A stretch of 64,000 bases of DNA, from the IMG/VR virus record IMGVR_UViG_3300042197_003333, positions 1-64,000 of that record. One strand, written 5' to 3'. How positions within the stretch are numbered: the first letter of the stretch is position 1; every line of letters starts with the position of its first letter. Source of the DNA: a virus. A program made the position numbers and the translations under genes. The notes under the pieces were generated by a model. The model was not told the origin of the DNA. It saw nothing but the letters and a program-made list of their open reading frames with translations, and made no database searches. Positions 1 to 64,000 of the stretch are shown here, piece after piece.

Positions 1-94
1 TACCACCATCTTTGTCAATAATAATAAAATCCTGATTATCCAAGTACTTAAATATGATATTATCAAACTGACTTTCTGTTATAAGGTATTTCAT
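1..94 (-). CDS. Partial MKYLITE-family paralog (runs off window start)
   Basis: Manual translation from ATG at 94: MKYLITESQFDNIIFKYLDNQDFIIIDKDGG, nearly identical to the N-termini of 110..439 and 455..784. Confidence 0.85.
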   Translation of the reverse strand, partial: MKYLITESQFDNIIFKYLDNQDFIIIDKDGG

Positions 95-109
95 ATAATG
101 ATAAATATA

Positions 110-439
110 TTAGTTAGTTATTCTCAACCAATTTTGTGGACGATGTGCTCTCATTAGGGTGTCTTTAACCCTCATTTGTAGGGTATTTTCAACCCATCTA
201 CCTATAATTTGTTCAGAATCAGAAGTTTGCAAAGAAAAAAACTTAGAAATTTCATATATTAATTCGTAATAAATAAAACACCAACCATCGTCTTTATCGT
301 ATCTAATCTGCGCATATTCATCTTCTTCTGAATTAACAAAATATATATTGTCACCTTTTTCAATCTGAATAAAATCTTGATTATCCAAATACTTAAATAT
401 GATATTATCAAACTGATTTTTGGTGATAAGGTATTTCAT
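110..439 (-). CDS. Hypothetical protein, tandem MKYLITE-family paralog
   Basis: 109-aa ORF closely similar to 455..784; TATTTAT upstream. Confidence 0.85.
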   Translation of the reverse strand: MKYLITKNQFDNIIFKYLDNQDFIQIEKGDNIYFVNSEEDEYAQIRYDKDDGWCFIYYELIYEISKFFSLQTSDSEQIIGRWVENTLQMRVKDTLMRAHRPQNWLRITN

Positions 440-454
440 ATAATGATAAATATA

Positions 455-784
455 TTAGTTAGGTATTCTCACCCCGCCTACATTTTCTTTACGTGCAGAT
501 TGAATATCCGTAACTCTCATTTGGAGGGTGTTCTTAACCCACATACCAATAATTTTTTTAGAATCAGAGTTTTTTAATGAAAAGAATGAAGAAATTTCTT
601 TGATTAAATTAAGATAAATAATACACCAACCAGCATCTTTATCATATCTAATCTGCGCATATTCATCTTCTTCTGAATTAACAAAATATATTTTATCACC
701 TTTTTCAATCTGAATAAAATCCTGATTATCCAAATACTTAAATATGATAGTATCAAATTGGTTTTCTGTTATAAGATATTTCAT
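455..784 (-). CDS. Hypothetical protein, tandem MKYLITE-family paralog
   Basis: 109-aa ORF, paralog of 110..439 and 1087..1398. Confidence 0.85.
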   Translation of the reverse strand: MKYLITENQFDTIIFKYLDNQDFIQIEKGDKIYFVNSEEDEYAQIRYDKDAGWCIIYLNLIKEISSFFSLKNSDSKKIIGMWVKNTLQMRVTDIQSARKENVGGVRIPN

Positions 785-785
785 A

Positions 786-1070
786 TTACTCAGGCCAATT
801 CATTATTTGAAAACTTATTCTACCACGAAAAGGTACTGACACCATAGTAAAATATTCTTTAACTTTTTCACCATAATTATCTTTTAACCATTTTTCGTAG
901 TTATATGCAAATTCTTTTGGTAACTTATTCCAATCAACGTCAACCATAACAACAAGCTCGGGGAATACACCCATATAGTTAACAAAAAAATCAATATCAT
1001 TAAATAAACCATTACCTATTTTAGTTAGGTATTTTTTTAATCCACTTTCTTGTCCTTTAGTTAATTCCAT
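786..1070 (-). CDS. Hypothetical protein
   Basis: ORF 786..1151; ATG 1070 (MELTKGQE) preferred because it follows TATTTAT and avoids overlap. Confidence 0.7.
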   Translation of the reverse strand: MELTKGQESGLKKYLTKIGNGLFNDIDFFVNYMGVFPELVVMVDVDWNKLPKEFAYNYEKWLKDNYGEKVKEYFTMVSVPFRGRISFQIMNWPE

Positions 1071-1086
1071 ATGATGATAAATATAA

Positions 1087-1398
1087 TCAATAACCAACAA
1101 TAGGGCTGGCAACTTCTGAATTGGTGGACTTCCTTCCAAATTTATTCTCAACCCATCTATTAATTACACTAATACAATCATAAGTGTCCAAAGAAAAGAA
1201 TTTGCCGATTTCATCAACCAAGTTATAATGTATGGTACAATAGCGTGCTATAAAATGATATCTAATTTGAGCATATACATCATGTTCGTGGTTAACAAAA
1301 TAAATATTATTACCCATTTTAATTTCAATAAAGTCCTGATTATTCAAGTACTTAAAAACTACTTTATCAAATTGATTTTCGGTGATGAGGTATTTCAT
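1087..1398 (-). CDS. Hypothetical protein, tandem MKYLITE-family paralog
   Basis: Shares FKYLxNQDFI, YAQIRY and RWVEN motifs with neighbours. Confidence 0.85.
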   Translation of the reverse strand: MKYLITENQFDKVVFKYLNNQDFIEIKMGNNIYFVNHEHDVYAQIRYHFIARYCTIHYNLVDEIGKFFSLDTYDCISVINRWVENKFGRKSTNSEVASPIVGY

Positions 1399-1415
1399 AT
1401 GATAATAAATATATA

Positions 1416-1525
1416 GAAATTACGAACTAAATAAACTCATTCCCCCATTCCACTTACGTGTCGTTCCGTTCCACTATCGTTACACTACACTAATGGGTTC
1501 ATTCGTTTATTTATTTCCTAATTTC
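1416..1525. repeat. Imperfect 34-bp inverted repeat (long stem-loop)
   Basis: gaaattacgaactaaataaactcattcccccatt versus reverse complement of aatgggttcattcgtttatttatttcctaatttc: 27/34 match. Confidence 0.6.
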
Positions 1526-2165
1526 CCCCACATATATAATGGACACAATGAAGGGACAATATGGTTTCCTTTGTTAATGTTCATATTTTATACCATATGG
1601 TATAATACCTAAAGGTATAATATAATGGTAATGAAATGATATGTGAATTATGTTATATAGTAAGTGGTTTGTTAAGGGGAGACATAACGAGTCATATATG
1701 AACCAAAACCCTAAGGGTTTATTTTTTTAATGACACATTATTATGTCTCCCACATTTTACCACTATTATAAATGTCCCATATAAATGGTGTCCATTTGAA
1801 GGGGGGAAAAGTTTAAGGTGTCCGTTGAAATGGTATTGTGAAAGGGTGTAATGTCCTCATTTAAAGGGGACTAACGTCCCTCACCGCTTCATAGATAATG
1901 TGTTTCATTTTTAGCTGGAAAATGTATATAGTAAAAAAATCCCTTATGGCACTATCACCATGACCACTTTTTTCACTTTTAATATTTACAATATGGTCAT
2001 TACAATACCTGTGGTGGTAATTTGTGGGAAAAACAACACTTGTCAATATAACAAAAACCACTATATTTATTGTGGTAAGAAGTGGCAAAACATGGGAAAG
2101 GGGATTATCCCCATCCCAAAGCTCAACTGACATTTTGTCATTTCCAAATTTTTTAACATATATTT

Positions 2166-2468
2166 ATGAACAGAATTCCCCCTAACACCATTGTCAGCGA
2201 GGTTTACCCCTCAGATATGGTTATGTATTTAAAAGGTTTAAACTACCACATAGAAAGGTTTGATGAAGACGTAATTGTTTTTTTAAAGAACACGGATGGA
2301 AAAGAGGTGGGAAAACTAAACTATGTAATATACAAATCCCGTATTCAGGGGACAACATATATATTAAAAAGTTATGACCTAAAAGAAATACAAGGGGACC
2401 TAAATCAGTATAGAACTGAAATGGCCCCCATAGGTATTATAAATAATTTCTTCAAGGAGAAGTTATAG
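2166..2468 (+). CDS. Hypothetical protein
   Basis: 100-aa ORF directly after TATTTAT. Confidence 0.65.
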   Translation: MNRIPPNTIVSEVYPSDMVMYLKGLNYHIERFDEDVIVFLKNTDGKEVGKLNYVIYKSRIQGTTYILKSYDLKEIQGDLNQYRTEMAPIGIINNFFKEKL

Positions 2469-2846
2469 TTCGGACACCATCTTACTAATCACACCATAAT
2501 AACGTTCTGACTTTTGGTTGGCATCCACTTCAAAGGGGTTATTCTCATAACCATATTTAAGGTGATAGGCGGAATACTTGGAAGAAAGTCCACGTTGTTT
2601 GCAATGGGCATACTCATGAATGAAAGTTTTGATATAACTTTTAACGGTGGGGAGATTATGAGCATATAGATAAATGGTTTTTGTTTCATAGTCATATAGA
2701 CCCTTATACATAACCCCACGTTTTCTGACCTTAATAGATAGACCATTCTTTTTTCCAAGAAAGAATTCACATGACCTAACAAGTTTTTCGTTAAGGGAGG
2801 AAAGTTCCTTTGTGGTGAAAGACGATATGCGTTTATTCATTTTCAT
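2463..2846 (-). CDS. Zincin-like metallopeptidase domain protein
   Basis: HEYAH (HExxH) followed by YENNPFEVDA; TATCTTTG box just upstream of ATG 2846. Confidence 0.7.
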   Translation of the reverse strand: MKMNKRISSFTTKELSSLNEKLVRSCEFFLGKKNGLSIKVRKRGVMYKGLYDYETKTIYLYAHNLPTVKSYIKTFIHEYAHCKQRGLSSKYSAYHLKYGYENNPFEVDANQKSERYYGVISKMVSEL

Positions 2847-3229
2847 ACCACAAAGATACGAAGAATATTTCACATGGCAAAATTTATTATTTTATATATT
2901 AAAGCGTTATGGAGTATACGCTCCAACTGTGAAACAACAGCAGCCCCTTATATGAGTTTCAATGATACAAAGATACGGCAAAGATTTCAAATAAAAAAAT
3001 TGTTTATTAAGTTTTTTTGGGGGATATTTGTGGAACTGTAACAATACGTTGGGACCGAGTATACTCCAACCTGCTTATATAAATTTAAAAAAGTATAAGG
3101 CACCAAGCTAATATACGGCAAATATTATTAATCCCCAAACATATTTATTAACATAAGCACATGATGCTTATTCATTGACACAACATGGAAACAGGATGAA
3201 TTAATAAGGGGGAATTTGCTCCCCCTTGT

Positions 3230-3388
3230 TTATTTACTCCATCCACATCCACCATTTCTATGGACATCGTTTGAATGAACCGTACCTTTTGGCATGTATA
3301 CATTTTTTGGGGATGAACATGAACCAAGTGATACAAGTAGAAGAATTGTTAATAAGAATAGAACGAATGCTTTAAATGGATTTGTCAT
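3230..3388 (-). CDS. Small lipoprotein
   Basis: Hydrophobic stretch ending in LGSC lipobox; TATCTTTG at 3415-3422. Confidence 0.6.
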   Translation of the reverse strand: MTNPFKAFVLFLLTILLLVSLGSCSSPKNVYMPKGTVHSNDVHRNGGCGWSK

Positions 3389-3723
3389 ATGGGTTATTGT
3401 TTTAATTGTGTGTACAAAGATATATGATATACCCCCCACTCATATGTTAAAATATGTTAAACTCCTCCCCCTGTATGGGTGTAATAGGTGGGCACCCCCT
3501 CCCCCCTCCCGTATCCCCCCTTATATATGACATTTTGACAGGTAAATACCCCCTATAATCCCATCAATAAAATTTTCCAGAAAAAAATTATGGAACATGA
3601 CCCCCTTATATAAAATGCGTCGGAAAAGTTAAAATAAAATTTTTGGAAAAAATTTGAAAAAACAAACCCCCTAATTAAAGGGGGGAATTGTTCAAAAACA
3701 TAAAAAACAATACTTACAAAAAA

Positions 3724-4881
3724 TCATTCAACCATTACCTTGAAACCTTTTCCTGAATCATAAACATAAATTTTATTTCTTGTGATTCCTTTGTTATATA
3801 CATCTCTAATTCTATCTAAAGAAAAGGAGATGGATTTTGAACTTGGGACTTGCCAATTTGAGTAAAGGATTTTTTCTTTGATTCTATCTATGTTAAGGTT
3901 CTCAACCATTGATAATTCAAATAGAGCTTTTAGATAATATCTTTTTCCAACTTCTTGTTTAGATATTTTATCAATATACTCGTTAAGAAAATTTAATTTC
4001 TCCAAAATCCATAGAGTATCAGTATCATCAAGTTCTAATTTACCATCTTTAAACATTTGATAAGTCATTCTTGTTCTGTCTGATTTTCCATTCATAACAT
4101 AGAATATAATCTCATGCTCAAATTTATCTCCATGGCTCATTTTAAGTCTTCGGTAATTTACATAACTCTTAACACCGAGAGTTGCCTTTGACATCATAAA
4201 TGCGGTGATGTCCCAAACTTGAGAGGCTGTATTAAGTAGTTCTACATCCCCAAGAGATTTTTCCAAAATGTTCATGTCAAAATCTTCCCATATTGTGTAT
4301 GTTATAGGTAGACCAAGTTCCTTAAGAACTTCATATCTATGTTGTCCATCAATAATTTTAAGTGGTCCTCCTTTTTTTGGGTTTGGGTCAAATCCAACTA
4401 AGAGACATGAGGGTTTTAGATGTTTTGTTTTTATAGATTCACGAATTCTATTGAGATTTGCCTTAACAAGGTCCCTATTCGCTTTTATCATTCCAAACAA
4501 GTCATAGTTTGTTGTCTCATAGATTTTTGAATACTCTGATGATTGGTTAATCACATCATCCAATGTAAACTTGGAATTATCAGGATAATCTCCATAAATA
4601 ACATAAGGGATAGTCAAATTCAAATCTTTGTAAGTTTGAAATCTTTGTTGCCCATCTACAATTCTGAAAATAGCTTCAGATGTTGGGTCAGGGTCATACA
4701 CCACGATTAATGGTGAAAACTTGTAATTTTCATAATCTTCATCAATTTCTTTTTTAATCCTTTCTAAATTTTCTTTTGAAAGATGTCTTACTGTTGAATT
4801 TGAGTTGTAAAACAAGTCATAATCTGTTGTCTCTTTGATTTGTGAGAATTGAGACAAATTCTCATTTAAAATTGTATTCAT
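3724..4881 (-). CDS. Protein with two tandem ParB/Srx-like (DGQHR) domains
   Basis: Two repeats each containing ETTxYDLF and I(V/I)DGQ(Q/H)R. Confidence 0.75.
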   Translation of the reverse strand: MNTILNENLSQFSQIKETTDYDLFYNSNSTVRHLSKENLERIKKEIDEDYENYKFSPLIVVYDPDPTSEAIFRIVDGQQRFQTYKDLNLTIPYVIYGDYPDNSKFTLDDVINQSSEYSKIYETTNYDLFGMIKANRDLVKANLNRIRESIKTKHLKPSCLLVGFDPNPKKGGPLKIIDGQHRYEVLKELGLPITYTIWEDFDMNILEKSLGDVELLNTASQVWDITAFMMSKATLGVKSYVNYRRLKMSHGDKFEHEIIFYVMNGKSDRTRMTYQMFKDGKLELDDTDTLWILEKLNFLNEYIDKISKQEVGKRYYLKALFELSMVENLNIDRIKEKILYSNWQVPSSKSISFSLDRIRDVYNKGITRNKIYVYDSGKGFKVMVE

Positions 4882-5076
4882 TTTTTAATAATTTTTTGGA
4901 GTCTATTCTCGGTCTCATGATTACCAAGCTTACTCCCTGTTTATATTATTTCCTTCGAAGGATAATACAAATGTATGTATGGTGTTTTGATTAGTCAAAT
5001 TATTTTGTAAAATTTTTTTTCCGTTTTATCAATCCCCCCAACCCCCCTTTTTTATTTTGATTGTATTTATTCTTAT

Positions 5077-5412
5077 ATGAATTTAACTGAATTATCTTTT
5101 GTTTTAAAAAAACTTTATAATAGTTTGGGGAATAATTATCTAACCAAAAACTTTATTACCGTACCATTTGAATTTGATGTTAAGGTAAGATATGATAGAG
5201 ATGATGCAATTGCTGATTATATAATTGAGGTTTATTCAAATCCCCCGATGCCAAAAAGTTTTGAATATGTTCCTGAAGTTAAGGAAAAAAAAGTTACCGA
5301 TGGGGTTCATATATCTGTAATTAAAACGGAGTTTAAAAAATTGTATGAATATGTTGAAACCGATAAATCAAGAAAAAGATTTGTTTCGGTTAAATTTATG
5401 AACCAAGAATAG
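5077..5412 (+). CDS. Hypothetical protein
   Basis: 111-aa ORF, TATTTAT upstream. Confidence 0.7.
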   Translation: MNLTELSFVLKKLYNSLGNNYLTKNFITVPFEFDVKVRYDRDDAIADYIIEVYSNPPMPKSFEYVPEVKEKKVTDGVHISVIKTEFKKLYEYVETDKSRKRFVSVKFMNQE

Positions 5413-5490
5413 TTTATTATTTTTATAAAATTTTTTCCTGTTAATATAATCCCCCAACCCCCTTTTTTATTTTATGATATATTTATTTGT

Positions 5491-6729
5491 ATGGGTAAAA
5501 GATTAATTATAACAGAAGAAGAAAGAAAAAGAATTCTTAATTTATATGAACAACGTATTTCGGATTTACCTCAAAATCAACAAACATATACAGGACCAAA
5601 ACCAAATATCGGAACCCCAAAAACCAAAGACTTAAGAACCACACTTTCACCACAACAACAGCAACAATATAAGGATATGACAAGAGGGCAAAAAGATTTG
5701 TTCAAAATATATTATGGCGGAAACAAAGAAATAAGTCCAATTGGAAAGGACCCTAGTTTGGTTGAAAAAGTTAGATTAATATTTCCTAAAGCTGATTGGG
5801 AAAAAATAGGTTTACGTTTTTTTAGTATGTTTAACATATTCTCTGGATATTTTACGTCGTTGGCTGATGCTTTGAAACTTGTTGGTAATTTAATTAACAA
5901 AGGAGTCAAAACGAAAGAACTTGTAATTGGTTCTCATGGTGGAGGAGAGCAATTATTGATGACAAAATCTGGTGAAAATTTTAGATTTGACAATTCATTT
6001 TTGGAAAGTATTAAAGAAATTGTGACTCCATCTACAAAAGTTTTTTTCACGGCATGTCATGGAGCGGATGACTTGGAAATGTTAAAAGATGCTGCCGAAA
6101 AGTTGGGAGTTGGAGCATATGCGTCCAAGGGGGTATATAACTATATAACAAATGAAAGCGAAAAAGGTTTTTATTGGTGTTCACCCAATTCTTATAATGT
6201 ACCAAGGGATTCTAAACCTGAAGAACCATTGAATCCTATTGAAGAACAAAAAAAATCTGCACAAGTACAGGTTAGGTTTTTATCTAAAGAAAAACCAACT
6301 GAAATTAACTATACAATAACTACGGAAATTTTTGGAATTCCTATTAAAACTATAAAAAAATTTAATTTTGAATCTAAAAATTATGGAGTGAGTAGTATTA
6401 ACAAGGGTGAATTTTTGATTGAGGGATGGATAGACATTAATTATGATTTGGAGGAATATATAGGTGGATACACTGATAACCCTCCAGCGAATCAAGACGC
6501 ATTAGCCAAATCCTGGTACAATCAAAGCAAGAAAACGCCAAATATGGAAGAATTTTTAGGTAATAAGTTCGTAAATGGAGAAATTAAAATAGAACTGGAT
6601 GGAGCTGATATAAAGACACTGAAACCTTTTTCATTACCTTTATCAGTAGATGATGATTTTTTATTGGAAAACAATCTTTGTAGAAAAGTTGAAAGTTCAC
6701 CGGTTAGTTGGTTTGAACCCATCAGTTAA
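5491..6729 (+). CDS. Leader-bearing protein with clan CD (DUF4347-like) His/Cys peptidase-like domain
   Basis: Leader MGKRLIITEEERKRILNLYEQ; IGSHGGG and FTACHGA motifs resemble a His-Gly/Ala-Cys dyad. Confidence 0.55.
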   Translation: MGKRLIITEEERKRILNLYEQRISDLPQNQQTYTGPKPNIGTPKTKDLRTTLSPQQQQQYKDMTRGQKDLFKIYYGGNKEISPIGKDPSLVEKVRLIFPKADWEKIGLRFFSMFNIFSGYFTSLADALKLVGNLINKGVKTKELVIGSHGGGEQLLMTKSGENFRFDNSFLESIKEIVTPSTKVFFTACHGADDLEMLKDAAEKLGVGAYASKGVYNYITNESEKGFYWCSPNSYNVPRDSKPEEPLNPIEEQKKSAQVQVRFLSKEKPTEINYTITTEIFGIPIKTIKKFNFESKNYGVSSINKGEFLIEGWIDINYDLEEYIGGYTDNPPANQDALAKSWYNQSKKTPNMEEFLGNKFVNGEIKIELDGADIKTLKPFSLPLSVDDDFLLENNLCRKVESSPVSWFEPIS

Positions 6730-6845
6730 ATTATTTGATATATTATTTTGGTTTTAAAATAAATTTTTTTCCATTTTATCAATCCCCCCAACCCCCTTTT
6801 TTTGTTTTTATATTAAAATTTATTTTATAGTTCATTTTTTTGTTA

Positions 6846-6853
6846 TATATTTG
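6846..6853 (+). promoter_or_regulatory. Bacteroidota-type -7 promoter element TAnnTTTG (representative copy)
   Basis: TATATTTG just upstream of ATG 6858; further copies at 8002, 10092, 11619, 44387 (+) and 2851, 3415, 4968, 17301, 18558, 19081, 20365, 39015, 43268 (-). Confidence 0.75.
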
Positions 6854-6857
6854 TTCC

Positions 6858-7364
6858 ATGAATTTATCTGATTATACTTTTGACGAACTTGTTAAATTAA
6901 AAAACGAGATTGAATCCCATCTTTATTCGGTTTCCGATGGATATTTGTATTTATGTAATGTTCGTTCTTATGGAAGGAATTGGACTGAACGACCATTAAA
7001 TACTTATTCCCTTTCCGAATTATGTTATGGATATAATGGTGATGATGGAATTGTTGATGTTTATTCAACCAACCCTGATTTGAATATTGATAATTATGGT
7101 GATGTGTATTATATAAAATCTGAAGAAGATTATAAAGCTTGGAAAGAATGGAATTATTTAACAACCCAAATTCCATATATGGAAAAAGAACTTGAAGAAT
7201 GGGAAAACAGGGAAAATGTTCCTTTTAATATTCGTCCACGTTTTTCCCCATATTTTACCCGTGAAGACATTGATGAATATAAGAAACAACTTATTGAGTA
7301 TGACATGAGTTTTGTTGCTCCGGTTCGTATTTATGTAAGGAATGATGAAGATGGTGCATCTTAA
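6858..7364 (+). CDS. Hypothetical protein
   Basis: ORF 6840..7364; ATG 6858 follows the TAnnTTTG box. Confidence 0.75.
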   Translation: MNLSDYTFDELVKLKNEIESHLYSVSDGYLYLCNVRSYGRNWTERPLNTYSLSELCYGYNGDDGIVDVYSTNPDLNIDNYGDVYYIKSEEDYKAWKEWNYLTTQIPYMEKELEEWENRENVPFNIRPRFSPYFTREDIDEYKKQLIEYDMSFVAPVRIYVRNDEDGAS

Positions 7365-7539
7365 TATATTGATTTCAATTCTTGCATATGTTTGGATTGG
7401 ATATTGCGCCATATCACATATTCAAATTGAAGCCAAAAAGAAAAACGAGGGTATTTCATTTAATGAACAAAAAATTGGATATATTGTTCAAGTTTTGTTT
7501 TATTGGTTGATTGCATCCGTTATTTTATATGTCATTTAA
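7351..7539 (+). CDS. Small two-TM membrane protein
   Basis: Two hydrophobic segments; overlaps end of the upstream gene. Confidence 0.55.
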   Translation: MVHLNILISILAYVWIGYCAISHIQIEAKKKNEGISFNEQKIGYIVQVLFYWLIASVILYVI

Positions 7540-7573
7540 ATAACCCCTCTGATAATAGAATTGTCAGACCGAC

Positions 7574-7601
7574 CCCTTTTAATAAAGGGGTTTCTTTTTT
7601 T
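7574..7601 (+). terminator. Rho-independent terminator
   Basis: CCCCTTT/AAAGGGG stem followed by T-rich tract. Confidence 0.6.
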
Positions 7602-7612
7602 GGTATATGATA

Positions 7613-7619
7613 TATTTAT
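7613..7619 (+). promoter_or_regulatory. Phage TATTTAT(A) motif, putative late promoter (representative copy)
   Basis: Found about 5-35 nt upstream of ATG at 7613, 10203, 13297, 17322, 19165, 22302, 23438, 35810, 55899 (terminase), 61787 (portal) and on the minus strand at 47728 and 50472. Confidence 0.65.
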
Positions 7620-7636
7620 ATATAAAATAATATATT

Positions 7637-7951
7637 ATGAAAAAAGTTGTTAGATTAACAGAATCAGATTTGGTACGACTTGTTAAACGAGTTATTATGG
7701 AACAAACTCAGACATCATTTACACTTAATGGGGTTGAACTATTCCCGAATAGAACATATAATATGACACGCTCTATAGATAATAAAGTATATCAAGTGAC
7801 AATTAAAGAAATAATAAAGGATTCTACCGGTAAACTTAGTTATATTCTTGCTGATATTCCTAATTTAGGTGGTCAAAAAGAATTATCATTTATGCAAGAT
7901 GGAACAATTGGAGGTAATATGCAGTTAGGGAGCTTTTCAATCCGAAATTAA
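7637..7951 (+). CDS. Leader-bearing hypothetical protein
   Basis: N-terminus MKKVVRLTESDLVRLVKRVIMEQ. Confidence 0.8.
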   Translation: MKKVVRLTESDLVRLVKRVIMEQTQTSFTLNGVELFPNRTYNMTRSIDNKVYQVTIKEIIKDSTGKLSYILADIPNLGGQKELSFMQDGTIGGNMQLGSFSIRN

Positions 7952-8016
7952 GAAAATAATTTTTTCAGTTAATTTAATTCCACCCAACCTTATTTTTTTA
8001 ATATATTTGCAGTTAT

Positions 8017-8295
8017 ATGGAAGAATCAATTAGAAGAATTGCCAAGTATATTTTGGATAATAAATTTCCAGGGTTTGAGGATGTTCTTGTTACAAAGGAA
8101 CAACTTGTTTCCAGTCGGTTTCATCACGAAAGCAATTTGGTCTATAATATCTTTTTGGTTATTAATTTTAAAGAGCACGGAATTGAGTATATTGACAAAA
8201 TGCATGATATTAAAAAACTAATTGAGGAAACAATTCGTGTTGGTGGAATTAAAAATAGAATTAAGTTCTATACCCATTATTCTGACGAAGATTAA
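8017..8295 (+). CDS. Hypothetical protein
   Basis: 92-aa ORF after TATATTTG. Confidence 0.7.
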   Translation: MEESIRRIAKYILDNKFPGFEDVLVTKEQLVSSRFHHESNLVYNIFLVINFKEHGIEYIDKMHDIKKLIEETIRVGGIKNRIKFYTHYSDED

Positions 8296-8346
8296 TTTCC
8301 CCTTTTTTTATTCAAATTTTTTAATTATTATTGTTAAAAACAAATT

Positions 8347-8661
8347 ATGAAACACTTATTATTTTTTATTCTTACAATTATTTCACTTAATTTTATTTCA
8401 TGCAAAAAAGAAGTTGGTGGATGTATGGACCCAGTTGCAACAAACTATAATCCCGAAGCAGATTTTGCCGATAATTCATTATGCGCTTATGATTGTTCTT
8501 GCGGTTATATAACCAACGATGAAATTATTTATCCAAATTATACTTTAAGTGTTAAAAATATATGTTCGGGAAACATTCAAACATTCTATGTATCATATGA
8601 TGTTTGGATGGGAAATTATATTGGAGATTATATGTGTTTTTCAAATGTAAGTTCTTGGTAA
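8347..8661 (+). CDS. Cys-rich lipoprotein
   Basis: Signal with FISC lipobox; GCMDPVATNYNPEA..DNSLC motif typical of Bacteroidota surface proteins. Confidence 0.7.
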   Translation: MKHLLFFILTIISLNFISCKKEVGGCMDPVATNYNPEADFADNSLCAYDCSCGYITNDEIIYPNYTLSVKNICSGNIQTFYVSYDVWMGNYIGDYMCFSNVSSW

Positions 8662-8732
8662 ATAGTTATTTTGTATTTTAATTACCCCCATCTTTGTATG
8701 GGGTTTTTTATTTTCATTATATTTATTGTGAT

Positions 8733-9041
8733 ATGAGATATATCATAACAGAAGAACAAAATATTATGTTAAGTGTCCTGAGAAGAACTACTCAAGATTA
8801 TGATTTGATTAAAGATATTGTTTATGAGGGAATGGATTTATTTTTATGCCAGGCTAACTCATTTAATATATATTATGATTTAACATGTAGAAACTCGGCA
8901 ATGACTTATCTTTTAAATTATTTTGACAACCAAAATCAAGAAGGTTATTTAAAAATGGAAGATTATCTAACAGATTTTATTAAGGAAACATTTTTACAAC
9001 AAATTATTGATTATTGGAAAGAAAACAAAGAATTATGCTAA
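8733..9041 (+). CDS. Leader-bearing hypothetical protein
   Basis: ATG 8733 gives MRYIITEEQ, after TATTTAT. Confidence 0.7.
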   Translation: MRYIITEEQNIMLSVLRRTTQDYDLIKDIVYEGMDLFLCQANSFNIYYDLTCRNSAMTYLLNYFDNQNQEGYLKMEDYLTDFIKETFLQQIIDYWKENKELC

Positions 9042-9745
9042 CAAAATATAATGCATTTAATAAATTATTTCCAAAATTTATCAAAACATTGGATATTGAC
9101 GGAATTAAATTTTTAGACTCCGGCAAAACAACAAAAGTAGAAATTAGAAGTTGGAGATTTGAAAATCCTGAAATTGTTGAGGTTCCATTATTGAAAATTG
9201 TAAATCCAAAAAATATTCCATTTTCTTATAATTCATTACAAGATTTAATTGGTATTGAACTTGAATCACTTGGCAAAATAACATCGTCGCAACTTACACC
9301 AAATATAATATATAACTTAATTAAATTTGATGACTTTGAGTATAAGAATTATTATTTGCCTAATAATATTTTGGAAAGATTTAAAAATTGTGTAAATGGA
9401 CTTGACGCTGAAATTGTATATAGAAGTAAAAGTTACAAGACCACAATAAAATTAACTTATGTTATTGATAATGATTTTGATTTATATTGGGAGGACTCTG
9501 AAAGTTTTGCAATGGATATTGCAATAAAAATCCAATCAATTTTTATTGAAGATTCTGTTTTTGACCAAAGTTATTTTGTTGAAAGGGATAAACTTATTAA
9601 TGTTGCTAGAGAAACTATATATGACGAAACTTCTATATTCGAAGGGCCTATTTGGCATTGTGTGACAGATAATTTTACGGAATATGAAACATTTATTAAT
9701 ACTCAATGGCAATTCATAAACTTTAATTTTATACCAAAGATATAG
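9035..9745 (+). CDS. Hypothetical protein
   Basis: Long ORF overlapping the upstream stop. Confidence 0.7.
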   Translation: MLTKYNAFNKLFPKFIKTLDIDGIKFLDSGKTTKVEIRSWRFENPEIVEVPLLKIVNPKNIPFSYNSLQDLIGIELESLGKITSSQLTPNIIYNLIKFDDFEYKNYYLPNNILERFKNCVNGLDAEIVYRSKSYKTTIKLTYVIDNDFDLYWEDSESFAMDIAIKIQSIFIEDSVFDQSYFVERDKLINVARETIYDETSIFEGPIWHCVTDNFTEYETFINTQWQFINFNFIPKI

Positions 9746-9756
9746 TATTTATAGTT

Positions 9757-10065
9757 ATGCAAACAGAATTTGAAGAAGACCATAACTCCCTTGAAAAGTC
9801 AATTAATAGGTTTATGAAAACTCAATTTTCATGGGTAAAAAAGATTGATATTGATAAAGAAAATTTTTTACAAAACAAACAATCAAAAAGTAAATTTAAA
9901 AACTATGATGTTTATGTCGGTGTTTCAAGAGAAGACCTTCCATTTTTAAAACAAAATAAGGATGCTCTTGATACCGCTGAAGAACAATTGACTCTTTTAT
10001 TTAATGCTCTCATAAAAGATAGTGGTAATATAAGTGTTAATATAATTCCAAAAGTAATTGAGTAA
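9757..10065 (+). CDS. Hypothetical protein
   Basis: 102-aa ORF, TATTTAT upstream. Confidence 0.7.
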   Translation: MQTEFEEDHNSLEKSINRFMKTQFSWVKKIDIDKENFLQNKQSKSKFKNYDVYVGVSREDLPFLKQNKDALDTAEEQLTLLFNALIKDSGNISVNIIPKVIE

Positions 10066-10106
10066 AATTTGACATAATCAATTTTTTATTTTACATTTGT
10101 AAAATT

Positions 10107-10184
10107 ATGAAAAAAACTTATTCTTATTTCTTTATCGGTGTTACACTTTTGATTATTGCAACAATGCTTGAAAGATGTAGTTAA
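10107..10184 (+). CDS. Putative 25-aa hydrophobic peptide
   Basis: Manual translation MKKTYSYFFIGVTLLIIATMLERCS directly after TACATTTG (10092). Confidence 0.4.
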   Translation: MKKTYSYFFIGVTLLIIATMLERCS

Positions 10185-10225
10185 TTTTTTATAAATTAAT
10201 AATATTTATATAAAAAAATATTATT

Positions 10226-10513
10226 ATGAAAAAAACAATTAGACTAACAGAAAGAGATTTAACAAGACTTGTTAAAAAAATACTTAGCGAGCAACCAGAG
10301 TTATATGACATGGAGTTAGATGCAATGAAAGAAATAAAACATGAAATTGAAAAGTTAATTGATTTCGCCGAAGGTAAGTGCATGGAAGTATATTCTGATG
10401 AGACAAGATGTGAAAATTTTTTAAAGGTTATGTCAGAAACACCTCTAAAAGATATAGTAATCGACTACAAAAATATTTTTAACAACTTACGACCTGATAA
10501 AGTAAAATATTAA
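10226..10513 (+). CDS. Leader-bearing hypothetical protein
   Basis: MKKTIRLTERDLTRLVKKILSEQ. Confidence 0.8.
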   Translation: MKKTIRLTERDLTRLVKKILSEQPELYDMELDAMKEIKHEIEKLIDFAEGKCMEVYSDETRCENFLKVMSETPLKDIVIDYKNIFNNLRPDKVKY

Positions 10514-10567
10514 AAGCCAAAAAAACTCGGGTATTCTTTGTCCGATTAATTAATAAAGTAAAAAATA

Positions 10568-10795
10568 TTAATCTTTTGTTAGTTCAAAGGTCATTCCTCC
10601 TGAATTTTCTGATGGAAAATTATTTTTTCCAGGACCGCAAGAAGCGCAACTTTTAGTTCTGTCAAGAGTAATTCCTCTTGCTGCAAGTTCTTTTGAAAAT
10701 TTGTGAGGACTCATTCCGTACAACCTTGCAATTTCTTCTAATCTTCTATTTTGAACAAAATATAGTGTTAAAACATCTTCTTTGCGTATATTCAT
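10568..10795 (-). CDS. Small HTH-like protein with CxxC
   Basis: LEEIARLYGMSPHKFSKEL helix-turn-helix-like pattern; CASC. Confidence 0.55.
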   Translation of the reverse strand: MNIRKEDVLTLYFVQNRRLEEIARLYGMSPHKFSKELAARGITLDRTKSCASCGPGKNNFPSENSGGMTFELTKD

Positions 10796-10817
10796 ATCTA
10801 GTAAATATTTATGATAT

Positions 10818-11147
10818 ATGAAATATTTGATAACAGAAAGTAGATATAATAAAGTAATTAAACAATTTATTGAATCAAGATATGATAATATTGTATCCGT
10901 TAGTTTTGAAGATACTTCTGTTTGGCTTGCAAGTGAAAATAAATCCCATAGTAGAACACTTATTAAAATAATAATTGACCCTCATAAAATTCTTGATGGT
11001 AACATTAATGGAAATTTTATAGGTTATAACAGGAATTTAAGAATAGACATTTGGAATGACCTTAATAAATTATTTAATTTAAAACTTGATAAATATGGGT
11101 CAGATTGGGACATTGCAATATATGGAGTTAAATTAGAACCTATTTAA
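10818..11147 (+). CDS. Leader-bearing hypothetical protein
   Basis: MKYLITESRY start. Confidence 0.75.
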   Translation: MKYLITESRYNKVIKQFIESRYDNIVSVSFEDTSVWLASENKSHSRTLIKIIIDPHKILDGNINGNFIGYNRNLRIDIWNDLNKLFNLKLDKYGSDWDIAIYGVKLEPI

Positions 11148-11149
11148 AA

Positions 11150-11593
11150 ATGGAATATAGAATTACAAAAAAACAATATGACGCTCTTGTAAATAAATTA
11201 TTAAAGTCTTACTTGGGCGCTGTCAGTTCTGTAGAAAGCGAAAGCTATTATGAGTTATTTTCAGGGAAAGAGCAATCTTCAAATTTTGCGGATATATGGA
11301 AAAGAAAAAAACACGAATTTGGATGCAAAAAAGAATTAGTGTTCCATTTTGATACTAGCTCATATTTAACTAGGTTTGTTCCTGTGATTAAGAAAAAAAG
11401 ATTTGGAAAATTATTAATAGATTACATTTATAAACAAACTGGTATTTTGGCAGATTGTGTTGACTATGACTATGATTTTAAACTAGAAAAGAAACAAGAC
11501 CCAACTGACTCCGATTATGACGCCGATTATGATGACTTTGACTATCGTTCTAAAAATTATAGTAGAAAATTAATAAAAAAGAAAAGGAAATAA
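11150..11593 (+). CDS. Hypothetical protein
   Basis: MEYRITKKQY start (leader variant). Confidence 0.7.
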   Translation: MEYRITKKQYDALVNKLLKSYLGAVSSVESESYYELFSGKEQSSNFADIWKRKKHEFGCKKELVFHFDTSSYLTRFVPVIKKKRFGKLLIDYIYKQTGILADCVDYDYDFKLEKKQDPTDSDYDADYDDFDYRSKNYSRKLIKKKRK

Positions 11594-11638
11594 TTTTTTT
11601 TGGTTTCAAAATTTTGTATATCTTTGTAAAAAAAAGAT

Positions 11639-12082
11639 ATGACAAGATTATTCATTATTTTACTATCAATTTTGTTTACAGGTTGTTATAAAGAAACAGA
11701 TAGACCTGAACCAAAAAAATACTATATAACATGTATGGCTCATCATAATTGGAACCAAGTTAATGAGCTCGGAACTGGAATGGGAGAAGCTTCTTTTGGA
11801 TTTACAATCTTGGATGAATATAATCATTTAATTTGGGAAAAAACAGGATACATTCAAAACCAAACTTTATATTTTGATGCTATTGGGTCATCAGGTCAAT
11901 ATTTAACTATGTATGTTTCAGTAACCGATGTTTGGGATTACGCTTCCGCAACTATTGAAATAAATGGACAATTGGAGGGATTTATATCTACCAATGACCA
12001 GTTTATAAATCAAAGTGCGGGATTTTACTTTAAAAACATTAATGGAAAAGAATTTTTGGTAAAAGAAATTAAACTATCTTGA
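11639..12082 (+). CDS. Lipoprotein
   Basis: LFTGC lipobox; TATCTTTG promoter box at 11619. Confidence 0.7.
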   Translation: MTRLFIILLSILFTGCYKETDRPEPKKYYITCMAHHNWNQVNELGTGMGEASFGFTILDEYNHLIWEKTGYIQNQTLYFDAIGSSGQYLTMYVSVTDVWDYASATIEINGQLEGFISTNDQFINQSAGFYFKNINGKEFLVKEIKLS

Positions 12083-12138
12083 TTATTCAGGGTAAAAGAA
12101 CTAAATTTGAACAAACAAATAAAAATTAAATAAAAATT

Positions 12139-13233
12139 ATGAAAAAAACATTTCTTTCTTTCTTCGCATCGTTGTTGAGCATTTTCGCAATCGGGCAACC
12201 ACTTAATTTTAATCAGATAATGAGAGTAACTATTATAGATACTAATCTGACCGCTTCCTGTGATTTCCAAGTTTATTTTACATATTCGTTGCCGGATGAT
12301 TCTGTATCATACACCACTAATTGCGTTTTTGATTCGGTAGATATTGATTTGACTGAATCTGAAACATTTTATACATGTACAGTTGAGCATTTTGATGTTG
12401 ATACTATTGAATCTTACAATTGGACAATTTGTATTGATGCTATTTTTCCTTGCACTCCATCCGCCGATACGTGTAGAAGTGGTATACTTTATCCAAATAT
12501 GGGTTCTGGAAGTATATATGGACAAATTTTTTATGTTGATGATAATTTAATTGATTACGACCAAGATGGATACCCTTCAAACTTTGATTGTGACGATAAT
12601 AATCCTATTGTATACCCAACTGCGCCAGAACTATGTGATGGTATTGACAACAATTGTGATGGTATTTCAGATTCATTAAATTACCCAACAATTGACATGC
12701 ACTTTGTTGATGACTCACTTGTTGAGGACACCTCATCAATTTATGTGGTTTGTCAAGTAGAGGGGGGTGATTCATTTATGTGGGATTTTAATGGACAAAT
12801 GGTTGATTCACTTTATACTGAAGTGTCATTCGTAGATACTGGTCTTTATACCATTTGTCTTTACGCTTCGGCTAACGGAGGGTGTGTGACTGACTCTTGT
12901 CTATCTTTTGAAATTGATTCAATGGGTTCGTGGTCGCCAAACGGAATGCCAACTGCATATACATTATATGTTGTACCTGAATATATTACAAATTCGGTAT
13001 CTGAAATAACAAATACTCTTGTCGTGTATCCAAATCCTGTATCAAACAACATCACAATTCAAAACAATAATTCGGTTAATATTCAAATTACATCTTTATC
13101 TGGCGGTTTGGTTTATTCACAAAAACATAATGGATTAATCAATATTAATGTTGAAGACCTATCTAGTGGAATTTATATTCTTAATATGAATGATGGTCTG
13201 ACAAATAAAGTTTGTAGGTTTGTAAAACAATAA
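12139..13233 (+). CDS. Secreted protein with MopE-related metal-binding motif, PKD-like domain and T9SS type A C-terminal sorting domain
   Basis: Signal peptide ending AIG-Q; DYDQDGY..DCDDNNPIVYPTAPELCDGIDNNCDG; C-terminal VYPNPVSN...LSSGIYIL...FVKQ. Confidence 0.8.
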   Translation: MKKTFLSFFASLLSIFAIGQPLNFNQIMRVTIIDTNLTASCDFQVYFTYSLPDDSVSYTTNCVFDSVDIDLTESETFYTCTVEHFDVDTIESYNWTICIDAIFPCTPSADTCRSGILYPNMGSGSIYGQIFYVDDNLIDYDQDGYPSNFDCDDNNPIVYPTAPELCDGIDNNCDGISDSLNYPTIDMHFVDDSLVEDTSSIYVVCQVEGGDSFMWDFNGQMVDSLYTEVSFVDTGLYTICLYASANGGCVTDSCLSFEIDSMGSWSPNGMPTAYTLYVVPEYITNSVSEITNTLVVYPNPVSNNITIQNNNSVNIQITSLSGGLVYSQKHNGLININVEDLSSGIYILNMNDGLTNKVCRFVKQ

Positions 13234-13257
13234 TATAAAAAGTAACTATAATTTAAA

Positions 13258-13305
13258 AACCCTTCCATATTAGGAGGGGTTTTTTGTTTTTTGATATATT
13301 TATAA
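13258..13305 (+). terminator. Terminator plus TATTTAT unit, near-identical copy at 14606-14652
   Basis: aaacccttccatattaggaggggttttttgttttt(t)gatatatttataa occurs twice. Confidence 0.75.
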
Positions 13306-13317
13306 AAAAAAAGAATT

Positions 13318-13851
13318 ATGTCAAAAAAATTTATAATTTCAGAAGAAGAAAGAAAACATTTAAAATCACTTTACGAGAATAAGGGTATTTTAAATGAACT
13401 TGAGACAAATACCGCTAGCGGAGTTGATTCCGCTTCTGCAAGGCAAAATTTGCAACCACAAGGTGATAAAGGTACATATACTTGGGAGTCAGCACTTAAA
13501 AAATTTCCTTGTCTTAATACTTATGCGACAGATAAAAAGATTTATAATAATGGAAGTTACGATTATGTAAAAATTAAATATGAAAATAACCCATATAATG
13601 CGTTTTTAAACGATGGTCATTTGTATGATATGAAAACAAAAGAATTTACTCAAAAATATTTGGGTAAAGAAGTTCCTTGTAATAAATCAAGTAGTGATGT
13701 ATCGGGTGTTAAATCAAGTAGTAATGTATCGTACAATAACAAATATATTGATGAACTATCTCAAAAATTGCAACTACAAGGAAAAACTGAACAGGAAAAA
13801 ATAAATCAAATTATGGCTGAACTGAATAAACTAACACCAAAAACGGCATGA
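13318..13851 (+). CDS. Leader-bearing hypothetical protein
   Basis: MSKKFIISEEERKHLKSLYE..ILNE. Confidence 0.8.
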   Translation: MSKKFIISEEERKHLKSLYENKGILNELETNTASGVDSASARQNLQPQGDKGTYTWESALKKFPCLNTYATDKKIYNNGSYDYVKIKYENNPYNAFLNDGHLYDMKTKEFTQKYLGKEVPCNKSSSDVSGVKSSSNVSYNNKYIDELSQKLQLQGKTEQEKINQIMAELNKLTPKTA

Positions 13852-14585
13852 TGAAACATATTTTAAACGAAGAAATAAATCAAATAAAATATCTTTTTAA
13901 TTACAAAAAAGGTATTGTAATATCTGAACAAAGTGCGGACAAAGTTACCAATTTTACCGTAAAAAATATTCAAGACAAATTAATTCAATTAGGGTATAAA
14001 GATATTTTATCTAATCAAGGTAAAATTAAAAACCCATCGGATGGTAAGTTTGGTCCGGCAACTATGGCAGCAATTACAAAGGCGATACAAGATTCAAAAA
14101 CGCAGGCACCAGTATCAACAACCGATACCGCCAAAACAACTCCCACTACAACAACTACAGCAACTGCGGATACTACAACTGCTACAGCTCCTACAACATC
14201 ACCAACAACTGCTACAGCTCCTACAACATCACCATCAACTGCCGCCACAACTCCTGCAAATACTACTAAACCAACACAAACAGAACAATGGTGTGAAAAA
14301 AATACAATATTAGATGATGAAAAATGTTATTCTGTTGTAGGTATGAAATATGAAGACGCCGAAAGAAAAGTTCGCAATGACGCTAAAAAAGATGGGGAAC
14401 ATAGATTTAAAAGAGATGAATTTTGGGATGATAACTCTAAAACATTAATTAGAATATATGGAAGTAAGAGTCGTACATCAAAAGAAATTGAAAAAAGAAA
14501 TATTCAAAAACAACAAACTAATGTTGTTCCGAAACCCAGCTATAGTACTAGAGATGTAAAACAATCATTAGATGATAATGTTTAA
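13848..14585 (+). CDS. Leader-bearing protein with peptidoglycan-binding domain and Thr/Ala/Pro linker
   Basis: IQDKLIQLGY...DGKFGPATMAAI (PG_binding_1-like); leader ends VISEQ. Confidence 0.7.
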   Translation: MMKHILNEEINQIKYLFNYKKGIVISEQSADKVTNFTVKNIQDKLIQLGYKDILSNQGKIKNPSDGKFGPATMAAITKAIQDSKTQAPVSTTDTAKTTPTTTTTATADTTTATAPTTSPTTATAPTTSPSTAATTPANTTKPTQTEQWCEKNTILDDEKCYSVVGMKYEDAERKVRNDAKKDGEHRFKRDEFWDDNSKTLIRIYGSKSRTSKEIEKRNIQKQQTNVVPKPSYSTRDVKQSLDDNV

Positions 14586-14656
14586 CAATGTAAAATAACT
14601 AAATAAACCCTTCCATATTAGGAGGGGTTTTTTGTTTTTGATATATTTATAAGGTA

Positions 14657-15550
14657 ATGAGAGAATTAATCAAAAGAATACTAAAAGAAGAGGCCGAAAT
14701 GACAGAAATGGGAATTAGTCTAAAAAGACTAAAAACACTTCAGCCAAAACAATATTTGGTTAAATCATCAGCAAAGGAAAAAAAATCAGCAGAAAAAAAA
14801 GAAGTATTAAAAGATATTACCAAAGATGTTAATTCATTATATGTAAAAATTACTGAAGATTTAAGAAATATTAATTGGCAAGATTTGACTCTTAATAAAC
14901 AAATGTTAAAAGGAACCAATTTTTATCATGTCATTTTTCCAAGTAAAATAATGAACAACATAGATGAACTTGTTTCTTTATATACAACATTAGAAGAAAA
15001 TAACTACACTAATTTAATTACTCCTTCAGATAAGATACAACAACTTGTCGATGATTATTTTGACGTTATTGAAGACGAAAACATTTATGTATATGTTGAC
15101 GAACCAAGAAATAGAAGTCATTTTCCTCAAGGCCTTCCATCATCGTTATTGGGTTATAATTTGGGTTTAAAAATATATAAAAAACTTCTTGATGATTTAT
15201 CATTTATTCAGTCTGACCCACTTGCAACAAAAGAAGTCCAAGCGATATATAAAAAATTAATTTCTTCACCTGACGTAAATACAATATTATATAAAGAATC
15301 AACTATCTTAATTGATAGACAGATAGACAGATATTACAAGATAAGAATTTTAGAAGAAAGTATATACGAAAAATACCTACAAAATAATACATCACGAAAA
15401 CTTATTTTAGATAGAACAATAATTCTTGACTCAAGTTTAAAAAAAGAAATTGGAGTAAATAGGATACAGAAAATGATTGATGACATATATTATTATGCAA
15501 AAGAAAATACAAGAACTCCTTTTGCTGACCTTGACTCAGATTTTTATTAA
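14657..15550 (+). CDS. Leader-bearing hypothetical protein
   Basis: MRELIKRILKEE; 297 aa. Confidence 0.75.
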   Translation: MRELIKRILKEEAEMTEMGISLKRLKTLQPKQYLVKSSAKEKKSAEKKEVLKDITKDVNSLYVKITEDLRNINWQDLTLNKQMLKGTNFYHVIFPSKIMNNIDELVSLYTTLEENNYTNLITPSDKIQQLVDDYFDVIEDENIYVYVDEPRNRSHFPQGLPSSLLGYNLGLKIYKKLLDDLSFIQSDPLATKEVQAIYKKLISSPDVNTILYKESTILIDRQIDRYYKIRILEESIYEKYLQNNTSRKLILDRTIILDSSLKKEIGVNRIQKMIDDIYYYAKENTRTPFADLDSDFY

Positions 15551-15559
15551 ATTTGTAAA

Positions 15560-16072
15560 ATGAATTACGACGAACTAATCCAAAAGTATGTTAAATCGTT
15601 TTCAAAAGGCAAAGATTTTGAAGTTAAAGCCGATAAATACGATTGGTTTACCGAAATTGTTTTTGTAATTGATACTGAAAAAATTGATAAAAATAGTAAA
15701 AGATATGACCCAACTTATAGTAAAAAATTTTTTGATGAAAAAAATTTAAATAGGAGAATGGTTGCTGGAATTAGAATATCACTAAGAAATTGGGCAATTA
15801 CTCATTTTATACGTGATATGAAAAAAGTTCTTTCTTTACCTAAAATGGAGATTAGACCAAAATTTGAATATATAAATTATGATTATTTAAATCAATTTGA
15901 AACTAAAATAAATAAAGCAATAAAAAAAACATCAAGTCCCAATACAAGAATTGAATTTTATTTGGACGGAGACGCTCCAAACGCAAAAATTGAAATTACA
16001 AATTTTACTTATAATAATAAAGATGAAATATTTAATTTTGTTGAGGAGATTCAAAAAAAAAATAGACATTGA
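15560..16072 (+). CDS. Hypothetical protein (possible A10 slip near 3' end)
   Basis: 170-aa ORF. Confidence 0.7.
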   Translation: MNYDELIQKYVKSFSKGKDFEVKADKYDWFTEIVFVIDTEKIDKNSKRYDPTYSKKFFDEKNLNRRMVAGIRISLRNWAITHFIRDMKKVLSLPKMEIRPKFEYINYDYLNQFETKINKAIKKTSSPNTRIEFYLDGDAPNAKIEITNFTYNNKDEIFNFVEEIQKKNRH

Positions 16073-16121
16073 CCTTTCTATCTATCCTTGGTCTGTAAAA
16101 AATTAATAAAAAATAAACATT

Positions 16122-16307
16122 ATGACACAACAAGAAAAAGCGCAGATGTATTCATTTCTTCTGTCCGAACATGACAAAATTTCAAATCAAATTGCATCAA
16201 TTAAAGGTGAATCAATTGACTTAAATGCAGAACAATTGCAAAGAATTTCAAAACTTCAATCACGACTTGGTGGAATTTCAAATCAAATGATGTCAATGAT
16301 GAAATAA
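16122..16307 (+). CDS. Small coiled-coil protein
   Basis: 61-aa ORF followed by terminator hairpin 16312-16338. Confidence 0.65.
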   Translation: MTQQEKAQMYSFLLSEHDKISNQIASIKGESIDLNAEQLQRISKLQSRLGGISNQMMSMMK

Positions 16308-16359
16308 AAAAAAATACCCCTTATATTAGGGGTATTTTGATTTTAATTAACTTTTCTGA

Positions 16360-16785
16360 TTAGTTAATTGATACTACTTCCAAATCAAAGATTAATTTTT
16401 TTCCAGCGAGTGGATGATTCATATCAAGCACTACCGATGAATCTTTGACTTCTTTAACCACAACTTGAAATGGTCCTCTTTCATTTTGACCTTGCAACTG
16501 GTCTCCAACTTTTACTTCTTGAGGTACTTTATCTTTTGGAACTTCCTGAATTAACGTTTCGTTAACTTGTCCATAAGCTTCAGATGGCTCAATTTCAATT
16601 GTCTTTTTTTCTCCGACTGCCATTCCGATGAGACCACTCTCAAAACCTTTAATTAACTGCCCTTGACCTAGTTTGGCGTTTAGGGGAGTTCTTCCTTCCT
16701 GAATTGATGTGTCAAATACAGTTCCATCTTCAAGTTTTCCAGTGTAATTAACGGAAACACTATCACCGTTTTTAATTTGTGCCAT
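16360..16785 (-). CDS. slyD: FKBP-type peptidyl-prolyl isomerase, SlyD-like (no His-rich tail)
   Basis: VNYTGKLEDGTVFDTS, GQGQLIKGFE, EAYG, DMNHPLAGKKLIFDLEVV. Confidence 0.92.
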   Translation of the reverse strand: MAQIKNGDSVSVNYTGKLEDGTVFDTSIQEGRTPLNAKLGQGQLIKGFESGLIGMAVGEKKTIEIEPSEAYGQVNETLIQEVPKDKVPQEVKVGDQLQGQNERGPFQVVVKEVKDSSVVLDMNHPLAGKKLIFDLEVVSIN

Positions 16786-16806
16786 TTTATTTTTTTTATA
16801 ATGATA

Positions 16807-17295
16807 TTAAACTTTTTCCAATATATCAATAAGCCATTCAGGTTTATATCCATTTTTCCATACCGCAAATTTCATTTTTGCTCCACGATAATAGTTCCTA
16901 TATGACTCAACAACATCAACTACCTTATATTCATCGGGCATTGCTTTTGGTGGTTCAGTAAACCCTATATCTTTTATTTTTGGTTTGTTGGTTAAACACC
17001 ATTCAATAACATCTTGTGATTTATGTCGTTTATTGTATCTATTGGTGTATTCTTCACAAAGAGCAAGTCCGAGTTCACAAAGATAAAGATAATTGGATAA
17101 TGAGGTTCTGGTCCATATAGAACAGGGGTGATTTTTGTGAGCGAGCTTGTACGGTACTTGGTCGGTTACTTGGTCGGTCATATGGTGAGCGGAACAAAGA
17201 AGTTGAGCTGTTTCAAGAATCATTTTGACCACATGTTTATCACAATGGTCTTTTGCGCATTTTTTTACATCCAAATCTAAAAAAAATATATTCAT
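16807..17295 (-). CDS. Pyrimidine-dimer DNA glycosylase/endonuclease V-like protein
   Basis: MNIFFLD...HCDKHVVKMILETAQLL, HKNHPCSIW, AMPDEYK, YRNYY; TATATTTG at 17301. Confidence 0.75.
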   Translation of the reverse strand: MNIFFLDLDVKKCAKDHCDKHVVKMILETAQLLCSAHHMTDQVTDQVPYKLAHKNHPCSIWTRTSLSNYLYLCELGLALCEEYTNRYNKRHKSQDVIEWCLTNKPKIKDIGFTEPPKAMPDEYKVVDVVESYRNYYRGAKMKFAVWKNGYKPEWLIDILEKV

Positions 17296-17346
17296 TTGAG
17301 CAAATATACGAAATGATGAAGTATTTATAAAAAAAAAGAAAAAAAT

Positions 17347-18063
17347 ATGAAACAACTTTTTAAAATAGACGAATCGGAAAAAAGACGAATTCTAGAAATG
17401 CATGAAAATGCGACAAGAAGAAATTATTTGATGGAACAGGGAACTCCTGCACCTGCAACAACAGGAAACCAAAAAACACTGCCAAAAAAAGAAACCACAT
17501 TTAATACAATCACTGATTTTTACGGTATAGATATGCCAGTTAAAACTAGCTTATTGAAAATGAAATCTGCGGACGATATAAATAAATTAACAAGTATGAT
17601 GCCACAAAACCAAGAATTAGTAGATGAGATAAATAGTAAAGTTAAAGCTATGGGTTCTTTAGGTAAAGAAACTACAATTGGATTTCCTTCGGCAACTGAT
17701 GAGAATACAAAAAATTTAACATATAAGTATTTAAATGTTTTAATGACGGCCCCAATATGGAATATTGTTACTAGAATATGTGGTGAAGTTGTTAATCTAC
17801 CCGAAGATACGGGTAAAGCTATGGCTTGTACTTCAGGTATTAATTATGAGGTCTATAAAAAAGCTATGGATTTTTTGCTTACAAATAACCAATGGAAAAA
17901 CATATCAGAAGATGCTTTAGCGTCGTTCAAAGATGCTTATAATATGTTAGGGACTGGAGTTAAAAATGATTCTGGTTACCAAAAAATATTTGTACAAATT
18001 CAAAAAGCTCCACTCATCACAGCCCTATCTTCAATTGCAAATGAAAAATATCAATCTTTTTAA
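17347..18063 (+). CDS. Leader-bearing protein, variable cassette copy 1
   Basis: First 98 nt identical to 19189..19286, remainder divergent. Confidence 0.85.
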   Translation: MKQLFKIDESEKRRILEMHENATRRNYLMEQGTPAPATTGNQKTLPKKETTFNTITDFYGIDMPVKTSLLKMKSADDINKLTSMMPQNQELVDEINSKVKAMGSLGKETTIGFPSATDENTKNLTYKYLNVLMTAPIWNIVTRICGEVVNLPEDTGKAMACTSGINYEVYKKAMDFLLTNNQWKNISEDALASFKDAYNMLGTGVKNDSGYQKIFVQIQKAPLITALSSIANEKYQSF

Positions 18064-18102
18064 AAAAACTAATAAAAAAAAAGGGAATTAATTTCCCTTT
18101 TT

Positions 18103-18537
18103 TTATTTTGTAATATAAACATCTTCTTTATCTCCAATCCATATAAATCCATCCATCATGCCATCAATTTCAAATTCAAATATATAAATGAATTGCGATT
18201 CGTCTTCAGTTCTTGCCAATTTTTCATAACAAACCCAATCATTATCATTTACTGTAATACTATAGAGTAGATTAGTTTTTTCAATAGTTAATATTTTATC
18301 TTCAAAACCATTAAAAATTACTTTTTTATTATTCAAATCTGTTACCATTTTTATTGGTCCTTTATCGGATATTGAACTAGTTGTTACATTGAGGCTGTCT
18401 TTTTTAAATGCCTCTATAGCGTCCATACCAATTGGATGAATAAAATTGTAAACAGTATCTATATAAAAACTAATAACCTGTGAAGAACAAGTGATACTTG
18501 ATACGATAAATGCGATTGTTACGATAATGGTTTTCAT
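18103..18537 (-). CDS. Secreted/periplasmic protein, cassette copy 1
   Basis: Signal peptide MKTIIVTIAFIVSSITC identical to 19925..20344. Confidence 0.8.
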   Translation of the reverse strand: MKTIIVTIAFIVSSITCSSQVISFYIDTVYNFIHPIGMDAIEAFKKDSLNVTTSSISDKGPIKMVTDLNNKKVIFNGFEDKILTIEKTNLLYSITVNDNDWVCYEKLARTEDESQFIYIFEFEIDGMMDGFIWIGDKEDVYITK

Positions 18538-18580
18538 AGTGTTTAAATTTTAGAGTACAAATATACGTAAATTTAAGTTA

Positions 18581-18680
18581 TCAATCCAAATTTTTTAATA
18601 TATTTTCCACAATTGAATTCAATTATTTTTTCTTTATATTAAATTTTATGTTTTTTGCATTCCAATTAAGCTCCCCTTTT
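18581..18680 (-). pseudogene. Degenerate remnant of the 3' end of the GIY-YIG gene
   Basis: Matches 20388-20405 joined to about 20510-20592, with the intervening ~105 nt lost between TTTTTTAA microhomologies. Confidence 0.7.
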
Positions 18681-18691
18681 TATTTTAATTA

Positions 18692-19051
18692 TTAGTATTT
18701 AATACTAACCGAGAAATCTTTTTCTTTTGCAAATCGGCCCTCAATTTCATCGGGTAGGTCATAGTATTCAATTAAAAAGATTTTTTCTTTAGTGTCAGTT
18801 TTGTTTGTAATCAAATACGTGGTACCTTCTTCTGTTGTAATGTCAAGATTGTTACCATTTTTGTAAAAAATAACCCCAACGTGAGTCAAATCTGAATTTG
18901 TTGCCATTTGAAGCATTTTACTTTGAGATGACTTAGATGTGTGAAAAATGATGTCACCATCTTTAAATTTGGTAGTATCATTTTCTAAAAGTTCTGACTT
19001 ACAACTAGTTAATGAAACTAACAAAGAAAGTAATACAAGTAATTTTTTCAT
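18692..19051 (-). CDS. Chimeric lipoprotein: truncated YiiX/YebB-like (permuted NlpC/P60) N-terminus fused to cassette-type C-terminus
   Basis: LTSC lipobox; KDGDIIFHTSKSSQS..ATNSDLTHVGVIF; tail IFLIEYY..IEGRF resembles YLFEYRDG..IKGFF of 19925..20344. Confidence 0.6.
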   Translation of the reverse strand: MKKLLVLLSLLVSLTSCKSELLENDTTKFKDGDIIFHTSKSSQSKMLQMATNSDLTHVGVIFYKNGNNLDITTEEGTTYLITNKTDTKEKIFLIEYYDLPDEIEGRFAKEKDFSVSIKY

Positions 19052-19188
19052 TTTGTATAGGGTTATTGATTATTGTGGTACAAATATAAATACTTTTTTT
19101 TGTTTTGCCAAATTTTTATATATAAAAAATATGGATTTATTTATAAAATATTAAATTTTTGATGTATTTATAAATAAAAGAAAAAAAT

Positions 19189-19875
19189 ATGAAACAACTT
19201 TTTAAAATAGACGAATCGGAAAAAAGACGAATTCTAGAAATGCATGAAAATGCGACAAGAAGAAATTATTTGATGGAACAGGGAACACCCGCACCTAACA
19301 CTCCACAACCGACATCTCCACCAGCAAGACAGGAAGTACAACCTTCGGGAAATGTTGTAAATGGTAAAACTTATAAAATTCAAAATATTACGGATGACAG
19401 TTCATTATACTTATTTACTAATTTTGGTTTACTAAATACTGAGACAGCAGGAACCCCTTTTGGCCCAAGGAGTCATAGTAACTTAGGTTGGATGGCATCG
19501 ACAGTAGGTTCTACAGTTGGGAATGAAGTTTATAAATTAGAACAATCAAATAAATTTCATGAAAAAGACCTTGGAACTGAAAAATTTGAACAGTTAAAAA
19601 AACAAGCGGAAACCGATGTTATGAAAATTGTAAATGAGTTAGATATTATTGCACAAAATTATACTTTACCTGAACTATGTAATAAAACAGAAAAACCTCT
19701 ACCTCAAGGAGTAAGCTCAAAAGCTTTAGCTATTGCTCAACAAAGAGTAGGGCCCGATATGGGACGACTCAGTTTAAATTGGTGTGGTCAACAAAAAACA
19801 GGAACAAACGCTAAAAATAAAAGAGAACAAATTCAAAAAGATAGAGAGTTTGCACAACAAAGAGCAAAGGCTTAA
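19189..19875 (+). CDS. Leader-bearing protein, variable cassette copy 2
   Basis: Identical leader MKQLFKIDESEKRRILEMHENATRRNYLMEQG. Confidence 0.85.
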   Translation: MKQLFKIDESEKRRILEMHENATRRNYLMEQGTPAPNTPQPTSPPARQEVQPSGNVVNGKTYKIQNITDDSSLYLFTNFGLLNTETAGTPFGPRSHSNLGWMASTVGSTVGNEVYKLEQSNKFHEKDLGTEKFEQLKKQAETDVMKIVNELDIIAQNYTLPELCNKTEKPLPQGVSSKALAIAQQRVGPDMGRLSLNWCGQQKTGTNAKNKREQIQKDREFAQQRAKA

Positions 19876-19924
19876 AAAAAGGGACAGAAAGTCCCTTTTT
19901 ATTTTTTAAAATTATTTGATAATT

Positions 19925-20344
19925 TTATTCTATTGTAAATTTAGGATTTTTAGTAAAAAAACCTTTGATTAACTCTCCGTCTCTGTATTCAAAAAGATAC
20001 ATAATACCACCCTCATTAGTTTGTCCCAAAATTTCTAAACATTCATTACCATTATCAGAAACAACAACATCAATAATGTTATTTGTTTGATTAACTTTAA
20101 GTATGTCGTAATTTTTACAGTTAAATGTTTCAGTCATTTTGTTTAAATCACAAGTTATAACAAGTTTTGGATTGTGTTCATACAAATTTTTATATACTAT
20201 TTTGTTTAACTTAATAGCTTGAGGAGTACTCATTAATACTGGGTGTTCAAAAACTTGACAAGTGTCCAATTCAATTGTGATAATTTGTGAAAAACAAGTG
20301 ATACTTGATACGATAAATGCGATTGTTACGATAATGGTTTTCAT
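19925..20344 (-). CDS. Secreted/periplasmic protein, cassette copy 2
   Basis: Paralog of 18103..18537. Confidence 0.8.
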   Translation of the reverse strand: MKTIIVTIAFIVSSITCFSQIITIELDTCQVFEHPVLMSTPQAIKLNKIVYKNLYEHNPKLVITCDLNKMTETFNCKNYDILKVNQTNNIIDVVVSDNGNECLEILGQTNEGGIMYLFEYRDGELIKGFFTKNPKFTIE

Positions 20345-20387
20345 AGTGTTTAAATTTTAGAGTACAAATATACGTAAATTTAAGTTG

Positions 20388-21182
20388 TCAATCCAAATTT
20401 TTTAAAAAAATTTCTTTTGTTTTTCCGTTTTTAAAAAGACCATCATAACTATATCTGTCCTTATAAGATAAATTTAGTTCATCATTTAAATCATTTAAAA
20501 ATTTTTTAATATATTTTCTACAATTGAATTCAATTATTTCTCCTTTATATGAAATTTTATATTTTTTTGCATTTCCATTAAGTTCTCCTTTTCTATTTTT
20601 TGACATTTTTTGTTTAGTTTTTGTTGTATGTTTTCTGGTACCAAATTCTTTTATCCTTTTTCTAACCCCTTTTTTAATTTTCTCAATGTCTTCTAATTTT
20701 CGCGGAATTCCCTTGTTATGTCCTTCGTGGCCTATTAATGATTTGCTTAATTTTTCTCTATATTCTTTACTTTGAATGGTTTTTTTAAACTTTTCAGAAT
20801 TTTTCAAAGACTCACTTATTTTCTTTTTTGTTTTTTCTGAATGTTTTTTTCTCATACCATCACCTCCCTCAGTCAAATTTAAACCATTTTTACCCATATA
20901 AGAATTAAATTTTTTAATATAATAAATTTCTTTTTTACTCAATAAATTAATTAGTTCATTAATTTCTATAATTTCTATAATTTCTATTATTTCAACTGAA
21001 TGAGAATCAAATCCGTATTTTAAAAATGAGTTATATAGTTTTTTTTGTTTCTCGCATAATAATCTTGAATATTTTAAAAATCTTTGTTTGATATTTTGTG
21101 TTTTACCAATGTATACTTTATTGGTGGGAGAAATTATTTTATAAATTCCTGCTTTTTTAGGAAGAGACTCTATATTTATCAT
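20388..21182 (-). CDS. GIY-YIG homing endonuclease with NUMOD3-like repeats
   Basis: AGIYKIISPTNKVYIGKT, conserved Arg/Glu, GLNLTEGG; HSEKTKKKISE and HTTKTKQKMS repeats. Confidence 0.9.
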   Translation of the reverse strand: MINIESLPKKAGIYKIISPTNKVYIGKTQNIKQRFLKYSRLLCEKQKKLYNSFLKYGFDSHSVEIIEIIEIIEINELINLLSKKEIYYIKKFNSYMGKNGLNLTEGGDGMRKKHSEKTKKKISESLKNSEKFKKTIQSKEYREKLSKSLIGHEGHNKGIPRKLEDIEKIKKGVRKRIKEFGTRKHTTKTKQKMSKNRKGELNGNAKKYKISYKGEIIEFNCRKYIKKFLNDLNDELNLSYKDRYSYDGLFKNGKTKEIFLKNLD

Positions 21183-21269
21183 TGTATTTATATTTGTAGT
21201 TATATATAAATATCAAAAAAACAAAAAAATCCCTCAACGGAGGGATTTTTTTATAAGATAAATAGTATA

Positions 21270-22127
21270 TTAAATTTCTTGTAATTGTTCTTGTTTTAAA
21301 AGTTCATAAGCCCTAAGTAACCGACTCATACCAATACCACATCCAACTCTAGGGAAAAAATTGTAACTTAAAAAATCTTCCAATTCCTCTTCAACTCTTT
21401 CTTTTCCAAAAAGTTCAAATAGTTTTCCACAATATTTTCCATCTTCTATTTTATAAAACATTTCCCTCATTTCTTTAACATCACAACTTCTTTCAGCTGA
21501 ACCAAAAGTTTCCTGTCCGTATAAAATAACGTCAACTTTTTTAAATAAATTATTATTATTGTGTTTCATATTCCAAAACGGATTAGTTCTTAACGGGAAG
21601 TTTTGTAACGAAATTACTGAACCTTTTTCTTTCCACATTTTTGTTTCATGCTCATCTTCTAAAATTGATGTGTCATATTCATTACACATATCTTCATAGT
21701 TTACCTCAATTTGTTTATCAAAACCTAAATACTCTAAAAGTTCAGATTGTAGTTTTATTAAATCTTGCATGTCCCCTTTTGTTTCAAATTCAAACATTTT
21801 AAAAACTTTTTTATGTCTACCATCAATTGGTTTTTTTTCATCTCTGTATGATGTTGTTATACAAAAAACACCATCCCAATCAGGATTTTCTAATAGTTGT
21901 TCTTCCAAAACCATTTGATTTGTTTGTTGTAATGGATATGTAATAGGATTACCATCTTCACTTGTTAAAGAATATGACACGATTGAATGCGGGTTTTCAC
22001 ATGCCGCCAAAATTGATAATCGTATTCCATCAGGAACTTCTTTAAAATTTTTATTGAGAAAAAAAGTCCTCATTTTTTGAATAAGTTCAGAATAGATTTC
22101 TGTTTTTACATTTTTAGTGTTTTTCAT
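21270..22127 (-). CDS. Class II aminoacyl-tRNA synthetase catalytic-domain paralog (AsnRS/AspRS-like, no anticodon-binding domain)
   Basis: Motif 2-like SYRDE..DGRH..FKMFEFE; motif 3-like PRVGCGIGMSRL; ETFGSAER. Confidence 0.75.
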   Translation of the reverse strand: MKNTKNVKTEIYSELIQKMRTFFLNKNFKEVPDGIRLSILAACENPHSIVSYSLTSEDGNPITYPLQQTNQMVLEEQLLENPDWDGVFCITTSYRDEKKPIDGRHKKVFKMFEFETKGDMQDLIKLQSELLEYLGFDKQIEVNYEDMCNEYDTSILEDEHETKMWKEKGSVISLQNFPLRTNPFWNMKHNNNNLFKKVDVILYGQETFGSAERSCDVKEMREMFYKIEDGKYCGKLFELFGKERVEEELEDFLSYNFFPRVGCGIGMSRLLRAYELLKQEQLQEI

Positions 22128-22169
22128 TTTTGTTTTTTTATTTTTTATTGTTTATTAACAGGGCAAAAA

Positions 22170-22193
22170 AAATCCTGACAAATGTCAGGATTT
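22170..22193 (-). terminator. Hairpin plus U-tract ~40 nt upstream of the aaRS-like gene (possible attenuator)
   Basis: Minus strand AAATCCTGACA-TT-TGTCAGGATTT followed by further Ts. Confidence 0.55.
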
Positions 22194-22324
22194 AAATGAA
22201 AATGAATTTATACAATTCATCCGTAGTTTTGTTTTGTTTTTTTTCATTTTCATTAATTTTAAATATACCAACTTTTATAAAAGTAATCAAGAGTTGTATA
22301 ATATTTATAAAAAAAGTTTTGTTA

Positions 22325-23437
22325 ATGAAAAAATTAATTCTTGAAGTAGAAAAAATTAAATCACTTATTGGGTTGCCAATCAACGAAATGGCAAAACCAA
22401 GTGAACAACATATAAAATCAATTCAAACAATTTTAAGTACAAATAATTTACTTAAAAGGGAAGCGGAATCACTTCTTAATCAAATTATTGATTTGGCGGA
22501 TGACCAAATTATAAATTTTGATTTATTGGAGCATGGTGTCAAAAATACGTTGCTTAAAAAAGGAGATAAGTATAAATCAATTGTTAAGTACTTTGAAAAA
22601 GTATTAGGGTCTTTAAGACGCAGGGAGCCGGATTCATATGAGATTGAGCCAGAAATGAATGATTATAGTTTTGAACCTGAAGAACCATCAATCCTAAAGA
22701 AAAAAATATTTAGAAAAGAGTTGTATTATTTACAAGTTGAACTACTCAAATTACAAGAATGGTTAATAGAAACAGGCAAAACCGTAATCATAGTTTTTGA
22801 AGGAAGAGATTCGGCGGGTAAGGGCTCCACAATTAAAAAATTCACAGAAAATTTAAATCCAAGATATTTTAACATTATTGCTCTTGGAATACCAACACCC
22901 GAAGAAAGACAAGATTGGTTCGGTAGATACAAAAAACATATAAAACCAGGTATGATTAATTTCTTTGATAGGAGTTGGTATAACCGAGGACTTGTTGAAC
23001 CTGTTATGGGTTATGGCTCTGAAGAGGAATACCAAGATTTTATGGACAATGTTGAAAATTTTGAAAATGAACTTGTTGAACAAGGTGATTATTTATTTAA
23101 ACTTTGGTTTTCAATTGATAAGGAAACTCAAGCGAGAAGATTTGAAATGAGACAAAAATCACCACTTAAATATTGGAAGTATTCGCCCAACGATGCTAAA
23201 ATGCAAGATATGTGGGAAAGGTTTACCGAATTTAAACAACGACTATTTGATAAAACATCTACAATAAACCATCCTTGGATTGTTTTGGATGCGAATGATA
23301 AGAAAGTATCGGGATTGAACGCAATTAGATATGTATTGCAGAATATTCCATATGAAAATAAAAATGAAGAATTGCTGGATAAAGAATTTCCTGAAGCGAT
23401 GACCGTATTAAGACCTGAAACAAATGAAAATTCCTAA
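22325..23437 (+). CDS. ppk2: Polyphosphate kinase 2 with extra N-terminal leader/extension
   Basis: VFEGRDSAGKGSTIK (Walker A), FDRSWYNRG, KLWFSI, WKYSPND; ATG 22325 after TATTTAT. Confidence 0.92.
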   Translation: MKKLILEVEKIKSLIGLPINEMAKPSEQHIKSIQTILSTNNLLKREAESLLNQIIDLADDQIINFDLLEHGVKNTLLKKGDKYKSIVKYFEKVLGSLRRREPDSYEIEPEMNDYSFEPEEPSILKKKIFRKELYYLQVELLKLQEWLIETGKTVIIVFEGRDSAGKGSTIKKFTENLNPRYFNIIALGIPTPEERQDWFGRYKKHIKPGMINFFDRSWYNRGLVEPVMGYGSEEEYQDFMDNVENFENELVEQGDYLFKLWFSIDKETQARRFEMRQKSPLKYWKYSPNDAKMQDMWERFTEFKQRLFDKTSTINHPWIVLDANDKKVSGLNAIRYVLQNIPYENKNEELLDKEFPEAMTVLRPETNENS

Positions 23438-23449
23438 TATTTATACATT

Positions 23450-23770
23450 ATGAGAAAGCAAATTAAAATAACAGAAAGTCAATTAGATAGAATTGTTAAA
23501 AATCTTTTAAATGAAGATGCTCGTTATGTTATGTCATTTGACGAGTTTATGAGACATAAGAACAAAGACCAACAATATAAATGTGGATACGAAAATTTAT
23601 GTTTTTTGGTTCACGATGGAAACTACCAAATTGATTTGGGTGAAAAATTCCATGAAAAACATAAAATTCCTAATGGTGTAGGTGGAACAATCTATCACGA
23701 TGGAAATAATGTTTATTTCTGTCCTGATTTTGGTGACGATAGACCACAAAGAACAATTCAAGTGTTTTAA
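23450..23770 (+). CDS. Leader-bearing hypothetical protein
   Basis: MRKQIKITESQLDRIVKNLLNED. Confidence 0.8.
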   Translation: MRKQIKITESQLDRIVKNLLNEDARYVMSFDEFMRHKNKDQQYKCGYENLCFLVHDGNYQIDLGEKFHEKHKIPNGVGGTIYHDGNNVYFCPDFGDDRPQRTIQVF

Positions 23771-24432
23771 ACCTTAACATTTAAAAGGTCAAACCCATTA
23801 CGTTCTTCAGTGTTCCAAACGTGATTAATGGTAACAGTATTATTATCTAAATTAAATACAATATTACCTTGTGAGCCCTCATTTATTTCCCAACCACCGA
23901 AATGTGTTAAAGCGTTATAACATGAGTCTTTAATATCTGCCGAAGTATTTTCTGATTCACCGTTAACATCCATACTTCCTTCTATATAACCACTATCGCC
24001 ACCACCAGTATAAGTGCAAATTATTTCACTAACTCCTTGTTCTATATAAGTTTCAAATGGAGCTAAATTTGTAATTTCATCTTCACTACTAACCTCCTCG
24101 TAACCCATAGTAGTATAAGAGCAAGAAACTCTAATTTCTTTTTCTTTTGCCAAAAATTCTATTTCTATTGTATAATAATCAACATCATTATCATGAAAAT
24201 TACTCTCAAAATCATCTGAATCAACTTGTTCTAAAATTCTACGTATAATATCATCAATACCTGGAAAAAGTTCAATTTTTCTATGTCCATCACCATGTAA
24301 TCCTGAATTCCAAGTAATATCTTCATATTCGTAAGAATAATCAATTGATGCGCTATCGGTGCCAAAACTTCTAATATAGATAAAAAATTTATTTAATAAT
24401 TTTTTTTCGTTATCTGTTAATTGTAATTCCAT
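23767..24432 (-). CDS. Acidic protein, DUF6878-like
   Basis: YTGGGDSGYIE and GGWEINEGSQG motifs; adjacent to DUF6915-like gene. Confidence 0.55.
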   Translation of the reverse strand: MELQLTDNEKKLLNKFFIYIRSFGTDSASIDYSYEYEDITWNSGLHGDGHRKIELFPGIDDIIRRILEQVDSDDFESNFHDNDVDYYTIEIEFLAKEKEIRVSCSYTTMGYEEVSSEDEITNLAPFETYIEQGVSEIICTYTGGGDSGYIEGSMDVNGESENTSADIKDSCYNALTHFGGWEINEGSQGNIVFNLDNNTVTINHVWNTEERNGFDLLNVKV

Positions 24433-24443
24433 ATCAATAAATA

Positions 24444-24794
24444 TTAATCTTTTTTTATTTTTTTTGTTTTAATCATCCAAATCGGTCTTTCATTTTTTTC
24501 AATTGCTGTGAGCCACTCCTTTGCTGTTGGAACATATCCATTACAATCTTCTCTTACATGTAATTCTCCCACGTATCTTGTGTAAACAACTTTCCCATCT
24601 GAATTTATAAAAGAAGCTCCAAACAATTTTTCAAGTTCAAATATTCCTTCGCTATGATGTCTAAAAAGTCTGTGATGTGAATAACATACCCATCCTTTTG
24701 TCTCGTCAAGCCAATTATGCATTGGAAGATAATCTTCAATTTTTCCACCCCAAGTTTTTACTGATGATTCTGCGTGTTCAATCGGATGCGCCAT
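24444..24794 (-). CDS. His-rich conserved protein, DUF6915-like
   Basis: MAHPIEHAESSVKTWGGKIEDY..H.W.DETK..HRLFRHHSEGI..VGELHVRED. Confidence 0.65.
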   Translation of the reverse strand: MAHPIEHAESSVKTWGGKIEDYLPMHNWLDETKGWVCYSHHRLFRHHSEGIFELEKLFGASFINSDGKVVYTRYVGELHVREDCNGYVPTAKEWLTAIEKNERPIWMIKTKKIKKD

Positions 24795-25065
24795 TTTCTA
24801 ATTCTTTTATTGAGCTTATTATTTGAATTTCTTTTCCAAATGAAAATAATCTAAATGAATCCATAATCAATTGTTCAAGGGCAAATGGAAATAATTCAAG
24901 TGATGAATTAACATCTTTAACATATAAACTAACTGAACAATAATAAAATTTGCCGTTTGTTGAATAGTTAAATTCTTCAACAATAACTTTTGCGTCTTTA
25001 CCAAAAAATTCAGTTAATTCACGTTTATGTACTTTGTTTATGGTTGTTTGTAAGTGTTTCTTCAA
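24778..25065 (-). CDS. Hypothetical protein
   Basis: 95-aa ORF in minus-strand operon. Confidence 0.6.
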   Translation of the reverse strand: MKKHLQTTINKVHKRELTEFFGKDAKVIVEEFNYSTNGKFYYCSVSLYVKDVNSSLELFPFALEQLIMDSFRLFSFGKEIQIISSIKELENGASD

Positions 25066-25420
25066 TTTTCAAATTCATTTCAAATAAATTAATTCTTTTG
25101 TATATGATAATTTTTATATAATGTTTAATTTCTTTTTTTAACTTATCAAAACTTATATTTTTTGATTGTTTAAAAATCGGTGAACTTAAATATATAGAAC
25201 TAATTATGTTGTCAGGTCTAATTATTAACATATCTTCCAAAACTCCTGTTAACAAAAACTCGTCATCAAATTTGTCTTTATCACATACCACAAGTAATTT
25301 TACGTTAATTCTTTCATTATTCATGTGTTCAATATTCACAACTTCAATTCTTTTAAATAAAATATATGATGGTACAAGATATTTATTTAAATAAAACTCA
25401 AGCAAAATTTTCCGATTCAT
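25025..25420 (-). CDS. Hypothetical protein
   Basis: ORF 25025..25498, likely start ATG 25420. Confidence 0.5.
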   Translation of the reverse strand: MNRKILLEFYLNKYLVPSYILFKRIEVVNIEHMNNERINVKLLVVCDKDKFDDEFLLTGVLEDMLIIRPDNIISSIYLSSPIFKQSKNISFDKLKKEIKHYIKIIIYKRINLFEMNLKIEETLTNNHKQST

Positions 25421-25425
25421 TCCAC

Positions 25426-25725
25426 ATGAACTATAATGAAGAATTTTTAAAATATCAAAAAATTTATGAAAGAACTTTAAAAAAAAAATATAGTTCAATA
25501 AAAAAAGTTGAGTTAAGTGATTTAGATACTTTTATTTCTATTTTGGAAAAAGGTTATAATTTTCCTTTAGAAAGAATGGATGCGGATATTACTTGGAATG
25601 TTAGAGAGGCCATTCAAAAAGGAGAGTCTTTTGAAAAACTAGGAGAAACAGGAGAAAATATTTTTAAAATTATGTTTGGATTATCTGGCGTATTTCCTTG
25701 GGTTAATTTAATAACAATAGATTAA
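25426..25725 (+). CDS. Hypothetical protein
   Basis: ATG 25426 (MNYNEEF). Confidence 0.6.
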   Translation: MNYNEEFLKYQKIYERTLKKKYSSIKKVELSDLDTFISILEKGYNFPLERMDADITWNVREAIQKGESFEKLGETGENIFKIMFGLSGVFPWVNLITID

Positions 25726-25727
25726 AC

Positions 25728-26054
25728 ATGAAAATTAATTTAAAAAATAATAGCAACATAAGTTCAGAAAAATATTCCGCAATTTCTGACTTTTTAAAAT
25801 TTAGTCAATCAAGGTCAAGACTAAAAAGACCTATTGATATTGTTTTAGTTGATAATTCAAAAATTTTAAATTTAGAAAACAGATATTTTATTATGACAAA
25901 AGATATTCCATTTTCGGATGTGATTAATATTCTTTCTGAAGTTTGGATTACAGAATTTTCGTCACAAAATAAAATACCATGTACTGGAAGAGAATCAACA
26001 CTTTTAAGTCAATATTTTTTTAAAAATAATCCACAATACCAAAATTTATTATGA
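25728..26054 (+). CDS. Hypothetical protein
   Basis: Operonic ORF. Confidence 0.65.
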   Translation: MKINLKNNSNISSEKYSAISDFLKFSQSRSRLKRPIDIVLVDNSKILNLENRYFIMTKDIPFSDVINILSEVWITEFSSQNKIPCTGRESTLLSQYFFKNNPQYQNLL

Positions 26055-26239
26055 ACAGAGAATACTCAAAAATTACAAATTGCATTGAAAGCTCAAAAAC
26101 TGAAAAACAATTTGAATCTTGTGACAGATTAATTGACATTTTTGAAAAAAGATTTTACAAACCAACTGACACTGATACTGAATTTATGCTTTCAAATCTT
26201 AAAGTAAGATTGTATAAGAAAAAACTTTTAGTTAATTAA
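26051..26239 (+). CDS. Hypothetical protein
   Basis: ATGA overlap with upstream gene. Confidence 0.65.
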   Translation: MNREYSKITNCIESSKTEKQFESCDRLIDIFEKRFYKPTDTDTEFMLSNLKVRLYKKKLLVN

Positions 26240-26250
26240 TATTTATTTGT

Positions 26251-26877
26251 ATGGGTTCAGATTTAGAAGAAATATCGGATAGAGTTATACATAAATTGTT
26301 TTATCCATTATTACGGGAATATAGTTATAGTAGTAGGTTTGTTGAAATGTTGTTAAACGAAAGAAACGAAAAAACTAGAGATGAAGTTAGTTCAATTTTA
26401 AAATTTGCTGGTTTATCAAGAGAATTGATTGATATTGATTATATCGCACAAATTGCTGAAGATAATTGGGACGCTCTAACATCCCCTAATAAATTATCCG
26501 CTCCATTAGAAAGACCAAAATTGAAATCGTTTAATGTTAGTTTTCGTGTGTCAATGACAAAATACGGAGTTGAATATTGGAGACTAAAAACTGAATCATA
26601 CTCTGAAAGAAATTGTTATAAGATTTCTGAAATTGAAGAAAGGGATGGGGTTTTAAATTATTGGGACGGGGAAATGTACGATGAAGATACACACGACTCA
26701 GAAAGTCATAATACGGAAATATTTAGTGTTGATGAAATACTTGCGGAGTCATCAAGAAAAAAACCCCTAATTGAAGGGGTTTCTAATACTATTAAATCAA
26801 AAAGTTTAGACGAGTTATTTGAAATGAGGTCACTAATTGAAGAACAAATTAAATTAAAGATTAATTCTTCTTTCTAA
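26251..26877 (+). CDS. Hypothetical protein
   Basis: 208-aa ORF, TATTTAT upstream. Confidence 0.7.
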   Translation: MGSDLEEISDRVIHKLFYPLLREYSYSSRFVEMLLNERNEKTRDEVSSILKFAGLSRELIDIDYIAQIAEDNWDALTSPNKLSAPLERPKLKSFNVSFRVSMTKYGVEYWRLKTESYSERNCYKISEIEERDGVLNYWDGEMYDEDTHDSESHNTEIFSVDEILAESSRKKPLIEGVSNTIKSKSLDELFEMRSLIEEQIKLKINSSF

Positions 26878-27385
26878 TTCTTGGTAATAATACCAAAATC
26901 CCTTCCCCAACTATTACTCCTATCGCCGCTGGTATAATTGCTCCAGTTACAATTCCTGTCGTTACACCCGCAATTAATATGCCTTCACCAACCGCAACTC
27001 TTCTCCAAATTCTTTTATTTTCATTTTCAACTCTTAAGCTGTCTCTTGCATCTTTTTTCATTTGAGCTTCATCATCAGCCCTTTTTTTCTGTTTTTCAGC
27101 GTATACATATAAAGAATCAAATTGTTCTACACATAGAAAAAATGCTCTTCTTGATAAAATAAGAGCGTCCGTACAATAAGACGCATATGAATACATACTA
27201 TCTAGGTTTTCTAGGTATATCTCCTTGAACTCCAAGCCCTCTAATATTTTTTCCTCCTGTTTTCTGTTCAAGAATATTCCAGTATCCTTTTGGTATACTA
27301 TCCTTTTTGGAGTTAGATTTACTTGCCCATACACTATCACGTTGAGCATCAGTATACTTAGGAATAATAATAATTTTCGCATCAC
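26861..27385 (-). CDS. Signal-peptide/coiled-coil/C-terminal TM protein (putative second spanin-like component)
   Basis: Signal ending VYG-Q, coiled coil, Gly-rich hydrophobic tail; overlaps upstream gene by 188 nt in another frame. Confidence 0.5.
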   Translation of the reverse strand: MMRKLLLFLSILMLNVIVYGQVNLTPKRIVYQKDTGIFLNRKQEEKILEGLEFKEIYLENLDSMYSYASYCTDALILSRRAFFLCVEQFDSLYVYAEKQKKRADDEAQMKKDARDSLRVENENKRIWRRVAVGEGILIAGVTTGIVTGAIIPAAIGVIVGEGILVLLPRIRKKN

Positions 27386-27629
27386 TTTTTTGATTATTTT
27401 GATTTATGTTGTTTATTAATTCACTTTGTTTTGAGTCATATTTTGTTTGCCATTCAATGGTTTGTTGAACAAGCAAATCAACTGAATCCCTTAAATTTTT
27501 TAGTTTAGGGTCTTCTACGTAAATTTTTGGTTTTTCTAATTCAGTTATTTTCTTATGTTGAAAAAAACACAAAATTGCCAAACCTAAAATTACAAATATG
27601 TACCAAAATTTTGCAAAAAAATTAACCAT
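27198..27629 (-). CDS. N-terminal TM plus coiled-coil protein (putative i-spanin-like)
   Basis: FWYIFVILGLAILCFF followed by heptad region; directly after holin-like gene. Confidence 0.5.
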   Translation of the reverse strand: MVNFFAKFWYIFVILGLAILCFFQHKKITELEKPKIYVEDPKLKNLRDSVDLLVQQTIEWQTKYDSKQSELINNINQNNQKSDAKIIIIPKYTDAQRDSVWASKSNSKKDSIPKGYWNILEQKTGGKNIRGLGVQGDIPRKPR

Positions 27630-27891
27630 TTTGAGGTGTTTCTGTATTTGGTTCCCCTTTACCAGGTTTTTTAAATATCGCCTCAATTACAGTTAGTCCA
27701 AGACCACCACCTGATATTAAAGATAGTGCGTCAAACATATATTCCGGTAATTCAAATTCTGTGAATGCCGCAATATAACAAAATGCAATTAAGTTTAACA
27801 TTGTAAACATGCTTACTACTCTTTTAGAAGATACGTTTCCTTCGGATGACAACATACTTTTAAACCATCCTGATTTTTTTTGTTTTTCCAT
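27622..27891 (-). CDS. Putative holin (two TM segments)
   Basis: 89 aa, SSKRV followed by two hydrophobic helices and a charged tail. Confidence 0.5.
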   Translation of the reverse strand: MEKQKKSGWFKSMLSSEGNVSSKRVVSMFTMLNLIAFCYIAAFTEFELPEYMFDALSLISGGGLGLTVIEAIFKKPGKGEPNTETPQNG

Positions 27892-27896
27892 AATTT

Positions 27897-28034
27897 TTAC
27901 CTCCCTTGACCTTTATAAGGTTTTTTATAATTTTTTGAACGTTTATTTGATGTAAATTTTTTTGTAGCCTTACCTGTTTTTTTTGTTCCAAAGGTAAGTT
28001 TTTGTGAGCCTCCAGATACAGATTTTCCTGCCAT
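27897..28034 (-). CDS. Small basic protein ending KKPYKGQGR (below ORF-track cutoff)
   Basis: Manual translation MAGKSVSGGSQKLTFGTKKTGKATKKFTSNKRSKNYKKPYKGQGR; TATTTAT upstream on the minus strand. Confidence 0.75.
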   Translation of the reverse strand: MAGKSVSGGSQKLTFGTKKTGKATKKFTSNKRSKNYKKPYKGQGR

Positions 28035-28127
28035 AATTTTTTTGTTTTACTTATAAATATCCAAGTATTTATAATTTGAGGTTAAGCTCATTTGCGAGCA
28101 TAAAAATTAAATCCAACTAAATGGATA

Positions 28128-28334
28128 ATGGGAATTTGGAAAAAAACATTGAACGGAAACATTGCTACAATATTCCTTGTCGCGGCAACTTTTTTCAATC
28201 CTCTTGGATTCGACGTATTGTTCAAAATGACAATGGACTTGACGGGTTCTTATTGGGTGTCTACTTCAATTTTTTATTGCGTTTCAGTATTCTTTTTTGG
28301 GTTGTATTTTTTATTCAAAAAATTATCTAAATGA
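28128..28334 (+). CDS. Small membrane protein
   Basis: Two hydrophobic helices; overlaps next start. Confidence 0.65.
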   Translation: MGIWKKTLNGNIATIFLVAATFFNPLGFDVLFKMTMDLTGSYWVSTSIFYCVSVFFFGLYFLFKKLSK

Positions 28335-28960
28335 AAAATATTAATTTATTAGTAAAAAAAATTCTAAAGGAAGCATCATCTTCCAAAAACACTATGGTAT
28401 TAACTGAAAATGTTGAAGTTACAAAAAATTTACAATACCACCTTGATAATAAAATTCCGTTATTTAATAATATTTTTAGAAGTCATTCTGAAGCCTTTTT
28501 TGATTTAATTAACGAGGTTAGGTTTCTATATGAAAATAGAATGATTGAACTATCTAATCAAGATGCGGAAATAGTTGAAAGTGATTTAGGAAAAAAAGTA
28601 ACTTTAACAAATGGAAAAGAAGTTTATTTGGATATTCCTGTGATTGAAGAAGAATTGTCGGAAGCGGAATATAAAGGTAGAAAAGTTCAGGTTGGAAGAC
28701 CTATGAGAAATACAGGTGGTGGAAAAAAATATGTTGTATATGTTAAAAATCCGTCAACAGGTAAAATTAAAAAAATATCATTTGGTGATGTTCATGGAGG
28801 ATTAACTGCAAAAGTTTCAAACCCTAAAGCAAGAAAAGCATTTGCTTCACGTCACCAATGTGCAAAAAAGAAAGACAGAATGACTGCGGGGTACTGGGCT
28901 TGCAGAATTAATCGCTATGGTCATTTATGGGGAGGGAAGACCTACGGAGGTTATTGGTGA
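28331..28960 (+). CDS. Conserved phage protein (DUF6321-like C-terminal domain) with leader
   Basis: KKYVVYVKNP..KISFGD..NPKARKAFASRHQC..AGYWAC. Confidence 0.65.
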   Translation: MKNINLLVKKILKEASSSKNTMVLTENVEVTKNLQYHLDNKIPLFNNIFRSHSEAFFDLINEVRFLYENRMIELSNQDAEIVESDLGKKVTLTNGKEVYLDIPVIEEELSEAEYKGRKVQVGRPMRNTGGGKKYVVYVKNPSTGKIKKISFGDVHGGLTAKVSNPKARKAFASRHQCAKKKDRMTAGYWACRINRYGHLWGGKTYGGYW

Positions 28961-28961
28961 T

Positions 28962-29237
28962 ATGGAACTACCTTTTCAACAAAAAAATATATCGGACAAT
29001 ATTAAAATCAGAACTTTTAGTCCTGAAACGGACCCTGGTGAATTTACTTGGCACAGAGACAGAGAAGACAGGGTTGTAGAATTAGTTGAAGGGAATAATT
29101 GGTATTTTCAATTAGATAATGAATTACCAATAAAATTAGTTAAAGAAACTAAAATATTTATACCAAAAGGTGTTTACCATAGAGTAATAAAAGGAGACGG
29201 AGAACTAAAAGTAAAAATTGAATTTGTAAATGTATAA
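28962..29237 (+). CDS. Cupin-like protein
   Basis: WHRDREDR..W.FQLDNELP..IFIPKGVYHRVIKG. Confidence 0.7.
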   Translation: MELPFQQKNISDNIKIRTFSPETDPGEFTWHRDREDRVVELVEGNNWYFQLDNELPIKLVKETKIFIPKGVYHRVIKGDGELKVKIEFVNV

Positions 29238-30261
29238 CGAAAGTCAATTAAAAGTTGCCAATTTAATAATTAAGAACAAAGTTTTTAGTTATGATAAAAA
29301 GATTGGAATGCTCTCGGGATTTAAATTTTATTTTACTGCAAAAGTTACAGGACAAAGAGTTATGTATCATGCAGGGGAACCATACCATACAATACAATTA
29401 GATGTAGAAGTTGTTAAAGTTTCAGGTCCATTAGCATTTAGAATTTTTGACTCTAGAAAAGGGATAAATTTTAATAGAATTGAAATGATTGAAGATAGGA
29501 GTCACCAAGCTGGATTTGATTATCTTATGAGAGATATGGCTCGGGTATTAGAAGATTTTTTTAAAGTTTTGGACTCTAATGTAACCACTCAAGTGGAGAA
29601 TTTAAAAATCTCAGAAAATCTTGAGACTGAAGACCCATTAAATTTTGGTCAAATTTCTGAGGCGAAAGTTAGCCGAAATATGACAAGAACAATTGTTAGA
29701 GATATTGTTGACGTATTAAAACTAAAACAAGAATCAGAATTTCATTTACCTGGAGCGTTAAGAAATGAAGATAGATATTCTTTTATTGGTTTTTCCGATT
29801 TTAATGTAATTGTTGATGTTAATTTCCAAGATGAAAATAAATTTGGAACTGACTACAGAATTGAAGCTGGATTTCAAACAACCGAAAATACTTTGCAATT
29901 TATTTTTGAAATAAATCCTGAAAGATTGGAGAAAAATTTGTATTCTATTATTGGTGAACTAAATGATTATGTTGCCCACGAATTGCAGCATTTAAGACAA
30001 CAAGATGAAGGAAGAATATCAAAAGAAGATTTTATTGGTTCAAATTTTGAATACTTTATGCAACCAGATGAAATTGAAGCTCAATATTATGGATTAAAAC
30101 GAAAGGCGAAACTTATGAAATTACCCTTAAAAGATGTTATTGATGATTATTTTGCATTCAAACAAGATTTGTTTGAATTGACTAATAATGAAATTAATCA
30201 AATTAAGAAAGCGGTTCTGTCTTTTCGTCCTGACTCTTTATCCTTGAAAAAAACTGCTTAA
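29230..30261 (+). CDS. Protein with C-terminal zincin-like HExxH domain
   Basis: VAHELQHLRQ...YFMQPDEIEAQ. Confidence 0.65.
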   Translation: MYNESQLKVANLIIKNKVFSYDKKIGMLSGFKFYFTAKVTGQRVMYHAGEPYHTIQLDVEVVKVSGPLAFRIFDSRKGINFNRIEMIEDRSHQAGFDYLMRDMARVLEDFFKVLDSNVTTQVENLKISENLETEDPLNFGQISEAKVSRNMTRTIVRDIVDVLKLKQESEFHLPGALRNEDRYSFIGFSDFNVIVDVNFQDENKFGTDYRIEAGFQTTENTLQFIFEINPERLEKNLYSIIGELNDYVAHELQHLRQQDEGRISKEDFIGSNFEYFMQPDEIEAQYYGLKRKAKLMKLPLKDVIDDYFAFKQDLFELTNNEINQIKKAVLSFRPDSLSLKKTA

Positions 30262-30853
30262 GAAAGTTTCTTAAACTAACGGCACTTAACGAAGTTATTC
30301 CCGACAATACAATTCTTTCCGCAATTTCCTCAATATTATCAGGTGTTATTATTCCTGATGTTGCATAACCATTTAAAATACTTAATATTGGTATCATAAA
30401 TGTAAAACTTGAAATTAATAAAATACTTGTGGTAGTAACTCCAATTGACTCCAAAAAATTAACAAGAGCCGACTTTAATTCTTTTCCTTTTTCTAACGCA
30501 GATTCAAATGCGGATATTAATCCTTTTTCTTTAATTTTTGCAATAAATTCTGTTATTAATTTTTCATTATTATAAAACAGCATTGAACAAACGCCAACGG
30601 AAATAAAATTAATATCACTTTGAGTAAGTTCAGGAAATTTATCATTAACAAATGAATTTAATGGTCCCATAAAACCGGCAATTGTTGAACTCCATGTTAA
30701 TAAAAACTTTAAATCAAATTTTAAAACTTTTTGAGTATCAACAAGATTTTGTTTTGCCGTCTTAATTAGATTTGACAAAATTTTTGATAAATCACCCATA
30801 AGTGATTCTGTTATAAGTTTTTTTTGTATTTCTTCGGAGATTGTAATTTCCAT
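30203..30853 (-). CDS. Leader-bearing multi-TM protein
   Basis: ATG 30853 MEITISEEIQKKLITES; several hydrophobic segments. Confidence 0.65.
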   Translation of the reverse strand: MEITISEEIQKKLITESLMGDLSKILSNLIKTAKQNLVDTQKVLKFDLKFLLTWSSTIAGFMGPLNSFVNDKFPELTQSDINFISVGVCSMLFYNNEKLITEFIAKIKEKGLISAFESALEKGKELKSALVNFLESIGVTTTSILLISSFTFMIPILSILNGYATSGIITPDNIEEIAERIVLSGITSLSAVSLRNFLKQFFSRIKSQDEKTEPLS

Positions 30854-30926
30854 AATATTTAATAAATATATTAATGATTTAATTAACCCAAAATTAAAAA
30901 AAGGAGATAGAGTAGTTTGCATTTTT

Positions 30927-31520
30927 ATGCCAGGGGAAACATCAGTTATGCCTGGAGACAGAGGAACTGTAACTTCTATTGGAAACGGACCCGGATTTAC
31001 TCAATATATGATGAAATGGGATAATGATTCAACACTTGCTCTTATTGAAGATGAATCAGGACCAACTCAAGACAAGTGGATGTATGAGTCGGACTATGAA
31101 ATGCGTTTTAAAAAAAGAAAATCTAATTTGAAAGAATCAGATAATAAGTCACCACAACAAAAAAACATGGAACATTTAATGAATAATATAAATGTTTTTA
31201 GGTTATTTGACAGAAAATTTTTATTTGAATATTTGGAGAAAGTTAGAGAGTCTGGAATTGTAAATATGTTTGGAGCGGCTCCATTTCTTTATATGGGAAG
31301 TGATAGAATTGAGAGCGAACACAAGTATAACGAAAATAAGGATGAGGACGCATTTGAACAAGTTGTTGAAATGGCAGACGAAGCAAAAGATAAAATGATT
31401 CAAGGTGCAATGAAGGTCCTTGAAAAAGAGGGAAAAGAACTTGATATTAACAGACTTTCAAGACTAGTACAAACATATTCAAAAAAAGTTTTGGATATGT
31501 TTATTACAACATATCATTAA
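30927..31520 (+). CDS. Hypothetical protein (DUF4314-like N-terminal part, RESGIVNMF domain)
   Basis: PGDRGTVTSI..MKWDNDSTLALI; VRESGIVNMFGA; frame is open upstream (KKGDRVVCIF), so the start may be earlier. Confidence 0.6.
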   Translation: MPGETSVMPGDRGTVTSIGNGPGFTQYMMKWDNDSTLALIEDESGPTQDKWMYESDYEMRFKKRKSNLKESDNKSPQQKNMEHLMNNINVFRLFDRKFLFEYLEKVRESGIVNMFGAAPFLYMGSDRIESEHKYNENKDEDAFEQVVEMADEAKDKMIQGAMKVLEKEGKELDINRLSRLVQTYSKKVLDMFITTYH

Positions 31521-31522
31521 AT

Positions 31523-32110
31523 ATGAAAAAAATTATAAGATTAACAGAATCAGATTTGGTTAAAATAATTAAAAGAGTTATTAGTGAACAACCTACTCCG
31601 CCAGCAAATCTTCCATGGATAGATAATAAAGGAAATTATAAAAACATTTCCACAAAAGAAGATGTTGTTAAGGCTAACAAAAAATATTTAGGTCTTCCCG
31701 CCGATGATGCAAATCTTACAACAAAATATTTGGGCGAAGTAAAACAAAAATTAAAACAAGCAGGTATTGGTGATTCAGAAATTGAACTTTTAGGTAATTT
31801 GGCAGGTTTTATACCCTATTTTGAGACCGCAATTGATTTAGAATCAATTGTAAGTGGAATTATTAATAATGATAAAGAACAGGCCAACTCTGGCATTGTG
31901 GGGATGGTAGCCCCTTTTGCGGGAAAATTAGTTTTAAATTTAGTGGACTACTTTAACGAAAAAACTTTTGGTAGAGAAAAAGGACAAGAAGTTTCTGGCA
32001 AAAGAAAAGATATAATTAATATGACAGACTCTGAAAGAATTAAATTATACCAAAAATATGGTATGGGTGGATACGATAAGTGGGTTGCTGACGGCAAACC
32101 AAAACTCTAA
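31523..32110 (+). CDS. Leader-bearing protein with pre-toxin-TG-like helical segment
   Basis: MKKIIRLTESDLVKIIKRVISEQ; GFIPYFETAIDL..GIVGMVAPFAGK. Confidence 0.7.
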   Translation: MKKIIRLTESDLVKIIKRVISEQPTPPANLPWIDNKGNYKNISTKEDVVKANKKYLGLPADDANLTTKYLGEVKQKLKQAGIGDSEIELLGNLAGFIPYFETAIDLESIVSGIINNDKEQANSGIVGMVAPFAGKLVLNLVDYFNEKTFGREKGQEVSGKRKDIINMTDSERIKLYQKYGMGGYDKWVADGKPKL

Positions 32111-32634
32111 ACTATATTCACAAACTTTTCTTTAAATTCTTCGAGTGTTATGCCTTCCTTATCTTTTGAACTAATTGTCAAATTAATTAGAGTTCCGGCC
32201 ATATATTTAAAAATTATTTCAGACAATTCATTTATTGACGAATATTTTATGCAAACCTCACTTTCTTTATTATATGGTTTGTCAACAAGATAGTTAACAA
32301 TCGTTCCAGATTTTAATGTTAAAAATCCGTGAGCAAAATGATTTGGCACAATAAGTGTTTCGCCCTCATTTAATACAAATGAACTAAGTTTACCAAATGT
32401 TTCTTTTCTTAAATCAACAACAAAATCAACAATTTTTCCTGAAACAACTGATACTTTTTTGGTTTGAGAAAACTCACCAAGTTGGGTATGCATTCCTCTA
32501 AATGTAAACAAATTATCATTAACACTTATGTTTGATTGAATCCATTCTTTTGATAATGGAATTGGAGCAAATAGTCCTCTATTGTCTTTAAAGACAGGTG
32601 TTGTTAATAATTGTGGTTCTGAAATCATAAACAA
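32107..32634 (-). CDS. rmlC: dTDP-4-dehydrorhamnose 3,5-epimerase
   Basis: FKDNRGLF, QSNIS, FRGMHTQ, QTKKVSVVSGKIVDFVVDLR, FAHGFLTL. Confidence 0.9.
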   Translation of the reverse strand: MFMISEPQLLTTPVFKDNRGLFAPIPLSKEWIQSNISVNDNLFTFRGMHTQLGEFSQTKKVSVVSGKIVDFVVDLRKETFGKLSSFVLNEGETLIVPNHFAHGFLTLKSGTIVNYLVDKPYNKESEVCIKYSSINELSEIIFKYMAGTLINLTISSKDKEGITLEEFKEKFVNIV

Positions 32635-32693
32635 TAGTAAATAAAAATTTGATAATTGAAAATACCAATATATTTATTGCAAAAAATATTATT

Positions 32694-33101
32694 ATGGGAG
32701 CATACTTTTTAAACATATCTGAAGAAGAAAAAAAATCAATTCAAGAAAAACAAAGAAGTCTTTATGACGGATATAAGACAATGGCACCAAAAGTTGAAGG
32801 TGAAACACCCCTTAAAGTTGAAGATTTAGCTTTAGATAAAGGTGGAGTAACTGTAAATAATCAAAATGAAGTTTCTGAATATAAAAATACAGGAATTAAT
32901 AAAAAAATGGAAGAAGATGCTCCTGTATGTGAACAATGTGGTTCAACATTGGCCGAAGGTAAGATGTGTGAATGCGGACCAATGAAATATTCTATGGAAG
33001 AACTTGAAGAATCAATTAAAGTTAAAGGTAAAAAAAATCAAGTAAAAGAACAAATTAATGAATCATTAAATTGGTTTAAGAGGTTCAATAACTACCTATG
33101 A
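32694..33101 (+). CDS. Leader-bearing protein with CxxC..CxC motif
   Basis: MGAYFLNISEEEKKSI; CEQCG...CECG; C-terminal INESLNWFKR. Confidence 0.7.
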   Translation: MGAYFLNISEEEKKSIQEKQRSLYDGYKTMAPKVEGETPLKVEDLALDKGGVTVNNQNEVSEYKNTGINKKMEEDAPVCEQCGSTLAEGKMCECGPMKYSMEELEESIKVKGKKNQVKEQINESLNWFKRFNNYL

Positions 33102-33433
33102 AAGTAAAAGAAATTATTGATTACTATTATGCTCCGGCAACTGAAACTATTGAAGTTAGTTTTAGAATGAAGGGAGACCCTGAAACTCAAATGAGAGAAG
33201 CTGAATTTGATTTATCAACAACAAAGGATTATGGATATTATATTTTGGATACAGATTTTCCTGAATCAAAAGATTATAAATATGAATATTCCGAATATAC
33301 AGATGATATAGTAATTGGTGAAGACCTTGACTATGATGAAGATGTCAAAATTGACAAAAGTGAATTAAGAAATTTTATTTCAGAATATTATTCAAATAAC
33401 GAGGACTCACTTCCTGAACTCGTTCCATTCTAA
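33098..33433 (+). CDS. Acidic hypothetical protein
   Basis: Overlapping start with upstream stop. Confidence 0.7.
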   Translation: MKVKEIIDYYYAPATETIEVSFRMKGDPETQMREAEFDLSTTKDYGYYILDTDFPESKDYKYEYSEYTDDIVIGEDLDYDEDVKIDKSELRNFISEYYSNNEDSLPELVPF

Positions 33434-33482
33434 TTATTGAATTTTATTATTTTTTAAGTATTTATTGTATAATCATGCCCAT

Positions 33483-33734
33483 ATGAACCACGACATTGAT
33501 TTATACATATCAATCCTAAACGACCTATCGGGAAGTTCATCCAAAATTGAAATGGGAGAACAAGACGCTGCGGCTGGCGGAGGAGGAGAAAGTGCAACAA
33601 AAAACCCAAATAAAAGAGGAACAAATTGGAATGAACTTTATACATTAAAAAGAGGTAAAGCCAATATGCTTGGAAAAAAAGGAGAAAAATGGACAACTGG
33701 ACTTACAAGAGGAACCGCAAATCAAGTTTGGTAA
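33483..33734 (+). CDS. Small protein with duplicated W..RGxAN motif
   Basis: NWNELYTLKRGKANML and KWTTGLTRGTANQVW. Confidence 0.65.
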   Translation: MNHDIDLYISILNDLSGSSSKIEMGEQDAAAGGGGESATKNPNKRGTNWNELYTLKRGKANMLGKKGEKWTTGLTRGTANQVW

Positions 33735-33735
33735 T

Positions 33736-35790
33736 ATGAATAGAGAACAACAAGAAATATTGAATAGGGTTAAACTTCTTATGAAGTATGACACAAAAAA
33801 TACTTTGAATGAAAATTTTCAAGTTATCAGTGAACAATATGCGCCAACCAATGAAAAATTGTGGCAAATGGTAAACGGGGGAGACCAAGATTCAATTTTA
33901 GCATATGCGTGCGGTCTTAAAGAAATGAATTTCAGACAATTAGTAAATCTTTGGAAAACTATGTCCCCAAAATCGGGAGTGATTACTCCAGATTTACAAG
34001 GATATGGAATATATAATAGTCCAACCGCAGCAAGTGTTATTTTAGAAAATGAAATTTATTTAAGGAGAAAAAAAAATGAAAATGATTTTGCAAAAATATT
34101 AATTCCATTAAAAGAAATTTTGAGTACAAAAAGATATGGATGGCAGGCAAAAGACACATCTAATCAGGTTGGAAAAACTGCAGTTATGCCAGAATCAACA
34201 TTATTATCACCAGGAAAAGTTGACCCAAAGAAAGGAGGATTTGTTGGAAATACGATAATGTTTGCAAATAGACCTGCGACTTTGATTTGCGACGAAAAAA
34301 GAGTTTTACCAAAGGCAACTCCAAAAGAAAAAAAACAAGTAGAAAAAGGAATGGACTTTACAAACATACCTAACAGAAAAACTATGTTTGATAAGTTTAA
34401 ATTTTATTATGAAAAGAAAAATCCAAGTCAAACATTTGACACTCTTGATTTGAGAAAAGATGGAGAAAATAAAGATAAGTACGGAGTTCCTCCTGAAAAT
34501 TCAATTAAAAAATTTATAGAACAAAATTGGCAATATCCATCTGACGCTGGGACCAATATATACGATATTGCAATATCTGTTGGGTACAATAAAACCCAAT
34601 CAAAACAAATTTTAGAAAAGTTTGGAACACAAAACGAAAAGGGGGAAATTTATTGGAAAAATAGAACTGAAAAAGAAAAAAAACAGGAGGAAATAAAAAA
34701 ACAAGAAGGTGAATACGATAAACAATTATCTGATAAACAAGGAGATTTAATAAAAAATAAATTAGTACTTCGTGTTTTTCCTAATGCCGCAGAACTAGTC
34801 AAAGACGAAGATTGTAAAAAACAATATTTAAAATTTTTCCAAGCAATTGTAGATGGTTCTGTAAAGAATAAAAATAATAAAATTGTTGGTAAAGCGTATT
34901 ATAATAGTAAAGGTCAGATGTATTACGCAAAATGGAATGAATCCACTCCACCTTGTTCTGATGAATGGTGGGATGAGTATGGTATGTACGTACAAATTGG
35001 GGGGATGTTAGCTGTAAGTATATTAACTGGAGGTATGGGAACGATAGGTACAATTATAGAGTTAATTGCCGATGCTGGATTGAACTTATATTCACTTAAA
35101 AAAAACTATAAGGCTCAGAATGAAGACGCAGTTAAATTAGATTTTGCATATTTAATTTTACCATTTGCAATGGCTAGCGGGCCAATTAAACAAATTTTAA
35201 AAAATGCAAAATTTGGTGAAGAAACTTTAAAATCTGTTGAATCAAAAATAAATAATCTAGGTAAATATGCTAACTCAGATGATGTGAAACGAGTTTTAGA
35301 TGGAATGAGTGAACAAGAAAAAAGAGTTATTAAAGAATTGTCAAAAGATGAATATAAACCAATACTTAAAAAAGTAGGTGAAGAATATATTACCGGTTTA
35401 AAAGGAAATGCAAAACCTATAAGAAAAATATCAAATCCATTAATTCATCTTTTAGTTTATGGAACACCAGCCGCCGCATACACGTTGAAAAAAGTGAGCG
35501 AAATCAAAAATATATATTCAAAAAATAACAAACCTATAAATGTGGAAGAAGAGGCAGTTTGGACATCAATTTTTTCAAAATTAGGTGAAACAAAAAGTAA
35601 TGAATTAATTAATAATTTAAATGAAAATAAAGAATCTATTGAACAAATAACAAGTAACGTAAATTTTATAAATGCAGTTAAAAAATTACAAGGAATTAGT
35701 AATGAGGACGAGATAAAACAAATTGCGGATGATTTTGAAACTTATATGAATAATTTAGTTAATCAAATAAGAAAAGAACAAAATTTATAA
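33736..35790 (+). CDS. Large leader-bearing protein with internal hydrophobic helices (possible internal/ejected virion protein)
   Basis: MNREQQEILNRVKLLMKY..LNENFQVISEQ; GGMLAVSILTGGMGTIGTII. Confidence 0.75.
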   Translation: MNREQQEILNRVKLLMKYDTKNTLNENFQVISEQYAPTNEKLWQMVNGGDQDSILAYACGLKEMNFRQLVNLWKTMSPKSGVITPDLQGYGIYNSPTAASVILENEIYLRRKKNENDFAKILIPLKEILSTKRYGWQAKDTSNQVGKTAVMPESTLLSPGKVDPKKGGFVGNTIMFANRPATLICDEKRVLPKATPKEKKQVEKGMDFTNIPNRKTMFDKFKFYYEKKNPSQTFDTLDLRKDGENKDKYGVPPENSIKKFIEQNWQYPSDAGTNIYDIAISVGYNKTQSKQILEKFGTQNEKGEIYWKNRTEKEKKQEEIKKQEGEYDKQLSDKQGDLIKNKLVLRVFPNAAELVKDEDCKKQYLKFFQAIVDGSVKNKNNKIVGKAYYNSKGQMYYAKWNESTPPCSDEWWDEYGMYVQIGGMLAVSILTGGMGTIGTIIELIADAGLNLYSLKKNYKAQNEDAVKLDFAYLILPFAMASGPIKQILKNAKFGEETLKSVESKINNLGKYANSDDVKRVLDGMSEQEKRVIKELSKDEYKPILKKVGEEYITGLKGNAKPIRKISNPLIHLLVYGTPAAAYTLKKVSEIKNIYSKNNKPINVEEEAVWTSIFSKLGETKSNELINNLNENKESIEQITSNVNFINAVKKLQGISNEDEIKQIADDFETYMNNLVNQIRKEQNL

Positions 35791-35833
35791 AAAAACTTCA
35801 TCAATATGATATTTATAAAAAAAAAGTTAAGAT

Positions 35834-36994
35834 ATGAAAAAAGAAATTTTATTAGAAATAAATAGATTTAGAGAGATAATTGGGTTGAAAATAATTAAGG
35901 AAAGTTGGATAGATGATTTAATAAGAAAAGTAATTCCAGATTTTGATACGGCGTTAACTAAAACAGCAACTGACCCATCATTGACATCAGTCACAACTAA
36001 ACTTGAAGCCGATGCAAGTAATAGTTTGTTAAAGACTGCAAACGGAAAGTCAATTGACGATTTAGCGTCTTTAAAAAATGCTATTGAGTCGGACGATTTA
36101 TCTGACGAAACTTTAGAATTAATTTTAAAAAGATTTGTAGAAAATGATAGCGCACTATCTTCAAAACTTACCGATGAAATTATAAACTCAAGTCCGGGTT
36201 TACAACAAATTCAAAATAGTATTAACAAAATTGATATTAGTGGATTAAATTCAGAAGGTTTAATGAAAATTAAAAGTGGTTTAGAAAGAAAATTAGATAA
36301 CTTGACATTTGATAATGGTCAAAAATTACCTGACGATGTTGTTAAAAAATTTAAAGATGATATATCAGAAAAATTTGGCACGGCTGAAGCAAAAGTTAAA
36401 AGGACAGAAAAGGTTCAAACGACAACAAACATAGATAATATAATTGATGAATTACAAACTAGAACGGATGTCCAAAATGGAATTAAAGGTTTGATAAGGA
36501 AAGGAAAATATGGCGAGTTCAAAAGCAGACTGAATAAATTAGAAAATTTATTACAAGATGAAGAAAAATTAAAAAAACTTTTAGGGGATGTCGACTATGA
36601 TAAATATATAAGAGAATTAGAAGATTTCAGAGGAATGAGTAAGAACATATTTCAACGACTTGGAATCCGTGGATATGACTTCGCACAAAAACATCCTTGG
36701 TGGTCGGCGATTATTGTTCTTGCTGTTGTTTCTTATTTAAATAAACAATTAAATTTGATTGACGCAGGTGTTGCCCCCAGAATCGCTAAATTAATCAGTG
36801 ATGCTTGGAGTGGTTTTACTGGAGGCGAGAAAGAATACGGTATGAGTTTGGATGAATTTAAAAAGTTTTTGGAAGATAATAAATTGAGTTCTAGTGACGC
36901 AAAAAATGACACGGAGGGGTCAGGTTTTTGGAAAGCAGGAGGTAAAAATTATGAATATATCAAGGATAAAAAAACATACATAGAAGATAAATAA
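35834..36994 (+). CDS. Leader-bearing helical protein with one TM segment
   Basis: MKKEILLEINRFREIIGLKIIKES; WWSAIIVLAVVSYL. Confidence 0.75.
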   Translation: MKKEILLEINRFREIIGLKIIKESWIDDLIRKVIPDFDTALTKTATDPSLTSVTTKLEADASNSLLKTANGKSIDDLASLKNAIESDDLSDETLELILKRFVENDSALSSKLTDEIINSSPGLQQIQNSINKIDISGLNSEGLMKIKSGLERKLDNLTFDNGQKLPDDVVKKFKDDISEKFGTAEAKVKRTEKVQTTTNIDNIIDELQTRTDVQNGIKGLIRKGKYGEFKSRLNKLENLLQDEEKLKKLLGDVDYDKYIRELEDFRGMSKNIFQRLGIRGYDFAQKHPWWSAIIVLAVVSYLNKQLNLIDAGVAPRIAKLISDAWSGFTGGEKEYGMSLDEFKKFLEDNKLSSSDAKNDTEGSGFWKAGGKNYEYIKDKKTYIEDK

Positions 36995-37005
36995 GATTAA
37001 TATTA

Positions 37006-38532
37006 ATGAAAAACATTATTATTTTAGAGAAAACAAATGCTGACTTAGAAAAAGAAGGTTATAGTAGATGTTCTGAGTCAAAATATAATGACTATAAGAA
37101 AGATAGTGCAAACTACTATACCGCAGTATCTGATGAAGGAAAATATTACTATAAGAAAAAAGAACCGCCTAAAAAAGAAGAAGATAAAAAAGAACCGCCT
37201 AAAAAAGAAGAAGGTAAAACTACTGAAAAACCAAAACTAACTTCTTGCCCAAACACTCCATTTACAAACTCAACTGAAAGCGACGCATTTAGAACTTGGT
37301 TATTAGGAAAATATCCTGAATATAAAACAAAAGACAAACCTTATAACGTCAACACACCACCTCAACCAAAGTATATAAACACAACCGCTTTAAGATGTGC
37401 TTATAAAGACAAAGGTAAAGAGTATGAAGAGTTTTTAAAAGGAAAAACATCGGAAACAAAACAAAAAACGGCTGACGAAATTAAAACTGACTATGAAAAA
37501 ATAGCTAAAGATTATGAGATAGGCAAATCATTATATATGGAGCAACTTTGCAGTCCTTGGGAAGATGAGAACAATTTTGAAAAAGATTTTCCAGGAGAAG
37601 AAAATGCAATGGCAAAAGATTTTGTGGACTTTATATATATTAGAAACAGATTTGCTCAATTTAAAGATGATAAAACTTACAGAGTCGGAGACCCACTAAA
37701 AAGAGCTTTAAAAAAATACTCCCAGTGTGAAAAAAAACACGATGATTATGTTGCTGAAAATATGACACATAAAAGTCCTTGGTTAAGGGACTACGTTGAT
37801 TATAATGTCGTATGGGGACAACTAGAATTTATTGAAATTTATAAAGCTTGGAAATCAACTTTAGGACTTAGAAAAGAAAACACAATAATAAGAAAAAAAC
37901 TAGTAGAATATAAGAATATGAAAACAATTAAAGAATCAATCACAAGAAAATTATCAAACAAAACAAAAAAAGTTGACGTAATTTCTGAAAATCTATATAA
38001 AGTTGCTGGTAATTTCTATAACGAAAACTATAACGATTTTTTCAAAAAATTTGAAAAACTAACCGAAAACTACAAAAAATCAAAACTATTCTTAAATGAG
38101 GACTCTTCAGAAAGTTTTAATAGAGCAATCACCAAAGTATTTAAAGGTGATGAAGAAAAGTTAAAGAACGAAGCTATTCCATTTTTTATGAATAAACTTG
38201 GTCTTGAAGGTGAAGTTAAAACTCAGGTTGAAAACGAACTTAATAGAAAATACAATTCAGATAATATTGGAGATATGTTTCTTGATTGTTGGGCCGATAT
38301 TGTTGTTCAGGCATTTAAGGATAATGCAAAATCAGATATTTCAGAACCATCTAGTGTAATGGATGCAATTGAAAAAATTATGGTATCAAAAATTGATTCT
38401 TCTGAATTTGATTATCAATTAAAGAAAGAAATTTGCAAAATGTTAAAACCAGCTCAAGAAGAAAAACAATCAAAAGTTCAAGATTTGGCAAAAAAACTAG
38501 CCCAATCAATTATTGATTCATCTGAAGCTTAA
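37006..38532 (+). CDS. Charged hypothetical protein
   Basis: 508-aa ORF; KKEPPKKEE duplicated. Confidence 0.75.
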   Translation: MKNIIILEKTNADLEKEGYSRCSESKYNDYKKDSANYYTAVSDEGKYYYKKKEPPKKEEDKKEPPKKEEGKTTEKPKLTSCPNTPFTNSTESDAFRTWLLGKYPEYKTKDKPYNVNTPPQPKYINTTALRCAYKDKGKEYEEFLKGKTSETKQKTADEIKTDYEKIAKDYEIGKSLYMEQLCSPWEDENNFEKDFPGEENAMAKDFVDFIYIRNRFAQFKDDKTYRVGDPLKRALKKYSQCEKKHDDYVAENMTHKSPWLRDYVDYNVVWGQLEFIEIYKAWKSTLGLRKENTIIRKKLVEYKNMKTIKESITRKLSNKTKKVDVISENLYKVAGNFYNENYNDFFKKFEKLTENYKKSKLFLNEDSSESFNRAITKVFKGDEEKLKNEAIPFFMNKLGLEGEVKTQVENELNRKYNSDNIGDMFLDCWADIVVQAFKDNAKSDISEPSSVMDAIEKIMVSKIDSSEFDYQLKKEICKMLKPAQEEKQSKVQDLAKKLAQSIIDSSEA

Positions 38533-39009
38533 TTTAAAATTTTCCCAAGCAACAAGAAGGTCATTGTTAATAATGTCCGAAAACATTGTTGGTTCTTTTG
38601 GATAAACGGAAACAAAACCGGCTTCTTCTGGCGTTCTATCACCTTTTTTATGATTGCATTTTCCGCAAGATGTCACCATATTTGCCCAAGTATTTTTTCC
38701 CCCTCTTGACCTTGGAATTACGTGGTCAATTGTTAAATCCCTCTGACTTCCACAATAAACACATTTGAATTTATCTCTTTTTAATATTCTATGTTTGGAT
38801 ACACTTATCTTGCTTATTTTGTAAGATACGTATTCCAAAAGACGTATTATGATTGGTCTTAAAAACGTTCCAAATGATGTTATAATTGGTTGACCTTGTG
38901 ATTGCACAACTTCGGCCTTACCTTTAAAAACAAGGTTAAATCCCCTTTTAAAACTGGTTACATTAATTGGGGAATAATCCGAATTTAAAACCAAAACTCC
39001 TGTGTTCAT
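38518..39009 (-). CDS. HNH endonuclease (McrA-like)
   Basis: VLVLNSDYSP; RDKFKCVYCG..TIDHVIPRSRGG..W.NMVTSCGKCNHKK. Confidence 0.9.
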   Translation of the reverse strand: MNTGVLVLNSDYSPINVTSFKRGFNLVFKGKAEVVQSQGQPIITSFGTFLRPIIIRLLEYVSYKISKISVSKHRILKRDKFKCVYCGSQRDLTIDHVIPRSRGGKNTWANMVTSCGKCNHKKGDRTPEEAGFVSVYPKEPTMFSDIINNDLLVAWENFKLSFR

Positions 39010-39081
39010 TTTAACAAAGATATGCAATAGATTTATGAAACTCAAATTTTTTTTATTTGAATTTTTTACTATATTTCTATT

Positions 39082-39294
39082 GTGACGGACGAAATCAAAG
39101 AAAAAATAAAAAAATCTTCATATTATAAACTTACAGGAAATACTCCTGAAGGTTTTGTTATGGTTCATCAAAAAGTACTGGAAGACCTTAAAGATTTTGA
39201 TAATTGGAAAAATTTTAAACATTCTCCAAATTATATAATTGAAAAAAATATTGATATTTGTCTGTCTGATGATTATGATAGTGGAGTTATATAA
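39082..39294 (+). CDS. Hypothetical protein
   Basis: 70-aa ORF, GTG start. Confidence 0.55.
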   Translation: MTDEIKEKIKKSSYYKLTGNTPEGFVMVHQKVLEDLKDFDNWKNFKHSPNYIIEKNIDICLSDDYDSGVI

Positions 39295-39712
39295 ACAGGC
39301 GTTCTCTAAAATAAAATAAAGGAGAAAAATTTATGGAAACAATTTATTTCGTTTTAGGTGTTCTCTCGGTAATTGCGGTTATATTTGTATCCGTAGTTGT
39401 TTGGGGTTTACTTAAGATAAAAAAACAAGAAGTGATTATTCGTGATTTAATGTCACGAATTGAGGATGACAGAAGACAATACTATGACGATGTAAGAAGT
39501 GTACATCAAAGTATTGACAGACGTGTTGAAGATGTTTGGGGTGGTTTTAAAGATTTAAGAACTGAAATGACTGAACTCGCTAAAGATTGTAATAATGTAT
39601 CAAAATCTTATACCGATTCACGAATTGATAAGTTAATTGACAATTACTTTGATGTAATTGCGGAAAAAAAACAAATAATAAAATAAACAATTAAAACAGA
39701 GGACGCCTGTTT
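39293..39712. repeat. 15-bp inverted repeats (39293-39307 and 39698-39712) enclosing one gene
   Basis: AAACAGGCGTTCTCT pairs with AGAGGACGCCTGTTT (14 Watson-Crick plus 1 U-G). Confidence 0.75.
39333..39686 (+). CDS. N-terminal TM plus coiled-coil protein
   Basis: Hydrophobic N-terminus; SYTDSRIDKL near the C-terminus. Confidence 0.75.
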   Translation: METIYFVLGVLSVIAVIFVSVVVWGLLKIKKQEVIIRDLMSRIEDDRRQYYDDVRSVHQSIDRRVEDVWGGFKDLRTEMTELAKDCNNVSKSYTDSRIDKLIDNYFDVIAEKKQIIK

Positions 39713-39720
39713 TAAAATAT

Positions 39721-40004
39721 ATCTCCGTAGCTCAGTTAGGATAGAGCAACAACCTCAAAGGGGGCGTTTAATTAGAAATGATTAGATGGAACTTCTCGAA
39801 TTCCGTGAAACCTTCCGAGTAATGTCGATGGTAATACCGAGCCAAACCTCAAAAATGAGGAAGTGTGTAGAGACTAAGTGGGAAGCACCTTAACAAGTTA
39901 AGTTGAAGGTGATGATATAGTCCAGACCACAAACCTAAAGGGTAGTGAAAACTATAGTGGTATGTCTAAGTTGTGGGTCACAGGTTCGAATCCTGTCGGG
40001 GATA
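39721..40004 (+). tRNA. tRNA-Arg(UCU), exons 39721-39755 and 39965-40004
   Basis: Acceptor ATCTCCG/CGGGGAT, D-arm GCTC/GAGC, anticodon stem ACAAC/GTTGT with spliced loop CT-TCT-AA, T-arm ACAGG TTCGAAT CCTGT; no encoded CCA. Confidence 0.92.
39756..39964 (+). mobile_element. ORF-less group I intron (209 nt) inserted after U33 of the tRNA
   Basis: 5' exon ends in U; P1 CCU-caaa-GGG with U-G at the splice site; GTAGAGACTA and GATATAGTCC P7 elements; terminal G. Confidence 0.88.
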
Positions 40005-40532
40005 CACTGAGTTCATCTGCTCACCGTGAATTTCACGGTGGCAGTTTGAGCACAGTAGAATACACTTATCCAATTCATCTATCATAACTTCATTGAATGA
40101 ATATCTTTTCAGTTGAGATAGACTGAAATCTTTTTCTTCAGGATTTAAGTGATGAAACTCTAATGCACCTATGTATTTATCATAACCACATTGTTGACAT
40201 TTACCACCTTTATAGTCTACCATTTGTTTTTTCAATTTTCTTTGTCTTTCTACTGTTTGTAGCCCTGTGCATTTTTTACAGTAAACAGATGAATTATCCT
40301 TTCCCCTTCTACTATAAAATTCTGATATATTACAATTTTCTTTACATCTTGGGCAAAATCTACTTTCTCCATAATCTTTTTTTCCCATCACATTAAATGG
40401 TTTATTTGGAAATTCTACTTTGTGTTTCTTTGCCCAATATCTTACTGTAGTTAGTCCTTTACCGGCCTCTTTACTTATTTGATTAAGGGACATCCCCTTA
40501 CCAATCATTTCAATTAAATATTCTTTAGTCAT
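39978..40532 (-). CDS. HNH endonuclease with N-terminal HTH and zinc ribbon; 3' end antisense to tRNA exon 2
   Basis: SLNQISKEAGKGLTTVRYW; CPRC..CKKC; CQQCG..LEFHH..LCSNCHREIH. Confidence 0.85.
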   Translation of the reverse strand: MTKEYLIEMIGKGMSLNQISKEAGKGLTTVRYWAKKHKVEFPNKPFNVMGKKDYGESRFCPRCKENCNISEFYSRRGKDNSSVYCKKCTGLQTVERQRKLKKQMVDYKGGKCQQCGYDKYIGALEFHHLNPEEKDFSLSQLKRYSFNEVMIDELDKCILLCSNCHREIHGEQMNSVYPRQDSNL

Positions 40533-40678
40533 ATGGATACTTTTTATATAAATATCCATTAAGTTATTTTTAGAAAAACTTTTATACTGTATTATGTTTA
40601 ATCACAACACCAACCTTTGCTCAGAAATTTACACATTTTAGATTATTTTGACAAGATATATAAACAAAAAAATTAATT

Positions 40679-41434
40679 TTAAACAAAATCTTTTAAATCC
40701 ATATCTCTAATCTCATAGCGTCTTGTAGATATGTTAGGATTGGTATTAAAATCGCCAAGAATATACTCATCCGCACTATAATCTTCAAACTCACCTGACT
40801 CTCCCGATATATAATATGTTGTAAATGTCCATGCGCTAAAATCATCACCATCTTTTAACACGTCTCCTTCATCCATTAGTTCAAGTTCTTTAAATAAACT
40901 TGTGTCAATTGAAAAATATTCTGTTTGTGAAACTATATGTTGTGAATAATCTTCAATTTCTCCGTCGCCGCCACAATTTTGACAAGTCATTTCTCCGTCG
41001 CCGCCACAATTTCCACATTGAGTTTTTCCATCTCCTTCGCAATTGTCACAATCTTCACCATCAATTTTTCCATCTCCATCACATTGACCACAATTCATAT
41101 TTCCTATTCCATCACATTCATCACACGAAGAGTAACCACTTCCACCACATTCATCACAATCTGAGTAAGGTCTATCGTCACTAATATATATAACTGAAAA
41201 AGAAAACAAATTGGCTAAACATTCTTCATAAGCTGGTGCTAATTCATTTCCTCTTTTATAATTTAAAAGTAAAAAAACTAAATAAACAACTTCTTCAGGT
41301 TTAAGTGATTCTCTTATTTGTTTTAAAAATCTGTCTTTTTGCAAAAAACTAAAAATTGATTGCGAGGTCTCTGAAACATCTTGTAACTTTAATCTTGGCC
41401 CTATCAAATTGGCCAACCTAATTAATTTTTCCAT
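40679..41434 (-). CDS. Protein with DnaJ-type CxxCxGxG zinc-finger repeats, no J-domain
   Basis: Six repeats: CDECGGSG, CDECDGIG, CGQCDGDG, CDNCEGDG, CGNCGGDG, CQNCGGDG. Confidence 0.75.
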   Translation of the reverse strand: MEKLIRLANLIGPRLKLQDVSETSQSIFSFLQKDRFLKQIRESLKPEEVVYLVFLLLNYKRGNELAPAYEECLANLFSFSVIYISDDRPYSDCDECGGSGYSSCDECDGIGNMNCGQCDGDGKIDGEDCDNCEGDGKTQCGNCGGDGEMTCQNCGGDGEIEDYSQHIVSQTEYFSIDTSLFKELELMDEGDVLKDGDDFSAWTFTTYYISGESGEFEDYSADEYILGDFNTNPNISTRRYEIRDMDLKDFV

Positions 41435-41462
41435 ATATTTATATAAATATAATTATCTTAAA

Positions 41463-42848
41463 ATGATTAATAAAAAACTTATTTCTGAAATTAATAGAAA
41501 TAAAGAGTTAATGGGTATTGAATTATTGAACGAAACTCTTGATTTTGTTCACGTTGCTGGCGGAAAAAAAGCAAGAATTACTTCACCATTTGGACCAAGA
41601 GGAGGAAGTATACATTATGGTCTTGATTTGGGAGTTCCTTCTGGAACAAAAGTGATTGCTCCTGCTGATGGCACTATTACTGATGCGGTGATTAGAAAAG
41701 ACGCCTGTGGGGGAACATTAAAAATTGACCACGGAAAAATTGACGGAGATGATTATGATACAAGATTTTGTCATTGCAAAGAATTTTTAGTAAATATCGG
41801 AGATAAAGTCACTCAGGGGCAAGTTATTGCATACTCTGGTGGAGGAGCAAAAGACATAGGAAGAGGACGTTCTACAGGCGCCCATATTCATTTTGAATTA
41901 TATAAAAATGGAACACCCATCAACCCTAAAAGTTATTATGATAATTTTGTTGAATTAGATGGAATGTCTCAAATTCAAACAAAAAAGATAAATAAAAAAA
42001 TAGAGTCATTTGATGACATACCTGAAGATTTAAAAAAGATATATTCAAAATTAGAATCAAAATCAGGTAGAAAATATAAAATAGAAAAAGAAAATATTGA
42101 TTTTGAATTTAAAAATGAAGGGGGAATTTATAAAGACGCTGGAAGTGTAAATTCTGAGGCCAAAAAACAAATTATGAAAATGATTGAAGATATGATTATA
42201 ATTTTTCCAGAGTTAAAAAGTGAAACAAAACTTGTTTCAGATTATAGAGGATACGAAAAACAAATTTCGGCTTTTTTAAATAATATAGGCCAATATGCTA
42301 CAACTCTTGACAGGCAAAAATGGTCGGCGTTACCTGGATTTTCACAACACCATACAGGAAAGGCTTTTGATATTTTTAGTGTTGAAAAAAGTTGGTGGAA
42401 ATCAAGACCTGAAATAAAAAAATGGGTTGAAGAAAATTGTAAAAATTATGGATTTGAAGTGTCTTATCCCACTGATAGGGGTTCAAATTTTAGAGGAGCC
42501 GAACCTTGGCATTTGAAATATGTTTCAGGAGCAAAAATTGATTCTTCAGACTTTTTATCTAAAGAAGTGATTGACAATTCAGAAAACAACGCAACATATT
42601 CAGAAAAAAAAGATGTAGAAAAACTTTTAGATAAAATTGGTTTAAAACAATTTGCCGATTCGGAAAGTTTGGATGATGTTGTTCAAAAAGTAAAAGATAT
42701 GGTTCCTGACGAGGTTATAAATAAAACTCCTGAAGGTGATATTGAAATTTTTGGGTATTCTTTATCTGATTTATGGGATAACGCAAAAAGTATATTTGAA
42801 CAACGATTAAATGAAGATATTAATAAAATGAAAAAACCCCTAAAATAA
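41463..42848 (+). CDS. Bifunctional peptidoglycan peptidase (M23 plus M15B/VanY-like) with leader
   Basis: ITSPFGPR..HYGLD..STGAHIHFE (M23); SDYRGY..SALPGFSQHHTGKAFD..EPWHLKY (M15). Confidence 0.88.
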   Translation: MINKKLISEINRNKELMGIELLNETLDFVHVAGGKKARITSPFGPRGGSIHYGLDLGVPSGTKVIAPADGTITDAVIRKDACGGTLKIDHGKIDGDDYDTRFCHCKEFLVNIGDKVTQGQVIAYSGGGAKDIGRGRSTGAHIHFELYKNGTPINPKSYYDNFVELDGMSQIQTKKINKKIESFDDIPEDLKKIYSKLESKSGRKYKIEKENIDFEFKNEGGIYKDAGSVNSEAKKQIMKMIEDMIIIFPELKSETKLVSDYRGYEKQISAFLNNIGQYATTLDRQKWSALPGFSQHHTGKAFDIFSVEKSWWKSRPEIKKWVEENCKNYGFEVSYPTDRGSNFRGAEPWHLKYVSGAKIDSSDFLSKEVIDNSENNATYSEKKDVEKLLDKIGLKQFADSESLDDVVQKVKDMVPDEVINKTPEGDIEIFGYSLSDLWDNAKSIFEQRLNEDINKMKKPLK

Positions 42849-42861
42849 GGGGTTTTTTTGT

Positions 42862-43246
42862 TGGTGGAGGCGGGGGTAGTCGAAAACCCCGTCCAGATAC
42901 TCATAAAAGATAGGACTACACGCTTAGGTCAATAATTGTTCTAATTATTCCGAAATATTTCGTTTTTATTTCCCTTCCACACGAACAAAAAAGGGTTTGT
43001 TTCTTTTCGGGTAGAAACCACACCACAGTACGAGCTTCTGTTCCAAGGTTATATGCTTACCGACCCGTTTCGTAGGCTAATCCCAGATTAGGCTACTGTT
43101 ACATCAGCAGTACGGATTAAACCGATTGTCTGAAGTTTTGCGAAAGTTTCGCCATTTACGTTTGTTACCATAGTTTAAAGTGATAGGAAACGTCTCACTG
43201 CGTGCCCCGGCTCCCAAGATGTAAATGTCAAATCCAGCTCGCCCCC
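42862..43246 (-). ncRNA. ssrA: tmRNA; tag reading frame 43153..43088
   Basis: 5' GGGGGCGAGCTGGATTTGAC; 3' ..TTCGACTACCCCCGCCTCCACCA; 7-bp acceptor stem with G3-U wobble; tag GETFAKLQTIGLIRTADVTVA; TATATTTG at 43268. Confidence 0.9.
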
Positions 43247-43320
43247 ATATTTCAAATAACTTATGTACAAATATATAAATACTTTAATATTACTCCAAGT
43301 ATTTATAAAAAAAAAGTTTA

Positions 43321-44376
43321 ATGTCATTATATAAGGCTTTAATTGATTTTAGAGACAACGAAAATAACCCATTTTGGGTAGAAAGGGCTGACGATGATAA
43401 TATTGTTAGTGTAAAAACTGTAGTCAAAACAAATAGAGGTAAATCTTTAGTTGCATTAAAATTTGACTTGGAAAGTTTTTCAGAACTTTTTTTACCTGAA
43501 AATGAAGAGAATAACAATAAATTTTTAATATCAGTTTCTTTTGGAAGAGGGTATTATGGTGATTCTGTTTTTGTAGATACAGGTTATTTTGGTGAAGAAG
43601 AAATGAAAGAAGGTTATATCTTCAGACATTTTTCAGATGAAAGTTTAAAAAAGTTAAATGAAATTTTAATTATGGCAAGACCTGATTTGGCAAATAAAGG
43701 AAGTGAGGTTTATGATGAAGTCGGACCTTGGTTGTTAAGTAATTTTAGTAGACAGGCTTTAGAAATATGCTCTACATATTCATATGAATATGATGAATGT
43801 CTTGTTGCAGGTGTAAAAGACTATGTTATAGGTAAACTATGTAAACGTTTATCGGAATTTATGATGATTGAAAGTAAATGCGGTAGTTTATATTATACAA
43901 CAGTAAACAACCTTCTAAAATTATGGGATAAATCAGAATTAAATAAAGATGCAACAATGACTGAAGTATTAAAGAAACTTATATTGGATTCAAATTTGGA
44001 ACTAGATGAAGATTTATATGATGATTATTACGCATATTGGGATAATGATAATTTTGACCAACCTAGCTTTAATAGAACAGTAGATAGAGAACTAGATAAA
44101 ATAGAAGAAATAATAACCGACCAATTAGAAACAGGTGAATTTGCAGAAAATAAAAAAATGTATGATTTTATTATATCAAAAAAATTACAATTTGATAGTT
44201 GGAATAGTTTCCCAAAAGAAAAAACTTTTGGAGAAAAAAATAAAATGAAGTTTAGATTAGAAAAAGTTGAGGATGGTAAAGTTCATATTATTACTAATTT
44301 CCCCACAGGTACCAGAGGAGCGTATCTTGATTTAGAACAATTTAAAAATTTTTTATATCAACCTGAATTATTTTAA
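43321..44376 (+). CDS. Hypothetical protein
   Basis: 351-aa ORF, TATTTAT upstream. Confidence 0.75.
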   Translation: MSLYKALIDFRDNENNPFWVERADDDNIVSVKTVVKTNRGKSLVALKFDLESFSELFLPENEENNNKFLISVSFGRGYYGDSVFVDTGYFGEEEMKEGYIFRHFSDESLKKLNEILIMARPDLANKGSEVYDEVGPWLLSNFSRQALEICSTYSYEYDECLVAGVKDYVIGKLCKRLSEFMMIESKCGSLYYTTVNNLLKLWDKSELNKDATMTEVLKKLILDSNLELDEDLYDDYYAYWDNDNFDQPSFNRTVDRELDKIEEIITDQLETGEFAENKKMYDFIISKKLQFDSWNSFPKEKTFGEKNKMKFRLEKVEDGKVHIITNFPTGTRGAYLDLEQFKNFLYQPELF

Positions 44377-44412
44377 AAAAGTTTTGTATATTTGCCCATA
44401 ACTTTTAAACAA

Positions 44413-45225
44413 ATGAATAATTTAGATTTTTTCAAAACATTACTTTCAGTTCCTACGAAAACATATCAGGAAGATAAAATGATTGATTTTTTGGTTTCAT
44501 ATTTTGAATCAAAAAATTATGAGTTCTTTGTTGATGAACTTGGAAGTATATATGTTACAAAAGGAGTTGTAAAACCTGGTGAATACTTCCCCTGTGTTGT
44601 CGCTCACACCGATACGGTACATAAACTTGACACAATTAATGTGATGGAAGAAACTCTTCCTAATTCAAAAGGTGAAGACTCACTATGTCTTAAAGCTTAT
44701 AATGATTTTAATGAGCCAACGGGAATTGGTGGGGACGACAAATGTGGAATATTCGCTTGTCTTGAGCTTCTTGAAAAATTTGATGTTATAAAAGCGGCGT
44801 TTTTTGTTTCAGAAGAAGTCGGTTGTATTGGGTCAAATAATTCTGATGATAGATTTTTTGATAATGTTGGTTATGTTATTGAATTTGATGCTCCTGGCGA
44901 TTATTGGGTGACTGAATATTGTTTTGGAGTTAAACTTTATGACAGGGAGTCAGAGTTTTTCAAAATTTCAAATAACATTCTTTCTGAAAATTTGTTGTCA
45001 AAACCATCTTATGGTGTTCACCCTTATACTGATGTATATGCGCTGAAAAAGAAATATAATTTTGCTTGTATTAACTTTTCAATTGGGTACCATAACTATC
45101 ATACCAAAAATGAGTATATCTGCATTGAAGAGGTTGAAGCGGGAATTAAAGCGGGTGGTGAGTTAATTAAATCTTTGGGTAATGTTAAACACTTTTTTGA
45201 CCACCCATCAAAAGTTAATCTATAA
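44413..45225 (+). CDS. M20/M28-family zinc peptidase
   Basis: VAHTDTVH, GGDDKCG, SEEVG, EFDAPG, YHNYHT. Confidence 0.85.
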   Translation: MNNLDFFKTLLSVPTKTYQEDKMIDFLVSYFESKNYEFFVDELGSIYVTKGVVKPGEYFPCVVAHTDTVHKLDTINVMEETLPNSKGEDSLCLKAYNDFNEPTGIGGDDKCGIFACLELLEKFDVIKAAFFVSEEVGCIGSNNSDDRFFDNVGYVIEFDAPGDYWVTEYCFGVKLYDRESEFFKISNNILSENLLSKPSYGVHPYTDVYALKKKYNFACINFSIGYHNYHTKNEYICIEEVEAGIKAGGELIKSLGNVKHFFDHPSKVNL

Positions 45226-45236
45226 AAAAAGGGGGA

Positions 45237-46490
45237 TTATTCCCCCTTTGTTTTTCTTGCCCTTTTTGTCTTCTTATATTCCGAGTAAAGCACTTTTTCA
45301 TCTTCAATTCTCATAACGTAAAGTGTTTCTTCTTTAAGATTTTTTCTTAAAACTTCGTCGGAAATAAAATCTTCAATCTTTTCTTGAATTGCCCGTTTAA
45401 GCGGTCTTGCTCCATATACCTCATCAAACCCAACTTTTGAAATAAAGTCAATAACTGATTCATCAAAAGTAATATTAAGTTTCAACCCCTCAAGTCTTGA
45501 CTGCAATTTGTTAATTTCAACTTTAACAATCTTTTTAACATCTTCATCGTTTAATGTATTAAAAACAATTACCTCATCAATACGATTTATAAATTCGGGG
45601 GCAAAATGATTTTTTAATTCTTTATTCAACATTTGTTTTTTAACCTCTTGGTCAGCATATACGTTGTTTGTTTTGGAAAATCCAATCCCCGCTCCAAAAT
45701 CTTGCATTTTTTTGACCCCAATATTTGATGTCATAATGATAAGACAATTTTTAAAGTTAATTTTTCTTCCAAAACTATCTGTCATATAACCTTCATCCAA
45801 AAGTTGGAGGAGTGATGAAAAAATATCACGATGAGCCTTTTCAACTTCATCAAAAAGAACAACCGAATATGGTTTTGTCTTAACCTGTTCTGTTAATTGA
45901 CCCCCTTCTTCATATCCAACATAACCTGGAGGTGAACCAATCAATCTTGAAACCGAGTGTTTTTCTTGAAATTCACTCATATCAACCCTAATTAAATTTT
46001 CTTCACTTCCAAATATCTGTTTTGCCAATTCTTTCGCTAAAAGAGTATTGTGAGATAAAATACCATTAGTATAATATCTTCTATTAGAACCTTCTTTTAA
46101 TTCTAAATCAAACATAACTTCTTCGTACCCTAAATTAGTTATTGATACAACTTCACATTCTTCTAATTTATCATCACCAAATACACATATTTTATCACCA
46201 ACATTTAAATTCTTCACAAAAACTTCTTCCATATTGTCAATATAAAAAACAATATGATTATCGGCGCATTTGAGTTCTTTACCATCAGATAATTTAAGGT
46301 GATAAACCTCATAAGGTATTGTTTCATGTAATGCCTCAATATCAACAAAACCGGTGTCGGTTAATATTTCATAATCTGATATTTTAGTTGTTTTAGTAAA
46401 TTTTTTTAATGAATCTAATTCGTGTTTATCAAATAAAAAAACATTATCTAATTTCTCAATTCGTTTTTGTATTTCTTCAATTCCATTCAT
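45237..46490 (-). CDS. clpC: ClpC fragment 3: IntC-2 (148 aa, 46490..46047) plus C-terminal NBD2 extein
   Basis: CADNH (block B), MFDLEL..YTNGILSHN/T; then LIRVDMSEF, RLIGSPPGYVGYEEGG, VLFDEVEKAH, GIGF loop, GARPLKR. Confidence 0.9.
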   Translation of the reverse strand: MNGIEEIQKRIEKLDNVFLFDKHELDSLKKFTKTTKISDYEILTDTGFVDIEALHETIPYEVYHLKLSDGKELKCADNHIVFYIDNMEEVFVKNLNVGDKICVFGDDKLEECEVVSITNLGYEEVMFDLELKEGSNRRYYTNGILSHNTLLAKELAKQIFGSEENLIRVDMSEFQEKHSVSRLIGSPPGYVGYEEGGQLTEQVKTKPYSVVLFDEVEKAHRDIFSSLLQLLDEGYMTDSFGRKINFKNCLIIMTSNIGVKKMQDFGAGIGFSKTNNVYADQEVKKQMLNKELKNHFAPEFINRIDEVIVFNTLNDEDVKKIVKVEINKLQSRLEGLKLNITFDESVIDFISKVGFDEVYGARPLKRAIQEKIEDFISDEVLRKNLKEETLYVMRIEDEKVLYSEYKKTKRARKTKGE

Positions 46491-46491
46491 A

Positions 46492-47712
46492 TCATTTGTT
46501 TTTTAAAAATTTTATACATTTATTTATTATCTCTTGCTTATTCCCCCACCTATATTCAGAGTCCCATATTACTAAAACTTCAAAACCACAATTTTTGGCC
46601 ATGCATAATTTTAATTTATCCTTATCCCAAATTTCTTGTGCAGTTATGTTTTGTTTAAATGGATTTGGGTAATCTGTTGATTTATATTTTGTTGGGTTTG
46701 CGTGAAATGAATCTCCATGAAACTCAATTATTTTTTTATTAATAGTGTCAGTAAAATCGTATAACCAAACTCCGCCATTTTCTTTTTCTAACTTGAATTC
46801 TTTATTATGTGTTGCAAAATAAATTTTATCTTTATCAACAATATCATATTTTTCTAAAAGTTTATAAAATAAATCTTGTGAAATTTTAGAAAACCCAATA
46901 ACCATACTACCATTTTTTATCAAAGAATTTAACCATTTATCCTGTCTTTCATTAAATCTTTTTTTACCTTGTTCTTCACCATATTTTTTTATACATTTTT
47001 CTAATGAAAAAGTTGATTGGTGTTTAGATACTTTTTCTTTTGCTTCTTCTTCAGATAATCCAGTTTTTGTCCAATATTTAATATTAGAAGGTATTAATCT
47101 TTTTTGGAAATCTACTTGTTTAGCCGATTTTTTTTGATTTTTAGAAATAATTTTTTTAGCCTCAAGTTCTGTTTTACCTTTATTAATCCAAAATTCAACT
47201 TTTGAAGGAGTTAAACAAATTTTATTTATTTCTTCTTCAGTATATCCTTTTTCTATTAGCATTTTTTTAGATTTACCATGATGAGTTTTAACACATTTAG
47301 AAGATTTTTGCTGTTGTTTTGAAATTTCTTTAGTCGCTAATTCTTTTGGGTAACCTTTATTTATCCAATACTCTTCACATAAACGATTTCTTTTTTTAAT
47401 TTCATAATTTCTGTTTTCTAATTCTTTTAAAGCTTCTTTTTCATCCCAACCACGCTCAATAAAATATTCTATTTTGCCCCATTTTTTAGTTTTAAAGCTA
47501 TAATTTTTTACCAACCACCCTCTCATTAATGAATATGAAATAGTACCATCTTGTTCTTCTAATTTATTCATCAAAGATTGCATTTCTTTTTTTATTTTTT
47601 CATTATTGTAACGTATGTTCTTATCTAATTTTAAAACATAATTTTTAAATGTTTCTAAATCTGGAAAAATTTCGTTTATTTCTTTAGTTCCTTTGTTTGT
47701 TTTTATTTTCAT
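46492..47712 (-). CDS. Free-standing Vsr-like PD-(D/E)XK homing endonuclease splitting intein 2
   Basis: Repeats (Y/F)WxxKGxxExEAxxxIS; C-terminal YDF..IIEFHGDSFHANP..GFEVLVIWDSE. Confidence 0.75.
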   Translation of the reverse strand: MKIKTNKGTKEINEIFPDLETFKNYVLKLDKNIRYNNEKIKKEMQSLMNKLEEQDGTISYSLMRGWLVKNYSFKTKKWGKIEYFIERGWDEKEALKELENRNYEIKKRNRLCEEYWINKGYPKELATKEISKQQQKSSKCVKTHHGKSKKMLIEKGYTEEEINKICLTPSKVEFWINKGKTELEAKKIISKNQKKSAKQVDFQKRLIPSNIKYWTKTGLSEEEAKEKVSKHQSTFSLEKCIKKYGEEQGKKRFNERQDKWLNSLIKNGSMVIGFSKISQDLFYKLLEKYDIVDKDKIYFATHNKEFKLEKENGGVWLYDFTDTINKKIIEFHGDSFHANPTKYKSTDYPNPFKQNITAQEIWDKDKLKLCMAKNCGFEVLVIWDSEYRWGNKQEIINKCIKFLKNK

Positions 47713-47758
47713 AATATCTATTTTATAATAAATATCGTAAAGTTTAAAAAAGTTAGGA

Positions 47759-49270
47759 CTAATTGGTGTCGGTAATGATATTTTTTATTTTTATTGTCTT
47801 TATTTCACCAGTAAACTTGTTTCTAACTATAATTTCAGTATCTTCACAAACACATTTTCCAACACCTGTTGAACCCAAAAATATGAATGAACCAATTGGT
47901 TTATTTGGGTCTTTAATACCCAACCTATTTCTTCTTATTGATTTTGATATTGTTGTGATTGCTTCAATTTGGCCTATAACTGATTTTGACAAATTATCTT
48001 CCATATTTATCAAATTTTCTGTATCATCAACTGATAATTTGGTAACTGGAATTTTTGTCATTATTGAAACAACATCATAAACAAGTTCAATTGAAATGTC
48101 TCTTCTTTTTGTTAATAAATCTTGTTCAAATTTGGTTCTTTCAGCATCTAATTGACTCAAAATCTTTTTTTCCCTGTCTCTTAATTGTGCTGCCATTTCA
48201 TAATTTTGCCTTTTGACAACAAGTAATTTTTCTTCCCTAATTTTTTGTGATTCTTTCTTTAATTCCTCAATAATTTCGGGATTTTTAACATCAACTTGAG
48301 CTCTTGCTCCAACTTCGTCCAAAATATCAAAAGCCTTATCAGGAAATTCTCTATCTGTTATATATCTGTCGGCCAAATCAACACATGCGTTTAAAATTTC
48401 ATCTGTAAAATTAACCTTGTGATGAATTTCGTATTTTTCTTTCAAATTTTGAAGAATTTGAAGAGTTTCTTCTTTTGTTGATGGTGAAACAATTACTTTT
48501 TGGAACCTCCTGTCAAGAGCCCCGTCTTTTTCAATATTTTTCTTAAATTCATCAAGTGTTGTTGCTCCAATGCACTGAATTTCACCTCTTGATAATGCGG
48601 GTTTTAGAATATTTGATGCGTCAAGTGAACCAGATGCGTTTCCAGCCCCAACAAGGGTATGAATTTCGTCAATAAAAAGAACTACATTTGGATTTACCGT
48701 AATTTCGTCAATTATAACCTTTAATCTTTCTTCAAATTGACCCCTATATTTTGTTCCCGCAACAATTGAATTTAAATCAAGTGATAAAATTCTTTTGTCA
48801 ACCAAATTTCTTGGGCAATCTCCTTGAAATATTTTCATTGCAAGACCCTCAACTATCGCCGTCTTTCCGCAATTATGGGAAACAACTCCATTTGATATAT
48901 ATTTTCTTTCATCGTCTAAAACTTCTAAATCATAGGTATTATTAATTCCTATTTCAGTATATTCTATAACATCAACCAATTCATTATTTTCAGTCCAAAC
49001 AAATTCACCTTCTGTAATGTTACCTAAACTTAACCAACAAGAATTATTTTCAAAAACAACATTTGGATTTAAAGAATTTTTAGAAACTTCAACCAAATGT
49101 TCGTCAGAACCTGATAATTCTAAACCATTTGATAGTTTAATTCTAATACAATTTTTATTGTTTTTTTTGTATAAATTACCAATTAATTTATATCCTGATG
49201 GTGTTTTAATTTTGTAAGTCCCACCTTTTTTTTCAACAAGGTCAAAAAAATCTTCTATTTTTATTTTCAT
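47759..49270 (-). CDS. clpC: ClpC fragment 2: IntC-1 (133 aa) plus middle extein (339 aa) plus IntN-2 (31 aa, 47854..47762)
   Basis: TYDLEV..ISNGVVSHN/CGKTAIVEGLA; AGTKYRGQFEER; LFIDEIH; UVR-like middle domain; FLGSTGVGK/CVCEDTEI. Confidence 0.9.
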   Translation of the reverse strand: MKIKIEDFFDLVEKKGGTYKIKTPSGYKLIGNLYKKNNKNCIRIKLSNGLELSGSDEHLVEVSKNSLNPNVVFENNSCWLSLGNITEGEFVWTENNELVDVIEYTEIGINNTYDLEVLDDERKYISNGVVSHNCGKTAIVEGLAMKIFQGDCPRNLVDKRILSLDLNSIVAGTKYRGQFEERLKVIIDEITVNPNVVLFIDEIHTLVGAGNASGSLDASNILKPALSRGEIQCIGATTLDEFKKNIEKDGALDRRFQKVIVSPSTKEETLQILQNLKEKYEIHHKVNFTDEILNACVDLADRYITDREFPDKAFDILDEVGARAQVDVKNPEIIEELKKESQKIREEKLLVVKRQNYEMAAQLRDREKKILSQLDAERTKFEQDLLTKRRDISIELVYDVVSIMTKIPVTKLSVDDTENLINMEDNLSKSVIGQIEAITTISKSIRRNRLGIKDPNKPIGSFIFLGSTGVGKCVCEDTEIIVRNKFTGEIKTIKIKNIITDTN

Positions 49271-50439
49271 AATACATTTAATATTTTATCATATAGTTTA
49301 GTAAAATCTGTCTCATAAATCAATTTAATTTTGTTTTCATTACAAAATAAAATTTTTTTATTCATTTTATCGTAATATTTAGATTGTTTTTCGTCTAATT
49401 TGTTAAAATTTTTTCCGTCTAAAATACCAAAATATTCAATATACACATCGTAATCAGGTAGATAAAAATCACATTTAAAATGCGAATTCGGGTACCCAAT
49501 CTCATATGAATAATTAATTTTTTTAAATTCAAATAAAAGACAAAGTTTATATTCTTTAACGCTTTTAAATCTAATCCCATTATGATATACAGGGGTACCA
49601 TATAAGCCACACTTTAACTCATAAGGAAATGATGAAAAAAAAGTTTTTTTAATTGTGTCTTTATTAGTATTGTACCTATTTGAAATGATTGAGCTATTAA
49701 TGTAAGGGATAATATCTGAAATAGTTTTAACGTCTATTTTTGTTAAAACACACAAAACAAATTTTGAAATAGAATCACAATCAATACATTCTGTTATAAT
49801 TTTTTTTGTACTATCTAAAAAAGATGTTCTTACTATTAAATCTTTTATTGGTACTTTATCAAAAGAATATGAGTTCTTTTTTTTATTAATTTCATTAATT
49901 TTATTATTTGTGTGAAGACTATTAATCCATTTTTTTTGTCTTTTTTGGAAAATTTCAACTCCTTCCTCTTCACCATATTTTTGAATACAAATTTTTTTGC
50001 TAAAAGTTTTTTGACTTTCAGAAATTAAATTTTTTGCCTCTTCAGAACTAAATCCTTTTTTTACCCAATATTCAATTCTTTTAGGGGATTTGTCATAAAA
50101 TTTTTCAGGATTTATTTTCTTTTTGTCTGAAAGAATTTTAGAATTTTTTTTCTGTTGCTCACTAATAAATTGAGTTATTTCTGATTTTTCCCATCCCATC
50201 ATAAATAAAAAGTCTTCATTATATACACTTTCAGGGTAATTAACTATTTGTCTATACCACTTCTTAATTTCCTTAAAATTAATTTGAGTCGTATTTTTAA
50301 TTTGATTATTAACTTTATCAATACAAGAGTCGGGTATTTTTTTAAAGAACTTAAAAAAATTATTATTTAAAATAAAATTTTCTAAATCAATATGATTTGA
50401 TATAGTTAATAATTTTTTTCTTTTAAAGAAAACATTCAT
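49267..50439 (-). CDS. Free-standing PD-(D/E)XK homing endonuclease splitting intein 1
   Basis: YWVKKGFSSEEAKNLISESQ, CIQKYGEEEG shared with 46492..47712; FKSVKE..KCDFYLPDYDVYIEYFG. Confidence 0.75.
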   Translation of the reverse strand: MNVFFKRKKLLTISNHIDLENFILNNNFFKFFKKIPDSCIDKVNNQIKNTTQINFKEIKKWYRQIVNYPESVYNEDFLFMMGWEKSEITQFISEQQKKNSKILSDKKKINPEKFYDKSPKRIEYWVKKGFSSEEAKNLISESQKTFSKKICIQKYGEEEGVEIFQKRQKKWINSLHTNNKINEINKKKNSYSFDKVPIKDLIVRTSFLDSTKKIITECIDCDSISKFVLCVLTKIDVKTISDIIPYINSSIISNRYNTNKDTIKKTFFSSFPYELKCGLYGTPVYHNGIRFKSVKEYKLCLLFEFKKINYSYEIGYPNSHFKCDFYLPDYDVYIEYFGILDGKNFNKLDEKQSKYYDKMNKKILFCNENKIKLIYETDFTKLYDKILNVL

Positions 50440-50478
50440 AGTTAATCAGGTTAAAGTAATTACCTTTACCTATAAATA

Positions 50479-50772
50479 TCAGATAGTTTCAATATTATGG
50501 GTATTTACAACTGAAATTTTTTCAACTTCAATAATAGTGTCCCCAAGTACGCAACCCGGCTCACCAATAATAATTGGGTTATTTTTTTTCCTTCTTGATA
50601 AAATTTGAGCGATTCTCAAAATTTCTTGTTCTCGTCCAACAACTGGGTCAAGTTTTCCTTCTTCTGCCAATTTAATTAAGTCCCTTGAAAAATTATCAAG
50701 TACAGGGGTTTGACCTTCTTGTGTTCTTTGGTTTCCACCACCTTTTTTTCCTTCGTCTGGAGTTTCTGTCAT
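50479..50772 (-). CDS. clpC: ClpC fragment 1: N-extein (73 aa) plus IntN-1 (24 aa, 50553..50482)
   Basis: [47 protein letters not shown]. Confidence 0.9.
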
Positions 50773-50864
50773 AAAAATCGTTTTTAAAAATCTAAATGAT
50801 TTTTCAAATTAATTCAATAGATTATTAAAGTTGACATTTTTTATTTGTTCAATATAATTTGGTT

Positions 50865-51107
50865 ATGGCGATTACAAACGAAAAAATATCAGGAACAAAA
50901 ATTATCAATAAAGTTGAATCAAGCAATTTGGTTGAAACTGAGTATGATACTACAACAAAAAAATTAATTGTTGAATTTAAAAATGGGGTAAAATATGAAT
51001 ATGAAGACGTTCCCCATCAATTATATACAAGTTTCCGTTCATCTGAATCACAAGGTAAATTTTTTGTTTCTGAAATATCAAAAAAATTCAAATACAAAAA
51101 GTTATAA
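50865..51107 (+). CDS. KTSC-domain protein
   Basis: VESSNL..YD..LIVEFKNG..YEYEDVP..SESQGKFF. Confidence 0.85.
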   Translation: MAITNEKISGTKIINKVESSNLVETEYDTTTKKLIVEFKNGVKYEYEDVPHQLYTSFRSSESQGKFFVSEISKKFKYKKL

Positions 51108-51128
51108 TTTGTTAGATATTTATAACTT

Positions 51129-51848
51129 GTGAAGAACGATGAAATAATTAAAAGTTTTGTAACAAGAGATGAATTAAACCCAAAAGTTTGGGAAAATGAG
51201 GATACGCTCAATAAAGAAGTTAGGGAAAAACTTCTGTCTACCGCAAGTGAATTTATTGATTTTATAGGTGTTCCAATTTTAATTAGTGATATTATTTTTA
51301 CAGGGTCATTGGCTAATTATAATTGGTCAAAATACTCGGACATTGACTTACATATAGTTGCTGACTTTAATCAATTTGATGATACTGTACTTCCCTTATA
51401 TGAAGAACTTTTTAAAGTTAAAAAAACTTTATTCAATACCGACCACAACATTAAAATATTTGGATATGAGGTTGAACTTTACATTCAAGATTTACATGCC
51501 GCCCATTTTAGTAGCGGAGTGTATTCTGTATTAAATGATGAATGGAACAACAAACCAAAAAAAGAAAAAGTTGAAGTTGATAAAAATCTTATCAAACAAA
51601 AATCTAATCAGTGGATGGAAATTATTGACACTGCGCTTGAAGCAGCATCAGATGTAACGGCTGACGATGCTAAAGATATTATTAAAAAATGTAGAGAAAA
51701 ACTTAAAAAATATAGAACTTGCGGACTTGAAAAAGAAGGTGAGTATTCAGATGAAAATTTGGTTTTTAAAGTTTTAAGAAGAAATGGTTATATTGAAAAA
51801 CTTGTAAATTTTGAAAATAAAGTTGTAGATAAAGAATTATCTATATAA
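51129..51848 (+). CDS. Pol-beta-superfamily nucleotidyltransferase
   Basis: IFTGSLANYNWSKYSDIDLHIV (GS..DxD). Confidence 0.75.
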   Translation: MKNDEIIKSFVTRDELNPKVWENEDTLNKEVREKLLSTASEFIDFIGVPILISDIIFTGSLANYNWSKYSDIDLHIVADFNQFDDTVLPLYEELFKVKKTLFNTDHNIKIFGYEVELYIQDLHAAHFSSGVYSVLNDEWNNKPKKEKVEVDKNLIKQKSNQWMEIIDTALEAASDVTADDAKDIIKKCREKLKKYRTCGLEKEGEYSDENLVFKVLRRNGYIEKLVNFENKVVDKELSI

Positions 51849-51909
51849 GTTTTTTGCCGTAAATAGAAAAAACGTAATAATTAATATATTTATTGTAAAA
51901 AACTGCGCT

Positions 51910-52095
51910 ATGGCAATATTATCGTCGGGAACTTATACTTATAAAATAATAAATTTTACAGGTGCCACTAATTGTGAGGCATGTACATCAACATTGCAAC
52001 CACATCCGATTTATAGTAGTATAACAAATTCAGCTGATACAGTTGTTCAGTTGAATGCCGTAACAATCGGTGGTTTTAATGGATTAAACAATTAA
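51910..52095 (+). CDS. Small hypothetical protein
   Basis: 61-aa ORF after TATTTAT. Confidence 0.6.
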   Translation: MAILSSGTYTYKIINFTGATNCEACTSTLQPHPIYSSITNSADTVVQLNAVTIGGFNGLNN

Positions 52096-52111
52096 TAAAA
52101 AAAAATTAAAA

Positions 52112-53359
52112 ATGAGCAAACTTAAACCAATTGGTAGTGAAAAATTAAAAGGTCAAGAACAAATTAAAAGAATTCTTGAAATTGCTAAATACAAGGAACA
52201 TCTTCCTAATTCTATAAATGAATCTGCAAGAACAGATTATAATACCAAACTTGTTGATGGTAACGTTTATTTTATCGTCAAAGAAAAGATGGGTTACACA
52301 ATTAAAAAAGGGTTAAATGAGTCAACAGCTGATTATATTGAACCTATGAAAAATAGAAAATATTTTGATTCATATGCTGACGCAATGAAAAAACTTAACT
52401 TGGTTGCTCAAGAATTAAATAGAGTTAATCATATTAATGAAGGTATTTCTTTATTTACTGAAGATAAAAAGTATTTCCTTAAAACACCAAAACCTGAAAC
52501 AACAGATGAGGCGGCGCCTGAAATGGCTCCACCTCCTCCACCACCTGCTCCTTCACCTGAAGAAATGCCAGCTCCACCTGCTGAAGATGAAATGCCGTCT
52601 GAAGGTCCTGACGCTCCTGAAGGAGATATGTCACCTGAAGACTCAATGCCTGATGAACCAACTGACGAAATGCCGGATGAAGGTCCTGAGGAAGCTGATG
52701 ATGAGGTTCCAACATATAAGTCAATTCAAAAATTGACTGGCAAACTCGCTCAAAAAATTAGAGATTTTAAAGGTGGTGACGAAGAAATGACATCAAAAGA
52801 CGCAAAATATGTAATTAATTCAATTTTATCTTCAATCACAGATTTACTTGATGACGAAGATAAAGAAGACATCATAACAAAACTTGAAGATAGTGAAGGT
52901 GAAGAAGATATGAGCATGGGAATGGAAGATGAAGAAGAAATGCCAACTGATGAAATGCCGGCCGAAGAAGGTGGAGAAGAAGAAATGCCATCAGAAGAAC
53001 CAAAAGAAATGACAGAGGAAGAAATGAATGAAAAGTATGTTGAAAGAGCACTTCAAAGTATATTCAAAGAATCAACTGTAGATAAAGTTCTTTCACAATA
53101 TTTTGTTATAAATGAAAATGAAAAGAAATTTACAGAAACAAAAAAACAAAATAAAAAAACTTACTTGAAAAATAAGAAAAATTCAGACAAACAAAAAATC
53201 AGACAATTATCAGAAAGCTTAAAACAAAAAAATGTCGCAAGTGAAATTATTAGCAGTTTTCCTGAAATGAAATTTGTTGGAAAAACAAATTTAGGTAATT
53301 TAGTTTTTGAACATAACAACAAACAACTTAAAGTATCGCCAAAAGGTGAGTTGTTATGA
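52112..53359 (+). CDS. Acidic Pro/Glu-rich protein, possible head scaffold/core
   Basis: Long E/D/P/M-rich tracts; many (L/I)xE sites; upstream of terminase. Confidence 0.55.
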   Translation: MSKLKPIGSEKLKGQEQIKRILEIAKYKEHLPNSINESARTDYNTKLVDGNVYFIVKEKMGYTIKKGLNESTADYIEPMKNRKYFDSYADAMKKLNLVAQELNRVNHINEGISLFTEDKKYFLKTPKPETTDEAAPEMAPPPPPPAPSPEEMPAPPAEDEMPSEGPDAPEGDMSPEDSMPDEPTDEMPDEGPEEADDEVPTYKSIQKLTGKLAQKIRDFKGGDEEMTSKDAKYVINSILSSITDLLDDEDKEDIITKLEDSEGEEDMSMGMEDEEEMPTDEMPAEEGGEEEMPSEEPKEMTEEEMNEKYVERALQSIFKESTVDKVLSQYFVINENEKKFTETKKQNKKTYLKNKKNSDKQKIRQLSESLKQKNVASEIISSFPEMKFVGKTNLGNLVFEHNNKQLKVSPKGELL

Positions 53360-53775
53360 GTTATTTGATTTTTGTAAACGGATTAGGACCAAACTATAAA
53401 GGGAACAAGATTTACGAATTTATTTTTTCAAATAGTTTGGAAGTGTGGGGAGACGATTGGGACAGCGAACCAGCGAATTCAAACCCAACACCACCTGAAT
53501 CCGAATACATTAAAAAAGTGGGAGTTTTAAATAGAGAAGGAATTGATATGGAACTTATACAAAACTCCGATTTTTTTTCTATGAAAGATGCGGTTGATAA
53601 AGTGGTTGCACTTGGATGGGAAAAAGATAAAGACCTTGATAATAGACTTGTTTTTCATTTTGGAGACACAGAAGAAGAAGTAAAAAACAAACTATACGAA
53701 AAGGACATAATATTAGAATTTTATAAAGAATTTGAAAATGGACAGAAAAAAACAAAACTTGTTGGAAATGCGTAA
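53356..53775 (+). CDS. Hypothetical protein
   Basis: Coupled ORF in the morphogenesis operon. Confidence 0.7.
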   Translation: MSYLIFVNGLGPNYKGNKIYEFIFSNSLEVWGDDWDSEPANSNPTPPESEYIKKVGVLNREGIDMELIQNSDFFSMKDAVDKVVALGWEKDKDLDNRLVFHFGDTEEEVKNKLYEKDIILEFYKEFENGQKKTKLVGNA

Positions 53776-54568
53776 ATTGGGGTTTTCAACTCAAACAATT
53801 TCATTGCTTTCTGAATCACAAATTAAAATGATTTTGGAAAAAATTAAAAATAAGAAAAAAGAAGCGAAAGAAGCTCAAGTAACAACAACAACTACTAAAA
53901 AATATGGTAAAGATGAACCATTAAATATGACTCCGTCACAATTAGCCCAGGTTGAGCCTAAAAAAAATACAGACGGTTCAATTGAAATTACTACAACAAA
54001 AACAGAAACAACTGAAGGTAAAAAGAAAAAATACAATCCTTGGGCAGTTTGCACAGCGTCTGTAGGTAGAAAGAACAAAAAGAAATATGAAGATTGTGTA
54101 ATGGGTGTTAAGAAAAAATTAAAAGAAGGAAAAAACCCATACGAATATATTATTGAATCTAAAATTGAAGAGATTGTTGAAAACAACTTATCACCAAAAT
54201 TAAGTAAGTCAGAAATTCTTAGTATCATTGCAGAAAAAAAGATGATAAAAAAAGAAACTATGGAGGCGAATACAGAAACCGCACCAGTTAAAGCACCACC
54301 AAAAACAAATCCTGATACAAGACCATCACATCCAGGTAGAAAAGACAAAGAACAACCAAATCCAAGACCAAGAGCGGGAACTGAAACGGCGCCTGTTAAA
54401 GCTCCGCCAAAACCTAATACAAAGCCCGATACAAGACCATCACATCCAGGTAGAAAAGACAAAGAACAACCAAATCCAAGACCAAGAGCTTCAAGTTCGG
54501 AAATGGAATCCAAAAAAAGTGAAATAATAACAGCGATTTTTAATTTAATAGATAAAGAAAACAAATGA
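53738..54568 (+). CDS. Basic protein with duplicated ~37-aa repeat
   Basis: TETAPVKAPPK..PDTRPSHPGRKDKEQPNPRPRA twice; NPWAVC..YEDC. Confidence 0.75.
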   Translation: MDRKKQNLLEMRKLGFSTQTISLLSESQIKMILEKIKNKKKEAKEAQVTTTTTKKYGKDEPLNMTPSQLAQVEPKKNTDGSIEITTTKTETTEGKKKKYNPWAVCTASVGRKNKKKYEDCVMGVKKKLKEGKNPYEYIIESKIEEIVENNLSPKLSKSEILSIIAEKKMIKKETMEANTETAPVKAPPKTNPDTRPSHPGRKDKEQPNPRPRAGTETAPVKAPPKPNTKPDTRPSHPGRKDKEQPNPRPRASSSEMESKKSEIITAIFNLIDKENK

Positions 54569-55845
54569 AAAAAATAAGATTAACCGAAGCTGATTTAACG
54601 AGAGTTATTAAAAGGATTGTAAAAGAAGCTCCAATTGATTATGGAGATTATCCTGAAAGAATGGACCCAAGACTTGAAAGAAAGTTTGGAGACCCTGAAG
54701 GTATGTTTGCAAAAAATCCTGCATTTAGAAAAGGAGCTGCTGATATAGAAAGATTGGCTGGTGGAAGATTTAAAGAAATTGTAAATAGAGTTAGAAGTGC
54801 ATTTAATCAACCTAATGTAAGTTCTAATCAAGTTAGACAACAAATTATGCAACAAATGATGATGACAACTGGTCAAATTATGAGCATTGAAAGTCAACAT
54901 AACGATGAGTTAAAAGATTTAGCCTTAGAACTTGCTCTTGAAGAGACAGGAACTGACAGAGATTGGTATGAATTTGATTTGACACTTGGTCAAGCGGACT
55001 CAGGAATGGGAGAGTTTAGAATGAAACCTGAAGAAAAACCAAAATTTGAAACACCTCAATCTTTTGATATTGACGATGAAACTGATGAAGAACAATTTCA
55101 ATCTGAAGTTGATAAACGAAATATAATTAATCTTATTATACAAGGTGAGGCAAAAAAAGGACACTATTCTTTTATGAAACCATCTTATATGCAAAGATTG
55201 GCACAAATTGATTCAGAATTACCAAATTTGTATAGACAAGTAATGGCGGCAAATGACCTACTTTATTTTACTATGGAACAAATGATTGAAATGATGAGCG
55301 AAACAGGTAGTGGAGTTGCAGGAAAAATGGAACTACAAGATGCCGATGACGATGATGATGAAGGAGGTGAAGGTGAAGGTCCTGATACAAAAATTGTTGC
55401 AGCAGGTATTATATTTCCAATTCTTCTTCACGAAATTATTAAGGGGCTTGAGGAAGCTCCGGCAAGACAACAATTTTCACAAATGGACCCAGAAAGAGCA
55501 TCAAAAATTATGGGTCAAACTGATGTATTGGCGTATGAGCCAATGCAATTAAGATTGGGGCCTCCTGTTGTTGAACTTATTAAATTTTCATTACCTGATG
55601 AAATGTTTGACCCTGAAAATTCGGGACTTAATCCTTGGTTCAAAAAGGAACTTTATAAAATTCCAGCAAAAGAATTTCTTGATTTGATTGGAGACGCAAT
55701 GTCAGAAAACAAAACAGAAAAAGATAGAGCCAAAAAAAGATTTACTGAAGTAATGAGAGCGGCGCAAGCGGCAAAAAGAGAGTATGACGAATATAATTCA
55801 GGAAAAGACCAAGAAGACCTTGACGACTTTTTAGCGAGTTTATAA
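54565..55845 (+). CDS. Leader-bearing conserved phage protein
   Basis: MKKIRLTEADLTRVIKRIVKEA; FPILLHEIIKG. Confidence 0.75.
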   Translation: MKKIRLTEADLTRVIKRIVKEAPIDYGDYPERMDPRLERKFGDPEGMFAKNPAFRKGAADIERLAGGRFKEIVNRVRSAFNQPNVSSNQVRQQIMQQMMMTTGQIMSIESQHNDELKDLALELALEETGTDRDWYEFDLTLGQADSGMGEFRMKPEEKPKFETPQSFDIDDETDEEQFQSEVDKRNIINLIIQGEAKKGHYSFMKPSYMQRLAQIDSELPNLYRQVMAANDLLYFTMEQMIEMMSETGSGVAGKMELQDADDDDDEGGEGEGPDTKIVAAGIIFPILLHEIIKGLEEAPARQQFSQMDPERASKIMGQTDVLAYEPMQLRLGPPVVELIKFSLPDEMFDPENSGLNPWFKKELYKIPAKEFLDLIGDAMSENKTEKDRAKKRFTEVMRAAQAAKREYDEYNSGKDQEDLDDFLASL

Positions 55846-55918
55846 AATATAAAAATAACTTTTTTGTAAACCCCCTCCACCAAAAGGGGGTTTTTTCATA
55901 TTTATTAAAAAAAGTTTA

Positions 55919-57670
55919 ATGTCCTTAACAAAAGAACAAATCTTATTGGAATATGCAAAGTGTATGAAAAGCACTCCATATGCCCTAAAAACATATTTGC
56001 AGACATATGATAATACAGTATCAAAATATGTCCCGTTGGAATTATTTCCCGACCAACTTGGACTTTTGGAGGACTATGAAAAATATAATGAAAATATTGC
56101 ATTAAAATATCGTCAGGCGGGAGTATCAACCGTAACCGCGGCATGGGCATCAAAAAAACTCGCATTTGCATCAAAAAATAAACCTGAAAAAATATTGATT
56201 ATTGCAAACAAACTTGACACCGCAGTTGAGATGGCAAATAAAATAAGAGGGTTTACAGAACAATGGCCAAAATGGACTGGCATTGATTTTTCAGCGGAAA
56301 AAAACTCACAAAGACATTTTAAACTTAATAATGGATGTGAAGTTAAAGCGGTTGCAACATCAAAAGACGCATTGAGGGGATATACTCCGACAATATTGGT
56401 ATTTGACGAAGCGGCATATATTGAAGCCGACTCAGACTTTTGGGCGGCTTGTATGGCGTCATTATCAACAGGAGGTAAAGTTATTGTAATATCAACTCCA
56501 AATGGTTTTGATGCAATATATTATGAAATATACGACCAAGCATTAAGAAATATGAATGAGTTTAAAATTTCAGAAATGGTTTGGTTTAAAGACCCAAGAT
56601 ACACAAAAGATTTATCATTAATTAATGTTAATGATATAATTCATTATTATTTAAATAGAGAAGAATATCCATCAATTCAATCTGTAGATTATTCATCAAT
56701 TCCATTTAAAGAAAGAAATTTTGAAGATATAAAAGTATTAATGACTCAAGGATATAAACCAACTTCTTCTTGGTATGAGTCAATGGTTAAAAAATTAAAA
56801 TACGATAGAAGAAAAGTTAATCAGGAATTGGAATGCAAATTTCTTGGTTCGGGGGATAATGTATTTGACGCCGAAATGCTTCAGAATTTTAGAGAAAATA
56901 TGATTAAAGAACCCCAAAATAAAATGATGGGAGGGTCAATATGGATTTGGAAAGAGCCAATTATTGGTCATAAATACATAATGGGAGTTGACGTTAGTCG
57001 TGGAGACAGCGAAGATTTTTCTTGCATTCAAATTATTGATTTTGATACAAGAGAACAAGTGTTGGAATATGTTGGAAAAATGCCACCTGACACATTGGCT
57101 GAAGTATGTTATAAATGGGGGAGCATGTATTCGGCATTTATTGTGGTTGATATAACAGGAGGAATGGGTGTTACAACCTCAAGAAAATTGCAAGAATTGG
57201 GATATAAAGATTTATATGTTGATGGTGTTGACCACTTTAATAAATGGAAATATGACCCAAAGACAAGTGAAAAAATACCTGGAATGAACTTTAATGCAAA
57301 AAGAGTTCAAATTATTGCGTCTTTTGAGGAAGCGTTAAGACATGGGTTTAAGATTTATTCATCAAGATTGTTAAATGAAATGGGGACTTTTATTTATGTA
57401 AATGGAAGACCTGACCACCAAAAAGGACATCACGATGATTTAATTATGTCTTTATCTATGTGTACATATGTGTGTGAATCATCTTTTTCATCGGTTTCAA
57501 AAGTCACCCAACACACAAAGGCAATGCTTGAATCTTGGCAAGTTTCAACAAATACGGTTAAAACTTCAAATTATTTTAATCCTGTTATAATAAATAATGA
57601 ACAACCTAATAATCAGCCTACAAAAAATGATTATATGAACTATAATTGGCTATTCGGAGGACGTAGATAA
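55919..57670 (+). CDS. terL: Terminase large subunit (T4 gp17-like)
   Basis: LFPDQ; LKYRQAGVST (Walker A); LVFDEAA (Walker B); ISTPNG; nuclease MGVDVSRG..DFS and HDDLIM. Confidence 0.92.
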   Translation: MSLTKEQILLEYAKCMKSTPYALKTYLQTYDNTVSKYVPLELFPDQLGLLEDYEKYNENIALKYRQAGVSTVTAAWASKKLAFASKNKPEKILIIANKLDTAVEMANKIRGFTEQWPKWTGIDFSAEKNSQRHFKLNNGCEVKAVATSKDALRGYTPTILVFDEAAYIEADSDFWAACMASLSTGGKVIVISTPNGFDAIYYEIYDQALRNMNEFKISEMVWFKDPRYTKDLSLINVNDIIHYYLNREEYPSIQSVDYSSIPFKERNFEDIKVLMTQGYKPTSSWYESMVKKLKYDRRKVNQELECKFLGSGDNVFDAEMLQNFRENMIKEPQNKMMGGSIWIWKEPIIGHKYIMGVDVSRGDSEDFSCIQIIDFDTREQVLEYVGKMPPDTLAEVCYKWGSMYSAFIVVDITGGMGVTTSRKLQELGYKDLYVDGVDHFNKWKYDPKTSEKIPGMNFNAKRVQIIASFEEALRHGFKIYSSRLLNEMGTFIYVNGRPDHQKGHHDDLIMSLSMCTYVCESSFSSVSKVTQHTKAMLESWQVSTNTVKTSNYFNPVIINNEQPNNQPTKNDYMNYNWLFGGRR

Positions 57671-57780
57671 TGGGTAATAGACAAAGAGGTAAATCAGGTA
57701 GAATTTTTGATGGCTCAAAATTGGTTGTAAATAATAACTGAATTAAAAACGTTAAAAAAGAATCAAAAGTCATTAAAAAT

Positions 57781-60700
57781 TTGGACATTGGGGTTGGTTT
57801 TATTGAAACTCCTCCCCCAACCCCATCAATTACACCGACTAACACCCCGACAATATCATTAACACCATCAAACACCCCTACTCCGTCAATTACGCCATCA
57901 AATACTCCTACCCCATCAATTACGCCTACAAACACTCCAACTAATAGCGTTACGCCAACTAATACTCCAACAAATACACAGACCCCAACTAATACTAAAA
58001 CACCAACACAAACAAGAACTCAAACACCAACAAATACACAGACCCCAACTAATACTAAAACACCAACACAAACAAGAACTCAAACACCAACAAATACACA
58101 GACCCCATCAATTACGCCGACTAGTACTAAAACACCAACACCTACAAAGACCCAAACACCCACTAATACCGTAACTCCTTCGGAAACACCGACCAATACT
58201 CCAACAAGGACATTAACAAAAACTCCAACACAGACCCCGTCAATTACCCCAACTAATACTCAAACTCCAACAAATACTAAAACTCCAACTCCAACAAGAA
58301 CTGAAACTCCGACTAATACCCCAACAAACACACAAACTCCAACAAATACTAAAACTCCAACGAATACTAAAACTCCAACCCCGACAAATACAACCACGCC
58401 ATCAGAAACTCCAACTAACACTCCAACAAGAACATCCACAAAAACACCAACGCAGACTCCATCAATTACACCAACAAATACAACAACACCATCAGAAACT
58501 CCAACTAATACTCCAACAAGAACATCCACAAAAACCCCAACCCCTACTTCAACTATAACTCCAACAAATACTAAAACTCCAACGAATACTAAAACTCCAA
58601 CACAAACAAATACAAACACCCCATCAGAAACCCCAACCAATACCCCAACAAGAACATTAACAAAAACTCCAACAAATACCCCAACACAATCACCGCAATT
58701 TTCTCAATCACCGACTCAAACTCCAACAAAAACTCCAACTAATACTGCCACAAATACCCCGACTAGTACCGTTACTCCAAGTAACACCACCACAAATACC
58801 CCAACTAATACTGCAACAAAAACCCCTACCACAACATCAACTCCTGCGGCTAGTGCTTCACCAACTTCAACTCAAACTCCAACAAATACCCCAACATCGT
58901 CTGTAACTCCAACAAATACAAAAACTCCTACTAATACACAAACTCCTACTAACACACAAACTCCAACTAGAACTTCAACTCCTACTAATACACAAACTCC
59001 TACTCAAACATCTACTAATACTCAAACTCCTACTAATACACAAACTCCAACTAAAACTTCAACTCCAAGTCCAACTCAACCATCGTGTTTTTGTTATCAA
59101 TTCCAAATTACTACTAATGGTACAACTGTTCAATCAACAAATTGTAATGGTAATATAACTCGGAGCGCATATTCAATTGGTTATTACTCAATTTGTTCTA
59201 GAGTTACACCGACATTTATTGGTGGTTCGTATTCAAATTTAATTCAAGCTGCAAGTTGTTTAAATGGAGGTGACGCCGCTTGTATCGCAGTGAGCCAATC
59301 ACCGACTCCGACTCCGACAATTACCCCAACTAAAACACTTACCCCTACTCAAACTCCTACTAATACTCAAACTCCTACTAACACAATTACCCCTACCAAC
59401 ACCCAAACTCCAACAAATACTCAAACACCTACTAATACTCAAACTCCAACTCCTACTTCAACTCCTTTGGCAAGTCCTTCCCCAACCTCAACAGTTACTC
59501 CAACTAATAGTGTTACCCCAACTAATACTCCAACTAATACTCAAACTCCAACACCAAGTATTACACCGACTAATACTCAAACTCCAACTAATACTCAAAC
59601 CTCAACAAACACACCAACTAATACTGTAACACCAACAAACACGCCTACTAATACTCAAACCCCAACAAATACACAAACCCCAACAATTACGCCGACTAAT
59701 ACTATAACTCCAAGTATTACTCCTACTAATACTCAAACCCCAACAATTACACCAACAGTAAGTCCAAGTAGTCCAGTCTTATTAGAATTTTTAAGTTTTC
59801 CGGCGTCAAGTGGGATTTCATTTTCATTTGGTAACTCAACACAGGTCAGACAAACAACTGTTGAACTAACAGACACTAATTCTGCCAGTACTATTTATAA
59901 TTTTAATAATACAGGCGATACGACATTTGTGTCGTTAGGTAGTTCGGTGGCTAATTTTACCTATACACCCACTACCTCAAATGGAGAGCTATTACTCTTT
60001 AAAAATCCTGTAGGATTTATACATTCTTTTAAAACAAGTAGTGTTAGTACGTCTTTATTTATACAAGGTTTTTCGGCTATAACAAAAAATCAAAATTACG
60101 CACTTAAACAGAGTTATTTTGGAAAAACCCTTCTTACTATAAGTGGCTTCTCAGGCTCATTAAATTTACTTGATTATAATGGTTTTGAAGGCGCAAGGCT
60201 TTACATTTTTAATTATATTGCAACAGGAACAAATGCAAGTAATGCTGAATTATTAGATAATTCTTGGTTACCCAAAAATTATACGGCAAGTACTACCGCT
60301 CAACAATTTTATTTTAACGTTAGCGCGACTACAAGAGCCAGTGTAAATTTTAATTTGACTGGAATGACAAATTTATCGTATCTAGTAAATGACGATGTTA
60401 ACCACGAAATAAATGGGGTAACTTCAATAACATTGGCGTTACCTCAAAATTTTGGTAGAACTACTACTTTTGGCCCGGTAAGTGCTGTTGACCCTGCAGC
60501 TGGAATTTTTATACGAACAACTAGTTCTAGTCCTAACCCTTTAACCGCCGTCACAATAACAAACGGGCCGTCAGTTGTGTCCAATTTTAGTAAATTTCAA
60601 TTAAGACTTATACCTAGTTTGGTTTCTCTAACAACAAGTTACCAAAGAAATTTGGCAATATATTCTTTGGAAAGAATGTCATCTTTAACTGCAGTAACCG

Positions 60701-61761
60701 ACGATTTTAGTGTATATACTGGTTTAACTTATTTTAACATTACTACTTGTCCTAATTTAAGTAATTTCACTGCGAATACTTTATCTGGATTATCTAATTT
60801 TCAACACTATTTGTTAAACGATTGTAAACAATTTAATTGGCCTATACTTCCCACTTTTAATCAAAACCCTTACAAATTACAATTAACAAATTGTCTTCTT
60901 ACTTCACCTCCCCCATCATCGCCATTTTATTTTAAAACAAATCTTAAAGACATATATTTAGGAAATTTTGTTAGTACAAGCACAAATGAAATTGCTATAC
61001 ATTCAAATAAAAATGTAATTAATTTATGGGATTATAATCTTACGAGTTTGACAGGTTTGACTACGTTTAGTCTAAATCATTGTGAATTGACAGGAATTAC
61101 AAATTCAAATATATTCCCGACACAAGTTAAGACCATTAATTTTATATCTAATCGTTTAAGTGGTTTATCTTTTTCACATTTTAGTTCGGTAACTGGATTC
61201 TCAATGAATATTTCAAATGGTAGTAGTGCAAATGATAGGAACACCATTTCAGCGTTCACTGATTGTAATTCTGCGTCGGGACTAACAGCATTAACTTATA
61301 CTAATGGTACTTTCCAACCAACTGGAGGATTTCAGCCATTTTTTCCTACGGGATTAACTTCATTAAATATTAGTAGTAGAGTAAATGGTAGAAATGCTAC
61401 TCCATATGTAAATATTGTATTTTCATCAAACACTGTATATTCAGGATTTAATAACTCTTTAAAAACTTTAAATATCAGTAATTTTTCTTTATCTGCCGCT
61501 AGTATGAATTACATAATTTGTTGGCTCGCAACGGCTCAAACGTATAGCACATCAGTTACTGGAGGCACATTAAATGGGGGTAATGAATTTATATCATCAA
61601 CTACTAATCCTACTGGTAACGCCAAAATAGACACAACTTCAGGTGGATTAAATGGAATTGTCTGTAGAGATATTTTAACAGGTACTGTAGGTAATACAAT
61701 AACAGTTAACACTATTCCTTACCCAGGTAAAGGTTGGACTGTAACAGGTACTTTTGCTTAA
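57781..61761 (+). CDS. Large Thr/Pro-repeat (mucin-like) protein with Cys-rich insert and C-terminal LRR-like region
   Basis: About 660 aa of TPTNT/TQTPT repeats, then LxxLxL/IxxN-type repeats; an in-frame ATG at 57670 is separated from it by a single TGA. Confidence 0.8.
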
Positions 61762-61820
61762 CAAATAACAATTATTATTTTCAAACTATTTATAACTTAA
61801 ACATTAGTTATTAAGATTTA

Positions 61821-64000
61821 ATGATGGAAAATAATAAAATGACAGTATGGCAAAGATTGTCCCAAGCTTTTGGTCCAAATTCATTGCTCGGACAAGATTA
61901 TCCAACATACAAATACGATAAAAAAGAACTTTTAAGGACAACATCCAAAAAAGAATATGACCTTGAAAAACTTCAAGCTCAACAAAATTACTATCTTGCA
62001 AACCAATGGTCAAAGATTGAACACAATCTTTATACCCAAGCAGTGTATTACGAACCAACAAGATTATCATCTTTTTATGACCTAGAAAGTATGGAGTTTA
62101 CTCCAGAAATATCTGCAGCTTTAGATATTTACGCCGAAGAATCAACGACAGTAAACGAAGATGGTTATATGCTTCAAATTTATTCTGAATCAAAAAGAAT
62201 AAAATCAATTTTGGCTGACTTATTTAACAACGCTCTTGATATTAACACAAACCTTCCGATGTGGACAAGAAACACATGCAAGTATGGTGATAATTTCGTT
62301 TATTTAAAACTTGACCCCGAAAAAGGTATAGTTGGATGTATGCAACTTCCAATTATTGAAATTGAAAGATTGGAAGCGGGAATGGGAGGAAAATCTGCCG
62401 ACCCTGAAACAAACCCAACAAAAAAACATACAAGATTTAAATGGAAACAAAAGGACTTGGAGTTCAATACTTGGGAAGTTGCTCACTTTAGATTACTTGG
62501 TGATGATAGGAGACTACCGTATGGAACTTGCCTAAAATTTGATACTAAAATTGATACTGAATATGGAGTTAAAGAAATTAAAGATATTGTAAAAGGGGAT
62601 AAAGTTTATTCATTTGATTTAAATTCAGAAGAAAAAGTATTGTCTGATGTTTTAGATACTGTAAATTCAGGAGTTAAAATTTGTTACCAAATACATACTA
62701 AACATAATTTTATTGAAGCTTCAGAAGAACACAAAATATTAATTTTTGATGGAAATAAATTTACATATAAAAATACATTAGAATTAAATATTGGTGATTT
62801 ATTAGTTATTGACAATTCAAAAAATAAAACTAAAAAAACTTTGATTAATAAAACACAACCTGAAGATAATAAAAACGGATGGTTTAATAGTGTTGATTTA
62901 ATACCTGAATATATAAATGAAGAATTTGCTAGATTTTTTGGATTTATGTTAGGTGATGGCTGGATTAGTAATAATGGTGTTTATTTTGCATTATCTGAAT
63001 ATGATGATTTAAATGATTTTTATATTGGGATATTAAACAAATATTCCAAAAATCCAGTAAAAATTATTGAGGTTGATGGCAAAGAAACACAATGCATGGT
63101 GTGGTCAAAGTGTTTAAAGACAATTTTAGAAAGAATGGGTTTTAATGGTAAGGCCTCAACTAAAAGATTACCTAGTTGGATATACAGCTCGGATGTAGAA
63201 ATACAAAAGGCTCTTTTAGAGGGACTAATAGACTCAGACGGATGGATAACACAAGATAAATGGTCAACACATCTTAATATTGAATTATGTAATGAAAATT
63301 TAGTAAAAGACGTTAAAACTTTATGCCAAAAGATTGGATATAAATCAGGTTCAATTAGAAAAAGAGAACCAAGAAAAAATGTGGTAATTGAAGGTAGAAA
63401 AATTAAATCGGTAAAACCAAGTTATTCTTTGACTTTTTATGATACCTTATTAACTCAAACGAAAAAATATGACAACCAATTTAGAAAAAATGAAAATTAC
63501 ATTTTAGAACCAATTACAAAAATTATTGACATTGGAGAACATGAAACTTTTGATATATACGTTGAAAATCAAAATCATAATTTTTACGCTAATGGAGTCG
63601 TTGTACATAATTCAATGTTAGAAAAAGCTCGTCGTATTTGGAAACAATTATTATTATCCGAAGACGCAATGTTAATTTATAGAACATCAAGAGCTCCTGA
63701 AAGAAGAGTATTTAAAGTATTTGTTGGAAATATGGATGACGCAGATGTTGAACCTTATATCCAAAGATTTGCAAATAAATTTAAACGAGACCAAGTTGTT
63801 GACTCTAAATCAGGAAATGTTGATATGAGGTTTAATCAAATGGCGGTTGACCAAGATTATTTTGTTCCCGTTAGAGACCCAGCTCAAGCTTCCCCAATTG
63901 AAACATTAGCAGGTGCCACAAACCTATCGGAAATCGCGGATATTGAATATATTCAAAAGAAATTGCTCACCGCAATTCGTGTTCCAAAAGCGTTTTTAGG
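61821..64000 (+). CDS. Portal protein (T4 gp20-like), intein-containing, truncated by window end
   Basis: Manual translation: PEISAALDIYAEE, CKYGDNF, LPYGT/intein/SMLEKARRIWKQL..EDAMLIYRTSRAPERRVF..QDYFVP. Confidence 0.9.
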   Translation, partial: MMENNKMTVWQRLSQAFGPNSLLGQDYPTYKYDKKELLRTTSKKEYDLEKLQAQQNYYLANQWSKIEHNLYTQAVYYEPTRLSSFYDLESMEFTPEISAALDIYAEESTTVNEDGYMLQIYSESKRIKSILADLFNNALDINTNLPMWTRNTCKYGDNFVYLKLDPEKGIVGCMQLPIIEIERLEAGMGGKSADPETNPTKKHTRFKWKQKDLEFNTWEVAHFRLLGDDRRLPYGTCLKFDTKIDTEYGVKEIKDIVKGDKVYSFDLNSEEKVLSDVLDTVNSGVKICYQIHTKHNFIEASEEHKILIFDGNKFTYKNTLELNIGDLLVIDNSKNKTKKTLINKTQPEDNKNGWFNSVDLIPEYINEEFARFFGFMLGDGWISNNGVYFALSEYDDLNDFYIGILNKYSKNPVKIIEVDGKETQCMVWSKCLKTILERMGFNGKASTKRLPSWIYSSDVEIQKALLEGLIDSDGWITQDKWSTHLNIELCNENLVKDVKTLCQKIGYKSGSIRKREPRKNVVIEGRKIKSVKPSYSLTFYDTLLTQTKKYDNQFRKNENYILEPITKIIDIGEHETFDIYVENQNHNFYANGVVVHNSMLEKARRIWKQLLLSEDAMLIYRTSRAPERRVFKVFVGNMDDADVEPYIQRFANKFKRDQVVDSKSGNVDMRFNQMAVDQDYFVPVRDPAQASPIETLAGATNLSEIADIEYIQKKLLTAIRVPKAFL
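62529..63611 (+). mobile_element. Contiguous intein (361 aa) with LAGLIDADG endonuclease in the portal
   Basis: CLKFDTKI start; IEASEEH; FFGFMLGDG and LLEGLIDSDG; TFDIYV..FYANGVVVHN/S. Confidence 0.92.

Follow-up and report, generated by a model that had tools for sequence, protein, structure and literature searches.

Portable N-terminal leaders ending in (I/L/V)-x-E as probable capsid-targeting propeptides of an uncultured T4-like jumbo phage

The window, the whole stretch of 64,000 nucleotides analyzed here, is the first 64 kb of an 80-kb fragment from an uncultured T4-like jumbo phage with a genome of ~290 kb. The host group of this phage is the Bacteroidota, and the phage itself is probably a "moraphage," i.e., a member of an uncultured aquatic jumbo phage clade. 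N-terminal leaders of five classes (A to E) occur on 21 to 22 ORFs of the window and on 3 just outside it; genomes of this kind carry ~25 to 30 tagged genes. The genes in the window are as follows (E values refer to leader HMMs unless another match is named).

7637..7951, + strand: class A leader protein, 104 aa (E 8e-17); leader codons 1-22 at 7637-7702; candidate sites after E9 and E22; TATTTAT at 7613-7619
10226..10513, + strand: class A leader protein, 95 aa (HMM, BLASTP); leader at 10226-10291; TATTTAT at 10203-10209
23450..23770, + strand: divergent class A leader protein, 106 aa (HMM, BLASTP); leader at 23450-23515; TATTTAT at 23438-23444
31523..32110, + strand: class A leader protein, 195 aa (E 2e-17); leader at 31523-31588; directly after 30927-31520, without a TATTTAT of its own
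54565..55845, + strand: class A leader protein, 426 aa, conserved, of the head module, and of unassigned fold (HMM, leader swaps); leader of 21 aa at 54565-54627
5491..6729, + strand: class B leader protein, 412 aa (E 1.5e-11); leader at about codons 1-20; candidate sites after E9 and E20; TATTTAT at 5480-5486
13318..13851, + strand: class B leader protein, 177 aa (HMM); candidate sites after E9, E20, and E27; TATTTAT at 13297-13303
17347..18063, + strand: class B leader protein, 238 aa (HMM, BLASTP); leader codons 1-30
19189..19875, + strand: class B leader protein, 228 aa (HMM, BLASTP); head duplicated from 17347
32694..33101, + strand: divergent class B leader protein, 135 aa (E 1e-4); candidate sites after E10 and E18; TATTTAT at 32671-32677
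22325..23437, + strand: class C leader protein, PPK2 polyphosphate kinase (PPK2 match 5e-73; HMM); leader of 21 aa; TATTTAT at 22302-22308
35834..36994, + strand: class C leader protein, 386 aa, without a family match (E 1e-6); leader of 23 aa
41463..42848, + strand: class C leader protein, M23 + VanY/M15 peptidoglycan hydrolase (domain matches, HMM); leader of 24 aa; predicted cut L-N-E|T after E24
13848..14585, + strand: class C (subtype 2) leader protein (E 9e-7); leader of 27 aa; cargo with a weak PG_binding_1 match; start overlaps the stop codon of 13318-13851
33736..35790, + strand: possible class C-like leader (33 aa, I-S-E end) on a 684-aa protein; membership lacks statistical support
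14657..15550, + strand: class D leader (~11 aa, L-K-E end) on a 297-aa protein (weak HMM match; orthologue with the same leader type)
28331..28960, + strand: class D leader (14 aa, L-K-E end) on a 209-aa protein (E 1e-3)
1087..1398, − strand: class E leader of 7 aa (M-K-Y-L-I-T-E) on a 103-aa protein (E 1e-6)
455..784, − strand: class E leader protein, 109 aa (HMM, BLASTP); paralogue of 1087-1398
110..439, − strand: class E-like paralogue with K replacing E at residue 7 and thus no cut site (HMM, BLASTP)
8733..9041, + strand: class E leader protein, 102 aa, with unrelated cargo (E 1e-5); leader M-R-Y-I-I-T-E
10818..11147, + strand: class E leader protein, 109 aa, with unrelated cargo (E 4e-6)

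An earlier note on this DNA had grouped most of these leaders and proposed an HMM scan. Models trained solely on leaders of other phage contigs were searched against the proteins of the window and found them at their N termini, recovering all five groups. Class A comprised seven proteins at E ≤ 4e-8 (7637, 10226, 23450, 31523, and 54565, together with 74740 and 75046, both on the − strand outside the window), class B five (5491, 13318, 17347, 19189, and 32694), class C four (13848, 35834, 41463, and 22325), class D 28331 and 74268 (− strand), and class E five (1087, 455, and 110 on the − strand, 8733, and 10818). Two of the proposed placements fared less well: 33736 gave no significant match to the class C HMM, and 14657 matched class D weakly. 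All starts cited in the note are ATG and the quoted N termini are present; the PPK2 gene truly starts at 22325 and not at the ATG found upstream (22196). The variety of the cargo was likewise recovered, with PPK2 (22325), M23 + VanY/M15 (41463), and, weakly, PG_binding_1 (13848). The claim of more than 20 unrelated proteins stands as to number (21 to 22 in the window) but slightly overstates the diversity, a few being paralogues; 110, 455, and 1087 are full-length paralogues with 55 to 73% identity and not unrelated cargo.

Long leaders are two-part, with a first block of the size of the T4 tag (CTS) and a candidate site at residues 7 to 10, followed by a second helix with a candidate site at residues 20 to 30; short leaders (6 to 10 aa) correspond to the first block alone. 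Some proteins are polyproteins with internal leader copies, which are in frame, conserved, and devoid of a start codon, often with another (I/L)-x-E just before them. All-against-all BLASTP within the contig confined class A similarity to residues 1 to 25. That similarity stops after (I/L/V)-x-E, as had been noticed in the window, was borne out by a near-invariant boundary in hundreds of independent proteins. Among 125 distinct class A proteins from IMG/VR, information content drops from ~4 bits to 0.3 bits by position 24, collapsing after position 23. E22, which is absent from the search pattern, occurs in 123 of the 125 (98%), and P3 is I, L, or V in 125/125, a figure partly imposed by that pattern. 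P3 was not imposed in the 54565 family, where (I/L/V/M)-x-E directly precedes the A-P-I-D-Y junction in 57/57 orthologues and the boundary Glu (E21) is invariant in 46 aligned sequences, placing the predicted mature N terminus of 54565 at A22 (API-D-Y). (I/L/V)-x-E is a low-information motif whose weight is carried by positional conservation only; no depletion was seen inside cargo (O/E 1.03-1.21 versus 1.15-1.16 in other proteins). AF2 models of 54565 and 41463 gave a low-confidence leader helix (residues 8-19 and 4-16, respectively) and put the predicted cut site in a stretch of pLDDT < 50 before a confident domain. This stretch covers residues 19-21 in 54565; in 41463, residues 20-25 are disordered and the M23 domain begins at about residue 30.

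Orthologous cargo can exchange leaders. Among the 57 orthologues of 54565 with the A-P-I-D-Y junction, the leader is the 21-aa one of class A in 20 and has 8 to 9 aa in 37; distant orthologues have a 6- to 7-aa leader (M-A-K-I-K-E|Q), the L111 orthologue has one of 43 aa, and that of G002 has one of 10 aa, 6/10 identical to the T4 CTS. Each leader type in this family meets the conserved core with (hydrophobic)-x-E. Swaps of A with D, A with B, and A with C were found on other orthologous cargo, and VanY/M23 homologues of 41463 bear leader B, C, D, E, a minimal/short one, or none. The PPK2 orthologue in G002 keeps a leader of the same class (C), and the 23450 orthologue in L017 has a variant leader.

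The protein at 54565 lies in a head module that extends beyond the window.

52112..53359, + strand: scaffold-like paralogue adjoining the 54565 region upstream; similar to the gp22-position protein at contig 67210-68664 (E 7.5e-12)
53738..54568, + strand: second scaffold-like paralogue, directly upstream of 54565 (E 2e-5 to 52112)
55919..57670, + strand: large terminase with TATTTAT before the gene; anchor of the head/packaging module
61821..64000, + strand, continuing past the window end to 64718: T4-type portal (gp20) with an intein
contig 64739-65446: protein after the portal, richest in (I/L/V)-x-E
contig 66165-66881: Peptidase_S77 prohead protease of the T4 gp21 type (PF03420, 7.6e-25)
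contig 67210-68664: scaffold, gp22 position
contig 68695-70581: gp23-type capsid protein

The head gene order is T4-like (portal, core proteins, protease, scaffold, gp23-type capsid protein), and the contig encodes three scaffold-like proteins along with gp67/68-position proteins. Genes 52112 and 54565 presumably share a transcript, because they are tightly spaced on the same strand. The S77 protease is 32% identical to T4 gp21 by BLASTP, with its catalytic His (E-L-N-H-P) and Ser (S-S-R-G) aligned with T4 H85 and S140, and L-I-N-E|A-A of the capsid protein aligns with F-L-T-E|A-E, the known T4 cleavage site.

In public metagenome data, at least 8,820 protein clusters begin with the class A leader (residue 1). 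Of 17 complete genomes with leaders, 16 also encode S77, namely the aquatic ones with class A or class E leaders (5/5 and 4/4; 19/19 at ≥50% completeness) and 7 of the 8 from gut/rumen that carry a 27-aa leader variant. On G054, a gut contig (95% complete) with bona fide leaders, S77 was not detected. Cellular genomes (596 Gb) yielded only three leader-pattern matches, two of them on a contig that also encodes S77, and a search of cultured phage records found none, all carriers being uncultured. Leaders are essentially restricted to S77-encoding phages and essentially absent from cellular genomes; the co-occurrence is confounded by common ancestry, with a Clp-type ATPase and other clade-wide genes co-occurring equally well.

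Leader genes also tend to share an upstream motif. TATTTAT lies ≤35 nt upstream of 16 of the 24 leader genes on the contig versus 23 of 87 other genes (p = 5e-4), and host-type TAnnTTTG at none of the 24, in agreement with the earlier reading that most follow the former. The enrichment recurs in G002 (p = 8e-11), where the TATTTAT promoter class also takes in baseplate gp25 and a lysozyme. Here, TATTTAT also precedes the terminase, portal, protease, and scaffold genes.

Altogether, the leaders are probably removable capsid-targeting propeptides of the T4 type, longer in this phage, two-part, multi-class, and greatly expanded, and they most likely act as address tags for loading the head with cargo that is otherwise unrelated. 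A cleavable tag of the T4 gp21 type had been proposed without knowledge of the protease, and the S77 protease, the capsid I-N-E|A site, the (I/L/V)-x-E boundary, the leader swaps, and the restriction to S77 phages all support it. Under this reading, the leader would be cut off, and the cargo would occur in virions and be delivered along with the DNA.

An improbable alternative is that the leader helix serves another phage machine for docking or recognition (tail/baseplate assembly, a chaperone, or, as a degron, a Clp-type unfoldase) and is not removed by S77. The leaders are conserved well beyond the need of a T4 CTS, and this conservation, far above that of T4's mutation-tolerant tag, together with the two- to threefold greater length of classes A to D, hints at an extra or different function. 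Internal copies in polyproteins imply that a free N terminus is not needed, and a Clp-type ATPase and a conserved peptidase are encoded by the contig and, according to passages of its description, by the clade (PMC12619734). Such a helix, however, leaves unexplained the invariant terminal (I/L/V)-x-E, the replacement of the 21-aa leader by 6- to 8-aa ones on the same cargo, and the T4 cleavage site kept in the capsid protein. It is less probable still that the N terminus is the working part of a fast-diversifying effector family (a host-target or DNA-binding helix), with variable C termini as specificity modules and no removable tag. Class A cargo does resemble such a family, in that 168 proteins fall into 123 cargo clusters, almost none has a Pfam domain, and the median length is just 108 aa; but leaders also occur on whole enzymes (PPK2, M23/VanY) that have leaderless, working orthologues, and leader classes interchange on the same cargo.

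Export of the cargo across the cytoplasmic membrane is very unlikely to be the leader's task, even though peptidoglycan is the substrate or ligand of several cargos. As charged amphipathic helices, the leaders have neither a hydrophobic core nor a twin-arginine motif, unlike Sec, Tat, or T9SS signals, and cytoplasmic enzymes such as PPK2 bear them; contig proteins that are truly exported rely on conventional signal peptides and a C-terminal T9SS domain, as does 12139-13233, which has a genuine signal peptide and Por_Secre_tail and is not a leader protein. Finally, a nucleic acid feature spread by recombination (a translation initiation region or RNA element) with an incidental peptide is hardly credible: 17347 and 19189 are 97% identical over their first 38 aa with unrelated remainders (BLASTP) and TATTTAT is common to many genes, but the internal copies are conserved in frame without a start codon and, judging from the sequences, selection is on the leader peptide and not on DNA, because leaders differ at synonymous codons (TCA versus AGT for Ser, CGA versus AGA for Arg), which largely refutes this explanation.

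If the leaders are propeptides, tagged proteins would be made late in infection alongside head proteins, and the amphipathic N-terminal helix would dock each cargo on the scaffold/core of the assembling prohead. The gp21-like serine protease (Peptidase_S77) would then cut after (I/L/V)-x-E, freeing mature cargo within the head while the small leader peptide escapes, and the cargo would presumably leave the head into the host with the DNA. In this scheme, docking to the scaffold, cleavage, head residence, and ejection are predicted steps. Peptidoglycan hydrolases are an unusual head-internal cargo for a myovirus. A speculative extension, which we regard as rather unlikely, is that the classes form an addressing code, each docking to a different core/scaffold paralogue and setting copy number, head location, or ejection order of ~30 cargo proteins per phage, with two cut sites and polyproteins allowing staged release. 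Were this the case, thousands of proteins injected by uncultured jumbo phages could be recognized by the tag directly from sequence, many of them likely counter-defense factors.

Moraphages are uncultured 200- to 307-kb aquatic jumbo phages of Flavobacteriia whose core genes, in the passages searched of their description, include a prohead core protease, portal, capsid protein, ClpA-type ATPase, and a peptidase (PMC12619734). Our phage resembles them in genome size, habitat, and predicted host, a likeness and not a phylogenetic placement; those passages make no mention of N-terminal leaders or propeptides. Processing of dozens of head proteins behind Glu, with redundant cleavage sites in propeptides, is known from the jumbo phages phiKZ, 201phi2-1, and SPN3US, whose gp21-like protease is likewise diverged (PMC9026906). 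Their propeptides are long, protein specific, and not a portable shared tag, and their cut motif is S/A/G-x-E; P3 is I/L/V here, unlike in propeptides of the phiKZ/SPN3US type. The closest parallel is T4, whose gp21 cleaves behind L/I-x-E and whose 10-aa CTS brings proteins that are unrelated to one another into the head (PMC9026906, PMC3012670, PMC8442874). Common to the T4 CTS proteins (IPI-III, Alt) with gp21 and to this system are a homologous S77 protease, a gp23-type capsid protein, the head gene order, and an N-terminal tag ending in (I/L)-x-E that is shared by unrelated, fast-evolving, mostly orphan cargo encoded in variable regions. Classes A to D lack sequence similarity to the CTS, and class E and the short forms resemble T4 gp24 and gp22 N termini in style only. 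In contrast to T4, the system described here is known from sequence alone, from phages of Bacteroidota, and has leaders of 20 to 30 aa, two-part and with two candidate cut sites, in at least five interchangeable classes besides minimal 6- to 9-aa forms. It also differs in the ~25 to 30 tagged genes per genome versus a handful in T4, the at least 8,820 cargo clusters in public data, the polyprotein forms, and a cargo that includes PPK2 and peptidoglycan hydrolases.

Profile HMMs trained solely on leaders from other contigs, a scan that the earlier note had proposed, matched the N-termini of seven class A, five class B, four class C, two to three class D, and five class E proteins (the classes denote leader types ending in (I/L/V)-x-E). 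This amounts to 21 to 22 leader proteins in the window and 24 to 25 on the contig. The N-termini quoted in that note are all present, at ATG codons, and its cargo annotations (PPK2, M23 plus VanY, and a weak PG_binding_1) are correct. Its figure of more than 20 unrelated proteins stands as to number but not as to unrelatedness: the ORFs starting at 110, 455, and 1087 encode full-length paralogues, and those at 17347 and 19189 share a duplicated head. The proposed member at 33736 lacks statistical support. BLASTP within the contig confined class A similarity to residues 1 to 25 of seven proteins. A secretion signal was rejected as an explanation on grounds of composition. Leaders differ from one another in synonymous codons, so conservation is at the level of the peptide, and a nucleotide-level origin of the similarity was likewise discarded. 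In one of the three M-K-Y-L-I-T-E paralogues (110-439, minus strand), the terminal Glu is replaced by Lys; were the leader a cleavage tag, this copy would escape cleavage.

The boundary between leader and cargo is sharp. Residues 6 to 20 of class A, scanned as a degenerate DNA pattern against IMG/VR, were found at no fewer than 120 loci, and the pattern started at codon 6 in 132 of 141 ORFs. Consistently with the claim that similarity stops after x-E, Glu22 is present in 123 of 125 distinct class A proteins, though it lies outside the search pattern; position 21 is free, and information content has dropped from ∼4 to 0.3 bits at position 24. A 30-column class A profile searched against 1.84 billion cluster representatives matched at least 8,820 proteins at an E value of ≤1e-3 (836 at ≤1e-10), nearly always at residue 1 among the matches listed. 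The cargo is highly diverse: 168 class A proteins in the loci form 123 cargo clusters, and just 1 of the 70 longest has a Pfam domain. Searches of Pfam and PHROGs with the leader proteins returned no family covering any leader and left most cargo without a match. Neither megablast of 20 kb nor tblastn of a 26-aa leader matched cultured phage records, the motif string was not found in the searchable literature, and the searched passages of the papers on moraphages (uncultured aquatic jumbo phages of Flavobacteriia; PMC12619734) and Jug-phages (PMC12880540) do not mention the leaders. Loci L245, L246, and L247 are on QCKH01000009.1, a 64-kb contig (28% G+C) in a "Prochlorococcus sp." single-cell assembly. 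With two class A-type leaders, the TATTTAT motif, and an S77 protease, this contig is not cyanobacterial but comes from a phage of the present group.

Leaders of different classes occur on orthologous cargo. Classes A and D are exchanged between L061 and both 74268 (minus strand) and L075 (cargo identity, 53 to 70%), classes A and B between L003 and L099 and between L069 and L102, and classes A and C between L015 and L115. Homologues of the M23/VanY hydrolase bear a class B, C, D, or E leader, a minimal 7-aa M-x-K-x-L-x-E leader, or none. Nearly all long leaders have two candidate sites, with ends at residues 7 to 10 and 20 to 30, whereas short leaders have the first only; long leaders thus resemble a block the size of the T4 capsid-targeting sequence (CTS) followed by a second helix. 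In the AF2 models of both 41463 and 54565, the leader is a helix of modest confidence, the pLDDT is below 50 exactly at the predicted cut, and a confident domain follows. In-frame polyproteins also occur among metagenomic proteins. Their internal leader copies lack Met, and several follow another (I/L)-x-E, which argues that the motif is recognized as a module rather than as a free N terminus. Six such proteins (P0140, P0142, P0144, P0148, P0153, and P0179) have two or three class A leaders each, in frame, with N-K-K or R-K-K for M-K-K in the internal copies and often (I/L)-x-E before them.

The best-documented junction is that of 54565, a conserved protein of the head module (3,003 homologues). 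In all 57 orthologues having an A-P-I-D-Y junction, this is preceded by (I/L/V/M)-x-E, irrespective of whether the leader is a 21-aa class A sequence (20 orthologues) or 8 to 9 aa long (37 orthologues). More distant orthologues have a 6- to 7-aa leader ending in I/L/V/F-x-E and then the conserved core, the L111 orthologue has a 43-aa leader ending in I-G-E, and the junction Glu is invariant in 46 aligned family members. A processing site at the start of a mature protein would look like this in an alignment. The orthologue in a complete 294-kb relative, G002 (L125:17928-19187; G002 57928-59190), has a 10-aa leader in which 6 residues are the same as in the T4 CTS, M-K-T-Y and the terminal I-x-E among them. 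As for the cargo, the AF2 model is confident and all-alpha (pTM, 0.84), with no significant structural match. Its assignment as T4 gp24 was negative by hhalign, the Atlas returned nothing on its identity, Foldseek against the PDB gave noise only, the BFVD match was one uncharacterized phage protein, and the best VIA-align score (Z, 5.8; DUF885/M32-like helical proteins) is too low to be meaningful. An invariant H-E-x-x-K motif and the weak DUF885/M32 fold likeness are leads only.

The contig (80,245 bp, the window being its first 64 kb; G+C, about 29%) encodes a T4-type head module, whose gene order is identical to that of T4 genes 20-67-68-21-22-23:

55919-57670, large terminase
61821-64000 in the window (to 64718 on the contig), gp20-type portal with an intein
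64739-65446 (contig), protein in the gp67/68 position
66165-66881 (contig), Peptidase_S77 prohead protease
67210-68664 (contig), scaffold-like protein
68695-70581 (contig), gp23-type major capsid protein

The S77 protease shares 32% identity with T4 gp21 and retains the catalytic His and Ser. In an alignment of the N-terminal regions, L-I-N-E|A-A of the capsid protein falls on the gp23 cleavage site F-L-T-E|A-E, suggesting that the specificity of the protease is retained. The density of (I/L/V)-x-E on the contig is highest in the protein in the gp67/68 position (6.8 per 100 aa versus a median of 2.0), and the scaffold is likewise enriched. Depletion of these sites inside cargo, which would have indicated that the cargo meets the protease, was not found, and the test is uninformative. 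S77 accompanies the leaders in all class A contigs that are complete (5/5) or at least 52% complete (10/10) and in all class E contigs that are complete (4/4) or at least 50% complete (9/9). A 27-aa gut/rumen variant, found in phages as large as 413 kb, has S77 alongside it in 7 of 8 complete contigs. Cellular genomes totaling 596 Gb contained the class A pattern three times, of which two are on the S77-encoding 64-kb contig QCKH01000009.1. The exception is G054, a 95%-complete gut contig with true leaders, in which S77 was not detected; only a 47-aa gp23-like fragment was found, with no protease nearby. According to passages of the Jug-phage paper, the portal and protease genes of such phages are fragmented or divergent (PMC12880540).

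Complete relatives with the same leaders measure 240 to 322 kb, so the contig represents about one quarter of a jumbo genome. The phage is a probable member of the recently described moraphages (PMC12619734). A Bacteroidota host is indicated by a protein with a T9SS sorting domain (12139-13233) and by TAnnTTTG boxes resembling promoters. The T9SS protein (plus strand) combines a signal peptide, a MopE-type metal-binding motif, and the sorting domain at its C terminus, which suggests that the phage uses the type IX secretion system of the host. Other features of the contig are as follows:

61821-64718, portal gene split by an intein that contains a LAGLIDADG endonuclease domain (Pfam Intein_splicing and LAGLIDADG_3)
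45237-50439, minus strand, ATP-dependent Clp/Lon-type ATPase in consecutive pieces; 47759-49270 and 45237-46490 match successive parts of phrog_4871, with related ORFs upstream of (49267-50439) and between (46492-47712) them
42862-43246, minus strand, phage tmRNA with a long 21-residue tag ending in V-T-V-A (ARAGORN)
57781-61761, plus strand, open frame of 1,326 codons that lies between the terminase and portal genes; T-P-T-N-T-x repeats make up about 680 residues and account for a GC skew of -0.30, and they are interrupted by a Cys-rich island and followed by an LRR-like C-terminal part; its start is uncertain, since the first 860 codons lack ATG

Of 111 ORFs, 42 have TATTTAT 4 to 27 nt upstream, among them the genes for the terminase, portal, protease, and scaffold. 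The reported preference of leader genes for this motif over the host-type box was borne out: 16 of 24 have it versus 23 of the 87 other genes on the contig (P = 5e-4), and none has a host-type box. In G002, the figures are 22 of 28 versus 66 of 360 (P = 8e-11); there, the TATTTAT class also includes baseplate gp25, lysozyme, and large repeat proteins, and the host-type class comprises DHFR, CCA/poly(A) polymerase, and HNH endonucleases. This distribution is consistent with late coexpression of the leader genes. Window-wide, two distances to the ATG are preferred, the shorter implying leaderless or nearly leaderless mRNAs:

4 to 7 nt, e.g., TATTTAT at 5480-5486, 8720-8726, and 10806-10812
13 to 20 nt, e.g., TATTTAT at 7613-7619 and 17322-17328

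Collectively, the computational tests, except for the S77-negative G054, support the interpretation of the leaders as propeptides of the CTS type, which, judged from sequence, we consider probable. We infer that the leaders are cleaved and the cargo packaged and ejected. If so, a 6- to 27-residue signature would identify which proteins are packaged, and probably injected, by a large group of uncultured Bacteroidota jumbo phages from lakes, sea, gut, and rumen. The 8,820 or more protein clusters, almost all unannotated, would then be a catalogue of candidate early-acting effectors and counter-defense proteins, and the leaders would provide new tags with which foreign proteins could be loaded into phage heads.

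Such a mechanism would broaden the principle known from the T4 CTS. In T4, gp21 cleaves after L/I-x-E, a CTS of 10 aa suffices to bring unrelated proteins, GFP included, into the head, and the CTS has already been proposed as a general device of T4-like phages (PMC9026906, PMC3012670, and PMC8442874). The tagging principle is therefore known. New are the sequences of the tags, their length, their two-part build, and the existence of several interchangeable classes. Also new are how little class A varies among very different phages, how many genes are tagged, the occurrence of polyproteins, and the host group. T4 has one short tag on few proteins, whereas here multiclass, two-part, interchangeable tags are found on about 8% of genes.

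Follow-up and report, generated by a model that had tools for sequence, protein, structure and literature searches.

We found that a ClpC-type unfoldase gene of an uncultured large phage is divided over three polypeptides, with both breaks falling inside Walker A loops. We consider it highly probable (roughly 0.88) that the product is a three-piece ClpC joined by two split inteins, which are carried by cassettes of nuclease-interrupted inteins in both Walker A loops. The region lies in IMG/VR record IMGVR_UViG_3300042197_003333, an 80-kb metagenomic fragment that is ~27% complete and of which we analyzed a 64,000-nt stretch (the window). The locus consists of five co-oriented minus-strand ORFs in the order E1+IntN1, HE1, IntC1+E2+IntN2, HE2, and IntC2+E3. 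Fragment 1 (50479-50772, minus strand) has 97 aa, 73 of extein and 24 of IntN1; fragment 2 (47759-49270, minus strand) has 503 aa, comprising 133 of IntC1, 339 of extein, and 31 of IntN2; and fragment 3 (45237-46490, minus strand) has 417 aa, 148 of IntC2 and 269 of extein. The gaps hold the ORFs 49267-50439 (390 aa, HE1) and 46492-47712 (406 aa, HE2). The features are as follows, with their main evidence in brackets.

50554..50772, minus strand: extein 1 (E1), 73 aa, up to the GEPG of the D1 Walker A (phrog_4871 163-224; contiguous with E2 in L004)
50482..50553, minus strand: IntN1, 24 aa, first residue Cys, block A only; stop at 50479-50481 (ORF; conserved in relatives)
50431..50480, minus strand: 39-nt spacer, hairpin over the HE1 start codon, containing GATATTTAT (folding z-score)
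49267..50439, minus strand: HE1, 390 aa, homing-endonuclease-like, free-standing (homologues, AF2 model, structural matches to I-Bth0305I and Vsr)
48872..49270, minus strand: IntC1, 133 aa, block B His, block F Asp, terminal His-Asn (TIGR01443)
47855..48871, minus strand: extein 2 (E2), 339 aa, CGKT of D1, rest of D1, AAA lid, UVR-like linker, up to the GVGK of D2 (PF00004, PF17871, phrog_4871)
47762..47854, minus strand: IntN2, 31 aa, first residue Cys; stop at 47759-47761 (conserved length; colinear with the N terminus of the L044 intein)
47700..47750, minus strand: 46-nt spacer, hairpin beside the HE2 start codon, containing GATATTTAT (folding z-score)
46492..47712, minus strand: HE2, 406 aa, homing-endonuclease-like, free-standing (phrog_22677; homologues in place at >10 loci; Foldseek)
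46047..46490, minus strand: IntC2, 148 aa (PF14890)
45237..46046, minus strand: extein 3 (E3), 269 aa and stop, Thr of the D2 Walker A, rest of D2, D2-small (PF07724, PF10431, phrog_4871)
45228..45249, either strand: terminator-like hairpin, bidirectional, closing the five-ORF block (9-bp stem, 5 GC pairs, T runs on both strands)

The stop codon of HE1 overlaps the ATG of IntC1 as ATGA, and the ATG of IntC2 lies 1 nt after the HE2 stop. The hairpin of the 39-nt spacer has a folding energy of -11.7 kcal/mol (z -2.06). That of the 46-nt spacer has a z-score of -2.68, and the values for the homologous L039 spacer and for the L054 spacer are -4.97 and -0.73. The GATATTTAT motif occurs 8 times in the window, compared to 2.5 expected.

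The ClpC-type host and its exteins

When the two insertions (1682 and 1808 nt) were taken out in silico, we obtained a 681-aa ClpC-type ATPase with the junctions GEPG/CGKT and GVGK/TLLA, in which both Walker A loops (D1 and D2) are restored. The three pieces tile the phage Clp profile phrog_4871 with zero gap or overlap (163-224, 224-510, and 510-753), and fragments 2 and 3 meet at position 501 of the ClpA model TIGR02639. Furthermore, 32 related viral contigs have a single ORF in which E1, E2, and E3 abut exactly, so that the three-piece split is not a chance arrangement. The closest uninterrupted allele, L004, is ~95% identical (exteins 95/95/93%, with E1 at 95.9% and E2 at 95.3%); its flanks are colinear with the window, and the two differ by two clean insertions. 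All this is in good agreement with an earlier note on this DNA, whose coordinates and lengths for the three minus-strand fragments hold to the residue and whose claim that intein removal restores both Walker A loops in a 681-aa protein is confirmed by the junctions, the profile tiling, and the uninterrupted alleles. The note also suggested looking for intact or singly split clpC in relatives; the 32 contigs carry intact genes, and singly fractured alleles exist as well.

The domain matches identify the host as an Hsp100 ClpC/ClpA-type two-ring AAA+ unfoldase, minus the N-terminal Clp_N domain. Two AAA+ modules are present, D1 with AAA_lid_9 and D2 of the AAA_2 type with D2-small. E2 matches PF00004, PF17871, and, weakly, PF02151, and E3 matches PF07724 (4e-58) and PF10431 (7e-23). 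The Clp_N repeat domain gave no Pfam match; E1 has only 73 aa and begins at position 163 of phrog_4871, and the uninterrupted relatives begin at the same point. A search of the 80-kb record for ClpP found none, but so incomplete a fragment makes this absence uninformative. No deposited phage matched the region in a megablast search.

Two inteins split close to their N termini

Read from the ORFs, both inteins carry Cys1, the block B His, the block F Asp, and the terminal His-Asn, followed by Cys (intein 1) or Thr (intein 2) at position +1. Their termini are thus those of class 1 inteins (Cys1, His-Asn, and a +1 nucleophile), and they are conserved in relatives. Within the Thr-x-x-His of block B, the His is kept in both, and intein 1 has Ser and intein 2 has Ala in place of the Thr. 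In the intein profile search that the earlier note had proposed, IntC2 scored 41 bits with PF14890 (cut-off, 35.8), and IntC1 scored 22.2 bits with TIGR01443 intein_Cterm (cut-off, 15.6) and 15.7 bits, under the cut-off, with PF14890. Among solved structures, the sequences closest to the inteins are those of the consensus intein Cat (6dsl_B, E 3e-5; the best match of intein 2), gp41-1, and VidaL; among cultured phages, TerL and UvsX inteins are the closest relatives. Since the inteins of this locus are inserted not in a terminase large subunit but in a ClpC-type ATPase, they are relatives rather than alleles of the TerL inteins.

Both inteins are split between blocks A and B, with IntN parts of 24 and 31 aa (under ~35 aa) and IntC parts of 133 and 148 aa that carry blocks B, F, and G. 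The atypical short-IntN/long-IntC split that had been proposed is hence borne out by the in-frame halves, by the match to Cat, and by allele L044, in which intein 2 is one contiguous open 173-aa mini-intein. IntN2 is colinear with the N terminus of this L044 intein, on which we mapped the split point, and it stays 31 aa long in L038, L039, L046, and L057 and in 15 clusters of middle fragments. IntN1 is conserved, its tail included, in L059, L060, and L037. Among the relatives, we did not find intein 1 in contiguous form, and because the pairwise alignment of the two inteins is unreliable over the N-terminal 40 residues, we claim no exact mapping for the intein 1 split.

A structure model of the complex supports binding of IntN1 to IntC1. 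It scored 0.84, compared to 0.14 for the best of 3 controls, and 58 of 80 solved complexes, but only 2 of 110 mismatched pairs, reached that mark; this pass may reflect the memory of the predictor, as similar complexes are already solved. Residues 71-97 of fragment 1 were placed against IntC1, with at least 80% of the contacts shared between runs and a partner pLDDT of at least 63.

Split-intein halves bind tightly, and a complex model that supports docking cannot show chemistry. The halves could dock without a peptide bond ever being made, an arrangement comparable to that of the split NrdA of phage Aeh1, described as assembling via interaction domains (PMC3045599). We regard this as very improbable, since an unspliced intein of 157-179 residues would then sit in each Walker A loop, and since Cys1, the block B His, the block F Asp, the His-Asn, and the +1 nucleophile, all needless for docking, are conserved across alleles. 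Splicing of the three pieces is the most likely outcome.

Endonuclease genes, allelic states, and selection

HE1 and HE2 both consist of helical repeats (N-terminal in HE1) and a C-terminal Vsr-like nuclease domain. Structure models, with modest fold scores (Foldseek E 0.1-0.5, Z ~8), suggest that the catalytic domain of both is of the Vsr/I-Bth0305I type. In the HE1 model (AF2, pLDDT 89.6), residues 283-390 superimpose on I-Bth0305I (3r3p) with Z 8.2 and an rmsd of 3.7 over 88 aligned residues and on Vsr (1cw0) with Z 7.8 and an rmsd of 4.5 over 106. The HE2 model, with a pLDDT of only 65.6, matched I-Bth0305I (3r3p) with a Foldseek probability of 1.00 (TMt 0.67) and Vsr with a probability of 0.98. 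Searches of Pfam and NCBIfam returned no family for either protein. HE1 has 1726 representative homologues; HE2 matches phrog_22677 and has homologues at the same position in >10 loci. The homologue alignments contain invariant Asp, Glu, and His columns. Both proteins are putative nucleases. A comparison of the HE2 profile with PDB sequences returned a spurious repeat as its sole match, which we discarded; the nuclease fold is seen only in the structure models.

Besides empty alleles and the contiguous intein of L044, the relatives include split forms of either intein without a nuclease gene (L036 and L059/L060), and the overall range extends from empty and contiguous to split with nuclease, split with truncated nuclease, and split without nuclease. 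We counted 969 IntC2-type and 135 IntC1-type protein clusters, 15 of them with the same IntC1-E2-IntN2 middle piece. On the E2 tree, doubly fractured alleles are interspersed with singly fractured ones and require 14 changes for 15 rows; the site 2 cassette has therefore often been gained or lost. IntC2 is 91% identical to that of L036, with a dS of 0.39 compared to 1.5-1.8 for the flanking exteins. Judged from this lower divergence and from the scattered doubly fractured state, the cassettes are mobile. The population cleanly documents, in nature, the intein/homing-endonuclease life cycle at three P-loop positions within a single gene.

The stop codons break both P-loops and most relatives keep an intact gene, which would fit insertions of nuclease genes that inactivated clpC and left fragments to decay, never joined. 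This is, however, most unlikely in view of the selection acting on the locus. Compared to L004, the extein dN/dS is 0.054 overall (0.043, 0.048, and 0.061 per piece; dS 0.68), a span that includes pre-insertion time, but the comparison with L037, which is also doubly fractured, still gives ~0.17-0.22, indicating that the exteins are under purifying selection. By the same measure, so are both inteins and HE2: dN/dS is 0.04-0.27 for the inteins together (IntN1, 0.036 versus L059; IntC1, 0.23-0.27; IntC2, 0.10-0.12) and 0.18-0.21 for HE2. In addition, every splicing residue is intact, and the exact 503-aa middle piece is retained in the 15 diverged clusters.

Although homing endonuclease genes of phages are frequently found in group I introns, removal at the RNA level as part of group I or II introns, or stops that are mere assembly errors, is the least probable explanation: we dropped introns because Rfam gave no intron family at E<=1 between 44000 and 52000 and in-frame intein halves flank each nuclease ORF, the L044 intein, which lacks a nuclease gene, still has to be removed from the protein, and identical stops recur in independent contigs and in the 15 protein clusters.

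Proposed assembly and comparison with known systems

We thus propose that a ClpC-type unfoldase gene was invaded twice by mobile cassettes, one per Walker A loop. In each cassette, a free-standing gene for a Vsr-like homing endonuclease would interrupt the intein just past block A. The five ORFs would probably form one transcription unit ending at the 45228-45249 terminator, in which translation of the IntC-bearing ORFs appears to be coupled to that of the endonuclease ORFs (ATGA overlap and 1-nt gap, respectively). After translation, IntN1 would pair with IntC1 and IntN2 with IntC2, and two class 1 trans-splicing reactions (Cys1/Cys+1 and Cys1/Thr+1) would produce the 681-aa protein with both P-loops restored. 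The endonucleases would serve only the spread of the cassettes into empty alleles during co-infection. The middle-fragment geometry of this natural gene, which needs two trans-splicing events, demands that the inteins do not cross-react, and we expect the two to be orthogonal. Because both P-loops depend on splicing, the inteins could be more than tolerated selfish DNA; that they are a co-evolved orthogonal short-IntN pair that avoids cyclizing or mis-joining the middle piece, with splicing as a post-translational gate on the unfoldase, seems to us rather unlikely.

The closest published arrangement is that of the fractured genes of environmental phages (Dassa, London, Stoddard, Schueler-Furman, and Pietrokovski, 2009; PMC2677866). 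There, too, the host gene is cut by a split intein whose halves are separated by a free-standing endonuclease gene on the same strand, with a short untranslated hairpin spacer before the nuclease ORF (27-51 nt reported; 39 and 46 nt here), a Vsr-like nuclease family, and alleles that no longer have the nuclease gene. However, the eight host types of that study are enzymes of DNA synthesis, repair, and packaging (Clp has 0 occurrences in the paper), each gene has one fracture rather than the two that lead to three polypeptides, and the N-proximal split point found twice here was seen once, in a terminase. Since the layout is that of the published fractured genes, what is new is not the mechanism but the host protein and the double, three-piece form; both of these appear unpublished, as our literature search (ClpC/ClpB inteins, natural genes with two split inteins, jumbo-phage split inteins) returned no ClpC intein host and no natural three-piece gene. 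The earlier description of the arrangement as "rarely or never described" thus stands for the literature but not for nature, where the clusters show that it is not rare. The locus extends fractured genes past DNA-metabolism enzymes to a protein-quality-control ATPase.

The inteins themselves resemble the atypically split TerL type (GOS-TerL/AceL-TerL, Cat 6DSL, VidaL 6VGV, and PolB16 OarG, PMC10189870), with an IntN of 15-31 aa containing block A only and an IntC with blocks B, F, and G, and the nearest TerL inteins of cultured phages share 36-45% identity. They differ in their insertion sites (ClpC D1 G/C and D2 K/T), in an extra ~35-residue helical segment at the start of IntC2, and in that two such inteins occur in one gene. 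Aeromonas phage PX29 gp17A/gp17B (GU396103), the best cultured-phage relative of IntC1 (28% identity), likewise has a P-loop ATPase gene annotated as two ORFs (N-intein and endonuclease plus C-intein), but it has a single fracture and a terminase as host, and its nuclease, of the GIY-YIG type, forms a fusion with the C-intein ORF. I-Bth0305I (PDB 3R3P), the best structural match for both catalytic domains, is a Vsr-like enzyme encoded in a phage recA group I intron, whereas HE1 and HE2 lie inside inteins and are only 14-22% identical to it.

Finally, engineered tandem trans-splicing (e.g., PMC12707363 and PMC11168065) uses the same design, in which two orthogonal split inteins link three segments, the middle one carrying an IntC at its N terminus and an IntN at its C terminus. 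The many diverged short-IntN split inteins counted above are potential tools for peptide-based or three-segment ligation. Unlike these laboratory constructs, the arrangement described here is natural, linked to homing endonucleases, and recurrent in metagenomes.

The three-piece gene and its inteins

The source record comprises 80,245 bp (ca. 29% G+C, completeness estimate 27%), and the window covers its first 64 kb. ORF calls placed five successive ORFs on the minus strand at positions 45237-50772, which we refer to as the clpC block.

ORFs of the clpC block (45237-50772, minus strand), in order of the gene
frag1, minus: 97 aa; extein E1 (73 aa) and N-terminal intein half IntN1 (24 aa)
HE1, minus: 390 aa; nuclease-like ORF between frag1 and frag2
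frag2, minus: 503 aa; C-terminal intein half IntC1 (133 aa), extein E2 (339 aa) and IntN2 (31 aa)
HE2, minus: 406 aa; nuclease-like ORF between frag2 and frag3
frag3, minus: 417 aa; IntC2 (148 aa) and extein E3 (269 aa)

With the extein/intein borders set at the motifs given in the earlier note, the piece lengths sum to 681 aa once the intein parts are removed, in agreement with the spliced ATPase proposed there. A single phage Clp profile was matched at positions 163-224 by frag1, 224-510 by frag2 and 510-753 by frag3, and on the ClpA model the matches of frag2 and frag3 meet at position 501. According to Pfam, E2 contains AAA, AAA_lid_9 and a weak UVR motif, E3 contains AAA_2 and ClpB_D2-small, and no Clp_N domain was found in the clpC pieces. 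E3 also harbors a Gly-Ile-Gly-Phe stretch, which we take to resemble the ClpP-docking loop of ClpA, ClpX and ClpC.

As read from the ORFs, both N-terminal halves start with a cysteine and contain block A only, and both C-terminal halves carry the block B histidine, the block F aspartate and a His-Asn end. The following +1 residue is a cysteine at site 1 (the D1 Walker A loop, GEPG/CGKT) and a threonine at site 2 (the D2 Walker A loop, GVGK/TLLA). This block content puts the split at an unusual N-proximal point. The suggested search with intein profiles was also positive for both C-terminal pieces: IntC2 scored 41 bits against PF14890 (cut-off, 35.8), and IntC1, although weak against this profile, scored 22.2 bits against TIGR01443 (cut-off, 15.6).

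In the related viral locus L044, intein 2 is one open 173-aa mini-intein located between GVGK and T, and IntN2 and IntC2 of the window align to it end to end. Its best PDB sequence matches were Cat, the consensus atypically split intein (6dsl_B, E 3e-5), gp41-1 and VidaL. No contiguous form of intein 1 was found in our searches. IntC1 modelled in complex with the IntN1 end of frag1 scored 0.84 (best control, 0.14); the runs shared no less than 80% of their contacts, and the partner pLDDT was 63 or higher. The mark for such models was passed by 58/80 solved complexes and 2/110 mismatched pairs; because similar split-intein complexes have been solved, the pass may reflect likeness only. The IntN1 tail is kept in three lineages. 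IntC1 and IntC2 are only 29% identical, a divergence that is consistent with orthogonality of the two inteins. Given the IntC-extein-IntN geometry of frag2, cross-reaction between the inteins would cyclise this piece or mis-join the pieces.

A third intein is found elsewhere in the window, in a portal protein gene (phrog_213, 61821-63998, plus strand) that extends past the window end. This intein is full length and unsplit, bears two LAGLIDADG-type motifs (PF14890, 41.6 bits) and separates ...YGT from SMLEK. In the neighboring 1326-aa ORF (57781-61761, plus strand), the first ca. 700 residues are almost all short Thr-Pro-rich repeats, and the strongest GC-skew excursion of the window (-0.63, 58001-60000) coincides with it.

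Allelic states, selection and mobility

The earlier note had called for a search for intact clpC alleles. A frag2 search of viral contigs yielded 32 loci, and in 32/32 E1, E2 and E3 were directly contiguous within one ORF. The intein-free allele L004 is 95.9%, 95.3% and 92.9% identical to the window in E1, E2 and E3, respectively. As L004 and the window are also colinear on either side of the gene, the difference amounts to two insertions, at 48872-50553 (1682 nt) and 46047-47854 (1808 nt).

Compared to L004, the exteins have a dN/dS of 0.054 (E1, 0.043; E2, 0.048; E3, 0.061) at a dS of 0.68; compared to L037, which is also doubly fractured, the values are ca. 0.17-0.22. The dN/dS is 0.10-0.12 for IntC2, 0.23-0.27 for IntC1, 0.08-0.18 for IntN2, 0.04 for IntN1 and 0.18-0.21 for HE2. 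On the basis of these ratios, the fractured gene remains under selection. The residue at the +1 position of site 1 is usually valine (GxPG-V-GKT), and distant intein-free alleles carry serine, isoleucine or valine. The close intein-free alleles L004-L012 and L016 already harbor the cysteine that is the +1 nucleophile of intein 1, which could be a trace left by an intein once resident there, or else a pre-adaptation.

Contig scans with the IntC pieces gave 25 further loci.

Allelic states in related contigs
Site 2 split, full HE2: L038-L040, L043, L046-L050, L054, L057
Site 2 split, nuclease-domain remnant only: L051-L053, L058
Site 2 split, no nuclease gene: L036
Site 2, contiguous intein: L044
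Site 1 split, no nuclease gene: L059, L060
Both sites arranged as in the window: L037
IntC2-type intein at D1 GK/T, alone: L056:4466-6511
IntC2-type inteins at D1 GK/T and at D2: L042:4230-4870 and 5879-8435; L055:6379-8354 and 9363-11778

In the remnant class, the HE2 homologue is cut to the ca. 110-aa nuclease domain, without helical repeats (L051:7661-7990; likewise in the three others), and has the appearance of an endonuclease in decay, or in minimal form, within a split intein. The D1 GK/T insertion point lies three residues downstream of site 1 of the window. The paired IntC pieces are 67% identical in L042 and 54% in L055, and such related inteins within one gene make the question of cross-reactivity sharper.

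Matches in the protein collection amounted to 969 clusters for IntC2 and 135 for IntC1. IntC1 is followed by E2 and E3 in 101 of the 120 listed IntC1 proteins, and 15 are IntC1-E2-IntN2 middle pieces (499-505 aa). Six proteins of 660-673 aa from other metagenomes (P0024, P0038, P0057, P0059, P0103 and P0107) have a ca. 250-aa unannotated domain, with no Pfam name, fused in frame before IntC2 and D2; this domain could stem from a further inserted gene that has joined the C-intein ORF.

Between the window and L036, dS is 0.39 for IntC2 and 1.5-1.8 for the flanking exteins, and nucleotide identity climbs near the junctions. In an E2 tree from a quick maximum-likelihood search (117 rows; SH-aLRT support), the doubly fractured state required 14 changes for 15 rows, these rows clustered no more than shuffled labels, and each adjoined singly fractured alleles. 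Judged from these comparisons, the clpC cassettes are mobile.

Nuclease-like ORFs and possible transcription signals

HE1 and HE2 are 41% identical across a helical repeat region of ca. 106 aa, and the sequence libraries searched gave no family name for either, HE1 having 1726 representative homologues. In the AF2 model of HE1 (pLDDT 89.6), residues 283-390 matched the catalytic domain of I-Bth0305I (Z 8.2, rmsd 3.7, 88 aligned) and Vsr (Z 7.8, rmsd 4.5, 106 aligned). The HE2 model was weaker (pLDDT 65.6), and its top compact Foldseek matches were I-Bth0305I (prob 1.00, TMt 0.67) and Vsr. Both ORFs are thus predicted to be homing-endonuclease-like, of the Vsr-like family. An Rfam search of 44000-52000 found no intron, and on this result, together with the in-frame intein halves, an intron explanation of the interruptions was rejected.

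Spacers of 39 and 46 nt precede HE1 and HE2, respectively. A start-codon hairpin can be folded in each (z -2.06 for HE1 and -2.68 for HE2; -4.97 in L039, which has a full HE2), and both contain the 9-mer GATATTTAT. This 9-mer occurs 8 times in the window versus 2.5 expected, a count reached in 0/100 shuffles.

Copies of GATATTTAT in the window
21206, 25378, 28053, 35808, 40548, 47728, 50472, 51115

Each of the two nuclease ORFs has one copy a short distance upstream, as does the ORF at 51129; the 9-mer could serve the phage as a promoter or leader element. The start codon of frag2 and the stop codon of HE1 overlap (ATGA), frag3 starts 1 nt past the HE2 stop, and no convincing terminator-like site was found between the five ORFs. 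Such a site, bidirectional, is located downstream of frag3 (45228-45249); it is common to the clpC block and to a peptidase-like gene (phrog_4191, E 2e-35; 44392-45225, plus strand) that converges on the block.

Comparison with known systems

The proposed mechanism is that of the published fractured genes, a split intein with a free-standing endonuclease gene, combined with a TerL-type atypical split. Dassa et al. 2009 (PMC2677866) reported eight host types, in DNA metabolism and packaging, with one fracture per gene and no mention of Clp. Half of their fractured genes contain the Vsr-like family, and their spacers of 27-51 nt include the lengths of both spacers in the window. Neither a ClpC-type intein host nor a natural three-piece gene with two split inteins was found in the literature searched, many subscription papers lying outside it. 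The arrangement, which the earlier note took to be rarely or never described, is not rare in nature: 15 middle pieces stand among the 120 listed IntC1 proteins. In deposited phage genomes, IntC2 is nearest to terminase large-subunit inteins (36-45% identity, 296 records) and IntC1 to TerL and UvsX/RecA inteins (25-30% identity). In Aeromonas phage PX29, the annotation of gp17A and gp17B gives one of them an N-intein and the other an endonuclease together with a C-intein. The hosts of these nearest phage inteins, TerL, UvsX/RecA and PX29 gp17, are all P-loop ATPases.

Follow-up and report, generated by a model that had tools for sequence, protein, structure and literature searches.

A large uncultured phage encodes a ClpC-type unfoldase as three separate proteins. 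The middle one begins with IntC-1, half of a first split intein, continues with a 339-residue stretch of the unfoldase (the extein) and ends with IntN-2, half of a second. A preliminary description of the locus gave this geometry and all of its numbers correctly, and was right that a cognate pair of halves in this order is the SICLOPPS cyclisation design. The question is how three such pieces might be joined in order, without the middle one closing into a ring or being skipped. The answer favoured here, which we consider probable though well short of certain, is that the five ORFs of the locus form one operon, that two trans-splicings give a 681-residue ClpC-type unfoldase, and that the fidelity of assembly comes from differences which the two inteins already possessed.

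All the ClpC pieces and two nuclease-like ORFs lie on the minus strand of the window, the whole stretch of 64,000 nucleotides analysed here (Table 1). Extein 1 is without the Clp N-terminal domain. Extein 2 holds the remaining D1 ATPase domain, the lid, the coiled-coil middle domain and the first D2 strand through GVGK, whilst extein 3 holds the D2 ATPase domain from the Thr that follows GK, plus the D2-small domain. Ahead of block B, IntC-2 is extended at its N-terminus by about 36 residues. The signals of an operon are short spacers, an overlapping stop and start, and a single terminator. ORF 1 starts 39 nt past the stop codon of fragment 1 and its own stop overlaps the start codon of fragment 2 (ATGA); ORF 2 starts 46 nt past the fragment 2 stop and ends 1 nt ahead of the fragment 3 start. 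No terminator-like site comparable to that after fragment 3 was found between the five ORFs. A sigma-70 promoter scan was uninformative, with 39 sites against 35 expected.

Table 1. Features of the split ClpC locus, in window coordinates.
Feature	Coordinates	Strand	Description
Fragment 1	50772..50479	-	73-aa extein ending GEPG + IntN-1 of 24 aa
Fragment 2	49270..47759	-	503 aa: IntC-1 of 133 aa + 339-aa extein + IntN-2 of 31 aa
Fragment 3	46490..45237	-	IntC-2 of 148 aa + 269-aa extein
ClpC extein 1	50554..50772	-	73 aa; its end, GEPG, is the first half of the D1 Walker A loop
IntN-1	50482..50553	-	24 aa; Cys1, motif N1 (CVLGDT...); stop codon next
Free-standing endonuclease-like ORF 1	49267..50439	-	390 aa; between the intein 1 halves
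IntC-1	48872..49270	-	133 aa; block B (SDEH), block F, terminal SHN; +1 residue Cys
ClpC extein 2	47855..48871	-	339 aa; CGKT to GVGK; Pfam AAA and AAA_lid_9
IntN-2	47762..47854	-	31 aa; Cys1, opening CVCEDT (CVCEDTEIIVRNK...)
Free-standing endonuclease-like ORF 2	46492..47712	-	406 aa; between the intein 2 halves
IntC-2	46047..46490	-	148 aa; block B (ADNH), block F, terminal SHN; +1 residue Thr
ClpC extein 3	45240..46046	-	269 aa from TLLAKEL; Pfam AAA_2 (E 4e-58), ClpB_D2-small
Intrinsic-terminator-like hairpin, then T run	45228..45249	-	directly after fragment 3

The three-part anatomy is not the product of chance. The exteins cover the profile PHROG 4871 ('ATP-dependent protease') without a gap, at positions 163-224, 224-510 and 510-753, and in 32 intein-free IMG/VR loci (L004-L035) the same segments stand end to end in one uninterrupted gene. 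In one of these (L004) they occupy positions 5609-5827, 5828-6844 and 6845-7606 and are 94-96% identical to the exteins of the window. Removal of the inteins restores a continuous host protein, as judged both by the 32 loci and by the PHROG 4871 profile. The predicted junctions fall inside the two Walker A loops, exactly where the segments of intein-free relatives, which reach 95% identity, abut, and most intein-free alleles retain the Cys of GEPG-C-GKT. Walker B and the other extein motifs are invariant in an alignment (A2) that has 15 three-piece forms among its rows.

Each intein has the residues expected of class 1: C1, SDEH, SHN and a +1 Cys in intein 1, and C1, ADNH, SHN and a +1 Thr in intein 2. 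Of the 120 proteins listed for each IntC, 119 (IntC-1) and 113 (IntC-2) retain Cys1, the terminal HN and the +1 Cys or Thr, the exceptions being mostly failures of the search pattern. The block B His is invariant (H67) in the 45-member alignment A1, a smaller set than the 120 listed. Homologues are numerous, with 135 clusters for IntC-1 and 969 for IntC-2. IntC-1 measures 133 residues in 116 of its 120 listed proteins, three others starting 10 residues later and one being a cis form, and its homologues end in SHN followed by CGKT. IntN-1 has 24 residues in 14 of 15 sequence variants from paired loci (26 in the other) and is conserved to its last residue. For intein 2, cognate IntN/IntC pairing is known from the window and one further locus, L045, only.

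With IntN halves of 24 and 31 residues, and IntC halves of 133 and 148 residues that hold blocks B, F and G, both inteins are atypically split and, by sequence comparison, they belong to different families. The best solved match of intein 2 is the Cat consensus intein, IntC-2 matching the CatC chain 6DSL_B at E 4.6e-7. Against the Pfam family Intein_splicing (PF14890), IntC-2 gives E 8.9e-8 and 32.5 bits (hmmscan), which is below the cut-off of 35.8, and the summed pieces reach 40.9 bits; 20 of 45 library relatives of IntC-1 match the same family. The best solved matches of IntC-1 itself are gp41-1 and VidaL, both weak (E about 2e-3), the alignment with VidaL (E 2.3e-3) running along nearly the whole length. 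Sequence searches of the solved structures with IntN-1 or IntN-2 alone gave no match, the peptides being too short. IntC-1 and IntC-2 share 29-33% identity and fall in separate clades of a tree, with support of 95 and 99. Each clade groups with inteins of other representative proteins, the two nearest to IntC-1 coming from ClpC-like AAA proteins. Intein 1 has 65 representatives in the library that resemble its IntC half, nearly all of them N-terminal IntC pieces ending in SHN followed by [C/T/S]GK[T/S], in AAA, PhoH, TerL, RecA and helicase proteins; its family sits before xGK[T/S] in many P-loop ATPases. The possibility that intein 2 is a duplicate of intein 1 placed on the paralogous P-loop was considered and rejected, as the insertion points are two residues apart and the clades group elsewhere.

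The two inteins also appear to be cut at different structural points. In the AF2 model of a natural cis form of intein 1 (P0071), a strand at 79-84 is followed by a strand at 89-94 and a helix at 95-105; in the split form the cut lies after the first strand, and IntC-1 holds the second strand and the helix. IntN-2, by contrast, is modelled as strand, turn, strand and helix start (E479-483, E490-494, H495-497). IntN-1 scores a pLDDT of only 40-64 in P0071 because the region had no alignment depth. Alignments of P0071 that included fragment 1 or intein-free rows were left out, as MAFFT placed these on the paralogous D2 P-loop. In the model of fragment 2, built on a 41-row alignment, pLDDT is 82-86 for the IntC-1 core and 45-59 for IntN-2, and the D2 lead-in segment ahead of IntN-2 is predicted to be disordered (31-45). 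An hhalign comparison of the two families is confident only over the opening 11-14 residues and again once the third strand is reached; since it is unreliable around the cuts, the argument for their offset draws on the PDB alignments and on secondary structure from AF2. IntN-1 and IntN-2 resemble each other over their first 12-13 residues, six of which are identical, and position 11 of the hairpin is charge-swapped, with E in IntN-1 and R/K in IntN-2. Docking in AF2 did not separate cognate from non-cognate pairs, IntN scoring low both in fragment 2 and in the cis control P0071.

In the favoured mechanism, the product would be a 681-residue unfoldase without a Clp N-domain, made by two protein trans-splicing steps. 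Intein 1, formed by IntN-1 of fragment 1 and IntC-1 of fragment 2, would join GEPG to CGKT and complete the D1 Walker A loop; intein 2, formed by IntN-2 of fragment 2 and IntC-2 of fragment 3, would join GVGK to T and complete that of D2. Neither ATPase site would exist ahead of its own splice. Correct assembly would most likely follow from pre-existing differences between the inteins, namely the identity of about 30%, the offset cuts, the swap at position 11 and the acidity of both IntN-1 and IntC-2. The order of the genes, 5' to 3', may also help, because IntC-1 can meet IntN-1 while IntN-2 is still untranslated.

The concern that the halves might cross-react is legitimate, for it is the short-IntN, atypically split inteins that cross-react most often (PMC3443213; PMC7090010). 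Short IntN peptides can react with a foreign IntC (PMC3443213), and overlap between intein fragments does not block splicing (PMC7090010). Given this published cross-reaction, the question of orthogonality is a real one. The preliminary description had proposed charge as a possible determinant of specificity, and its counts hold (four D/E and one K in IntN-1, five and five in IntN-2). The contrast is conserved, net charge running from -1 to -6 in 15 variants of IntN-1 and from -1 to +3 in 15 of IntN-2, yet it can account for the avoidance of only one of the two mispairings. An acidic IntN-1 facing a very acidic IntC-2 would disfavour skipping of the middle piece; a near-neutral IntN-2 facing an acidic IntC-1 does not disfavour ring formation. 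Reviews, moreover, describe atypical split inteins as docking through hydrophobic clusters, not electrostatic capture (PMC11766414). Taken with divergence and the offset cuts, the charge pattern nonetheless leads us to predict that the pair is likely to be mutually orthogonal. To call such orthogonality obligatory, as had been done, is too strong, as ring formation could also be reduced by the order of the genes and by timing during translation, even if orthogonality were not strict.

If the inteins are orthogonal, when did they become so? The IntC-extein-IntN layout recurs in 16 or more protein clusters and at one locus besides. To explain the 15 three-piece rows of the intein 1 tree, intein 2 must have been gained or lost 14 times, which is no better than random. 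The same IntC-1 sequence is found on chains that carry IntN-2 and on chains that do not (P0003/P0004 and P0086/P0087), and the IntN-2 variant of the three-piece locus L045 recurs unchanged in genes without intein 1 (P0347). No co-adaptation is therefore seen. No trace was seen of selection maintaining orthogonality, as had been suggested earlier, the halves being identical with or without the other intein and scattered at random on the tree. Since the inteins belong to different atypical families, whatever orthogonality they have most likely predates their meeting; it would have come with the inteins and not through selection in this gene. Some three-piece alleles are very recent, with 99.8% identity to a two-piece relative, and instead of proving that the layout is tolerated they could be short-lived invasions that do mild harm.

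A possible but doubtful alternative is that orthogonality is only partial and assembly mainly kinetic, some circular or skipped by-product being made and tolerated. IntC-1 would emerge some 370 codons ahead of IntN-2, fragment 1 would already have been made upstream on the same mRNA, and the first splice would remove IntC-1 before an encounter with IntN-2. The N-to-C gene order, the coupled starts and the one terminator fit such a scheme, as do the similar IntN hairpins, the documented cross-reaction of short IntN peptides (PMC3443213, PMC7090010) and a charge pattern that does not disfavour docking of IntN-2 on IntC-1. The deep divergence of the inteins and their different cut points argue against it, and a layout that arose many times with neither intein changed is easier to understand if wrong pairings are negligible.

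It is very improbable that IntC-1 and IntN-2 splice within one chain to give a functional circular D1/middle-domain protein of 339 residues, and a role for it such as modulating host or phage Clp hexamers is just as hard to credit. The geometry is that of SICLOPPS, and a disordered D2 lead-in (pLDDT 31-45) could let the chain ends meet; the circle, however, would be without both complete Walker A loops, no confident docking appears in AF2, and neither half shows adaptation to the other, identical IntC-1 occurring in two-piece genes without IntN-2, and IntN-2 in genes without IntC-1. Partial self-closure, by which such a circle would be made alongside the full-length unfoldase, seems to us scarcely probable; if true, one split gene would give two products by alternative protein splicing. 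That clpC is a decaying gene, put out of action by the inteins or the nuclease insertions and left in pieces that do not join, as the four stop/start junctions interrupting the gene might suggest, is a most unlikely reading of five intact ORFs that keep every catalytic intein residue, invariant extein ATPase motifs and an IntC-1 of 133 residues in 116 of 120 listed proteins, in split forms that persist across about 135 and 969 protein clusters, some on contigs of 250-385 kb.

The alleles fall into a series that may illuminate how such a gene is broken. For intein 1 there is the empty site (32 loci), the contiguous cis form P0071, and 26 split loci, 12 without a nuclease gene (a gap of 6-121 nt) and 14 with one; L045 has a copy of ORF 2, 58% identical, at the equivalent place. 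ORF 1 and ORF 2 share a common repeat module (E 2e-18). ORF 1 has a weak match to a PHROG 'Holliday junction resolvase' and ORF 2 matches PHROG 22677 (E 2.5e-26); the PHROG matches are weak or unnamed, and no Pfam match or significant solved-structure match was found for either. By eye, their C-terminal motifs resemble PD-(D/E)xK or Vsr-like nucleases. The two inteins are probably independent mobile elements, each accompanied in some cases by a free-standing nuclease gene of its own, which meet repeatedly in one gene through homing or recombination.

None of split inteins, atypical cut points or fractured genes is new, and protein engineers make routine use of the three-fragment IntC-X-IntN design; no paper on its natural use was found in the searchable literature. 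The layout, recurring in many uncultured large phages, offers a natural version of engineered tandem trans-splicing. Its two inteins are a candidate natural pair, mutually compatible and atypically split with IntN halves of 24 and 31 residues, the type of reagent sought by protein chemists, and hundreds of natural variants of each half could be mined from public metagenomes. The stages of gene breakage, from the empty site through a cis intein and split forms without and with a nuclease gene to the doubly split gene, form a clean evolutionary series. The locus also shows that a gene that looks essential can accumulate two selfish elements with no visible co-adaptation between them.

A number of parallels can be drawn with known systems. 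In SICLOPPS, or split-intein circular ligation, which reportedly goes back to Scott and colleagues in 1999, one chain carries IntC, a target and IntN, the halves being those of one intein. Fragment 2 has the same order on a single chain, but we rejected its reading as a cassette of that type: its halves come from different inteins (29-33% identity, separate clades), and their cognates lie on fragments 1 and 3.

The closer likeness is to engineered tandem trans-splicing, or 'protein transposition', which likewise uses three fragments with a middle of the form IntC(A)-segment-IntN(B) (PMC7210297, PMC12707363, PMC11185735). There two different split-intein pairs are used, and the design is considered to require that they be orthogonal (PMC7210297, PMC11185735, PMC12707363); in the Muir-lab version one side is even an atypically split intein, Cat or VidaL (PMC7210297, PMC12707363, PMC11185735). 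The ClpC pair differs in that its orthogonality is only predicted; the locus is natural, phage-encoded and recurrent in metagenomes, both of its inteins are atypically split, inside Walker A loops, and each may carry a nuclease gene.

The fractured genes of Dassa et al. 2009 (PMC2677866) show the same order of host-N with IntN, spacer, free-standing endonuclease gene and IntC with host-C. Their spacers are 27-51 nt long, against 39 and 46 nt here, their origin is likewise in phages, and their gp41-7 locus is nuclease-free, as are some alleles of ClpC intein 1. Their endonucleases belong to the GIY-YIG or Vsr-like family (PMC2677866). ClpC is absent from their hosts, only the terminase locus is cut at an atypical point, and no doubly split locus is mentioned in that paper (PMC2677866). 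Each of those loci is broken in two, whereas two split inteins divide the ClpC gene into three, giving a middle piece.

Finally, the ClpC inteins share a short IntN, in which N1 is the sole motif, and a long IntC with the atypical split inteins AceL-TerL, GOS-TerL, Cat (PDB 6DSL), VidaL (PDB 6VGV) and PolB16 OarG (PMC10189870), the reported IntN lengths being 15-37 residues (PMC11766414, PMC10189870) against 24 and 31 here. They differ from these in the extra N-terminal extension of IntC-2, of variable length, in a new host protein with new insertion sites, and in the presence of two sub-families in one gene.

The split ClpC locus consists of five tandem minus-strand ORFs of the window, from 50772 to 45237. 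A strong terminator-like hairpin lies directly 3' of fragment 3, and no comparable hairpin was found between the five ORFs. The counts given in the preliminary description (a 339-aa extein in fragment 2, four acidic residues and one basic in IntN-1, five of each in IntN-2) were all reproduced by script.

Composition of the split ClpC locus, with a portal-like ORF of the same window
Feature	Window coordinates	Strand	Length (aa)	Composition
Fragment 1		-	97	73-aa ClpC N-terminal piece to GEPG, then 24 residues from CVLGDT to the stop codon
Intervening ORF 1	49267-50439	-	390	Start 39 nt past fragment 1; stop overlaps the fragment 2 start codon (ATGA)
Fragment 2	47759-49270	-	503	133 residues to SHN; 339 residues of ClpC, CGKT to GVGK; 31 residues from CVCEDT
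Intervening ORF 2	46492-47712	-	406	Start 46 nt past fragment 2; stop one base ahead of the fragment 3 start
Fragment 3		-		148 residues to SHN, then 269 residues of ClpC from TLLAKEL
Portal-like ORF	61821-64000 (to ~64718 of the record; L001:637-3534)		965	Putative contiguous intein

The two intervening ORFs have in common a repeated module of approximately 45 residues (...EYW..KG.S.EEAK..IS..Q...) and are 41% identical over 106 aa (E 2e-18). The nuclease-like domains at their C-termini are unlike (PHROG 22677 versus a weak resolvase-like match). The portal-like ORF appears to contain a cis-splicing intein, starting CLKFDT after ...LPYGT, ending VVVHN before SMLEK and carrying a LAGLIDADG-type insert. 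This would be the third intein of the 80-kb IMG/VR virus record to which the window belongs (completeness rating 27%), and one of the classical unsplit kind.

The three exteins tile PHROG 4871 ('ATP-dependent protease') at 163-224, 224-510 and 510-753 with zero gap and zero overlap, and carry Pfam matches to AAA, AAA_lid_9, AAA_2 and ClpB_D2-small. The gene is uninterrupted in 32 IMG/VR loci, where the three exteins abut at exactly the predicted bases; the closest of these, L004, is 94-96% identical. On such comparisons the three-piece arrangement is not a product of chance. Intein 1 is inserted between G and xGKT of the D1 Walker A loop and intein 2 between GK and T of that in D2; splicing would rebuild both loops. 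The unusual Cys in the D1 loop (GEPG-C-GKT) is the +1 nucleophile of intein 1. It is retained by most intein-free alleles (L004-L019, L030, L035; e.g. L004:5609-7606), which therefore look like pre-adapted homing sites or footprints of precise intein loss. In more distant intein-free alleles this position is S, I or the canonical V.

Cys1, the block B His and a terminal His-Asn are present in both inteins, and the nucleophile at +1 is Cys in intein 1 and Thr in intein 2. The split is atypical in each: motif N1 is all that the short IntN contains, and the IntC is long. The IntCs share 29-33% identity (pairwise E 3e-8) and the IntNs 10 of 24 residues, chiefly in the catalytic motif; the inteins are homologous but distant. 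Among solved structures IntC-2 best matches the CatC chain of a consensus atypical intein (6DSL_B, E 4.6e-7), and the best matches of IntC-1, both weak, are to gp41-1 and VidaL, the latter over residues 2-132 (6VGV, E 2.3e-3). Queried with IntC-1, a set of 1.8 billion representative proteins gave 65 relatives, in nearly all of which the domain lies at the extreme N-terminus and SHN is followed by [C/T/S]GK[T/S]. Their hosts include AAA ATPases (25 of 45 scanned), PhoH, large terminase, RecA, helicases and a clamp-loader subunit. Intein 1 is therefore a member of an atypically split family aimed at Walker A loops across many P-loop NTPases. In an IntC domain tree, the deep backbone of which is not resolved, the ClpC copies of IntC-1 fall in one clade and those of IntC-2 in another (support 95 and 99), each clustering with inteins of other representative proteins; the two nearest to IntC-1 are in ClpC-like AAA proteins. 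The separate clades and the two-residue offset between insertion points speak against a recent origin of intein 2 by copying of intein 1.

An IntC-target-IntN chain with a cognate pair cyclises its target, as in SICLOPPS. Fragment 2 has this order, and the preliminary description argued that the two inteins must not cross-react: IntC-1 with IntN-2 would give a 339-aa ring, and IntN-1 with IntC-2 would skip the middle piece. As a statement of the problem this logic holds. Engineered tandem trans-splicing with two pairs needs pairs that do not cross-react (PMC7210297, PMC11185735, PMC12707363). For atypically split inteins the risk is real. Short IntN peptides of two other inteins were accepted in splicing by one atypical IntC (PMC3443213), AceL-TerL IntN is accepted by GOS-TerL (PMC11766414), and the cross-talk observed in a 16-intein matrix was mainly among inteins cut at atypical sites (PMC7090010).

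Structure predictions suggest that the two inteins are cut at different structural points. P0071, a JGI/ENA metagenome protein of 829 aa, holds a natural contiguous intein 1, in which four residues, KICQ, link a 15-residue IntN to IntC and stand where split forms have the IntN-1 tail (9 conserved residues), the stop and the start; the protein may be a natural cis-splicing relative or may have arisen by re-fusion. Its intein opens, in the AF2 model, with strand 79-84, a turn, strand 89-94 and helix 95-105. Placed on this model, split intein 1 is cut after the first strand, IntN-1 contributing that strand and a conserved 9-10-residue tail, and IntC-1 opening with the second strand and helix (MKIKIEDFFDLV). 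For IntN-2 the AF2 model of fragment 2 predicts strand 479-483, a turn, strand 490-494 and a helix start, such that it would carry both strands. The middle-skipping pair would be without the second strand and helix and the ring-forming pair would have them twice; overlap between intein fragments need not stop splicing (PMC7090010). The AF2 models speak neither for nor against docking of IntN-2 on IntC-1, and the intended positive control, P0071, itself scores low (IntN-1 pLDDT 40-64) because that region had zero alignment rows. The fragment 2 model (41-row alignment, mean pLDDT 65.7) reaches 82-86 in the IntC-1 core and is good in the lid and middle domain, poor in the incomplete D1 core and 45-59 in IntN-2.

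The CatC alignment begins at approximately IntC-2 residue 22-29, so IntC-2 opens with an additional stretch of 20-35 residues; across homologues this extension ranges from none to ~260 residues. Some IntC-2 + D2 proteins (P0144, P0158, P0177, P0179, P0223 and P0227, of 661-673 aa; P0151, P0171, P0174, P0182 and P0234) have 100-260 extra residues N-terminal to IntC-2, among which a ...EKYEKMYFLEGIPEE... segment recurs, so that the front of IntC-2 seems to tolerate large fusions.

The IntN charge contrast, put forward as a possible specificity determinant, is borne out as a trait of the two families. Net charge is -1 to -6 in 15/15 IntN-1 variants and -1 to +3 in IntN-2, and shared hairpin position 11 is E in 14/15 IntN-1 and R/K in 15/15 IntN-2. 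With mean net charges of -7.6 for IntC-1 and -13.8 for IntC-2, this conserved family pattern would repel IntN-1 from IntC-2. IntN-2, however, would not be repelled from IntC-1, and charge would therefore be no safeguard against ring formation. Atypical split inteins have been reviewed as associating via hydrophobic clusters, not electrostatic capture (PMC11766414). Timing may be a further safeguard: IntC-1 would be translated ~370 codons ahead of IntN-2 and, fragment 1 being a product of the same mRNA, IntC-1 may be lost early through splice 1.

It had also been suggested that either selection keeps the inteins orthogonal or alternative splice products are made. The data favour compatibility already present in the two families, rather than selection in this gene. 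IntC-1 has 135 homologous protein clusters. Among the matches listed, exactly 133 aa precede SHN|CGKT in 116/120 proteins, ~100 run on through D1 and D2 (~730-750 aa) and so hold intein 1 only, and 15 have the window-like layout (499-505 aa, IntN-2 end); a later search added one further three-piece-type protein, P0351. IntC-2 has 969 homologous clusters. The N-fragments that pair with it are for the most part ~441-448 aa long (extein 1, extein 2 and IntN-2), and others of ~600-623 aa have the Clp N-terminal domain (PF02861) as well (P0325, P0327, P0329, P0340, P0346, P0348, P0353, P0359), which places intein 2 also in full-length ClpC genes outside the N-domain-less phage lineage. When the three-piece state is mapped on a tree built from IntC-1 and extein 2 of 112 proteins, its 15 rows require 14 changes, no fewer than with shuffled labels (mean 14.3). 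Three-piece proteins have near-identical two-piece relatives: in the pair P0086/P0087 identity reaches 99.8% across 470 residues and IntC-1 does not differ at all, nor does it in the pair P0003/P0004. Such near-identical relatives and random-like scatter suggest that intein 2 is repeatedly gained and lost where intein 1 is present. For intein 2, matched IntN and IntC halves are from two loci, the window and L045, the latter being the sole three-piece locus among the 26 intein-1 IMG/VR loci fetched. No context-specific residues were seen in IntN-2, the L045 variant being that of P0347, which is without intein 1. Gain and loss would thus proceed via homing or recombination, with neither intein visibly adjusted, and with IntC-1 and IntN-2 identical across contexts selection in this gene is disfavoured.

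The locus has parallels in the fractured genes of Dassa et al. (PMC2677866), in which gene order and spacer length are as here and gp41-7 is a nuclease-free allele. A putative nuclease ORF lies between the intein-1 halves in 14/26 fetched loci and is absent from 12/26, in all of which intein 1 is still split, with 6-121 nt from IntN-1 stop to IntC-1 start. Nuclease-free gaps of only 6-29 nt (up to 121 nt) are seen in L036/L037 (6692-9187) and also in L038, L046, L047, L053, L067-L069 and L072. The nuclease-free split loci fit step III in the model of gene breaking by Dassa et al. Besides its three-piece ClpC, L045 (1-1500, minus strand) has a large-terminase gene fractured by an atypically split intein (IntN from CVEYDT, ~31 aa; IntC end SHN|C), with an ORF between the halves. 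The loci of Dassa et al. include one terminase intein with an atypical cut; their genes are each broken in two and do not include ClpC, which here is in three pieces. A literature search for a natural gene assembled from three pieces by two split inteins found no report, and the layout, which recurs and is not a one-off, is apparently undescribed. The atypical split inteins AceL-TerL, GOS-TerL, Cat, VidaL and PolB16 were each characterised singly, whilst here two reside in one gene. Split inteins and fractured genes are already known; the doubly split natural ClpC is an apparently new arrangement of them.
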